Shown here one piece after another: positions 1-32,000 of a stretch of DNA of 32,000 nt. The stretch is taken from contig CP074575.1 of the NCBI GenBank assembly GCA_018394315.1, forward strand, positions 1,116,615 through 1,148,614, given 5' to 3'. Below the pieces are notes generated by a model, which searched no databases, was not told where the DNA came from, and worked only from the letters and a program-made list of their open reading frames with translations. Position 1 is the first letter of the stretch; each line of letters opens with the position of its first letter. The position numbers and the translations under genes were made by a program. The DNA comes from Mycoplasmatota bacterium (GTDB lineage: Bacteria; Bacillota_I; Bacilli_A; MAG-NZ).

Positions 1-2
1 CT

Positions 3-1556
3 AAAGAACTTCCAGAATTGGATATGGTGATTGGAACTAGGGAACAAGATAAAATCATCGCTGAGTATTTACAAGATATTGTAAAAACAGAGTTTGGATT
101 AACTTTAAATGTTCTACCATTCGAGAAAAAATATGATGAGTTTAAAGCTCAAAAATTTGACATTGGATATGCTGGATGGGGACCTGACTATAATGATGCT
201 GATACATATTTACATATGTGGGCTTCAGGAAACTATACATCAACATATGTTGGATGGGAAGATTCAGTATTTGATAGTTTGATGCATGAAACTGAATACT
301 TACCTGATGGAGAAGAAAGAGCTGCTAAATTATTTGAAGCAGAAGGATACCTATTAGAGAATGGTCCGATAATCCCATTGTTTACACGTGGTGGTGCATA
401 CGCAGTTGCTGATGGAGTAGAAGGGTTCTATAAAAACTTTGTTGGAACTGAAAATGACTACATTTTTGCATCTACACCAAACAATACATTAAGATTGGCG
501 TCAACATTAGAGCCAGACTCTTTAGATCCTCAAATATGTAATGCAAATTGGTGTACAGTTGTAACATCAAGTATGTATGAAGGATTAGTAACATTCCACA
601 ACAATGAGTATCTTCCAGGTATGGCGGAAAGTTGGGAAGTATCAGAAGATGGTATGGTTTATACATTTAATATTCGTGAAGATGCTAAGTGGGCTGATGG
701 AACACCAATCAACGCTCAAACATATGTAGATTCTTTAGCATTATTATTAACTCGTGGAGACACTGGTGGATTCTCATACCTAGGTCATAACATTAAAAAT
801 GCTGCTGCAGTTGATGAGGGAACTTTACCAGTTGAAGAATTAGGAGCTAAAGCTGTTTCTGAATATGTGTTAGAAATTACTTTAGAAAATCCAGCTTCTT
901 ACTTCTTATCGTTAAGTACACTTGCTACTTTCTACCCAGTTAACGCTGCTTTATATGAGGAACTAGGTGGAGAATATGGTACTTCAATGGATAAAGTTGT
1001 TGGAAATGGTCCATTCAAAATTGTAGAAGCATTACCTCAAAATAAATACGTAATGGAAAAAGATGAAAGTTACTGGAACGCAGATGCTATTGATCTAGAT
1101 AGAATTGAAGTTTATATTATTCCTGATGAGACTACTCAAATGAATATGTTCGAAAATGGAGAAATAGATGTTGTTGATATAGCTAAGGATTACGTAGCAT
1201 CTTATGATGCAGAAGGTAAAGCAATAAAATTTGATGCAGGTGTTGTTTATTACTTGAAACTAAGTTTCGGTGAAGGGTCTTCTCCAGAAGCTCATGAACT
1301 TGCTACAAATAGAAACTTTATATATGCTGTTTCTAACTTGATTGATAGAACAGGTCTTGTTGATTCAGTATTTGGTGAAGCTTCAACTTATGCTCCATCA
1401 GGAAGACAAGTAATTAATGGAGTAACTGCTTATAGTGGTGCTAACTATGGTGATTTATATGGTGATGCAGATTTCGGTCATCCATTAACTCCAAATGTTG
1501 AGCTTGCTAAGGAGTATTTCCAAAAAGCACTTGAAGAATTAGGGTATACAGAGTAA
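3..1556 (+). CDS. Family-5 (OppA/DppA-type) peptide ABC substrate-binding protein, 5'-partial, with C-terminal-type segment preceding N-terminal-type segment
   Basis: The frame is open from nt 3 to the window edge, and there is no SD before TTG18/ATG24. The first ~150 aa carry the C-terminal SBP_5 pattern (KFDIGYAGWGPDYNDADTYL ... GPIIPLF). This continues, with no stop or signal peptide, into the N-terminal SBP_5 pattern (LEPDSLDPQ ... MYEGLV ... LPGMAESWEVSEDGMVYTFNIREDAKWADGTPI). The ORF ends at AKEYFQKALEELGYTE-stop. Confidence 0.85.
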   Translation, partial: KELPELDMVIGTREQDKIIAEYLQDIVKTEFGLTLNVLPFEKKYDEFKAQKFDIGYAGWGPDYNDADTYLHMWASGNYTSTYVGWEDSVFDSLMHETEYLPDGEERAAKLFEAEGYLLENGPIIPLFTRGGAYAVADGVEGFYKNFVGTENDYIFASTPNNTLRLASTLEPDSLDPQICNANWCTVVTSSMYEGLVTFHNNEYLPGMAESWEVSEDGMVYTFNIREDAKWADGTPINAQTYVDSLALLLTRGDTGGFSYLGHNIKNAAAVDEGTLPVEELGAKAVSEYVLEITLENPASYFLSLSTLATFYPVNAALYEELGGEYGTSMDKVVGNGPFKIVEALPQNKYVMEKDESYWNADAIDLDRIEVYIIPDETTQMNMFENGEIDVVDIAKDYVASYDAEGKAIKFDAGVVYYLKLSFGEGSSPEAHELATNRNFIYAVSNLIDRTGLVDSVFGEASTYAPSGRQVINGVTAYSGANYGDLYGDADFGHPLTPNVELAKEYFQKALEELGYTE

Positions 1557-1578
1557 GTAACATATAAAAATAAATATA

Positions 1579-1620
1579 TTGGAGAATTCTAAGGAGAATT
1601 CTTCAATGTATTTTATTTAT
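1579..1620 (+). terminator. Rho-independent terminator/attenuator between binding-protein gene and permease genes
   Basis: 12-bp stem TTGGAGAATTCT / AGAATTCTTCAA (one G-U pair) with loop AAGG, followed by TGTATTTTATTTAT. The position after the SBP gene is typical of opp operons. Confidence 0.7.
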
Positions 1621-1636
1621 AAGGGAGATAAAAATA

Positions 1637-2548
1637 ATGACAAAGTACATATTAAAGAGATTATTAATTAGCTTGATAACAATATTTGTATTGTGTACGG
1701 TTACGTTCTTTGTGATTCGTTGGATCCCAGGTGATCCATTCGAAAATCCTAAAATTACAGAAGAAATGCATGCTCAATTGGTTACTTACTATGGTTTAGA
1801 TAAACCGGTTATCGTTCAATACGGTGGATTTTTGAAAAACCTATTTAATGGTCATCTTGGGTACTCAATACAATATACAAATAGACCAGTTACAGAGATA
1901 ATAGGAGAAGCATTCCCTTACTCATTTGACCTTGGGGTTAGAGCACTTTTGTTTGCTACTATTGCAGGAATTAGTTTGGGGATAACTGCTGCACTTAATA
2001 GAAAGAAAACATTGGACTATGTGAGTATTTTAGTAGCAGTAATTGGGATCTCAGTCCCAAGTTTTGTAGTCGCTAGTTCACTACAATACTTTTTTGGTGT
2101 TAAGTTAGGTGTGCTTCCTGTTTCTAGATATGAAAGTTTTGCATCAACAATATTACCTTCATTTGCTTTGGGTCTAGGAACTTTAGCAACACTAACTCGT
2201 TTAATGAGAACAAGTATGTTAGAAGTAATATCTACGGATTATGTGAAAACTGCTAAATCAAAAGGAGTTGGAAAACTAGGTGTTATATTGAAACATCAAC
2301 TTAGAAATGCATTACTACCAATAGTAACAATTTTAGGACCAACTGCAGCATTTTTGATGACAGGTACATTTATTGTAGAGCAAATATTTGCTATTCCTGG
2401 GTTGGGGCGTCATTTTATAATGGCGGTTCAAAATACGGATTATAGTTTAGTTACTGGACTTACAATATTCTTCGGTTCGGTACTCGTATTAATGAATTTT
2501 TTAGTAGATTTAGTCTATGGGCTAATTGATCCAAGGATAAGGGGGTAG
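1637..2548 (+). CDS. oppB: Oligopeptide/dipeptide ABC transporter permease (OppB/DppB type)
   Basis: 303 aa with multiple hydrophobic segments. N-terminus MTKYILKRLL..IPGDP and C-terminus VDLVYGLIDPRIR are typical of OppB-type permeases. GGGAG SD upstream. Confidence 0.9.
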   Translation: MTKYILKRLLISLITIFVLCTVTFFVIRWIPGDPFENPKITEEMHAQLVTYYGLDKPVIVQYGGFLKNLFNGHLGYSIQYTNRPVTEIIGEAFPYSFDLGVRALLFATIAGISLGITAALNRKKTLDYVSILVAVIGISVPSFVVASSLQYFFGVKLGVLPVSRYESFASTILPSFALGLGTLATLTRLMRTSMLEVISTDYVKTAKSKGVGKLGVILKHQLRNALLPIVTILGPTAAFLMTGTFIVEQIFAIPGLGRHFIMAVQNTDYSLVTGLTIFFGSVLVLMNFLVDLVYGLIDPRIRG

Positions 2549-2554
2549 CGAATA

Positions 2555-3478
2555 ATGACAAATAAATTAAGTGAAGATAAGTTATTTTCTCATATTGGAG
2601 CTAATCAAAAAGATGCAGAACAAATCGAGAGTGTATCTATTACTTATTTTCAAGACGTAAGAAGAAGATTTCTAAAGAATAAGGTAGCTACAGTTAGTTT
2701 GATTATATTAATTATACTTATTTGCTTATCAGTGATTTTGCCTTTCATTATTGATCATAAGTATACGACGACAAATTTACTTGCTTCAAATAAATCGCCA
2801 AATAATGAGTTTTGGTTTGGTACAGATAGCTTAGGAAGAGATTTATTTGCTAGGATTTGGCAAGGAGGAAGAGTATCATTCGCAGTAGGATTTACTGCTG
2901 CATTTACTTCTGGTATTTTAGGAGTATTAATGGGATCTATTGCCGGATTTTTCGGAGGTAAAGTAGATATGCTTATTATGAGGATAATTGATGTAATGAT
3001 TTCAATTCCTTATTTAATTATCGTGATGTTAATAATGGTTGTTTTAAATTCAGGATTAACTTCGATAATTATTGCTTTAACAATAACTGGATGGTTGAAC
3101 ATGGCAAGACTTGTTAGGGGACAAATCCTTACTTTAAAGAATGAAGATTATGTTTTAGTCGCTGAGTCTTTGGGTGTTAAGCCATTTAGAATAATGTTAA
3201 GACATTTAATACCAAATACAATGGGAGTTATTATCGTTACCTTAACTATGGCTATTCCTAGAGCTATTTTCTCAGAGGCATTTTTGGCTTTTATCGGTTT
3301 AGGTATAGCACCACCACAAACTAGTTGGGGTCAACTAGCTAATTCAGGTGTCAAGGTTATGCGTTTATTCCCATACCAAATGTGGATACCATCAATATTT
3401 ATAAGTTTAACAATGCTTTGTTTACAATTAGTTGGTGACGGATTAAGAGATGCACTCGATCCAAAATTAAGACAGTAG
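2555..3478 (+). CDS. oppC: Oligopeptide/dipeptide ABC transporter permease (OppC/DppC type)
   Basis: 307 aa. Has an OppC-type N-terminal extension and the WFGTDSLGRDLFARIW motif. C-terminus is GDGLRDALDPKLR. Confidence 0.9.
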   Translation: MTNKLSEDKLFSHIGANQKDAEQIESVSITYFQDVRRRFLKNKVATVSLIILIILICLSVILPFIIDHKYTTTNLLASNKSPNNEFWFGTDSLGRDLFARIWQGGRVSFAVGFTAAFTSGILGVLMGSIAGFFGGKVDMLIMRIIDVMISIPYLIIVMLIMVVLNSGLTSIIIALTITGWLNMARLVRGQILTLKNEDYVLVAESLGVKPFRIMLRHLIPNTMGVIIVTLTMAIPRAIFSEAFLAFIGLGIAPPQTSWGQLANSGVKVMRLFPYQMWIPSIFISLTMLCLQLVGDGLRDALDPKLRQ

Positions 3479-3489
3479 GGGGTAATAAA

Positions 3490-4503
3490 ATGAGAAAAGA
3501 ACTGTTAACAGTAGAAAATTTACACATTAGTTTTAGTACCTATGCTGGTGAAGTAAAAGCGGTAAGAGGTGCAACTTTTAGTGTAAAAGAAGGTGAAGTA
3601 TTGGCTATCGTTGGAGAGTCGGGTTCCGGTAAGAGTGTTGTTACGCAGTCAGTACTGAAATTAGTGAGTAATGCAATAATAAAAGAAGGTTCTATCAAAT
3701 TTAAAGGTGTTGATATAACTAGTTATAATGATCCTCAAATGCAGAAAATTCGAGGTAAAGAAATAGGTATTATCTTTCAAGATGCTATGACTAGTTTAAA
3801 TCCTACAATGAAAATAGGTAAACAAATTATGGAAGGATTAATAGGTCACCAAGGATTATCTAAGGTAACGGCAAAAGCTCAAGCGATTGAACTACTAACA
3901 AGAGTTGGTATACCTAATCCTGAAATAAGATTCAATCAATATATTCATAAATTAAGTGGAGGTATGCGTCAACGTGTTATGATCGCTATTGCTTTGGCGT
4001 GTAATCCGAAATTGTTGATTGCTGATGAACCAACTACTGCTTTAGATGTAACTATACAAGCTCAAATATTAGATTTGATGTCAGAACTGCTTGATGGGAC
4101 TGATGTTTCTATAATATTAATTACTCATGACTTGGGTGTGGTGGCTTCAAAAGCAGATAGAATCGTAGTAATGTATGCAGGGCAACCAGTTGAAATCGGC
4201 ACTAGTGCTGATATTTTCTATAGGAGTAAACATCCTTATACTCGTGGCTTGTTAGAGTCGATTCCATATTTGGACGTTGATGAAGATCAAGAATTGAAGT
4301 CGATTTTAGGTAGTCCACCAAATGCATTACATCCACCAAAAGGGTGTGGATTTGCTGCTAGATGTAATTATGCAATGGAAGTTTGTAAACAAGAAAATCC
4401 ATCTATTAAGGAATTTGATTCTGAACATAAGACGTTCTGTTGGATGTATGATGAAAGAGCTAAGGAAGTCTTAAGTAAGTTCGAAAAGGATGGTGCCAAG
4501 TAA
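3490..4503 (+). CDS. oppD: Oligopeptide ABC transporter ATP-binding protein (OppD type)
   Basis: Walker A GESGSGKS, signature LSGGMRQR, Walker B LLIADEPTTALD. Opp/Dpp-type C-terminal extension with Cys motif GCGFAARCNYAMEVC...FCW. Confidence 0.9.
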   Translation: MRKELLTVENLHISFSTYAGEVKAVRGATFSVKEGEVLAIVGESGSGKSVVTQSVLKLVSNAIIKEGSIKFKGVDITSYNDPQMQKIRGKEIGIIFQDAMTSLNPTMKIGKQIMEGLIGHQGLSKVTAKAQAIELLTRVGIPNPEIRFNQYIHKLSGGMRQRVMIAIALACNPKLLIADEPTTALDVTIQAQILDLMSELLDGTDVSIILITHDLGVVASKADRIVVMYAGQPVEIGTSADIFYRSKHPYTRGLLESIPYLDVDEDQELKSILGSPPNALHPPKGCGFAARCNYAMEVCKQENPSIKEFDSEHKTFCWMYDERAKEVLSKFEKDGAK

Positions 4504-5469
4504 ATGAAAAAAAAGTTAATTGAGATTAAAAATTTGAATAAACACTTCGTTCTCGATAAAAAGAATACAGTTTTCGCTGTAAGGAACGTATCATTTGATA
4601 TATATGAGGGAGAAACTGTTGGTTTAGTAGGTGAATCAGGGTGTGGAAAAACTACACTAGGAAGAACAGTAAAAGGCATTTACGATACTACTTCTGGCGA
4701 TATTATATATGATGGTAAGAGCATTGTTGATGCTACAAAAAAAGAGAAAAGAGAATATACAAAAAAAGCACAAATGATTTTCCAAGATCCATATTCTTCT
4801 TTAAATCCTCGTTTGACTGTTTCTCAAATTATTGCAGAAGGTATGAATGCTCATAAAATGTATAGTAAGGAAAAGCAAAGTGAGAAAATAGAAGAACTTT
4901 TAGAGAAAGTTGGTTTAGATAAAAATCACGCTAACAGATTTCCGCATGAGTTTAGTGGTGGGCAACGTCAACGTGTTGGAATAGCTAGAGCGTTAGCACT
5001 AAAACCGAAATTTATTGTCTGTGATGAGCCTACAAGCGCTTTAGATGTATCTATACAAGCACAAGTAATAAACTTACTTAAGGAATTACAAAACGAATTC
5101 AACCTTACTTTTTTGTTCATTGCACATGACTTATCAATGGTAAAATATATCTCTGATAGAGTTGGAGTGATGTATCTGGGTGAATTAGTTGAATTAACAA
5201 CATCGAATCGTATTTATTCGAGTTCTGTGCACCCTTATACAGAGGCGTTAATGTCAGCAATTCCAATTCCTGATCCAGAAGTAGAATCAAGTAGAGAGCG
5301 TATTAAGATTGAAGGAGAATTACCATCTCCAATTAACATCCCTAGCATAGGCTGCTCATTCTATAACCGATGTGGATATGCTACTGATGATTGTAAAACA
5401 AAAGTTATGAAAATGAAAGAGATCTATCCAGGTCATTTTGCTACTTGTGATAGAGCTAGAAAGAGGTAG
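4504..5469 (+). CDS. oppF: Oligopeptide ABC transporter ATP-binding protein (OppF type)
   Basis: Walker A GESGCGKTT, signature FSGGQRQR, Walker B FIVCDEPTSALD. C-terminal extension GCSFYNRCGYATDDC...ATC. The start abuts the oppD stop. Confidence 0.9.
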   Translation: MKKKLIEIKNLNKHFVLDKKNTVFAVRNVSFDIYEGETVGLVGESGCGKTTLGRTVKGIYDTTSGDIIYDGKSIVDATKKEKREYTKKAQMIFQDPYSSLNPRLTVSQIIAEGMNAHKMYSKEKQSEKIEELLEKVGLDKNHANRFPHEFSGGQRQRVGIARALALKPKFIVCDEPTSALDVSIQAQVINLLKELQNEFNLTFLFIAHDLSMVKYISDRVGVMYLGELVELTTSNRIYSSSVHPYTEALMSAIPIPDPEVESSRERIKIEGELPSPINIPSIGCSFYNRCGYATDDCKTKVMKMKEIYPGHFATCDRARKR

Positions 5470-5472
5470 CGA

Positions 5473-6840
5473 ATGCAAACTTCTAATGAAAGTTTTTTAT
5501 ATACAGTAATTGACGGCGCTTCAAATTTTAAAGAAAAGATTATATCTTACCGTAAGCAAATAGAGATTAGAAACAGTTGGCTAGAAGAGCGAATTAATAC
5601 GATATTACCTTCACTAATGTTGCGTGAAAATATAGATTGCTGGGTTGTTATGGCAAGGGAATATAATGAAGATCCAGTTATTATGAGTTTATTACCTGCA
5701 TCAATGTTATCTTGCAGAAGAACGACAATTCTATTATTTTCTTTACAAGATGATGGTACCTTAAAGCGTTATAGTCTCTCTCGACCTGGAACTGGTGTTG
5801 ATCATCTATATCAAGGAGTCTGGACAAATCCACTAGGTCAAGACTGGGGGAATCTAGATATAATGCCGTTTACTACTAAGCAAGAAGTAACGACAACTGA
5901 ACCAGAGACACAGTTTCAATGTCTTGCGAGAATTATAAAAGAGATCGATCCTAAAAGAATCGGATTAAATTTTTCAAGTGATTTTGCTTTTGGAGATGGA
6001 TTAACTAAAAGTTTATACGAAGAATTTTCTAATAATTTAGACTTTAATTTAAAATCGAGAATAGTAAGCGCAGAAAACATTTGTGTTGGATGGTTAGAGA
6101 CTAGAACCGATAATGAAATCTATGCCTATAATGGAATAGTTCAGATTGCGCATGGTATTATTTCTGAAGCGTTTTCGTCAAAAGTAATCTTACCAGGTGT
6201 TACAACTAATGCTGATGTTAAATTTTATATGATGCAAAAAGTAATTGACCTAGGTTTAGTTCCTTGGTTTGATTTTGAAGTTTCAATTATCAGAGAAGAA
6301 ATTGGAGCAATTGGAAAGGAAACTATAATCTTACCTGGTGATGTTTTACATTGTGATGTGGGATTAAAGTACTTAGGTTTATGTACTGATACGCAACATA
6401 ATGCATATGTACTTAAACTAGATGAAATCGAACCGCCAAAAGGTATACAACAACTACAACTAGATTTAAATAAACTTCAAGATATTACTCTTAGTAAATA
6501 TGTTGAAGGTTATTCGGGCAATCAAATCTTAAAAGATGCTCGCGAAGAAGCAATAAGAAAAGGGTTAAACCCATGTATTTACACTCATCCTATTGGTGTG
6601 CATGGGCACGGAGCAGGACCTACTATTGGACTTTGGGATATGCAAGATGGTGTTAAAGGTAGAGGGGATTATCCGCTTAATAACAATACACTTTATTCGT
6701 TGGAACTGAATATAACAACTACTATTCCAGAATGGAATAATCAAGAAATTACAATTGGGGCGGAGACAGACGTGTTGTTCAAAGATGGAAAAACATATTA
6801 CGTCGCTGGACAACAGACAAAAATGTATTTAATAAAATAG
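5473..6840 (+). CDS. M24-family metallopeptidase, long divergent subtype (group I, copy 1)
   Basis: 455 aa. Pita-bread pattern with a D-x10-D pair (HCDVGLKYLGLCTD), then YTHPIGVHGHGAGP, YSLELN and GAETDV. No signal peptide. AGAGG SD. Confidence 0.8.
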   Translation: MQTSNESFLYTVIDGASNFKEKIISYRKQIEIRNSWLEERINTILPSLMLRENIDCWVVMAREYNEDPVIMSLLPASMLSCRRTTILLFSLQDDGTLKRYSLSRPGTGVDHLYQGVWTNPLGQDWGNLDIMPFTTKQEVTTTEPETQFQCLARIIKEIDPKRIGLNFSSDFAFGDGLTKSLYEEFSNNLDFNLKSRIVSAENICVGWLETRTDNEIYAYNGIVQIAHGIISEAFSSKVILPGVTTNADVKFYMMQKVIDLGLVPWFDFEVSIIREEIGAIGKETIILPGDVLHCDVGLKYLGLCTDTQHNAYVLKLDEIEPPKGIQQLQLDLNKLQDITLSKYVEGYSGNQILKDAREEAIRKGLNPCIYTHPIGVHGHGAGPTIGLWDMQDGVKGRGDYPLNNNTLYSLELNITTTIPEWNNQEITIGAETDVLFKDGKTYYVAGQQTKMYLIK

Positions 6841-6850
6841 AGGTATAAAA

Positions 6851-8029
6851 ATGTCAATTCAAAGAGAAAAAGTAATCCAGGCAATTGAAATTGTAAAGGA
6901 AGAAAATATTGATATATGGTTAACAATTGGTAGAGAAACTGTCATGAACTCCGATCCAGTGATTCAATTGATTTCTAAAACTGATTTTGGTGGATTGACG
7001 GCAGCAATGATTTGCAAAAATGGAGATAATTTCATGCTTGCTAATCACCTAGATTCTGAAGGTTACCGAATGACTAATGTATTTGATAAGGTTATTCAAT
7101 ACGAGAACTTTGTGGAAAGTCTTTATAAAGTATTAGATGATATAAATCCAGAAGTAATAGCCGTTAATTATTCTAAAGATGTTGCTGCTGATGGCTTAAC
7201 GTATGGAATGTACATTCAGCTTTCTGAATGGCTTAATGAATATGGTTATAAGGGTAAGTTAATCTCTTCAGAAAGAATAATTGGGAAACTTCGCGGTTGT
7301 AAAACCAAAACCGAAATAGAATATATTAAAGAATCAACAAAGTATGCTGAGAAGATATTATTAGATTGTGTAGATTTCATAAGAGAAGGTGTTAGCGAAA
7401 AAGAAATATTAGATTTTTGCCATGAGAGAACTGAGTATTATGGACTAGAATTATCTTGGGAACCAGAACAATGCCCTGGCGTCATGGTAGGTCCTGATAC
7501 TGTCTTGGGGCATGCTGCACCAAGTGATACACTAAAAGTTAAAAAAGGTGATGTTGTCAATCTCGATTTTGGAGTAAAATATAAAAATTATTGTTCAGAT
7601 ATACAAAGAGTATTTTATGTTCCAAATGATGAGGATACGAATCTTCCTCATGAAATTATCACTACATTTGAAGGGGTACAGGAAGCGGTTCAAGCTGGAG
7701 TTTATAAGATGACAGTAGGTGAAACAATCTACATTCCGGATAAAACTGCTAGAAAATCATTAAGGAAAAATGGATTACCAGACTTTAAGTTTGGATTCGG
7801 TCATCAGGTAGGTTTGGCTACTCATGATGGTGGAATCTCTATGTCTCCAAGAAATAAAAATTATCAAGGGGCACAAGATAACTTCTTCTTAGAAAATATG
7901 GTATATACAGCTGATGTTGGGGTAAAAACTTCTCGAGGACACGTTAATCAAGAAGATATGATACTTATCACAAGTAATGGGCCGGTTTTCATTTCCAAAA
8001 AACAAAAATTACCTTATTGGTGTAAGTAA
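6851..8029 (+). CDS. M24-family peptidase, Xaa-Pro aminopeptidase-like (group II, copy 1)
   Basis: 392 aa with a creatinase-like N-terminal domain. Motifs: LDFGVKYKNYCSD (D-x10-D), GFGHQVGLATHDGG, YTADVG (Asp where the canonical motif is EP) and NQEDMILIT. Confidence 0.8.
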   Translation: MSIQREKVIQAIEIVKEENIDIWLTIGRETVMNSDPVIQLISKTDFGGLTAAMICKNGDNFMLANHLDSEGYRMTNVFDKVIQYENFVESLYKVLDDINPEVIAVNYSKDVAADGLTYGMYIQLSEWLNEYGYKGKLISSERIIGKLRGCKTKTEIEYIKESTKYAEKILLDCVDFIREGVSEKEILDFCHERTEYYGLELSWEPEQCPGVMVGPDTVLGHAAPSDTLKVKKGDVVNLDFGVKYKNYCSDIQRVFYVPNDEDTNLPHEIITTFEGVQEAVQAGVYKMTVGETIYIPDKTARKSLRKNGLPDFKFGFGHQVGLATHDGGISMSPRNKNYQGAQDNFFLENMVYTADVGVKTSRGHVNQEDMILITSNGPVFISKKQKLPYWCK

Positions 8030-8061
8030 ATTCTTACTAATATAGTAGAAAAAGGTGAAGA

Positions 8062-9384
8062 ATGACATATAAGAAAAAGATGAAAGAGCAATTTAGATTA
8101 TGTAATGATTGGTTAGTTAAGCGACTAGACACGGTAATTCCTTTAGTAATGGAGAGAACAGACAGTGATATGTGGATTGTTATTGGATCAGAAAATAATG
8201 AGGACCCAGTACTAAAGACAATGTTACCACAGGAGTTTTTTGGAGCGGTTGGAAAAAACATATTAGTTTTTTGTAAATTACCTGACGGAAAAGTTGATAG
8301 ACTAACTGTTTCTAGACCTTTAAGTGCAATTGATTATTACTACAAGCCTGTTTGGTATAAGCAAAAGGGTAAGGACTGGAAATCGTATTATGAATGGATG
8401 AACACACAAAACAGATTTATTAGTGTTAATTTAGATAACTATGAAGAGGAAACTGAGTGGGAATGCTTAAATCGTATTGTTAGAGAATATAAACCTAAGT
8501 CTATTGGACTGAATTATTCAAAGAGAACTAAATTTGCTGATGGTATTTCGCATTCAGAATATACTCAAATTAAGGAATGTCTAGATAATGAATACAAGGA
8601 TAAAATAACGTCTGCAGATTTGTTAGCTGTAGGTTGGTTAGAGACTAGAATTAAAGAGGAAATCGAGTATTATGAAGAATTGACTAACATAGCCCAATCC
8701 TTGATTAAAAGAGCATATTCAAGAGAAGTTATTGAAGTAGGAAAAACAACTAGTGGTGACGTAAGATGGTTCTTAATGCAAGAAGCCACTGATTTAGGAC
8801 TTAAACCGTGGTTTGAGGCTACAGTGTGGATTAATAGAGAAGGGGTTAAGGGATTAGACCATTCAGCAGTTATTGAGTATGGAGATTTACTACATTGTGA
8901 TTTTGGCGTTCAGTATATGGGTCTTTGTACCGATATTCAAGAAATGTGTTACATTCTAAAACCAAATGAAACTGATATTCCAAGTGGTATTTTAAAAGGA
9001 CAAGCTCAGGCAAATAGATTACAAGATATCCTAGCTGAGGAAATGACATGCGGATTGACGGGCAATGATGTTTTTGAAGCTACTATTAAAAGAGCAAAAT
9101 CCGAAGGGATGAAACCTTCTGTTTACACACATCCAATTGGATTTCATGGACATGGAGCAGGACCGTTAATTGGTCTATTCACGGCTCAAAAGCCTATTCC
9201 AAGAGGAGATAGAATACTTTATGCAAATACCATGTATTCTTTTGAACTAAATGTGACAGCTTCTATAGATGAATGGAACGGACAAGAAGTAATGTATGGT
9301 TTAGAAACAGATTGTTTGTTACGTGAAGATAACACAATTCACTATTTCGGTAAGAGACTAATGAAACCACATATAATAAAATGA
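8062..9384 (+). CDS. M24-family metallopeptidase, long divergent subtype (group I, copy 2)
   Basis: 440 aa, colinear with the 5473..6840 product. Shared motifs include MWIVIGSENNEDPV, GWLETR, LLHCDFGVQYMGLCTD, YTHPIGFHGHGAGP, YSFELN and GLETDC. Confidence 0.8.
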   Translation: MTYKKKMKEQFRLCNDWLVKRLDTVIPLVMERTDSDMWIVIGSENNEDPVLKTMLPQEFFGAVGKNILVFCKLPDGKVDRLTVSRPLSAIDYYYKPVWYKQKGKDWKSYYEWMNTQNRFISVNLDNYEEETEWECLNRIVREYKPKSIGLNYSKRTKFADGISHSEYTQIKECLDNEYKDKITSADLLAVGWLETRIKEEIEYYEELTNIAQSLIKRAYSREVIEVGKTTSGDVRWFLMQEATDLGLKPWFEATVWINREGVKGLDHSAVIEYGDLLHCDFGVQYMGLCTDIQEMCYILKPNETDIPSGILKGQAQANRLQDILAEEMTCGLTGNDVFEATIKRAKSEGMKPSVYTHPIGFHGHGAGPLIGLFTAQKPIPRGDRILYANTMYSFELNVTASIDEWNGQEVMYGLETDCLLREDNTIHYFGKRLMKPHIIK

Positions 9385-9523
9385 GTATTAAATATTCATA
9401 AAATATAATGTTCACTTGTTTGAATTTAAATGCACCTTAACGTGGGGACTTGTCGTCATAGGTTGGTATTCGATTTTAAAAGAGTGAACCTGTTTAATTT
9501 AAAATAGATTATAGGAGGTAAGT

Positions 9524-10708
9524 ATGGTATTACAAAGAGGAAAAGTTGTACAAGCCATGGATATAGTTAAAGAAGAGAACATAGATTTATGGATTACAAT
9601 TGGGAAAGAGACAGTAATGAATTCTGATCCAGTTATTCCGTTATTATCAACTACAGAATTTGGAAGCTTAACTGCTATCTTAATAACAAATAATTCTAGA
9701 AATATTGCACTGACTGGTCATCTAGATTTTGACGGTATGAAAGAAACAAAATGTTTTGATGAGGTAAGGATGTATGATAAAGGTTTCAAGGATGAGTTCC
9801 TTAAACTGTTGAACGAAATAAAACCTAAAGTAATTGCTTTAAATTTCTCTGAAGATGTGGCTAGTGATGGCTTATCTCATGGACTATATTTAAGACTGAC
9901 AAACTATTTCGAAGAATTTGGCTTTACTGGTCAAATAATTTCAAGTGAAAAAGTAATCGGTAAATTAAGAGGTAGAAAAACTAGTGAGGAACTCAAGAGA
10001 ATAAAGAAAGCAACCAAAGCTACCGAAATGATACTAAAAGAATGTGTTGGTTTTATAAGAGAGGGTGTTAGTGAATTAGATATTTTCAACTTTTGTCAAA
10101 GTAGAATTGAAGAACTAGGTTACGGTTATGCATGGGAGAAGAACCATAACCCTGGTGTTATGGTTGGTCATAAAGGAGCGTCTGGACATGTTGGACCTAG
10201 TTCAGAGGTTTTTGTGGAAAAGGGTGATTTAGTGACCTTAGACTTTGGTATTAAGGTTGATGAATATTCTTCTGATATTCAAAGAGTGTATTATATACCG
10301 AATGATGGTGAAACTAGTGTGCCTGAGGAGTTTACTAAGGGATTAAAGAATATGCATGAGGCGATAGATGCGGGAATAGCTAAGATGAGGCCAGGACTAA
10401 GTGCATATGTACCAGATAGTGAAGCAAGAAGGGTTCTGAAAGAAAAAGGGTTACCAGAATTTAATTTTGGTTTCGGTCATCAAGTAGGGCGAGAAGCTCA
10501 TGATGGTGGTGTTATGATGGGGCCTCTTTGGGAGAGATACTTAGGTATTGTTGAAGCTCCTTTAGAAGTTGGGATGGTTTTTACAGTTGACATAAACATT
10601 CCTTTTTCAAAGGGTAAGATTGGTCAAGAGGATATGGCGTATATAGGTGAATTTGAAACAGTATTACTTTCAAATCGTCAAAATGAAATATACTTTTGCA
10701 AAGATTAG
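9524..10708 (+). CDS. M24-family peptidase, Xaa-Pro aminopeptidase-like (group II, copy 2)
   Basis: 394 aa, colinear with the 6851..8029 product. Shared motifs include VKEENIDLWITIGKETVMNSDPVI, LDFGIKVDEYSSD, GFGHQVGREAHDGG, FTVDIN and GQEDMAYIG. Strong AGGAGG SD. Confidence 0.8.
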   Translation: MVLQRGKVVQAMDIVKEENIDLWITIGKETVMNSDPVIPLLSTTEFGSLTAILITNNSRNIALTGHLDFDGMKETKCFDEVRMYDKGFKDEFLKLLNEIKPKVIALNFSEDVASDGLSHGLYLRLTNYFEEFGFTGQIISSEKVIGKLRGRKTSEELKRIKKATKATEMILKECVGFIREGVSELDIFNFCQSRIEELGYGYAWEKNHNPGVMVGHKGASGHVGPSSEVFVEKGDLVTLDFGIKVDEYSSDIQRVYYIPNDGETSVPEEFTKGLKNMHEAIDAGIAKMRPGLSAYVPDSEARRVLKEKGLPEFNFGFGHQVGREAHDGGVMMGPLWERYLGIVEAPLEVGMVFTVDINIPFSKGKIGQEDMAYIGEFETVLLSNRQNEIYFCKD

Positions 10709-10718
10709 AGGATGAAAT

Positions 10719-11951
10719 ATGAATTTAAAAGATAAATTAGCAATATATGCAAAAATGATTGTTGAACAAGGTGTTGCATTAGAAAGGGGTCAAAAAGTAT
10801 TAATTAGAGCGTTTATAGATTCAATACAGTTAGTTAGATTAATTTCAAAAGAAGCATATAAGAATGGCGCAAGTAATGTTGTTGTAATATGGTCAGATGA
10901 TGAACTTGATAGAGATTTCGCATTCTTTTCTTCTGAGAATGATTTAGCTACCTATCCTAAATGGCAAAAAGAGATTTTCGATGATATCTTGGATTCTGGG
11001 GGTGTATCTATCAGTGTTAGGGCACCAAACTCTAGAATGTATGATGGAGTACCTAAAGATAGATTGTCTACTTTAACAAAAACTACTAGAACAGGATTTG
11101 CTAGTTTTTCTAGTGCAATTAGTTCCTCTGAAGTTAAATGGGTTGTAGTTAACGCTGTATCGAAGGCGTGGGCTACTCAAGTTTATCCAAGCTTGATAGT
11201 TGAGGATGCTTGCGAGAAACTATGGGATGATATTTTTTATTGTTGTAAACTAAATGAACCAAGTCCGCAAAAGGCACTTTCAAATCATGCTAGAAAGATT
11301 AATGAGACTGCTAAAAAAATAACTAAAAAACAATATAAAAAATTACTGTATGTTGGTCCCGGTACTGACTTAGAAGTGGTATTGCCAGAAAATCATCTTT
11401 TTGTAGGTGGTGGAAATATTGATGGAGATACTGTTCAAATGAGTAATATACCCACATATGAAATAGCATCTTTACCACATAAGTATGGTGTAAATGGTAG
11501 ATTATCCGCTACATTGCCACTTGTTTATAATGGAAATATTATTGAAAACTTCTGGTTTGAATTTAAAGATGGAAAAGTCATTGACTATGATGCAAAAGTA
11601 GGTAGAGACGCAATTGCAAGTATCTTAAGTATAGATGAAGGAGCAAGTTATCTAGGAGAGGTAGCGATTGTATCTCAAGATTCAGAAATAGCCTCTTTGA
11701 ATAAGCTGTTTTATAGTACATTATTAGATGAGAATGCAAGTTGCCATTTTGCATTAGGGTCAGCTTATCCTACATGTTTAGTTGGGGCAAAAGGGAAAAG
11801 TAAAGCTGAGCTAGAAAAACTTGGAGTTAACACTAGCATAACTCATGTGGATTTTATGGTAGGGTCATTTGAATTAGATATAATCGGTGTTTTTGAAGAT
11901 GGAAGCAAAGAGTTTATACTTAAAAACGGTGTGTTTTCAAATGAATTGTGA
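10719..11951 (+). CDS. M29-family aminopeptidase (AmpS/PepS/aminopeptidase T type)
   Basis: 410 aa. The N-terminus LAIYAKMIVEQGVALERGQKVLI and the C-terminal CHFALGSAYP ... THVDFM are characteristic of the thermophilic-metalloprotease M29 family. Confidence 0.85.
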   Translation: MNLKDKLAIYAKMIVEQGVALERGQKVLIRAFIDSIQLVRLISKEAYKNGASNVVVIWSDDELDRDFAFFSSENDLATYPKWQKEIFDDILDSGGVSISVRAPNSRMYDGVPKDRLSTLTKTTRTGFASFSSAISSSEVKWVVVNAVSKAWATQVYPSLIVEDACEKLWDDIFYCCKLNEPSPQKALSNHARKINETAKKITKKQYKKLLYVGPGTDLEVVLPENHLFVGGGNIDGDTVQMSNIPTYEIASLPHKYGVNGRLSATLPLVYNGNIIENFWFEFKDGKVIDYDAKVGRDAIASILSIDEGASYLGEVAIVSQDSEIASLNKLFYSTLLDENASCHFALGSAYPTCLVGAKGKSKAELEKLGVNTSITHVDFMVGSFELDIIGVFEDGSKEFILKNGVFSNEL

Positions 11952-11964
11952 AAGGGATGCGAAG

Positions 11965-13347
11965 ATGAATAGTAAGTTAAATATATATCATAATGAAATG
12001 GTTGAGGAGTTGCAGGCAGTAGTTCGAATTAAGAGTGTGGAAGATTATTCTACTGCGAGTAAGGGGAAACCATTTGGTGAAGGTCCTTATAATGTGTTAG
12101 ATTACGTTCTGAATCTATGTGAAAGATTAGGAATGAATACTACAAATATGGATGGATACGTAGGTTATGCAGAAGTTGGTGAAGGAGATGAAATGATCGC
12201 TTTACTGACTCATTTAGATGTTGTACCGGAAGGAGAATTAGATAATTGGGAGTTTCCTCCTTATTCAGCAACAATCAAAGATGGAATGATTTTTGGAAGG
12301 GGAGTTAGTGATAATAAATCACCTGCAATAGCGTCAATATATGCTTTGAAATCTCTAATGGACTCTAAAACTGAGTTTAATAAACGAGTCCGCTTAATAT
12401 TTGGAGCTAACGAAGAGAGTGGATTTGAATGTATGAAACACTATGTAAGACATGGTGAAATTCCTACAATTGGATTTACTCCAGATGCGATGTTTCCTAT
12501 AGTGCATGGGGAAAAGGGCATAACACAACTGTTATTTAAATATGATTTAAAACAATTAGAGCATGTTGAGTTAATAGACTTGGTAGGTGGGAATGCGCCT
12601 AATAACGTCCCTGACAAGTGCGTACTTACTGTTAAACCTAATAATGTTACCAAGTTAGTTGACGAGGTTAATCAGTTTTTAAAGGATAATGAATACTCTG
12701 GTAAAGTTACTGTAAGTGGAGATAAGGTTGTAGTTGTTATATATGGACAGTCTGCTCATGCTTCTACACCTGAAGAAGGAATTAATTCAATTGCTCAAAT
12801 GCTTCGTTTAATGGAAGAATGTGATATGAATTTTGAGTTCGTTAGAGCTTATAATAAAAAGATTGGTTTATGCTATGATGGATTTTTGATGAATTGTAAT
12901 TTTAAGGATGAGTATGGAATTCTTACTATGAATGTAGGATTAGTTGAAGTTGATTCTAATAGAATAAATTTTACTATTGATGTTAGATATCCTATCTCCT
13001 TAACAATTGAAGATATTTTTGAGCCTATGAAAGAATCTTTAAATGCAGTAGGTTTTGACATTGAAACTATAATAAATAAAGACCCGATTTTTTATGAACT
13101 AGACAATCCTATTATACAATCACTTGTTAGTGCTTATCGAGAGGTAACAAATGATAATGTTAATCAGCCTATGACAATGGGTGGCGGAACTTACGCAAGA
13201 GCCATGCCAAATCTTGTTGCTTTTGGTGGGATGTTTCCAAACGAACAATCCAATGCTCATCAGCCTAATGAATTTATTTCTATAAATAGATTTTTTGAAC
13301 AGACTGAAATTTATATCAAAGCAATTCAAAACTTATTGAATCTATAA
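11965..13347 (+). CDS. pepV: M20-family dipeptidase (PepV / Sapep-like)
   Basis: Motifs HLDVVPEG, GRGVSDNK, GANEESG and MTMGGGTYAR. I place the start at ATG 11965 (AAAGGGA SD 8 nt upstream, just after the M29 stop) rather than the ORF-track start at 11887, which overlaps the M29 gene. Confidence 0.85.
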   Translation: MNSKLNIYHNEMVEELQAVVRIKSVEDYSTASKGKPFGEGPYNVLDYVLNLCERLGMNTTNMDGYVGYAEVGEGDEMIALLTHLDVVPEGELDNWEFPPYSATIKDGMIFGRGVSDNKSPAIASIYALKSLMDSKTEFNKRVRLIFGANEESGFECMKHYVRHGEIPTIGFTPDAMFPIVHGEKGITQLLFKYDLKQLEHVELIDLVGGNAPNNVPDKCVLTVKPNNVTKLVDEVNQFLKDNEYSGKVTVSGDKVVVVIYGQSAHASTPEEGINSIAQMLRLMEECDMNFEFVRAYNKKIGLCYDGFLMNCNFKDEYGILTMNVGLVEVDSNRINFTIDVRYPISLTIEDIFEPMKESLNAVGFDIETIINKDPIFYELDNPIIQSLVSAYREVTNDNVNQPMTMGGGTYARAMPNLVAFGGMFPNEQSNAHQPNEFISINRFFEQTEIYIKAIQNLLNL

Positions 13348-13415
13348 AGAAATACTTTTAGTTACGGAAGCGATGTTAAAAAAGTATCATATTTTACAAA
13401 TATGTTAAAAAAATA

Positions 13416-13444
13416 TTGACTCTTACCTAGTCACGTGGTAATAT
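13416..13444 (+). promoter_or_regulatory. Sigma-A-type promoter for the aminotransferase gene
   Basis: TTGACT, a 17-nt spacer, then TAATAT, about 45 nt upstream of the AAGGAGA SD and ATG 13492. Confidence 0.5.
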
Positions 13445-13491
13445 GTTGAGACTATATATAATAAAAATTACATTCGAAAAGGAGAAGCAAA

Positions 13492-14685
13492 ATGGGAAAG
13501 AATTTATTTATTCATGAGAATGTTAATAAGGAAGCTTTAAAGAAAAAAGCTTTCAATTATCGATGGGCTGAAATTGAGGATGGTGTAATACCATTAACAG
13601 CTGCTGATCCGGATTTTCCAGTTGCTCCTGAGATTAAGAATGCCTTGATTAATTACATTAATGATGGTTATTTTTCATACAGCCCGCATACTGGACTTGA
13701 AGATTTTAAGGTAGCTATAGCTAATTCATTGAATAGTAGAAAGAATGAATTTGTTTCAAGTGAGCTAGTCTTACCAATTGATAGTGCAGCTCGAGGAATG
13801 TTCTTAATCGCAAACACTGTTTTAGAAGAAGGAGACGAAGTAATAGTATTTGATCCGGTAGATTATCTTTTTAGGGAGTCTACACTAAATGCTAAGGGTG
13901 TACCTGTACTGTTTCCTGCGAAGTTAGATAATAATGGTTATATTGATTTAAGTGAGTTGAAAAATTATATCACTAAGAAAACTAGAATGATATGCTTATG
14001 TAATCCACATAATCCATTAGGTGCAGTTTATTCTAAGGAAAACTTAGAATTAATTCTTGATTTAGCTAATGAACATGACCTATGGATAATGAATGACGAA
14101 ATATGGGCAGATATCGTTTATAGTGATAGTGAGTTTTTAAGTATTCTATCTTTAGGTGTTGAAAGAAATAAGAAAACGTTATCGGTTTTTGGATTTTCTA
14201 AAAGTTTCGGGATTGCTGGTTTAAGAGCTGGTTGTATTTATGCTCACGAACAAGAGATATTTAATAAAATTTTAGAAAACTCAAACATGATAACTACCGC
14301 TGGTGGAATCACTTCACTATCACAAATAGCTGGTATTGCTTGCCTAAATGAAAGTTATTACTGGGTTGAAGAGTTTATAAAACATCTAGAAAAGAATAGA
14401 GATTACGCTGTAGAGCGGTTAAATAAAATGAATAAAATTACATGTCATTTACCGAGTGCTACTTACTTAGTATTTCCAAATATTTCGGAAACTGGAATGA
14501 CTTCTGAAGTATTTGTAGAAAGGTTAAAAGAAGAAGCGAAATTAGCGGTTGTTCCTGGTACAGCTAAGTTTTTTGGTCCAGGTGCCGAAGGACACATAAG
14601 AATTTGTTATGCAACTTCCTTTGAAATTCTAAAAGAAGGTCTAGATAGAATGGAAGATTGGGTAAATAAGAATATCGATAAGTAA
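13492..14685 (+). CDS. PLP-dependent class I/II aminotransferase (possibly MalY/PatB-like C-S lyase)
   Basis: 397 aa. Motifs NPHNPLG and the PLP-lysine motif SKSFGIAGLRAG. The N-terminal W..I.DGVIPLTAADPDFP resembles C-S lyase-type members. Confidence 0.8.
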   Translation: MGKNLFIHENVNKEALKKKAFNYRWAEIEDGVIPLTAADPDFPVAPEIKNALINYINDGYFSYSPHTGLEDFKVAIANSLNSRKNEFVSSELVLPIDSAARGMFLIANTVLEEGDEVIVFDPVDYLFRESTLNAKGVPVLFPAKLDNNGYIDLSELKNYITKKTRMICLCNPHNPLGAVYSKENLELILDLANEHDLWIMNDEIWADIVYSDSEFLSILSLGVERNKKTLSVFGFSKSFGIAGLRAGCIYAHEQEIFNKILENSNMITTAGGITSLSQIAGIACLNESYYWVEEFIKHLEKNRDYAVERLNKMNKITCHLPSATYLVFPNISETGMTSEVFVERLKEEAKLAVVPGTAKFFGPGAEGHIRICYATSFEILKEGLDRMEDWVNKNIDK

Positions 14686-14798
14686 TCTTATAATGAATGG
14701 GATTATTATTAGTACTTAGTTTACTTTCATAGTATTTAGTTTTTAAGTACTGACGATAGAACTATGCTTTTCACCATAATTGATTAACTTAAAGGGAG

Positions 14799-15974
14799 AT
14801 GATTTCATTGGATCTAGAGAAAATTAAGCAACTAGAAACTCTACTTGAGAAGAGCAATGTAGATATGTATTTAGTTCTTTCAAGAGAGGACTCAGATATT
14901 ACAATGAGCCTATTTCTGGATGTTCATATAGTAGCACAAACAGCTATTATTTTTAGGCGTAATGGTAAGCATATAGTTCTAACTGGGGCTACTGATGCAA
15001 ATGCATATAGTAGCTTTGGCATCTTTGAAATCATTACAGTTGAAGATGACTTTTATCGCGAACTTGTTGAAATTATTGATAAGATTGAACCGAATAAAAT
15101 TGCTTTAAACATTTCCACTACTGATTATTTAGCCGATGGACTTACTATGGGGCAGTATCTGTGCTTAGAAAGTACATTAAGAAGTGATCGTCTTAAAGAA
15201 TTAGAAGTTTCAAGTGAAGATCTTTTAAACGAGATTAGATCGGTCAAGTCAGAGTATGAAATCAAATTGATCGAAAAAGCTGTGCAAATCACTTGTGATA
15301 TATATGATGAAGTACGTTCAGAAATTAGAGTAGGAATGAGTGAAACAGAGATTGGTGACTTGTTTGTAGCAGGATTAAAAAAATATGGCGTTATTAATGC
15401 GCTTGGTGGTAGCTACAACTATCCACTGGTTATGATTAATAGATGTGGTTTAGCTCATAGAGAACCTGTGAGTAGTTACGTGTTAGAAAAAGGAGATATA
15501 TTGATCTGTGACTTCAGTGTCATTTATGAAGGTTATTGCTCAGATATCGCAAGAAGCTTTTATGTTTTGAAGGATAATGAAAAAAGAGCTCCAAAGGATG
15601 TCCAAGATGCATTTGATACAACTGTTAAAGCTGTATCTAATATTATTAGTAACATGAAACCTGGATTAAAGGGGTATGAGATTGATAGTTTAGGGCGTAG
15701 TGTAATCGAAGCCGGAGGATATCCTACAATTAGACATTCAGCTGGACATCAACTAGGTAGGAAAGTTCATGATGGTGGAACACCACTATCTCCTTATAGC
15801 GAAAATAGACCAAGAACTATGAATAAAATAAGAGTCAATGAAGTTTATGCAATTGAACCAACAGTGATACAGGATAATGGACTTCCTAGTTTCATTGTTG
15901 AAGAAGATATTGTGGTAAGTAAAAATGGAGTAAGAGTCTTGAGTAGAAGACAAACAGAACTTTGGCTTATTTAA
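14799..15974 (+). CDS. M24B Xaa-Pro aminopeptidase/dipeptidase-like (group III, copy 1)
   Basis: 391 aa with canonical ligand pattern CDFSVIYEGYCSD, AGHQLGRKVHDGG, AIEPTV and EEDIVV. The start may instead be TTG 14808, which is 9 nt from GGGAG; ATG 14799 abuts the SD. Confidence 0.85.
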   Translation: MISLDLEKIKQLETLLEKSNVDMYLVLSREDSDITMSLFLDVHIVAQTAIIFRRNGKHIVLTGATDANAYSSFGIFEIITVEDDFYRELVEIIDKIEPNKIALNISTTDYLADGLTMGQYLCLESTLRSDRLKELEVSSEDLLNEIRSVKSEYEIKLIEKAVQITCDIYDEVRSEIRVGMSETEIGDLFVAGLKKYGVINALGGSYNYPLVMINRCGLAHREPVSSYVLEKGDILICDFSVIYEGYCSDIARSFYVLKDNEKRAPKDVQDAFDTTVKAVSNIISNMKPGLKGYEIDSLGRSVIEAGGYPTIRHSAGHQLGRKVHDGGTPLSPYSENRPRTMNKIRVNEVYAIEPTVIQDNGLPSFIVEEDIVVSKNGVRVLSRRQTELWLI

Positions 15975-16021
15975 AAGTAGGATATATTGGACAAGATTAA
16001 ATAAAGGGTTTGAAACCTCCC

Positions 16022-16080
16022 ATCTAGAACCTTAAGGGATACTAAAGGACTTATTTTAGTATCGTTTAGGGTGTCTAGAT
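16022..16080 (+). terminator. Long imperfect hairpin, probable terminator
   Basis: ATCTAGA..GATACTAAA / TTTAGTATC..TCTAGAT arms (about 25 pairs including wobbles and bulges) with loop GGACTTAT, followed by ATTATATTTGT. Confidence 0.4.
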
Positions 16081-16288
16081 ATTATATTTGTAAAAATTCT
16101 TAAATGTTGAGTAATGTAAATAAATATCTATATTTGAAATTGCTATAAAAGTGTCACTAATATGTGAAGAAATGATGGTACTCTTCTAGTAAAGTTGTAA
16201 AATTAGTTTTAAGCTAGTGAATGGGTTGTTGTTTATTACCTAAAGAAACGTATATTATGAAATAATTGAAAGAATGAGGGAATTATAG

Positions 16289-17461
16289 ATGGGTAAATAT
16301 TGTCTTCAAAAAGAAAAAATCGATCAAACAAAAAAATATCTTAAAGAGAATGATATAGATTGTTGGTTGATAAAAACTAAAGAGGGCAGTGACCCGTGTA
16401 TGTCTCTTATTTTTGGTTTTACAGTAGTAGGAGAAGCAATAATGATTATCACTCAGAGAAAGACGTATTCTATTGTAAGCATCATTGATGCACAAGACTC
16501 AGAGGAATGTGGACTTTTTGATGAGGTTATTAAGTATGGTAAAGAGGGAATAAAAGAACATTTAATTAATTTGCTATCACAGATAAAACCGAAGAAAATA
16601 GCCATTAACTATTCAAAGGATAGTCATCTGTCTGATGGATTAACGGTAGGTAGTTACCGTAATTTGATGGATATGGTTGGTAGTGAGAGTTATGAATTTA
16701 TATCTAGTGAAATGTTTCTTCAAAGATTAAGAAGTATTAAATCAAAACAAGAAATCGAATACATTCAAAAGGCAATTGATTTAACTTTAGAAATATATGA
16801 TGTAGTCTTTACCAAGATAAGAAAAGGAATGTCGGAAATAGAAATAGGAAACTTGTTTATCGAAGAGATGAAAAGGTTAGGAGTTGTTAATGGAATTAGT
16901 AGAAAATTAACACCTCCGATTGTTATGAAGTGTAATATTGCTCATCGACCTCCATCTAACGCAATTATTGAAGGTGGGGATTATCTAATATTTGACTTTT
17001 CTGTTGATTATAAAGGTTACTGTTCTGACATAGCTAGAACTTGCTATGTTTTAAAAGATGGTGAAGAAAAAGCAAGTGAAGAAATGGATAGAGCCTTTAA
17101 AGTCATATATGAAGCTGTTAATAAAGCTGTAGATTCATTAAGGCCTGGAACATTGGGATTTGAAGTCGATAGAGTCGCTAGACAATATGTCGTTGATATG
17201 GGTTATCCTAATATAATTCATGCAGTAGGTCACCAAATTGGACGAAACGTCCATGATGGTGGAACTCTACTTGCGCCTGATTTGAAGAGATATAAAAAGG
17301 GATCATATGGTATAATTGAAGAGGGAATGGTATTTGCGGTTGAACCTACTATATTATATACGGAAGGTCCAGCGATCATTTCAGAAGAGAATGTTTTAAT
17401 TACAAACAATGGAGCAATATTTTTGAGCAAGAGGCAAGAATCTTTAGTACTTATAAAGTAA
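16289..17461 (+). CDS. M24B Xaa-Pro aminopeptidase/dipeptidase-like (group III, copy 2)
   Basis: 390 aa. Motifs FDFSVDYKGYCSD, VGHQIGRNVHDGG, AVEPTI and EENVLIT. GAGGGA SD. Confidence 0.85.
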   Translation: MGKYCLQKEKIDQTKKYLKENDIDCWLIKTKEGSDPCMSLIFGFTVVGEAIMIITQRKTYSIVSIIDAQDSEECGLFDEVIKYGKEGIKEHLINLLSQIKPKKIAINYSKDSHLSDGLTVGSYRNLMDMVGSESYEFISSEMFLQRLRSIKSKQEIEYIQKAIDLTLEIYDVVFTKIRKGMSEIEIGNLFIEEMKRLGVVNGISRKLTPPIVMKCNIAHRPPSNAIIEGGDYLIFDFSVDYKGYCSDIARTCYVLKDGEEKASEEMDRAFKVIYEAVNKAVDSLRPGTLGFEVDRVARQYVVDMGYPNIIHAVGHQIGRNVHDGGTLLAPDLKRYKKGSYGIIEEGMVFAVEPTILYTEGPAIISEENVLITNNGAIFLSKRQESLVLIK

Positions 17462-17728
17462 ACAATAAGGGAAGTATAGAAATTATCTCTCACGATCTAA
17501 GCGTTGTAAAATAAATTATAGAACCTAAATTTTATATCTAGAAAATATTGCTGAGACAGTTCCGAGTATAAACTTTAGACCCGTTTCATCCATAAATTTA
17601 ATAGAAGGTGACAAATGAAATATAATTTTAAGGAACAAAGTTCAAGACCGGTAAATGAAGCTGAATGGTATTTTTTTACTATCCCATAGCTACTATTAGA
17701 AAGAAGCAAGAACAATAATTGTTAATCA

Positions 17729-17756
17729 TTGAAACGGTCATTGGTACCGTTATTAT
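17729..17756 (+). promoter_or_regulatory. Candidate sigma-A promoter with palindromic operator in the spacer
   Basis: TTGAAA (17729-17734), a 16-nt spacer, then TATTAT (17751-17756). The spacer is the inverted repeat AACGGT-N7-ACCGTT (17733-17751). It lies about 20 nt upstream of the GAGGAA SD and GTG 17778. Confidence 0.4.
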
Positions 17757-17777
17757 ATTAGAAACGAGGAAATAGTT

Positions 17778-18155
17778 GTGAAGAATTTAATCAATACCAG
17801 CAATGCCCCTGCGGCTGTTGGCCCATATACGCAGGCATTTGAGGCCCATGGAACACTTTTCGTGTCAGGGCAGATACCTTTCGTACCAGAAACAATGACT
17901 CTGGTAAGTGATGATATCTCAGATCAAGCAAGACAATCACTTGAAAATGTCAAAGCAATAGTAAATGAGGCTGGATATGAAATAACCGATATTGTGAAGT
18001 GTCAAGTTTTCTTAAATGATATGAATGATTTTCAAGCCGTTAATAATGTTTATGCTGATTTTTTTGGCGACCATAAACCAGCTAGATGCGCTGTTGAAGT
18101 CTCAAGACTTCCAAAAGATGTAGGGGTAGAGATTGACGCTATTTGCGTCAAATAG
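17778..18155 (+). CDS. ridA: RidA family (YjgF/YER057c/UK114) reactive enamine/imine deaminase
   Basis: 125 aa. Motifs APAAVGPYTQA, SGQIPF and ARCAVEVSRLPKDVGVEIDAI. GTG start with an SD. Confidence 0.9.
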   Translation: MKNLINTSNAPAAVGPYTQAFEAHGTLFVSGQIPFVPETMTLVSDDISDQARQSLENVKAIVNEAGYEITDIVKCQVFLNDMNDFQAVNNVYADFFGDHKPARCAVEVSRLPKDVGVEIDAICVK

Positions 18156-18158
18156 ATT

Positions 18159-18806
18159 ATGAATAGTGATTTAAAGAAGTATTTTCCGATAGCTGATTTT
18201 ATCGCTGCTATAAGTGGAAATAAAACCGAGGTATTAATTCATGATTTGAGTTGCCTCGATAAATCTATTATTTACATTGTAAACGGTGAAGTTACAAATA
18301 GAACTATTGGTGGTACAATTACAAAATTGGCAATGGAACTTATTCACGAAGGTCAAACTACCAACCAACCTAGTACTGTAAATTACTTAGGGACAACTAA
18401 TAAGGGAAAGAATATATTACGTTCTTCAACATATTTTATTAGAGATGAAAATGGAGTTGCGATAGGTCTTTTGTGTGTAAATACTGATATTACTACTCTA
18501 CTGAAAATGAGAAAGGCTGTTGATGATCTGTTAATAGTTGACGACAAAATAAGTAAGAATAGCGATGTACCAACAATAATTGAAAGATTTGATGGCACGG
18601 TCGACGAAATAATTAAAGAGACTATCAATAGTGTGATTTTCGAATACGGTAAAGGTGAGACATCTTCAGAGAAGTTTAAACTAGTAGAAATGCTAGAAAA
18701 AAAAGGTGTTTTCAAGTTTAAAGGCTCTGTTGATATTGTAGCTGTGGCTCTTGAGGTTTCAATCCAGAGCGTTTACAGATACATAAAGTCAATTAAGGGA
18801 AGGTAA
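18159..18806 (+). CDS. YheO/DauR-like transcriptional regulator (PAS-like sensor plus C-terminal HTH)
   Basis: 215 aa, colinear with the E. coli YheO pattern: EVLIHDL..., IGLLCVNTDI, EKKGVFKFKGSVDIVAVALEVSIQSVYRYIK. Confidence 0.75.
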   Translation: MNSDLKKYFPIADFIAAISGNKTEVLIHDLSCLDKSIIYIVNGEVTNRTIGGTITKLAMELIHEGQTTNQPSTVNYLGTTNKGKNILRSSTYFIRDENGVAIGLLCVNTDITTLLKMRKAVDDLLIVDDKISKNSDVPTIIERFDGTVDEIIKETINSVIFEYGKGETSSEKFKLVEMLEKKGVFKFKGSVDIVAVALEVSIQSVYRYIKSIKGR

Positions 18807-18811
18807 GTTAT

Positions 18812-20026
18812 ATGATTAAGCATAAAATGATTGAACGTTATTCTAAACTTAAAGGTGGGTTATTTGATAAAGTTACTAAAGCAGATGTAGGTGATGGAGT
18901 TATGAAACTCTTGGAAGATGGAGTAGATATCTTAGCGTGGGCTGATCCATTTTTCCCTGATCCTTCAATCCCTAAATCTGTCCAAAAAGTTATGATAGAT
19001 GCGATTAAAGATGGATTCCCATCTCACTACTCAATGCCTATTGGTATGGTGGAACTAAGAGAAGCGATTGCTAGTAAGGTGAGCAAACAAACTGGTCTAG
19101 AAATAAATCCCAGTAGGAACGTAATTGTTACTCCAGGATCTGATACTGCATTATTGTATTCTATGATGCCTTTTATAGGTGAAGGTGACGAAGTTTTGGT
19201 ACCTGATCCAAGCTATCCAAGTAATTTTTTGAATCCAGAATTGTTAGGTGGAGTTACTGTTCGAGTACCACTATACGAAGAGGATAACTATGCCTTTAGA
19301 ATTGAAGAATTCGAAAAGAGAGTTACAGACAAAACAAAGCTAGTATTAATCACGCATCCGAACAACCCAACTACTACTGTCTTTAGACGTGAAAACATTA
19401 TAGAGTTATGTGATTTTGTTAAAAAACATGATTTAGTTTTGGTATCAGACCAAGCATTTGAGGATCATATATTTGACGGAATTGAATTTGTACATCCCGC
19501 TACAATTGATGGTATGTGGGAGAGAACTCTAACGGTATGCTCTATATCTAAAGGAATTGGGTTGAGTGGATTTAGAATAGGTTATATTTATGCAACAGAT
19601 GAAATTATGGATGTTCTTTATGGTGGAGCAGTTAATGTACTTGGTGCAGCAACCACAATCACTTCTTTGGGTGCAGTTACAGCTATTGAGGATACAAAAT
19701 ATCTAGAAATTGTATTTAAGAAATTTGACCGTAGACGAAAAATGGTTTATGAACTATTTAGTGGAATGGACAATGTGAGTATGAAGATGTCTGAAAGTGG
19801 ATTCTTAACATGGTTAGATATTTCAAAATTAGGAACAAGTGATGAGATCACTGCATACTTACTTAAGGAAGCAAATGTATTAGTAAATTCTGGGGCAGCT
19901 TACGGAAAGCAAGGAGAAGGTCATATCAGAATTGTTACAGGTTGTTTCGAAAGTGATGATAAAGCTAATAAAGTATTTACAAAAATAAAGAATGCGTTGA
20001 TAAACTTTAACAAAAAAAACCTTTAA
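18812..20026 (+). CDS. PLP-dependent class I/II aminotransferase
   Basis: 404 aa. Motifs HPNNPT and the PLP-lysine motif SISKGIGLSGFRIGY, plus GEGHIRI near the C-terminus. Confidence 0.85.
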   Translation: MIKHKMIERYSKLKGGLFDKVTKADVGDGVMKLLEDGVDILAWADPFFPDPSIPKSVQKVMIDAIKDGFPSHYSMPIGMVELREAIASKVSKQTGLEINPSRNVIVTPGSDTALLYSMMPFIGEGDEVLVPDPSYPSNFLNPELLGGVTVRVPLYEEDNYAFRIEEFEKRVTDKTKLVLITHPNNPTTTVFRRENIIELCDFVKKHDLVLVSDQAFEDHIFDGIEFVHPATIDGMWERTLTVCSISKGIGLSGFRIGYIYATDEIMDVLYGGAVNVLGAATTITSLGAVTAIEDTKYLEIVFKKFDRRRKMVYELFSGMDNVSMKMSESGFLTWLDISKLGTSDEITAYLLKEANVLVNSGAAYGKQGEGHIRIVTGCFESDDKANKVFTKIKNALINFNKKNL

Positions 20027-20038
20027 AAAGGTTTTTTT
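20013..20038. terminator. Bidirectional A/U-rich hairpin shared by convergent genes
   Basis: AAAAAAACCTT / AAGGTTTTTTT, 11-bp stem with only 2 G-C pairs. It contains the stop codons of both convergent genes, with A and T runs on either side. Confidence 0.4.
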
Positions 20039-21362
20039 AATATATAATATGTAATTTTTGTTGTCTACCACCAAGAAACTCGACTTTATTATTTATGAAT
20101 ACAACTTCTATTTCTTGACCATACATTATTATTTGATTATTCCAAGAGGGAACTTCCTCGCGAATATTTAATTCCATAGCGTATAGAGTATTATCGAATA
20201 ATTTATATTCACCCATTCCCTTAACAAATTTTTGATTTGTGAATGAACCAATAGTTGGACCAGGTCCATGTCCAAACAAGCCAATCGGGTGTGTATAAAT
20301 CATTGGTCTTTTGATACCTTTTCCTTTTGCAACAGTTAATGCATTTTGTAATATCTCATTTCCAGTCATACCAAGTTTAAAACTATCTGCTAATATGTTC
20401 TGTAAATCCATTGCTATATTATGTATGCCTTCAAGTTCCTTAATTAGCTGTTCATCGTTTTCACCCTTAACATATGCCATTTCTTGAACATCAGAACATA
20501 ATCCAGCATATTCAAATCCAAAATCACAGTGAAGCAAATCACCTTTTTTTATTACTTCTGAATCAGAATCAAGATGAGGGTGACCATTTCGTCTTATCCA
20601 AACAGTAGCGCTAAACCAGGGAATTCCATAAAGTTCCATTGCCCTTTCCATTAAGAAAAAACGAGCTTGACCTAATGTGGTTTTACCTGGGGTAATAACT
20701 TTGCGTGAATAACATTCTAAGATTATTTCTCGTGTTAATTTAACGATTGATTTAACAACATCAAGCTCAAGCTCAGTTCTAGTTTCAAGCCACCTTAAAG
20801 CCATATTTTCTCCAGAACTAATCTTATCATGATGTATATTGTCAATACAGTCTAGTAAGAAATCATAATTCGTTTTGCTTAATCCATCTGAGAACGGTGT
20901 AAGTGTGGAGACGTCAATAGAGATTTTTTCTGGATTTATTTCGTTCACAATTCTCTTAATACATGCTTTCTCGTCCTCAACTGGAAGACTTCTAATCATA
21001 TCTAAATCATAACCTGATTGAAATGTGTTATAAAACATTTCAAAATCAAATAAAGGCGGTTTTAGAAGTATGGGAGTATAAAAATTAGCGATTGTGAAAT
21101 CGGGCTTTGAGACTATGTATCGTTTTAACTCATTGTCTTGATAAACAAAGATAAAAATAGCTTTTCTTCTTGCATGAAAAAAACTACTAGGTAACAATGA
21201 GCGAATAGTAGGACCTTCGTTATATTCGTCTCCAATAACTATCCACATGTCTGTATCTGTTTCTTTCATTAGTTCTGGTAAAAGTTCTTCAAGTCTATGT
21301 TTTAATAATTTATCTCTTAATTCAAATTGGTCTTGTAAATTTATCACGTGTTTTTTATTCAT
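20037..21362 (-). CDS. M24-family metallopeptidase, long divergent subtype (group I, copy 3)
   Basis: 441 aa, colinear with the 5473 and 8062 products. Shared motifs include MWIVIGDEYNEGP, RWLETR, LLHCDFGFEYAGLCSD, YTHPIGLFGHGPGP, YAMELN and GQEIEV. GAGGGAG SD on the minus strand. Confidence 0.8.
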   Translation of the reverse strand: MNKKHVINLQDQFELRDKLLKHRLEELLPELMKETDTDMWIVIGDEYNEGPTIRSLLPSSFFHARRKAIFIFVYQDNELKRYIVSKPDFTIANFYTPILLKPPLFDFEMFYNTFQSGYDLDMIRSLPVEDEKACIKRIVNEINPEKISIDVSTLTPFSDGLSKTNYDFLLDCIDNIHHDKISSGENMALRWLETRTELELDVVKSIVKLTREIILECYSRKVITPGKTTLGQARFFLMERAMELYGIPWFSATVWIRRNGHPHLDSDSEVIKKGDLLHCDFGFEYAGLCSDVQEMAYVKGENDEQLIKELEGIHNIAMDLQNILADSFKLGMTGNEILQNALTVAKGKGIKRPMIYTHPIGLFGHGPGPTIGSFTNQKFVKGMGEYKLFDNTLYAMELNIREEVPSWNNQIIMYGQEIEVVFINNKVEFLGGRQQKLHIIY

Positions 21363-21743
21363 ATGTCTTATGCTCCCTCAATTATTATTTCGTTTTATAT
21401 TGTAAATAATGATCATAATACCTTGAAAAGACTCCAAAAGATAGTAATATTAATTCACTAGAAAGTTACTTTAATTATACCATATTATTCCTTTAAAAAG
21501 AGCACTGGAATCAGTGATTCTTTAGCTTAAAATCAGCAGCATAAGTATTTATTGTATTACGAAAACTATTATTAAAAAGAAGTGGTAGAATTAACTATCT
21601 TTCGAAAAATTAGAAATAAAATTTGAAATTTAAAATGGCATCTTAGATACATTTTGACTGTTTGTGCAATATGAAAAGAATTGTGCAAATAGTTGTTATT
21701 GTCTATTGCTAAGTTCTATTAGATAATTAATGAGGAGAGTACT

Positions 21744-23672
21744 ATGAAAACAAGAGAGAATGATATAATATATTTCATATTAGAAAAAGAGGTAGTTTCC
21801 TTTGAAGTTTTACTTAATCAACTTAATGTTTCCAAAAGAACATTATACTATGATATAGCCAGTATTAATAAAAAGTTGGATGGAATATGTACAATTATTA
21901 AGGTGAATAAGAAACTCCGTATTGTTGGAGATATTTCAAAATTAAAGTTTGTACTAAGAGAAGATGATAATAATAATTATGAAAAATACTTAGATTATAA
22001 TTTTAGAAAAGAATTTATATTAGATGAACTATTAAAGAATAAAAATATGAGTTTAGATTCACTATGTAAAAATATGCTTGTAAGTAAATCTACGATTGTT
22101 CAAACAATAAATAGATTGAAGGAAGAGCTATTAACAGATGATATTAATTTGACATATGAAAAGGGGTATCATCTTACTGGTGATGAGATAAAAATAAGAG
22201 ACTTATACTTAACCATAAATATGTCGCCAGATATAAACAAAAGTGTTAATGACGGAACTTATTTGTTTGATTCCCTTTTCAATCTTAAGTTGACTGACAA
22301 TTCTAAATGTTTGTTAAGTGAGTTTATTGCATTTTTGCAATCAAGATATGATCAGCAGCATATTTTATCATCTTATTCCATATATTCAGATGCTATAGAG
22401 TTGAGTTACTACAATGAAGTCGATATGCTCTTTGATGAAGAAATTAGCGAATTCGAAAAAGCTTATGTTTCAGCATATATCAGTTCATTACCTAGTCTAA
22501 ACTCTACAATAGAAGAGAATAGAATTAATCTACTAGTTGATAAGTTAATTGATCAACTTGAACAAAAACTTTCAATAGTTATTGAGAATAAAACTGAGTG
22601 TAGAGAAAGTATTGCAAGGCACTTATATTCATCTTTCAATAGAATAAAGTATCGATTTCCAGTTTTTAATCCTTTGCTAAAGGAAATAAGAATGAAATAT
22701 AAATCGATATATATAATAACAGAAATGATCTTTAGAAAGAATTCCCTATTTCCAGAATTTGAGAAAATAAGGGATGAAGAAATTGCTTTTGTAGTTTCTT
22801 ATTTAGGGGCCTACATATATAAGGAGAATATAGAAGATAATAAATCTCTCAAAACTGTAATCGTTTGTCCAAATGGATTAACTGTATCAAAAACGATTGA
22901 ATATCAAGTACAAAGATATTTTCCTTCCATAGAAATAGTTGCCTCAATTCCAATATCACAAATAGATAATTTAGATAGGGAGTTTGACTTTATAATTTCT
23001 ACGATTAAGTTGGAAGGTTATGAAAATGTAATTGTTGTAAATCCTCTTCTAAGGAAATATGACTTCGATCAAATAAAGAAAAGAATATCTACTCAAGATT
23101 ATTGTTCAAGACATACTGATATAGAGGAAGTTATAAAGACTGTTAGGAAGTACGCAAATATAACTAATGAAAAAGGTTTAAGGCAAGAATTATATAATTC
23201 AATTTATGAGATAGATAATAGAGGGGGATATCCAATGTTAAAGGAATTACTTACCAAAAATAGAATTCAAATACTAGATGAGATTACTAATTGGCAAAAG
23301 GCAATTGAAGTTGCTGCTCATCCTTTGTTAAATGAAGGTGTAATAGAAGAGCGATATATCGAGGCTATGGTGGAGAGCGTTATCAAGTATGGTCCATATA
23401 TTGTTCTGACAGACAAATTTGCGCTTGCTCATTCAAGACCTGAGAGTGGTGTAAATAAATTATCAATGTCATTACTTAAATTAAACAAACCAGTAGATTT
23501 ACTTGGTAAAGAGGTCAATTTGATAGTAGTGTTAGCGGCTACTGATAATAAATCACATTTAGAAGCTTTAGCATCTTTATCAGAATTAATGATGGAAAAA
23601 GAAAATATTGAATCTATTATCAATTCTGATACGAAAGATAAAATTTTAGAGTTGATAAATATTTATTCTTAG
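21744..23672 (+). CDS. PRD-containing PTS-controlled transcriptional regulator (MtlR/LicR/ManR-like: HTH, PRD, EIIB-like, EIIA-2 domains)
   Basis: 642 aa. N-terminal winged HTH (VSKRTLYYDIASINKKL) and a second HTH-like segment. Mid-region is PRD-like. EIIB-like Cys loop VIVCPNGLTVS. The C-terminal ~140 aa is a PTS EIIA type-2 pattern (FALAHSRPE ... LIVVLAATD). Confidence 0.85.
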   Translation: MKTRENDIIYFILEKEVVSFEVLLNQLNVSKRTLYYDIASINKKLDGICTIIKVNKKLRIVGDISKLKFVLREDDNNNYEKYLDYNFRKEFILDELLKNKNMSLDSLCKNMLVSKSTIVQTINRLKEELLTDDINLTYEKGYHLTGDEIKIRDLYLTINMSPDINKSVNDGTYLFDSLFNLKLTDNSKCLLSEFIAFLQSRYDQQHILSSYSIYSDAIELSYYNEVDMLFDEEISEFEKAYVSAYISSLPSLNSTIEENRINLLVDKLIDQLEQKLSIVIENKTECRESIARHLYSSFNRIKYRFPVFNPLLKEIRMKYKSIYIITEMIFRKNSLFPEFEKIRDEEIAFVVSYLGAYIYKENIEDNKSLKTVIVCPNGLTVSKTIEYQVQRYFPSIEIVASIPISQIDNLDREFDFIISTIKLEGYENVIVVNPLLRKYDFDQIKKRISTQDYCSRHTDIEEVIKTVRKYANITNEKGLRQELYNSIYEIDNRGGYPMLKELLTKNRIQILDEITNWQKAIEVAAHPLLNEGVIEERYIEAMVESVIKYGPYIVLTDKFALAHSRPESGVNKLSMSLLKLNKPVDLLGKEVNLIVVLAATDNKSHLEALASLSELMMEKENIESIINSDTKDKILELINIYS

Positions 23673-23684
23673 GGAGGTGAAAGA

Positions 23685-23963
23685 ATGAAAATACTAGCTG
23701 TATGCGGATTTGGTGTTGGGTCATCAATGGTTTTGAAGATGACAATTGATAAGGCTTGTCGCCAACTTGGAGTAGATGCTGAGGTAGAGAATACCGATCT
23801 AACTTCAGCTAGGGGTGTCAGATGTGATGCAATATTTACATCATTTGAACTTGCGGAAGAATTAGCAAGTTCGGTAAAAGTGCCTCTATATCCAATAAAA
23901 AAATATATGGATTTAGAGGAAGTGAAAGAATCAGTTGAAAAACTAATTAGGAGGGAAATTTAA
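23685..23963 (+). CDS. PTS EIIB component, ascorbate/lactose-type (UlaB/SgaB-like)
   Basis: 92 aa with N-terminal phospho-Cys loop MKILAVCGFGVGSS. GGGAGG SD. Confidence 0.85.
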   Translation: MKILAVCGFGVGSSMVLKMTIDKACRQLGVDAEVENTDLTSARGVRCDAIFTSFELAEELASSVKVPLYPIKKYMDLEEVKESVEKLIRREI

Positions 23964-25216
23964 TGACATTTATTATTGACAACATTTTTAGAAATCCACC
24001 AATTTTGTTAGCGTTGATCGCTGCATTAGGATTAATATTACAAAAGAAATCAATTGGAGACGTTATCAAGGGTTCACTACTAGCCGCACTAGGTATGTAT
24101 ATTTTACAAAAGGGTGTTGGGCTACTAGTAACTGCAATTTTACCTGTTAACATTTTAGTTCAAGGTATGAGTGAAGGCGGAAATACTCAAGGATTAGCGG
24201 ATGTATTTACAGCTGAGTTCGGAGGGCAAGTCGGTATGGCTATGCTGATTGGACTTGCTATTCACTTGTTAATTGCTAGATTTACTAAATTTAAAGTAAT
24301 TTTCTTAACTGGTCACTTCCTATGGTGGTTCCCGTTTATCTTTATCGCTGCAGGTGTTGAAGCGGGTCTTACTGGAGCAGTATTAGTTGGTTTTGGTGCT
24401 ATTACATCAGCATTATACTGGTCAATTATGCCTTGGATACTACGCAAGTACGTATCAGATGTTACTGGTGACGACTCGTTCACTTTAGGACATCCTTCTG
24501 GAATTTTATCATTGATTTCAGGGAAAATTGCAAAAGTATTCGGTAACAAAGAAAAATCTACAGAAGACTTAAATCTGCCAAAAGGATTATCTTTCTTTAA
24601 AGAAGTATCAATCACTGGTGGAATCACACTGTTCTTAATGTTCTTAATCTTAGGATTAACAGTAGATGGAGCATTTGCAGATGTTGGTAAACCTCTTTTC
24701 TTCTATGCTTTTGATCAAGGATTAATGTTCGGTGGAGGATTAATTATATTACTACAAGGTGTTAGAATGTTAGTAAATCAAATTATTCCTGCATTCCAAG
24801 GTATCTCAGAAAAATTAGTACCAAAAGCAATTCCAGCATTAGATTGTCCAATTTTATTTAATTATAAACCAAATGCTGCAATGATAGGATTTATTGTTGC
24901 AATGATTTTATCAACAGTATTAGTATTAATTTCAAATGCTACTGGTTTATTTGGAGTGATTTTAATTCCTTTAGTAATCACAAGTTTCTTTGAGTGTGGT
25001 ACAGCCGCAGTAATTGGAGAAGGACAAGGTGGATTAAAAGGTGCAATTGTAGGAACATCTGTTGCTGCAGTAGCGATGGTTGCTTTTGTTGGGATTTCAG
25101 CAATAGTATATTCGACTACAATCCAAGACTGGCTACTTATCTTCGGTGGTAATGGATTATCGTTCTTTGGATCAATTGCTAAGTTCTTTGCTGATTTATT
25201 TGCGATGATATTTTAA
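23963..25216 (+). CDS. PTS EIIC component, L-ascorbate family (UlaA/SgaT-like)
   Basis: 417 aa, polytopic, colinear with E. coli UlaA. Shared motifs: LTGH, EDLNLPKGL, LLQGVRMLVNQIIPAFQGISEKLVPKAIPALDC, YKPNA. Confidence 0.85.
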   Translation: MTFIIDNIFRNPPILLALIAALGLILQKKSIGDVIKGSLLAALGMYILQKGVGLLVTAILPVNILVQGMSEGGNTQGLADVFTAEFGGQVGMAMLIGLAIHLLIARFTKFKVIFLTGHFLWWFPFIFIAAGVEAGLTGAVLVGFGAITSALYWSIMPWILRKYVSDVTGDDSFTLGHPSGILSLISGKIAKVFGNKEKSTEDLNLPKGLSFFKEVSITGGITLFLMFLILGLTVDGAFADVGKPLFFYAFDQGLMFGGGLIILLQGVRMLVNQIIPAFQGISEKLVPKAIPALDCPILFNYKPNAAMIGFIVAMILSTVLVLISNATGLFGVILIPLVITSFFECGTAAVIGEGQGGLKGAIVGTSVAAVAMVAFVGISAIVYSTTIQDWLLIFGGNGLSFFGSIAKFFADLFAMIF

Positions 25217-25220
25217 TTAA

Positions 25221-25955
25221 ATGAATTTTAAATATATAGAAAAGATTCAAAAGGTTCTCAAGGAAATTGATGATTTAGAGAAAGATAATATTAGTGAAGC
25301 GATAAATTTATTTGTTGATGCAATTATAAAGAAGAATAACACTTTTGTTTTCGGTGCAAGTCATGCGGGAATTATTTCAGAGGAATTATTTTACCGCGCA
25401 GGGGGACTTGCAGTAATTAATCCAATATTTGAGCCATCTATAATGTTAAATGTAAGACCAATTACCTCTACATCAAAGATGGAAAGATTAGAAGGGTACG
25501 GTACTCTAATAGCTAATAAGACACCAATTACTAAAGGGGATGTTCTGTTGGTTCATTCTGTATCTGGTCGAAATCCTGTTACGATAGAACTTGCGATAAG
25601 GGCAAAAGAAATGGGAGCAAAAATAGTTGCAATTACCAACATAAAGTATTCTTCTTCAGTAGAATCAAGACATTCATCTAAACTAAAACTGATGGATGTA
25701 GCAGATTTAGTTATTGACAATCATGGAGAACTTGGAGATGCGTGTATCGAGATTGATGGATTAGAACAGAAGGTATCTCCTACTTCCACAGTAGTAAGTG
25801 CTTCAATTGCAAACACAATAGTTTCAGAAGTTGCTAGATTGTTAATGGAAAAGGGCATCACACCACCAATTTTCTTTAGTGCGAATATCGATGGTGGAGA
25901 TAAACACAATGAATTAATTTTTGAAAAGTACAAAGATATGATTCATTATCTTTAA
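25221..25955 (+). CDS. SIS (sugar isomerase) domain protein, UPF0309-like
   Basis: 244 aa. Has a SIS phosphosugar-binding pattern (FVFGASHAG ... LVHSVSGRN ... AITN). No clear SD; the start is 4 nt after the EIIC stop. Confidence 0.7.
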   Translation: MNFKYIEKIQKVLKEIDDLEKDNISEAINLFVDAIIKKNNTFVFGASHAGIISEELFYRAGGLAVINPIFEPSIMLNVRPITSTSKMERLEGYGTLIANKTPITKGDVLLVHSVSGRNPVTIELAIRAKEMGAKIVAITNIKYSSSVESRHSSKLKLMDVADLVIDNHGELGDACIEIDGLEQKVSPTSTVVSASIANTIVSEVARLLMEKGITPPIFFSANIDGGDKHNELIFEKYKDMIHYL

Positions 25956-25977
25956 AACGAGGGCAACCTCGTTTTTC
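25954..25977 (+). terminator. Intra-operon rho-independent hairpin (partial terminator/attenuator)
   Basis: AAAACGAGG / CCTCGTTTT stem with GCAA tetraloop and a U-run, starting in the SIS stop codon, 38 nt before nagA. Confidence 0.6.
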
Positions 25978-26014
25978 AAAGCCAATAATTAATCAAGTAT
26001 AGAGGTGTAAAAAG

Positions 26015-27160
26015 ATGAAAAATCAGGACATTATTCTGAAAAATGGTAGATTAGTTACTGAAAATGGTATAGTAGATAACTCTTACGTTGTTGCAAAAGA
26101 TGGAAAAATTATTGAAATAGGAACATATTATTCTAAAGATGATGGAGTTGACCTACAGGGGAATTTTATTTTACCAGGCTTTATAGATCAACACACACAC
26201 GGTGGATATGGATGTGACTTTTCATCAAAAGAAGAGGTTATGAATTTTAGTGAAAATTTAATTAAAGAAGGGGTAACCTCTTATCTCCCTACAATTATGA
26301 CTTTACCTACTAAAAGAATCAAAGAAACAGTAGATATAATTTATAATTGTCGTAATTCACAAAGGGGAAGTAACGTATTGGGTGTACATTTAGAGGGGCC
26401 ATTCATCTCGTCTAAATATAAAGGCGCTCAAAATGAAGACTATATAATCCCTCCGAATTTTGAAATCCTAAAGGACATCTTTAAGGGTAAAGAAGATTTT
26501 CGTAAAATATTAACATATGCACCTGAAGAGGCAACTTTAGAGTTCACAAGTCTAGTTAATGAATTAGGGATAGTACCAAGTGTGGGGCATTCTAATGCTG
26601 ATTTAGAAACAATAAGAAGTCATATGAATAGTGGCCTTAAGTCGATAACTCATTTTCAAAATTCTCATTCTCCACATCACCATAGAGAGCCAGGAATAAC
26701 TTCTGCAGGCTTCTTATTTGATATTTATACCGAACTGATTGTAGATGGAATTCACATAAACAAGGATATTGTCAAAATGATTTATAAGATTAAAGGAAGA
26801 GACCGAATTATTCTTGTTACTGATTCAATTCATGTTAAGGGATTGGATGATGGGAAATACTGTTTATCTGGACAAGAAGTAATCAAAAAGTCTAATGAAG
26901 TCAGACTAAGTTCTGGGTCTTTATCAGGTAGTATTCTAAAAATGAACGACGCTATCAAGAATATGATGAAATTTACTGGTTGTTCTATCAATGATATTAT
27001 GATAATGGCTTCAAAGAATCCTGCTGAATTGCTAAATGTGAATAAAGGAAAAGTAGAAGTAGGGTTTGATGCTGATATAACCATATTGGATAGTGAGTTT
27101 AATGTTGAAATGGTAATTGTTGGTGGAATAGAGAAATATGGTGTATACAATGAAAATTAA
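26015..27160 (+). CDS. nagA: N-acetylglucosamine-6-phosphate deacetylase
   Basis: 381 aa. Motifs LPGFIDQHTHGGYG, GVHLEGPF, SVGHSNA, ITHFQN and LVTDS, matching the NagA amidohydrolase pattern. Confidence 0.9.
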   Translation: MKNQDIILKNGRLVTENGIVDNSYVVAKDGKIIEIGTYYSKDDGVDLQGNFILPGFIDQHTHGGYGCDFSSKEEVMNFSENLIKEGVTSYLPTIMTLPTKRIKETVDIIYNCRNSQRGSNVLGVHLEGPFISSKYKGAQNEDYIIPPNFEILKDIFKGKEDFRKILTYAPEEATLEFTSLVNELGIVPSVGHSNADLETIRSHMNSGLKSITHFQNSHSPHHHREPGITSAGFLFDIYTELIVDGIHINKDIVKMIYKIKGRDRIILVTDSIHVKGLDDGKYCLSGQEVIKKSNEVRLSSGSLSGSILKMNDAIKNMMKFTGCSINDIMIMASKNPAELLNVNKGKVEVGFDADITILDSEFNVEMVIVGGIEKYGVYNEN

Positions 27161-27893
27161 GATTTTAAAAAACTATAATGAAGTAATTAATGAATCGTAT
27201 AAAGTATTGAGTGAATACTTAACAAAGAAGCAAGATCTTGTTTTGGGACTAGCTACTGGTGAAACAATGATTGGCTTATACAGTAAAATGGTCGATGATC
27301 ATAAGAAAAGCGGTATTGATTACAGCAGGATTAAAACATTTAATCTAGACGAATATTATGGACTTCAAAGAAACCATGCTCAAAGTTACTATCACTACAT
27401 GAACAAACATCTTTTTAGTAAAGTTAACATTAATGAAAAAAACATAGTGTTTCCAAATACATTAAGCAATGTTGATGCTTCTTGCGAAAGGTATAATTTG
27501 GCTTTAGAAGAAAACAAAATTGACTTACAAATTCTAGGAATTGGGAGTAACGGTCACATTGGTTTCAATGAGCCTAAAACAAGTTTTAAGTCTAAGACTA
27601 GATTAGTAGAATTGGACAAAACTACAAGAGTAGATAATTCCAGATTTTTTAATGACCTAGAAGAAGTACCTACTCATGCAATAACAATGGGTATTGAGAA
27701 TATTCTTAGTGCAAAAAAAATAATATTGATTGCTTCTGGAAGCGAGAAATCGAAGGCTATAAGTAAAGCAATTGATGGACCAGTAACAGAATTAGTACCT
27801 GCATCAATATTACAAAGACATCCAAATGTTGAAGTGATAATTGATATAGAGGCAGGAAAGAATTTGAAAGGGAGTATGAACTATGTTAAATAA
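27150..27893 (+). CDS. nagB: Glucosamine-6-phosphate deaminase
   Basis: Motifs LGLATGETM, FNLDEY and LGIGSNGHIGFNEP. I chose the ATG 27150 start (MKIKIL, matching typical NagB N-termini). In-frame ATG 27138 is the alternative. Confidence 0.88.
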   Translation: MKIKILKNYNEVINESYKVLSEYLTKKQDLVLGLATGETMIGLYSKMVDDHKKSGIDYSRIKTFNLDEYYGLQRNHAQSYYHYMNKHLFSKVNINEKNIVFPNTLSNVDASCERYNLALEENKIDLQILGIGSNGHIGFNEPKTSFKSKTRLVELDKTTRVDNSRFFNDLEEVPTHAITMGIENILSAKKIILIASGSEKSKAISKAIDGPVTELVPASILQRHPNVEVIIDIEAGKNLKGSMNYVK

Positions 27894-28161
27894 GAGATTT
27901 AGAGTACTAGATGAGTTAGGAATCCATGCTCGACCTGCTTCCTTACTTGTTGCAAAGGCTCAGTGTTTCGAATCAACTATTACAGTTACTTTTAATGAAA
28001 AAACTAAAGACTTAAAATCACTACTTGGACTTATGACAATGGTTATAAAGCTTGATGATACCTTTACAATATCATGTGAAGGAGCTGATGAAATTGTTGC
28101 AATGGAGTCTATTGTTAAGTTACTTATTAGTGAGAGAATTTGTGAGGAGTGTCAATTATGA
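27883..28161 (+). CDS. ptsH: HPr-type phosphocarrier protein
   Basis: 92 aa with His15 in GIHARPAS and Ser46 in DLKSLLGLM. AAGGGAG SD. The stop overlaps the ptsI start (ATGA). Confidence 0.85.
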   Translation: MLNKRFRVLDELGIHARPASLLVAKAQCFESTITVTFNEKTKDLKSLLGLMTMVIKLDDTFTISCEGADEIVAMESIVKLLISERICEECQL

Positions 28162-29849
28162 AAGTTATAAATGGCATACCAGCAAGTGGTGGCATAAGTA
28201 TTGCTAAAATATTTAAAATCTTTCCTAAAAATCTTGAACTAGTAAAAGTAAACAATTGTGACGTAGACTTGGAGTCTGAACGATTGAAAGATGCGGTATT
28301 AAATGCTAAAGTAGAAATCCTAGAAATAGTCGAAGACGTTATAGCGAAAGCGGGAGAAGCAAAAGCTATGATATTTAGAGCTCATATATTAATGCTTGAA
28401 GATCCTGAGTTCATTGGGGAAGTATACAGTTTAATTGAATCGGAAAATATTAATGCAGAGTTTGCTCTTGATGTAGTAAGTAAGAATTTAATAAGAATAT
28501 TTGAGGGATTAGACAGTCAAGTATTTAAAGAAAGAGCTATTGATGTTAAGGATGTTTCAGATAGAGTTATGAAATACTTAACTAATAGTATTGATGAAGG
28601 TTATCAATTTACTGATGATGTTATTATAGTGACTAATGATTTAACTCCATCAGAGTCTATAAGGATGGATAAAAAATATGTTAGAGGATTTATACTTAAT
28701 GTTGGTGGAAAAACAAGCCATGCAGCGATTCTTGCAAGAGCGTTAGAAATTCCTTCCGTTGTAGGAACAAAGGTAGCATTCGATGAGGTTGAAGATGGAG
28801 ATTTAGTGATTCTTGATGGAGATGAAGGAATTGTAATAGTAAATCCTAACGAAGAGCAGATAGAAAAATACCGTAAACTTAAAGAAAATAAAAAGGAAGA
28901 TTTCTCAGAATTTTTTAATAAAGAAGCAATTACTTTAGATAAAAAGAAAATTAAGATTTATGCTAATATAGCATCTAATGAAGAGATGAATAATGTATTA
29001 AAGAATGGCGCAGAGGGAATTGGACTATTTAGAACAGAATTTATCTTTATGGGACGTAATACTTTTCCTTCTGAGGATGAACAGTTCTCTATTTATAAAA
29101 GTGTGCTTGAAGCAATGAATGAGTCAACTGTAATTATTAGAACATTAGATATTGGTGGCGATAAACAACTACCTTATTTAAAAGAAATTCCAGAAGAAAA
29201 TCCGTTTTTAGGACTAAGGGCTATTAGACTATGTCTAAATGAAGTAGGTTTATTTAAAACACAACTTAGGGCCTTACTTCGAGCTAGTGCATTTGGGAAT
29301 CTTAAAATAATGTTTCCTATGATAACGGTAGTAGAAGAGATGACTGAAGCAAAGAAGGTGCTTGAAGAAGTGAAATCTGAGTTAATTAAAGAAGGGTTTA
29401 ATCTAGGTGAAATTGGGGTTGGAATAATGATAGAAACACCATCCTCAGTTATGTTGGCTGATAAACTAATCAAACATGTAGATTTCTTCAGTATAGGTAC
29501 AAACGATTTAGTTCAATATACAATGGCTGCAGATAGAATGAATGAAAATGTATCTTACTTATATCAGCCTAGTAATCCCGCTATATTAATGATGATAAAG
29601 AAGGTTATTGATATAACTCATAATCATAATAAGTGGACTGGAATTTGCGGGGAAATAGCAAGTGACTTAGAAATGACACCATTATTGATTGGATTAGGTG
29701 TAGACGAATTAAGTGTTATATCTAGTAGTGTTCCTAAACTGAAGAAAAGAATTGGTAACCTTGATTCAAAAGAATGCCAAAAACTATCACAACAAGCTTT
29801 GAATCTATCTAGTTCAAATGAAGTTATTGATTTGCTAAAAAGGTTCTAA
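28158..29849 (+). CDS. ptsI: Phosphoenolpyruvate-protein phosphotransferase (PTS Enzyme I)
   Basis: Motifs GGKTSHAAILARALEIPSVVG, GLFRTEF, FSIGTNDLVQY and ICGE. I place the start at ATG 28158 (GAGGAG SD 8 nt upstream), not GTG 28149. Confidence 0.93.
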   Translation: MKVINGIPASGGISIAKIFKIFPKNLELVKVNNCDVDLESERLKDAVLNAKVEILEIVEDVIAKAGEAKAMIFRAHILMLEDPEFIGEVYSLIESENINAEFALDVVSKNLIRIFEGLDSQVFKERAIDVKDVSDRVMKYLTNSIDEGYQFTDDVIIVTNDLTPSESIRMDKKYVRGFILNVGGKTSHAAILARALEIPSVVGTKVAFDEVEDGDLVILDGDEGIVIVNPNEEQIEKYRKLKENKKEDFSEFFNKEAITLDKKKIKIYANIASNEEMNNVLKNGAEGIGLFRTEFIFMGRNTFPSEDEQFSIYKSVLEAMNESTVIIRTLDIGGDKQLPYLKEIPEENPFLGLRAIRLCLNEVGLFKTQLRALLRASAFGNLKIMFPMITVVEEMTEAKKVLEEVKSELIKEGFNLGEIGVGIMIETPSSVMLADKLIKHVDFFSIGTNDLVQYTMAADRMNENVSYLYQPSNPAILMMIKKVIDITHNHNKWTGICGEIASDLEMTPLLIGLGVDELSVISSSVPKLKKRIGNLDSKECQKLSQQALNLSSSNEVIDLLKRF

Positions 29850-29912
29850 AGTAGATTGAATTATAAAGAATTATTATTTTTAGATTTGTAACTCTAAGAG
29901 GATAAAAAATAG

Positions 29913-29953
29913 GAAACGAAGGCCAAAATTATGCTAATGGCTTTCGTTTTTCT
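29913..29953 (+). terminator. Rho-independent terminator after ptsI
   Basis: GAAACGAAGGCC / GGCTTTCGTTT(T) stem with a 14-nt loop, then a TTTTTCT tail. Confidence 0.6.
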
Positions 29954-30093
29954 GGCTCTCTATCAAGGGTGGGGGTCAAATAAGTAATGATTAAGTACCG
30001 TTCATTTTTGAGTGATACTTTTTTGTACACAATAATGCTGCGAGAGGATGTCTAGAATTTGTGTGTTGGTACAAAATCTTATTTCTGAACGTA

Positions 30094-30294
30094 TTAAAAT
30101 TTCTGATTCCGTAAGACATGAACTTTATCAGTCAATCCGTTACACCTTGGACAATTGTGTTTCATTCGAATTCTAGATAAATTGACCAATAGATACTTAG
30201 AATCGAATGAATATGAATCAATCGCAATAAAATCACCTTTTATGTTAAGTAATGATTTTAAATCCTTATTTGATATGCTAGAATTATTGTGCAT
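30094..30294 (-). pseudogene. Truncated ISL3-family transposase (N-terminal zinc-finger fragment only)
   Basis: 66 aa ending prematurely. It has the LLNIKGDF...(~30 aa)...CPRCNG..KVH architecture typical of ISL3 transposase N-termini. No catalytic domain follows. Confidence 0.65.
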
Positions 30295-30375
30295 AATAAA
30301 ACTCCTTTCGATGTTGGTTTGGTCGCTTACATTATCGGATTTTATTATGCACTTTTTATTTATTTCACAATTCAG

Positions 30376-30407
30376 AAAAAAAACATGGGGATTTACTTAC
30401 CCCCATG
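30376..30407 (-). terminator. Rho-independent terminator downstream of the minus-strand membrane-protein gene
   Basis: On the minus strand: CATGGGG, a ~10-nt loop, CCCCATG, then TTTTTTTT. It starts 53 nt after the stop at 30460. Confidence 0.55.
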
Positions 30408-30459
30408 ATAATTATAGAATCATAGTTAGTTCTTTTTCACCCTTTATATAAATCCTATT

Positions 30460-31119
30460 TTAGAAGGCGTTATTATTTTTAAGTGATTTCCTTTTAGAAA
30501 TCCCTAAAATCATCCCTAAGCATATTCCAAGTATAGAAGCGAATAAAACTTGATATTCTTCTGGTAATAAAAATGTAATTGTATGAGCAGGTATCCAGAA
30601 GAACGGAATTGTTATAAGGATCACAAATGATACAAATTGACTCCAATCAATCGACTTAACCGTTGACGCTAAGTTATGATATTCTTTTAAAGTTTTTAAA
30701 TCAATCACCTTATCTGTGATTCTGTGAAAAGCCATCATAGTTGGAGCAAATGTTAAATTCATTATTAGGCTTACAAAGAATGCGTGTGCCAATTTTGAAC
30801 CATCGAATGGTAAAATCTCATTTAACATTAAATAGGTTACTCCACTACTATAGATACCGAAGATTAAGACGATTACCATACCTATCAATCCCCAAATTAT
30901 TGCCTTTTTAAGAAAACCTAGAGGAATACTCCATTTCTTATTTTTGATTCTCCCCCCGATAAGGTCACCAATTGAAGCTAATACAAAGAATTTTAAGAAT
31001 CCACCAATCAATTTATACCTTGCATTGAAGGATATGAATATATTTCTTGTATACTCGATTGATAAGAAGATTCCAATGCTTAATAAAACTAATCCAATAA
31101 TAATGTCACCTTTTTTCAC
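30460..31119 (-). CDS. Integral membrane protein of unknown function
   Basis: 219 aa with about six hydrophobic segments. GGAGGGA SD on the minus strand before the ATG. I do not recognise a family. Confidence 0.6.
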   Translation of the reverse strand: MKKGDIIIGLVLLSIGIFLSIEYTRNIFISFNARYKLIGGFLKFFVLASIGDLIGGRIKNKKWSIPLGFLKKAIIWGLIGMVIVLIFGIYSSGVTYLMLNEILPFDGSKLAHAFFVSLIMNLTFAPTMMAFHRITDKVIDLKTLKEYHNLASTVKSIDWSQFVSFVILITIPFFWIPAHTITFLLPEEYQVLFASILGICLGMILGISKRKSLKNNNAF

Positions 31120-31687
31120 TATTTCCCTCCATGATTACTTTTTTTAATCAATATACTTATACAAATATCTTAACACATAAAATAACATTTTGACTAGATG
31201 GTTTGGTTCTAGTGCACATATTAGTAGGTAAAAGGTACTAGCATTACTTTTTAAACAAGCTTTTATTTTCATTCTCTTATTCGGCTTCATTACTAAAGAG
31301 AAGATGATAGTTTTTAGAGGGAAAGATTGATATTCTAACACGTATATAATCTTGATTATGATATCAGAAAGAATATGAAAATTATCTGTCCAATACTAGA
31401 AAACTTCTTTATTTGTCTAGTTATATTTAATATCGGATGTTTTGCCCTTACTTTACTAAGTGTAAGAGCTACTGTATTAATTAATATTGTATCATTTGGT
31501 AGTATTTAGTAATATTACGTTGTATACTTTTAATAGAACATTTTCAGAAAGTGTTATAGTAACTTTAAATGAAATTACTTTGAAGAAGAATTCACATCAT
31601 GAAATTACCGACAAGAATAGGATTGAACCTTGAATGGATTATGATAAATATAATCAATAAAGAGATTTAAGTGAGGAGTGTGGAAAT

Positions 31688-32000
31688 TTGAATTATTGGG
31701 CAAAAAAATTGTTTTCTTATAATAAGATTTATGATCAAAAGGGAAGCGAAGATTTATTTTTAGAGTCGATAAAAGAGTCGATTTTACATCATAAAGAAAA
31801 TTGTCAAATGTATAAAGATTTACTAAAAAGTGAAAACTTCGATGTAGAATGTCTTAAATCAATTAATGATCTGTATAAAATACCAACAATACCTGCAAAC
31901 TTCTTGAAGTATCACGAAGTTTTAAGTGTAAAGAAAGAAGATATAATAGTTAATGCGACTTCTTCAGGTACTTTTGGACAAAAAAGCCAAGTATTTCTAG
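31688..32000 (+). CDS. LuxE-family acyl-protein synthetase / adenylate-forming enzyme, 3'-partial (runs off window)
   Basis: Absent from the ORF track because it is truncated by the window end. TTG start 9 nt after a GAGGAG SD. The translation (...ILHHKENCQMYKDLL...DLYKIPTIPANFLKYHEVL...ATSSGTFGQKSQVFL) is colinear with the LuxE N-terminus (HY.HC.EYR ... DIP.FPTSVFKF ... TSSGT.G.KSQV). Confidence 0.75.
   Translation, partial: MNYWAKKLFSYNKIYDQKGSEDLFLESIKESILHHKENCQMYKDLLKSENFDVECLKSINDLYKIPTIPANFLKYHEVLSVKKEDIIVNATSSGTFGQKSQVFL

Follow-up and report, generated by a model that had tools for sequence, protein, structure and literature searches.

A composite locus combining one peptide importer with seven intact M24 metallopeptidase genes in a deep-sea Mycoplasmatota bacterium

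Gene content of the locus

The window analyzed here, a stretch of 32,000 nucleotides from a deep-sea Mycoplasmatota bacterium, encodes one peptide importer and, after it, seven intact open reading frames for M24 ("pita-bread") metallopeptidases, which span positions 5473 to 21362; all genes described are on the forward strand except the last of the seven. The importer is an Opp-type ABC transporter, present in one copy directly upstream of the M24 array. Its family-5 substrate-binding lipoprotein (SBP) occupies positions 1 to 1556 (PF00496, E=1.4e-59), with the 5' end of the gene about 120 nt before the window start, and the complete orthologue in Mycoplasmatota bacterium zrk1 has a lipoprotein-type N-terminus, MKKLFMLLLTLAVTLTLASC. 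The permeases OppB (1637-2548) and OppC (2555-3478), in which BPD_transp_1/OppC_N domains are found, and the ATPases OppD (3490-4503) and OppF (4504-5469), both ABC_tran+oligo_HPY, complete the system. The SBP reaches no equivalog cutoff (OppA, 157 versus 947 bits), and its profile matches also include NikA, CntA, and GsiB; family-5 binding proteins are known to carry non-peptide ligands such as nickel, opines, and glutathione as well as peptides.

The M24 genes fall into Groups I, II, and III and are named accordingly: Ia (5473-6840, 455 aa), IIa (6851-8029, 392 aa), Ib (8062-9384, 440 aa), IIb (9524-10708, 394 aa), IIIa (14799-15974, 391 aa), IIIb (16289-17461, 390 aa), and, on the reverse strand, Ic (20037-21362, 441 aa). 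Between IIb and IIIa lie an M29 aminopeptidase (10719-11951; PF02073, E=1e-129), which recurs in related loci, an M20 dipeptidase of the PepV/Sapep type (11965-13347; NF005591 PepV 464 bits against a cutoff of 435, TIGR01887 445 bits), and a class I/II aminotransferase, AT1 (13492-14685; PF00155). The M20 start follows the zrk1 gene call (460 aa), a longer GTG frame beginning at 11887. Downstream of IIIb are a RidA enamine/imine deaminase (17778-18155; TIGR00004 170 bits, cutoff 106), a YheO-like transcription regulator with Pfam matches to PAS_6 and HTH_22 (18159-18806), and a second class I/II aminotransferase, AT2 (18812-20026; PF00155), with which Ic is convergent. Searches for promoters, terminators, riboswitches, and CodY signals gave no support to any particular operon structure.

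Three groups of M24 paralogues

An earlier note on this DNA had described seven M24 paralogues of three subtypes within 16 kb, and both the number and the split are borne out by the comparisons made here. Identity within groups is 38 to 40% (I), 49% (II), and 40% (III), versus 29 to 33% between Groups II and III and 21 to 28% between Group I and the other two. The PF00557 gathering score of 23 bits is passed by all but Ia (IIa 103, Ib 39, IIb 107, IIIa 124, IIIb 139, Ic 61), and PF01321 is undetected in all seven by Pfam search. The group motifs reported earlier were recovered by regular expression once the dots are read as variable spacers: that between HCD.G and C(T/S)D in Group I is six residues, not three, and that between GFGHQVG and HDGG in Group II is three. 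Likewise, the D-x10-D metal pair is present throughout, and the ligand positions D, D, H, E/D, and E are all filled by metal-binding residues in every paralogue. With the metal site complete in all seven, catalysis is plausible. None has an N-terminal hydrophobic segment or signal peptide (maximum Kyte-Doolittle 15-residue mean over the first 50 residues, ≤1.27), and the enzymes are consequently expected to be cytoplasmic.

The seven do not belong to one well-characterized subfamily. None reaches the cutoff of the curated equivalog models for PepP, PepQ, YpdF, MetAP, DoeA, or DddP, the shortfall being 4- to 10-fold, and a pattern written after the PROSITE Xaa-Pro peptidase signature matches none of them. 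Neither databases nor a literature search yielded a characterized member of any of the three clades.

Of the three groups, Group I diverges most, as had been proposed. A single-sequence search of the PDB returns no match for it, and Ia, 38 to 40% identical to Ib and Ic, has no Pfam match even at E≤10. Its family profile does match the M24B structures 3q6d and 2zsg, and its AF2 model (pLDDT 87.6) matches the two-domain M24B structures 2zsg, 3q6d, and 1kp0, with 11 to 18% identity to the best structural matches in the Foldseek alignments. Ia is the conserved member of its clade, with more than 7500 homologues and orthologues at 52 to 72% identity, and its ligands D295, D306, H372, E411, and E431 are invariant in an alignment of 25 Group I sequences; across 83 diverse representatives of the group, the ligands are kept in 68 to 80. 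There is no histidine equivalent to the canonical upstream His of PepP (His243) or MetAP (His79), and in its place 65 of the 83 carry a conserved H-x-D. Group I proteins are also about 60 residues longer than the small M24B Xaa-Pro peptidases and are poorly predicted at about residues 129 to 139 and 172 to 174. Elsewhere, one protein (P0387) couples a Group-I-like M24 domain to the prolyl isomerases cyclophilin and FKBP, and S9 prolyl-oligopeptidase-family and S33-like hydrolases adjoin M24 genes in related loci; we count both observations as hints of proline.

Full-length alignments of Groups II and III are obtained with 2zsg, 3q6d, and 1pv9, all of them small Xaa-Pro peptidases (E 1e-22 to 1e-31). 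In the core Group II clade, of which IIb is the conserved member (orthologues at 57 to 60%), Asp replaces Glu at the fourth metal ligand and is conserved rather than degenerate, and Phe stands four residues before the ligand His, where Xaa-Pro peptidases carry His. The Asp lies in TVDIN in IIb and in TADVG in IIa, a divergent copy whose sole closer relative is P0122 (74% identity). Because Group I lacks the upstream His and Group II carries the Asp and Phe substitutions, classical Xaa-Pro specificity is uncertain for both.

Two cassettes and the origin of the array

When the locus is placed beside related loci, two recurrent cassettes become apparent. Cassette A, an Opp-type importer with M24-I and M24-II genes (and M29/M20), is found in Oscillospiraceae, Erysipelotrichales, and metagenomes of gut and fermenter origin, and the Opp components of the window are 53 to 64% identical to its transporters in other taxa. 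The order SBP-M24I-OppBCDF-M24II-...-M24 is seen in Angelakisella and gut or fermenter contigs, M24II-AT1-M29-M24-OppBCDF-SBP-M24 in Anaerorhabdus (AT1 62% identical), and Opp-SBP-M24II-M24I-S9-M20-gmk-M29-M24Ia in Erysipelotrichaceae. Cassette B, AT1-SBP-M20-IIIa-M20-IIIb-OppBCDF-RidA-YheO-AT2 with a convergent Ic, is intact in three unrelated contigs (L111, L114, and L115). Orthologues in L111 are 69% (AT1), 57% (IIIa), 65% (IIIb), 69% (RidA), 51% (YheO), 66% (AT2), and 61% (Ic) identical to those of the window. Brevibacillus has a variant, M20-IIIa-M20-IIIb-OppBC-SBP-M24-OppDF-DAO, in which IIIa is 48% identical. IIIb orthologues reach 62 to 66% in proteins named for Sphaerochaetaceae or Spirochaetota and 50 to 54% in Bacillales.

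In the window, cassette B has no transporter of its own. The gap between IIIb and RidA, the exact position of OppF in intact cassettes, instead holds a decayed ABC ATPase fragment (17473-17567, forward strand) with an OppF-like H-loop, SIEIISHDLSVVK*, followed by a frameshift. Two collinear blastx segments match residues 214 to 242 of L111 OppF; together they score 37.7 bits, more than any of 1000 dinucleotide shuffles (maximum 33.5). The fragment is a relic of the lost transporter of cassette B.

A Group I gene served as the seed for 32 comparison loci in other species, each 18 kb or longer; one M24 gene is present in 24 of them, two in 4, three in 3, and five in 1, and seven were seen only in the window. 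The 98% identical zrk1 has the same gene order across the fetched stretch, which runs through the first five M24 genes into the beginning of IIIb and stops short of Ic. Orthologues of Ia, IIb, IIIa, IIIb, and Ic elsewhere are 57 to 72% identical, versus 38 to 49% between paralogues of the window. The set is unusually dense, but it arose largely by the joining of two old, recurrent cassettes and not by one local duplication burst. To describe it as a dense radiation beside one transporter is misleading: it is largely two juxtaposed cassettes, one of which has lost its own importer and keeps a relic of it. Lineage restriction is suggested only for Ib and perhaps IIa: zrk1 aside, Ib has no full-length relative above 48% identity among 1.84 billion representatives, with a few short fragments at 49 to 54%. 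The seven M24 enzymes are probably non-redundant: Ia, IIb, IIIa, IIIb, and Ic belong to at least five putatively old lineages of orthologues, and Ib and IIa are two putatively younger, divergent copies.

Most likely, cassette A was joined to AT1, IIIa, IIIb, RidA, YheO, AT2, and Ic of cassette B, which then dropped its importer and two M20 genes; duplication of the I-II pair within cassette A, as it appears, gave the order Ia-IIa-Ib-IIb. Since both cassettes recur in other bacteria, clusters of several M24 genes with an Opp importer are a recurrent architecture. The earlier note had allowed that the array might be common and already described; recurrence is seen, but our literature search found no paper describing such clusters, and seven M24 genes were seen here alone, with zrk1 alike in order as far as its stretch extends.

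A proposed role in peptide catabolism

Known systems offer partial parallels. For Groups II and III the best sequence matches, and for Ia the best fold matches, are small two-domain M24B Xaa-Pro peptidases; these include 2ZSG (Thermotoga maritima aminopeptidase P), 3Q6D (Bacillus anthracis prolidase), 1PV9 and 1WY2 (Pyrococcus prolidases), 5CNX (E. coli YpdF), and 4ZNG (Lactococcus PepQ). As in those enzymes, a creatinase/prolidase-like N-terminal domain precedes a C-terminal pita-bread domain, the location is cytoplasmic, and the five ligand positions are present, whereas the low identity and the signature and active-site differences described above set the window enzymes apart. In Bacillus subtilis dppA-E, a D-aminopeptidase is encoded with Dpp, and the opp-pepO operon of Lactococcus lactis joins a transporter to a peptidase gene. 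These resemble the window in pairing a family-5 SBP-dependent importer with cytoplasmic processing of imported peptides, but have a single peptidase of another family (M55 or M13). The window has nine exopeptidases, seven of them M24, as well as aminotransferases, RidA, and a regulator, and is assembled from two cassettes.

On balance, we favor reading the region as a composite cytoplasmic peptide-catabolism island, in which an exopeptidase battery with divided specificities feeds transamination. Oligopeptides would be taken up by the lipoprotein-anchored importer and broken down to free amino acids by nine intracellular metallo-exopeptidases (seven M24B-type, one M29, and one PepV-type M20); the two aminotransferases would convert these to 2-oxo acids, and RidA would clear reactive enamine/imine by-products. 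Control by the YheO-like regulator probably extends at least to the RidA-YheO-AT2 unit. Among themselves, the seven M24 enzymes probably divide the work according to the residues flanking the scissile bond and peptide length, and their shared theme would most likely be Xaa-Pro-type bonds, which general aminopeptidases cannot cut.

A different substrate class is conceivable, albeit rather unlikely: some or all M24 paralogues, especially those of Groups I and II, could be amidohydrolases or lyases whose substrates are modified or non-proteinogenic compounds from a dedicated family-5 importer, with products deaminated by the aminotransferases and RidA. Candidates would be amino acids carrying N-alkyl or N-acyl groups, opine-like conjugates, D- or beta/gamma-linked peptides, and compatible-solute derivatives. 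The structural matches of Ia include creatinase, ectoine hydrolase (DoeA/EutD), and the DMSP lyase DddP (E 1e-12 to 1e-16), which share the two-domain fold; the relocated His of Group I, the Asp and Phe of core Group II, and the non-peptide binders among the SBP matches also fit, and the tight co-occurrence of M24-I and M24-II with one transporter lineage suggests a dedicated substrate. RidA, both aminotransferases, and the regulator are conserved parts of cassette B, to which the Brevibacillus variant adds a sarcosine-oxidase/D-amino-acid-dehydrogenase-like flavoenzyme. Against this, NCBIfam scores for DoeA (35 versus 575) and DddP (36 versus 600), like those of related models, fall far under cutoff, and the full dinuclear metal site is kept, whereas creatinase is known to have lost its own. 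Moreover, those enzymes are encoded in solute-catabolism contexts, whereas the companions here are classic peptide exopeptidases (M29, and PepV above cutoff, with M42 and S9 in related loci), and the domains found fused to M24 are prolyl isomerases and others of peptidase-like type.

It seems improbable that the seven largely duplicate one another as Xaa-Pro peptidases, with no real split in specificity, and persist for dosage or through neutral accumulation in a peptide fermenter. All seven share one fold family and one locus, and orthologues of Ib and IIa are absent or scarce elsewhere, as expected of recent, possibly dispensable copies. However, the paralogues (21 to 49% identical) are less alike than orthologues from distant phyla at the same cassette positions and have therefore been maintained independently over the long term, and active-site neighborhoods differ systematically between groups. 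The divergent copies, too, are under purifying selection: dN/dS against zrk1 is 0.08 to 0.20 for the five comparable paralogues (Ia, IIa, Ib, IIb, and IIIa), from just 4 to 8 nonsynonymous changes per gene. Least probable of all, and very much so, is the loss of catalysis in one or more copies, which would then act as regulatory or scaffolding subunits like the pita-bread proteins Ebp1 and Spt16, for instance in hetero-oligomers of I-II or IIIa-IIIb pairs. The alternating orders Ia-IIa-Ib-IIb and, in intact cassettes, M20-IIIa-M20-IIIb suggest paired function, the Asp ligand of Group II is non-canonical, and Spt16 is among the fold matches, but the five ligand positions are occupied in all seven, that Asp is conserved across the core clade, and dN/dS is low.

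The peptide-catabolism reading also accommodates the earlier suggestion of partitioned specificities, which the orthologue and paralogue identities together with the dN/dS values make plausible. The locus points to no new mechanism; its value lies in uncharacterized enzyme clades tied to dedicated importers.

The seven M24 genes and their setting

Seven M24 genes lie beside a complete Opp/Dpp-type importer in a window of about 33% GC in which nearly all genes are on the plus strand. Gene order, read from Pfam and NCBIfam scans, begins with a family-5 substrate-binding protein (SBP), truncated by the window start, followed by OppB, OppC, OppD, and OppF and then by four M24 genes, Ia (5473-6840), IIa (6851-8029), Ib (8062-9384), and IIb (9524-10708). 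Next come an M29 aminopeptidase and an M20 dipeptidase of PepV type, whose score exceeds the NCBIfam cutoff, and after them the class I/II aminotransferase AT1 with M24 IIIa (14799-15974) and IIIb (16289-17461). RidA, a YheO-like PAS_6/HTH_22 regulator, and a second aminotransferase, AT2, complete the series on the plus strand, with the last M24 gene, Ic (20037-21362), convergent to them on the minus strand. The importer comprises the SBP, two BPD_transp_1 permeases (one with OppC_N), and two oligo_HPY ATPases; an orthologue of the SBP carries a lipoprotein signal, and the OppA model scores 157 bits on the SBP, below its cutoff of 947. A 98% relative, strain zrk1 (CP134194), has the identical gene order as far as the fetched locus reaches.

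The longest M20 reading frame, with a GTG start at 11887, overlaps the M29 gene by 65 nt; the start annotated in zrk1 is equivalent to 11965 (460 aa), with which the overlap is gone. The downstream unit at 21744-29849, with a PRD/Mga/EIIA-type regulator, a PTS EIIC of the EIIC-GAT family, a SIS-domain protein, NagA, NagB, and PtsI, suggests an amino-sugar utilization operon and looks to have no relation to the peptidase genes. A 219-aa reading frame at 30460-31119 on the minus strand, with no NCBIfam match and a sub-threshold Mpv17/PMP22 Pfam match, probably encodes a small membrane protein.

The seven reading frames proposed in an earlier note are all present at the lengths it reported (455, 440, and 441 aa for Ia, Ib, and Ic; 392 and 394 for IIa and IIb; 391 and 390 for IIIa and IIIb). 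Its division into three subtypes is borne out by pairwise BLAST, with identities of 38-40% within Group I, 49% within Group II, and 40% within Group III, and of 29-33% between Groups II and III and 21-28% between Group I and the others. The group motifs that it listed are likewise recovered by regular expression, with spacer lengths that differ from a literal count of its dots. The D-x10-D pair occurs in all seven proteins and the other ligand positions hold His, Glu (Asp in Group II), and Glu, such that all five metal-ligand positions are filled, as D, D, H, E, E in Groups I and III and as D, D, H, D, E in Group II. An N-terminal hydrophobic segment is absent from all seven, in agreement with the claim that none has a signal peptide.

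Assignment to the M24 family is direct for six of the proteins, which match PF00557 above its gathering score (39-139 bits; cutoff, 23). Ia alone lacks any Pfam match of its own, and its 98% orthologue has a precomputed PF00557 match, but a weak one. Ia is nevertheless placed in the family by its 38-40% identity to Ib and Ic, by a family profile that matches the M24B structures 3q6d (E=4e-6) and 2zsg, and by a confident AF2 model (pLDDT 87.6, pTM 0.84). A Foldseek search with this model returned 2zsg, 3q6d, 1kp0, and others with a probability of 1.00 and TM scores normalized to the target of up to 0.70, the best matches being two-domain M24B enzymes, creatinase, and DddP. All seven proteins also have an additional domain, of about 150-220 residues, at the N-terminus. 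PF01321, the N-terminal creatinase/prolidase-like domain, was not detected in any of them; alignments of Groups II and III with 2zsg begin at about residue 11-16, and the Ia model aligns with two-domain structures over 413-466 columns.

Relation to characterized M24 enzymes

Enzymes of the M24 family are by default usually annotated as Xaa-Pro aminopeptidase, and the earlier note had allowed that all seven might prove to belong to one well-characterized subfamily. When membership is judged by curated NCBIfam HMM cutoffs, none of the seven reaches the cutoff of any equivalog. The best score for PepP (NF008131) is 48 bits, for IIIb, against a cutoff of 465, with no match for Group I; for bacterial PepQ (NF010133) it is 38 bits against 339, and for archaeal PepQ (NF040821) 105 against 630. 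YpdF (NF007310) gives at best 102 bits, again for IIIb, with 24 bits for Ic and a cutoff of 393. The M24A methionine aminopeptidase (MetAP) model (TIGR00500) reaches 89 bits on IIIa against a cutoff of 171, and MetAP is a single-domain enzyme, unlike all seven proteins here with their N-terminal addition. Enzymes of the same fold with other activities are no closer to their cutoffs: creatinase (TIGR02993) scores at most 24 bits against 613, the ectoine hydrolase DoeA (NF038259) 35 against 575, and the DMSP lyase DddP (NF043017) 36 against 600.

The PROSITE proline-peptidase signature, [HA]-[GSYR]-[LIVMT]-[SG]-H-x-[LIV]-G-[LIVM]-x-[IV]-H-[DE], matches none of the seven by regular expression. 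Group III is the most canonical of the three groups and comes nearest to this signature, with HSAGHQLGRKVHD and HAVGHQIGRNVHD, yet it too lacks it. Groups II and III are distant kin of small prolidase/aminopeptidase-P enzymes (PDB E-values of 1e-22 to 1e-31), and single-sequence searches of the PDB with Group I gave no match, which, together with the missing Pfam match of Ia, upholds the view that Group I is the most divergent.

The active sites vary between groups. A His about 18 residues before the first Asp ligand (GH..P or AH..P), known also from PepP (His243) and MetAP (His79), is found in Groups II and III and is absent from Group I, which instead has a His two residues before that ligand (LHCD). 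The LHCD His occurs in all of 25 family members and in 65 of 83 diverse representatives, and it lies on the beta-strand face that bears the ligand, so that it probably projects into the active site. Core Group II, a set of about 15 sequences that includes both copies from the window, has Asp for Glu at the fourth metal ligand (TADVG in IIa, TVDIN in IIb; alignments A3 and A4) and, four residues ahead of the ligand His, Phe in place of the His of Xaa-Pro peptidases (FGFGHQVG); its sister clades retain both Glu and His. A C-terminal Cys (IYFCK or YWCK) is also conserved in core Group II.

Recurrent cassettes and the history of the array

The density of M24 genes is far above background: 24 of 32 comparably sized loci of other species seeded on Group I have a single M24 gene, and the maximum is five. 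The sequence observations of the earlier note are thus confirmed, and its interpretation is supported in part. Two multi-M24 cassettes recur in other bacteria, and a search of the available literature library found no paper on these M24 clades, the cassettes, or the peptidase content of the strain. The two cassettes have apparently not been described previously.

The first, cassette A, recurs in loci seeded on Group II in the order SBP, M24-I, OppBCDF, M24-II, (EamA, M42), and a third M24, and is found in Angelakisella as well as in several contigs from human gut and fermenters, with Opp components 53-64% identical to those of the window. Anaerorhabdus has M24-II, AT1 (62%), M29, M24, OppBCDF, SBP, and M24, and Erysipelotrichaceae have Opp, SBP, M24-II, M24-I, S9, M20, gmk, M29, and M24-Ia. 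In the Anaerorhabdus locus (L082, 1370-9817), a yhfZ-yhfT-DUF2620-amidase-PTE-yhfS-yhfX-yhfW-like gene set lies directly upstream of the M24/Opp cluster.

Loci seeded on IIIb show the second, cassette B, as AT1, SBP, M20, M24, M20, M24, OppBCDF, RidA, YheO, AT2, and a convergent M24. This cassette is intact in three unrelated contigs (L111, L114, and L115), and BLAST identities between L111 and the window are 69% for AT1, 57% for IIIa, 65% for IIIb, 69% for RidA, 51% for YheO, 66% for AT2, and 61% for Ic, whereas the transporters are only 35-48% identical. Ic and IIIa had been considered as lineage-specific divergent copies, an idea dropped on finding their orthologues at conserved positions in all three contigs; a metagenome scan with Ic alone found nothing, and its orthologue surfaced only through cassette B. 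A Brevibacillus variant (L112) reads M20, IIIa, M20, IIIb, OppBC, SBP, M24, OppDF, and flavoenzyme. Here a sarcosine-oxidase/D-amino-acid-dehydrogenase-like flavoenzyme (15981-17173) and a DUF3830 protein replace RidA, YheO, and AT2. This replacement may indicate that an imino or N-alkyl amino acid is produced; NCBIfam scans of the flavoenzyme and of the cassette B M20 enzymes gave only sub-cutoff matches, with no clue to substrate.

By this comparison the window carries cassette A followed by a cassette B from which the SBP, the two M20 genes, and OppBCDF have been lost. IIIb and RidA are separated by a 316-bp gap at the exact position of OppF in intact cassettes, and at 17473-17567 this gap still encodes SIEIISHDLSVVK and a stop codon, then, after a frameshift, INYRT, a further stop, and ILYLENIAETVPS. 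This is a decayed ABC-ATPase fragment with an ISHDLSVVK H-loop, collinear with residues 214-242 of the L111 OppF, and its summed score of 37.7 bits is above that of all 1000 dinucleotide shuffles (maximum, 33.5); it is the scar left by deletion of a second transporter. A search of the AT1-IIIa and IIIa-IIIb gaps for remnants of the missing M20 and SBP genes turned up only non-collinear or wrong-strand scraps.

The 314-bp IIIa-IIIb gap, occupied by an M20 gene in intact cassettes, holds a long imperfect hairpin with a stem of about 25 bp just downstream of IIIa (16022-16080; minimum free energy of -33.5 kcal/mol for 126 nt, z = -2.95), possibly a terminator or regulatory element, or else a remnant of deletion. 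An Rfam search at gathering thresholds gave no match, a promoter/terminator scan showed no enrichment over shuffles, and CodY boxes were not enriched (10 sites; 8.3 expected).

Orthologues of Ia, IIb, IIIa, IIIb, and Ic in other genomes are 57-72% identical, against 38-49% between paralogues within the window, which shows these five lineages to be old and to have been maintained independently. Group I has more than 7500 homologues in a clustered protein collection, about 174 50%-identity clusters at E<=1e-30, and occurrences in 598 genome stretches (about 600 species genomes) from Erysipelotrichaceae, Oscillospiraceae, Chloroflexota, Trueperaceae, Bathyarchaeota, and others. Orthologues of IIIb number in the hundreds and come from Spirochaetota and Bacillales, and core Group II is rare, with just a few dozen proteins; homologues of all three carry generic annotation without exception. 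For Ib, the zrk1 copy aside, no full-length relative above 48% identity was found among 1.84 billion representatives, where a few short fragments reach 49-54%, and IIa has a single closer relative, at 74%. The order Ia-IIa-Ib-IIb suggests duplication of a I-II pair, after which each pair would have retained one conservative member (Ia, IIb) and seen the other (IIa, Ib) diverge. Ratios of dN/dS against zrk1 of 0.08-0.20 for Ia, IIa, Ib, IIb, and IIIa, from small counts, indicate purifying selection. Alternating order is seen in both cassettes, as Ia-IIa-Ib-IIb in the window (5473-10708) and as M20-IIIa-M20-IIIb in L111 (4287-9179), which suggests that two-gene units were duplicated and possibly reflects paired function.

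Predicted function and significance

The most economical reading of the locus is that oligopeptides would be imported, digested stepwise by cytoplasmic exopeptidases, and transaminated, with RidA-mediated clean-up, and that the M24 lineages would share out the substrates among themselves. Several observations hint at proline-containing bonds as targets: the nearest characterized relatives are Xaa-Pro peptidases, related loci have S9-family and S33-like hydrolases as neighbors, and a secreted-looking protein of 798 aa (P0387) fuses a Group-I-like M24 domain to cyclophilin and FKBP prolyl isomerases. Another secreted-looking protein (P0317, 995 aa) combines a Group-I-like M24 domain with a metallo-beta-lactamase-fold domain and an HExxH region. 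In Groups I and II, the missing canonical His residues, the Asp at the fourth ligand of Group II, and the absent signature speak against straightforward assignment to the Xaa-Pro peptidases.

An alternative is a dedicated, unusual substrate, which the close association of M24-I and M24-II with a single transporter lineage could equally signify, as could the conservation of RidA, the aminotransferases, and the regulator in cassette B; we consider this alternative unlikely. A bolder reading would take Group I, with its H-x-D and no canonical upstream His, and core Group II, with Asp as fourth ligand and Phe for His, as two new functional subfamilies of the pita-bread fold, acting jointly, and served by a dedicated family-5 ABC importer, on one particular class of substrate, unusual peptides or conjugates of amino acids beyond the reach of ordinary peptidases, for which Pro/Hyp-rich, N-alkylated, or D- or iso-linked peptides would be candidates. 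Cassette B, with IIIa, IIIb, Ic, two M20 enzymes, two aminotransferases, RidA, and YheO, would then be a second, distinct pathway of this kind, and the window two undescribed catabolic pathways merged onto one importer. This joint reading is likewise unlikely.

On the preferred reading of stepwise peptide digestion, the locus is a peptide-utilization island, unusually rich and conceptually ordinary, that implies no new type of mechanism. Its interest lies in the presence of at least five old M24B lineages in one organism with a named strain, zrk1, in the distinctive active sites of Groups I and II, and in the recurrent cassettes. Going by its name, zrk1 is presumably a cultured isolate; as a named strain, with the array present up to the end of its fetched locus, it provides a compact system for side-by-side comparison of the lineages. 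The locus shows that across Bacillota, Spirochaetota, Chloroflexota, and others there are at least five long-lived, uncharacterized M24B lineages, each tied to particular peptide-type ABC importers. Their characterization would give better annotation for a large set of peptidases from gut, rumen, and sediment and would shed light on peptide use by fermenters with reduced genomes.

Follow-up and report, generated by a model that had tools for sequence, protein, structure and literature searches.

The murQ-murP genes of E. coli encode the phosphotransferase system (PTS) for N-acetylmuramic acid (MurNAc) and the MurNAc-6-P etherase under the regulator MurR. In B. subtilis, nagAB-nagR with nagP, and gamAP, take GlcNAc-6-P to GlcN-6-P and then to Fru-6-P. 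The ascorbate PTS of E. coli, UlaABC (PDB: 4RP8), depends on another permease family, and an asc-type EIIB and EIIC pair of S. pneumoniae, SP2129-30, is co-transcribed with a multidomain PRD regulator, SP2131, that bears an EIIA domain; its substrate has been predicted, and only predicted, to be pentoses (PMC3302838). The sole characterised member of UPF0309 is NagS (SCO4393), described in 2025 as the GlcNAc-6-P dehydratase of Streptomycetaceae (PDB: 9EOL, 9F7O, 9F7V), which interconverts GlcNAc-6-P and 6P-chromogen I, the only known reaction of the family, and which groups beside MurQ (PMC12680351).

Here, we have analysed a stretch of 32 kb (the window) with a gene block to which these are the closest known systems. 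The sequence-only reading had listed six genes on the + strand, for a PRD regulator, EIIB, EIIC, a SIS protein, NagA and NagB. All six were borne out at their places. HPr and Enzyme I (EI), encoded downstream of NagB, had been overlooked, as had the hairpins that follow SIS and EI and the lack of a free-standing EIIA gene. The features are as follows.

21662..21688, + strand: direct repeat TTGTGCAA-N11-TTGTGCAA (TGTGCAA repeat), upstream of the regulator gene
21744..23672, + strand: PRD regulator with EIIA domain (HTH_11, Mga, PRD and PTS_EIIA_2 domains)
23685..23963, + strand: EIIB, UlaB/GatB type (PF02302, active-site Cys7)
23963..25216, + strand: EIIC, UlaA/SgaT family (PF03611, E 3.5e-91)
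25221..25955, + strand: SIS protein (UPF0309, SIS_2; PF13580; NF002805/PRK02947, 298 bits)
25921..25949, + strand: promoter-like TTGAAA-17-CATTAT inside the 3' end of the SIS gene, matching only 9 of 12 consensus positions
25954..25976, + strand: post-SIS hairpin AAAACGAGG-GCAA-CCTCGTTTT followed by T, beginning within the SIS stop codon (z = -3.15)
26015..27160, + strand: NagA, GlcNAc-6-phosphate deacetylase (TIGR00221, 336 bits, cut-off 226)
27150..27893, + strand: NagB, GlcN-6-phosphate deaminase (TIGR00502, 256 bits, cut-off 237)
27883..28161, + strand: HPr (ptsH), His15 and Ser46 present
28149..29849, + strand: Enzyme I (ptsI; TIGR01417, 670 bits)
29912..29956, + strand: terminal, terminator-like hairpin with a 14-bp stem and T-rich tail at the end of the gene block

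The nagB frame is open from 27138, with homology beginning only at ATG 27150; ptsH shares 11 nt with the end of nagB and ptsI 13 nt with ptsH. The terminal hairpin proper spans 29912-29951.

Over about 85 related loci, the only conserved unit is (regulator/EIIA)-EIIB-EIIC-SIS. The EIIC gene lies immediately 5' of the SIS orthologue in 64 of 75 loci, which span Clostridia, Bacilli, Erysipelotrichia, Coriobacteriia and Izemoplasmatales, so that the pairing is almost obligatory. A hairpin with a T-run follows the SIS gene in 50 of 74 loci, so that SIS closes the cassette and is its sole enzyme. In this the cassette resembles murQ-murP, which likewise combines a regulator, a PTS permease and a single SIS-superfamily enzyme, although the permease there is of the Glc family and not of the L-Asc family, the enzyme belongs to the MurQ family rather than to UPF0309/SIS_2, and the regulator is RpiR/MurR in place of a PRD activator or GntR/UTRA. 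UlaABC shares the EIIC fold and family and the families of EIIB and EIIA with the cassette. The downstream pathway is that of the B. subtilis nag/gam genes, and GntR/UTRA control as found there recurs in many related loci; the B. subtilis systems differ in their transporter families and have no SIS step.

The SIS protein, the dedicated enzyme of the cassette, is by its residues a NagS-like phosphosugar enzyme. It shares the UPF0309 family and fold with NagS (PDB: 9EOL; TM 0.84, E 6e-48) at only 34% identity, and 9EOL and 3CVJ are its only full-length relatives in the PDB. The next structural match is H. influenzae MurQ (PDB: 1NRI, TM 0.60), its nearest structural neighbour outside UPF0309; sequence similarity to SIS proteins beyond this family is limited to the SIS core. 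In NagS, H53, R64, E94 and D179 are essential, S91 and N228 are important, and S119 and S121 bind phosphate (PMC12680351); all eight are invariant in 74 of 74 SIS orthologues, as are nearly all NagS residues that touch GlcNAc-6-P. Two changes relative to NagS, S54A and G227A, are fixed in the SIS clade. The context differs as well, since true NagS orthologues (at least 58.7% identity) are confined to Streptomycetaceae, where they stand beside dmdR1 (PMC12680351), whereas the present clade is PTS-linked. NagS binds GlcNAc-6-P and ManNAc-6-P, and not GalNAc-6-P, Glc-6-P, Fru-6-P or GlcN-6-P (PMC12680351). A Clostridium homologue 33% identical to NagS, which may not belong to the PTS-linked clade, showed negligible GlcNAc-6-P dehydration (PMC12680351), which is consistent with GlcNAc-6-P as a stable product of the enzyme. 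With NagS characterised (PMC12680351), the wide choice of isomerases, MurQ etherase and deglycases considered at first sight is narrowed to a likely NagS/MurQ type of chemistry.

That the cassette is linked to amino sugars came from its neighbourhoods, scored within six genes. Validated NagA or NagB is found beside it in 11 of 75 loci against ~0.9 expected (~12-fold; binomial P ~1e-9, or ~1e-5 when the count is reduced to 5 independent events in 25 lineages), in at least five different arrangements. Tandem downstream nagA-nagB occurs in the window and L012. In Izemoplasmatales, a divergent nagB and a GntR/UTRA gene stand upstream and a convergent nagA stands downstream, and no other amino-sugar transporter is in view at these loci. 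L086 has nagA and GntR convergent to the cassette, L007 has NagB and GH18, and in L093 the order cassette-HPr-EI-PIG-L deacetylase-NagB supplies equivalent functions through a non-homologous deacetylase. In 12-13 loci, the cassette is bordered by GntR/UTRA regulators. True NagE-type GlcNAc PTS genes (TIGR01998, 637 bits) are near it in 8 loci, which argues that its own substrate is not GlcNAc. The link is statistical and not universal: neither nagA nor nagB lies within six genes of about 85% of the cassettes. Thus, the independent recurrence in other lineages upholds the amino-sugar connection of the sequence-only reading but not its unit of PTS, SIS, NagA and NagB, as nag adjacency is the minority state. 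In the literature searched, we found no substrate assigned to this gene combination.

From gene content, family membership, residue conservation and neighbourhood statistics, all directly established, we infer the substrate and the SIS reaction. Our favoured reading, which we put forward tentatively, is that the locus forms a self-contained PTS module that catabolises an N-acetylated amino sugar other than GlcNAc, with a free reducing end, by way of GlcNAc-6-P. Phosphate would pass from EI and HPr to the EIIA domain on the PRD regulator and then to EIIB, and the UlaA-family EIIC would import the sugar with phosphorylation at C6. The NagS-like SIS protein would act on the open-chain 6-phosphate by NagS/MurQ chemistry, in which C2, adjacent to the C1 aldehyde, loses its proton and either elimination and re-addition at C3 or reprotonation follows, to give GlcNAc-6-P. 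NagA would then remove the acetyl group to form GlcN-6-P, which NagB would convert to fructose-6-P and ammonia. The murQ-murP system parallels this proposal in its C2 deprotonation and C3 elimination/hydration, and in passing GlcNAc-6-P to NagA/NagB, whose genes usually lie elsewhere. Among candidate substrates, we prefer a 3-O-substituted GlcNAc such as MurNAc; if this were true, SIS would act as an etherase in the manner of MurQ, and the cassette would be a non-orthologous equivalent of the MurP/MurQ pair. N-acetylmannosamine comes second, with SIS as a putative ManNAc-6-P 2-epimerase. Neither is specifically indicated by the neighbourhoods of the related loci, where no canonical peptidoglycan-recycling (nagZ, amiE, murR) or sialic-acid genes (nanA, nanE, nanK) recur beside the cassette.

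The regulator has the domain order HTH_11-Mga-PRD-EIIB(Gat)-like, with Cys375 in the EIIB(Gat)-like part, followed by a Mtl/Asc-type EIIA (residues ~497-642) that keeps His563 in an AHSRPE motif. No separate EIIA gene is present in the operon, so this C-terminal domain is its sole EIIA; it is 40-54% identical to free-standing EIIAs (140-170 aa) in Bacilli and Izemoplasmatales cassettes and presumably takes part in transport. Its fusion to the regulator sets the cassette apart from UlaABC and recalls SP2129-30/SP2131, which has its EIIA domain on the PRD regulator and no free EIIA, and for which no SIS or nag genes are described (PMC3302838). The TGTGCAA repeat is also found in L007, L009, L092 and L093, with copies there ~86 and 66 nt 5' of the start codon, and is degenerate in L091. 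It is a candidate operator of the PRD/Mga-type activator, through which the cassette from regulator to SIS would probably be induced.

It is doubtful that all genes obey this one PRD regulator, as had been claimed, since SIS and nagA are set apart by a conserved terminator-like hairpin. The hairpin has the same position and core in L012, L007, L009, L092 and L093, both bases having changed in three of its pairs, and may end the cassette transcript as a terminator or attenuator; co-regulation of SIS and nagA in the window is thus unproven. Moreover, ptsH and ptsI cannot logically depend solely on a PRD-controlled promoter. In the transcript structure that we infer for the window operon, nagA-nagB-ptsH-ptsI would be expressed by read-through of the hairpin, from an internal promoter, for which the promoter-like site is a possible but weak candidate, or by both. 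These four may be the housekeeping genes of a small genome, set beside its main PTS.

The alternative that survives best, although we consider it unlikely, takes up this last point: a nitrogen-free sugar, lactone or sugar acid would be imported, SIS would isomerise or dehydrate its 6-phosphate to a central intermediate, and the nag-pts adjacency would reflect small-genome clustering. If the SIS product were, for example, Fru-6-P, the four-gene cassette would be self-sufficient, in keeping with the many cassettes that stand apart from nag genes, with HPr or EI accompanying such cassettes in L009, L015 and L092, and with the hairpin before nagA. 6-Phosphogluconate is a tight binder of the NagS active site, so sugar-acid phosphates fit the fold, but NagS itself does not bind Glc-6-P or Fru-6-P (PMC12680351). 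Small-genome clustering also leaves the ~12-fold excess of NagA/NagB in at least five arrangements, the PIG-L deacetylase with NagB in L093, the common GntR/UTRA and NagE-type neighbours and the nearly invariant GlcNAc-6-P contacts of SIS to be explained.

Chromogen I, 2-acetamido-2,3-dideoxy-hex-2-enofuranose, is an ascorbate-like furanoid ene-sugar to which GlcNAc and 3-O-substituted reducing-end GlcNAc give rise spontaneously, above all at alkaline pH; like ascorbate, it has an unsaturated five-membered ring with a dihydroxyethyl tail. This likeness would explain the recruitment of an L-Asc-family transporter for its salvage, in which the UlaA-type EIIC would import chromogen I with phosphorylation at C6 and SIS would run the NagS reaction backwards, hydrating 6P-chromogen I to GlcNAc-6-P. 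We regard such salvage as improbable. The only known UPF0309 reaction does interconvert exactly these two compounds (PMC12680351), but a hydratase would, by microscopic reversibility, be expected to dehydrate GlcNAc-6-P as well, which the Clostridium homologue does negligibly, and chromogen I has no documented standing as an environmental nutrient. Alkaliphiles are numerous among the hosts (Alkaliphilus, Amphibacillus, Alkalibacterium, Gracilibacillus alcaliphilus, and B. halodurans for 3CVJ), an apparent excess that may simply mirror phylogeny.

There is similarly little likelihood that the PTS carries GlcNAc or GlcN and that SIS is an accessory, be it a NagS-like overflow valve, a signalling enzyme or a second GlcN-6-P isomerase/deaminase. 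The Izemoplasmatales cassettes, which lie between nagB and nagA as the only amino-sugar transporter in view, and the NagS catalytic residues of SIS would suit such a role; yet SIS would be superfluous for catabolism despite its almost obligatory pairing with EIIC, eight loci have a bona fide NagE-type GlcNAc PTS beside the cassette, NagS activity is absent in the Clostridium homologue, and GlcN-6-P is not bound by NagS.

EIIC belongs to a distinct UlaA/SgaT subclade with a remodelled substrate pocket. It aligns with E. coli UlaA along its full length (29.8% identity) and retains the mechanistic G58 and G286 (hinge glycines) and R288, as well as UlaA H135, H194, D314 and F362. At least five of ten mappable ascorbate contacts are changed, three invariantly: all 59 cassette-linked orthologues have Q139W, Q195P and S363E, and the T86/Y87 pair has disappeared. 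An ordinary L-ascorbate PTS, as its NCBIfam name has it, is therefore very unlikely: EIIC passes the 'ascorbate IIC' model NF006919 (393 bits, cut-off 380) but falls well short of the E. coli-UlaA-type model NF009549 (208 bits, cut-off 890), polar contacts are replaced, and none of the UlaD, UlaE, UlaF and UlaG families is encoded within the 32 kb window. This upholds the non-ascorbate substrate and missing ula catabolic genes of the sequence-only reading. For an anionic sugar such as MurNAc, the invariant S363E offers no obvious advantage.

Glycoside hydrolases near the cassettes are heterogeneous (GH2, GH18, GH38, GH123), which speaks against our favoured reading. In its favour, five Clostridium loci have both the SIS orthologue and a UPF0309 paralogue inside an ABC-transporter operon; the gene of the paralogue overlaps a kinase gene, and among PDB entries this kinase is matched best by MurK, the MurNAc/GlcNAc kinase (PDB: 8ZO3, E 3e-24).

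Domain and family searches placed six genes where the sequence-only reading had put them, all on the plus strand and closely packed, while its end of the block at NagB did not hold, since HPr and Enzyme I follow with overlapping reading frames. The block is organized as follows.

21744-23672, plus strand: regulator of 642 aa, with HTH_11, Mga, PRD and C-terminal PTS_EIIA_2 domains
23685-23963, plus strand: EIIB
23963-25216, plus strand: EIIC, Pfam family EIIC-GAT
25221-25955, plus strand: SIS_2 protein of 244 aa, NCBIfam PRK02947 (formerly UPF0309)
26015-27160, plus strand: NagA (equivalog TIGR00221, 336 bits against a cut-off of 226)
27150-27893, plus strand: NagB (equivalog TIGR00502, 256 bits against a cut-off of 237)
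27883-28161, plus strand: HPr, frame overlapping its neighbour
28149-29849, plus strand: Enzyme I, frame overlapping its neighbour
29912-29956: 14-bp hairpin with a T-rich tail at the end of the block

Homology of NagB runs from the ATG at 27150 and not from 27138, where the mechanical ORF caller probably mis-set the start. The window proteins match best to those of Izemoplasmatales or uncultured Bacillota, each with 60-80% identity. An Rfam scan of the full window was negative, with neither riboswitch nor RAT element.

The SIS protein was searched against a large protein collection, which gave 1,635 clustered homologues at E <= 1e-10, and its profile was scanned against one genome per GTDB species, which gave 80 loci; the contexts of its closest metagenomic relatives were added, and neighbours were identified among ORFs that we called ourselves, by BLAST with the proteins of the window. 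Related loci with an SIS orthologue carry L labels here. In 64 of 75 loci, the gene immediately 5' of the SIS orthologue is that of EIIC; these loci cover Clostridia, Bacilli, Erysipelotrichia, Coriobacteriia and Izemoplasmatales. What is conserved is a module of the order (regulator and/or EIIA)-EIIB-EIIC-SIS, hereafter the cassette, and its hosts include gut-dwelling and pathogenic Clostridia (C. difficile, C. tertium), lactic acid bacteria and sediment Izemoplasmatales. Where SIS occurs in non-PTS contexts (L050, L034), the neighbours (PHP, MatE, DUF1846, a Cys/Met PLP enzyme and sugar ABC genes) were uninformative.

That the cassette is linked to amino-sugar metabolism is indicated by its neighbours. 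A validated NagA or NagB is found in 11 of 75 cassette loci, where chance would give about 0.9 for loci of 17 kb in a genome of 3 Mb; the "NagA" of L063, a spurious 64-residue match, was left out of the count. The sequence-only reading had proposed looking for UlaA homologues beside nagAB: the link is recurrent, and nagAB themselves are not in the conserved module. The window and L012 have the nag genes in tandem 3' of the cassette. Izemoplasmatales have a divergent nagB together with a GntR/UTRA gene at the 5' side and a convergent nagA at the 3' side, and Salibacterium (L086) has nagA and GntR in convergent orientation. L007, among the closest metagenomic relatives, has the order cassette-NagB-GH18. 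Directly 3' of the cassette in L093 (9910-13612) are HPr, EI, a PIG-L (LmbE-type) deacetylase and NagB, which is the functional set of the window with a non-homologous deacetylase in the place of NagA. This PIG-L protein, for which no NCBIfam model gave a match, may be an analogue of NagA; NCBIfam NF002557 describes a 653-aa NagB-like protein, which we take to be a NagB-like/LmbE fusion. GntR/UTRA regulators flank the cassette in 12-13 loci, and other recurrent neighbours belong to glycan foraging (GH2, GH18, GH38, GH123, RpiR regulators and CutC). L009, L015 and L092 have HPr 3' of the cassette, and L093 has HPr with EI; in the window's clade the general PTS proteins accompany this EII, which is perhaps their main PTS. 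The amino-sugar link of the cassette is real. That the substrate is instead nitrogen-free, and that nagAB and ptsHI adjoin the cassette merely through genome compactness, is unlikely, though it deserves some weight. A bona fide NagE-type GlcNAc PTS (TIGR01998, 637 bits) lies near the cassette in eight loci, which argues that the cassette substrate is related to GlcNAc and is not GlcNAc itself; it is quite improbable that GlcNAc or GlcN is the substrate, with the SIS protein as an accessory.

Two further neighbourhoods were observed. A CutC-family protein (PF03932) is encoded directly 5' of the free EIIA in L041, L063 and L066 (Bacilli), and could be a functional partner of the cassette. In C. 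difficile (L001 9069-13982), an ABC transporter and a GH123 gene (beta-N-acetylgalactosaminidase family) lie 3' of the cassette, followed by a cellulose-synthase-like cluster; this transporter has homologues of its binding protein and permeases in an alternative, PTS-free Clostridium locus.

The SIS protein scores 298 bits against NCBIfam NF002805 (cut-off 135), and the PDB has no full-length relatives of it other than 3CVJ, from structural genomics (E 2e-49), and 9EOL/9F7O/9F7V (9EOL, E 6e-48), which are SCO4393, or NagS, of Streptomyces. NagS, the sole characterised member of the large UPF0309 family, was described in 2025 as a GlcNAc-6-P dehydratase making 6P-chromogen I; it also converts ManNAc-6-P, does not bind GalNAc-6-P, GlcN-6-P, Glc-6-P or Fru-6-P, is inhibited by 6-phosphogluconate, and groups beside the MurQ etherases (PMC12680351). 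True NagS orthologues share at least 58.7% identity, adjoin dmdR1 and occur in Streptomycetaceae only, and homologues from other groups were inactive on GlcNAc-6-P in that study, a Clostridium one (C. amylolyticum) that is 33% identical to NagS showing negligible GlcNAc-6-P dehydration (PMC12680351); the latter may lie outside the PTS-linked clade. With 34% identity to NagS and a low-GC host context that is Bacillota/Izemoplasmatales-like, the window protein falls outside that definition of an orthologue. Nevertheless, the residues essential (H53, R64, E94, D179) or important (S91, N228) in NagS are found in the window protein and in 74 of 74 PTS-linked orthologues, in all of which the phosphate-binding S119 and S121 are also invariant. 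Fixed clade-specific changes (S54A, G227A, G52S, G90T) are located at or beside ligand contacts. The AlphaFold model of the protein (pLDDT 71) has TM scores of 0.81-0.84 to NagS and 3CVJ; on this predicted model the next match is H. influenzae MurQ at 0.60, equal to GmhA, within a MurQ range of 0.55-0.60. No NCBIfam MurQ model matched the protein at E up to 0.001, and a profile search of the PDB returned no MurQ entry, other SIS proteins aligning over the SIS core only. Since the NagS residues are invariant in 74/74 orthologues and the model matches NagS and 3CVJ, the SIS enzyme very probably binds a GlcNAc-6-P-like molecule and carries out C2-carbanion chemistry, with an outcome unlike that of NagS.

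In the MurQ reaction, open-chain MurNAc-6-P loses its C2 proton, D-lactate leaves from C3 and water is added back to the resulting enal to give GlcNAc-6-P; NagS carries out the dehydration half of this chemistry. The end product of the cassette enzyme would be GlcNAc-6-P. Such a product would explain why the PTS and SIS genes are obligatorily paired, why NagA (or PIG-L) and NagB recur nearby, and why the Clostridium homologue does not dehydrate GlcNAc-6-P. The two simplest substrates would then be a 3-O-substituted GlcNAc such as MurNAc, with SIS acting as an etherase, and ManNAc, with SIS acting as a 2-epimerase. We put forward the general model, conversion of an amino sugar to GlcNAc-6-P, tentatively and with a little less than even confidence; within it, a MurNAc-like substrate ranks first and ManNAc second. 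Chromogen I salvage, with the NagS reaction running in reverse, would suit the ascorbate-like shape of chromogen I and the fact that many hosts are alkaliphiles, but it is weakened by the negative dehydratase assay and we regard it as improbable. GalNAc is also unlikely, as GalNAc-6-P is not bound by NagS and tagatose-pathway genes are not recurrent.

The EIIC is a full-length UlaA/SgaT homologue (PF03611, E 3.5e-91; PDB 4RP8, E 1.5e-41 over residues 3-391) with 29.8% identity to E. coli UlaA. The binding-site residues, the hinge glycines of the elevator and the residue roles were taken from the UlaA structure papers (PMC6048161), and the ascorbate-binding residues compared were T86, Y87, H135, I136, Q139, H194, Q195, D314, I358 and F362. 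The mechanistic residues G58 and G286 (the hinge glycines) and R288 are present in the window and invariant in 59 of 59 cassette-linked EIICs; pocket residues H135, H194, D314 and F362 are likewise invariant in the 59, and I358 is also kept. The polar ascorbate contacts are replaced in each of the 59: Q139W and Q195P in 59/59, I136 by F or M, and the HP1 pair T86/Y87 is not conserved, while a new glutamate (S363E) is found in every orthologue. The protein narrowly passes the NCBIfam "ascorbate IIC" model (393 against 380 bits), and its 208 bits with the UlaA model of E. coli type are far under the cut-off of 890. As the sequence-only reading had noticed, the ula catabolic genes are missing: the UlaD, UlaE, UlaF and UlaG families are encoded nowhere in the window, and none is among the recurrent neighbours of the 75 loci. 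By residue and score criteria, the EIIC is a member of the L-Asc family and not an ascorbate transporter, and a plain ascorbate PTS, for which the narrow pass of the "ascorbate IIC" model could speak, is hardly credible.

Which amino sugar is imported is hinted at by five Clostridium loci (L030 9-10741, L026, L035, L040 and L043), where an SIS orthologue is accompanied by a UPF0309 paralogue in a PTS-free ABC-transporter operon. The paralogue, 30% identical and without E94 and N228, has a gene overlapping a kinase gene; in the PDB, this kinase is matched best by the MurNAc/GlcNAc kinase MurK (8ZO3, E 3e-24). The order is ABC solute-binding protein, MurK-like kinase/UPF0309 paralogue, DUF6259 (informative PDB match not found), a 1,744-aa secreted protein with type I phosphodiesterase, purple acid phosphatase and metallophosphoesterase domains, and the SIS orthologue. 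Such an operon could scavenge cell-wall polymers (teichoic acid or peptidoglycan linkage), and the five loci hint at the MurNAc-like option. Counting against any specific substrate assignment, none of nagZ, amiE, murR or the nan genes is recurrent beside the cassette, and the invariant glutamate predicted for the EIIC pocket is no obvious match for an anionic sugar. It is possible, and we propose it with some reserve, that the pairing of an L-Asc-type PTS with UPF0309 is a widespread, unrecognised route for an amino-sugar derivative for which such a PTS is not known, either a non-orthologous replacement of MurP/MurQ for scavenging MurNAc or a route for a new nutrient (chromogen I, or another 3-O-substituted or 2-epimeric N-acetylhexosamine). 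If MurNAc is the substrate, wall-less Izemoplasmatales-like bacteria could obtain it only from the peptidoglycan of other cells.

The regulator belongs to the PRD-type, PTS-controlled activators (MtlR/LicR/ManR type), with HTH/Mga, PRD, EIIB(Gat)-like and EIIA domains, and its putative phosphorylation residues are Cys375 in a VIVCPNG motif and His563 in AHSRPE. Because its EIIA domain is 40-54% identical to the free EIIAs of other cassettes, keeps the active-site His563 and matches stand-alone EIIA structures (E 7e-28), we infer that it also serves as the transport EIIA. The same layout, with EIIA carried on the regulator, has a published precedent in pneumococcal SP2129-30/SP2131 (PMC3302838). 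Three regulatory designs are found: in the window and in Clostridia, EIIA is fused to a PRD regulator; in Alkalibacterium and Pediococcus, a free EIIA accompanies a PRD regulator; and in Amphibacillus with its relatives and in many Izemoplasmatales, a free EIIA is flanked by a GntR/UTRA regulator. A direct repeat, TGTGCAA-N12-14-T(G/A)TGCAA, lies 5' of the regulator gene at 21662-21688 in the window, and in L007, L009, L092 and L093 at ~86 and ~66 nt before the start codon, and is a candidate operator for the PRD/Mga activator. Just 5' of the repeat, the relatives also have a cre-like palindrome (e.g. ATGTAAGTGTTTCCAT) that is absent from the window.

A hairpin, AAAACGAGG-GCAA-CCTCGTTTT followed by T, begins within the stop codon of SIS (25954-25976) and folds with z = -3.15 relative to shuffles. 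It was found by reading and folding the sequence, and the built-in terminator scan overlooked it, probably because the A-tract pairs with the T-tract. L012 has a hairpin at the same position with an identical stem and a different loop, and L009 has an imperfect form. In L007, L092 and L093 the stem at this position is GGACGAGT/ACTCGTCC, followed by a T-rich tract; its five core pairs (ACGAG/CTCGT) are those of the window, and at three flanking pairs both sides are changed. The element looks like a conserved terminator or attenuator. Since a hairpin with a T-run occurs within 120 nt 3' of SIS in 50 of 74 loci, SIS is normally the last gene and sole enzyme of the cassette. With this terminator-like hairpin between SIS and nagA, it is not established that one PRD regulator controls all the genes, as in the earlier view. 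The 3'-terminal part of the SIS gene contains a weak promoter-like site (25921-25949). By the known logic of the PTS, ptsH and ptsI cannot be driven solely by a promoter that needs HPr and EI both for its activator and for the uptake of its inducer, and some independent expression of nagA-nagB-ptsH-ptsI is therefore to be expected.

The components are of known families, and the downstream part is the textbook NagA/NagB route. The literature searched (UPF0309, the gene combination, chromogen I utilisation, Izemoplasma PTS) holds no substrate assignment for the combination, a point that the sequence-only reading had asked to be checked. Likewise unassigned in that literature are the pairing of an L-Asc permease of remodelled pocket with a NagS-like UPF0309 protein and its recurrent attachment to amino-sugar genes. 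To our knowledge, the UlaA/SgaT family has essentially one proven substrate. The locus and its relatives provide a concrete, testable hypothesis for both families, and they are of interest because the role of non-Streptomyces homologues, a question left by the NagS paper, becomes directly testable. If true, the model would define the physiological function of these enzymes, give the UlaA family its first non-ascorbate specificity, and correct the systematic misannotation "PTS ascorbate transporter subunit IIC". Given hosts among gut and pathogenic Clostridia, lactic acid bacteria and sediment Izemoplasmatales, a new route would bear on the turnover of host glycans and cell walls (necromass).

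A large, unrelated peptide-utilisation island (18-21362) lies 5' of the block, with an Opp-type ABC transporter (18-5469), M29 and M20 peptidases, two class I/II aminotransferases, RidA and a YheO-like PAS/HTH regulator. Its M24 metallopeptidase paralogues, six in all (6851-8029, 8062-9384, 9524-10708, 14799-15974, 16289-17461 and, on the minus strand, 20037-21362), are an unusual number for one locus. Import of glycated amino acids, with SIS as a deglycase, is unlikely, as peptidases are not recurrent in related loci and NagS-type chemistry requires a free anomeric centre. A 455-aa ORF of the island (5473-6840) has no Pfam match, and the M20 peptidase start was probably mis-set by the ORF caller (11887-11951), at a GTG overlapping the preceding gene by 65 nt. 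The region 3' of the block (29957-32000) is gene-poor and AT-rich, with short ORFs without family matches, a 219-aa minus-strand ORF (30460-31119) with a sub-threshold Mpv17/PMP22 match only, and a strong minus-strand terminator at 30384-30407.
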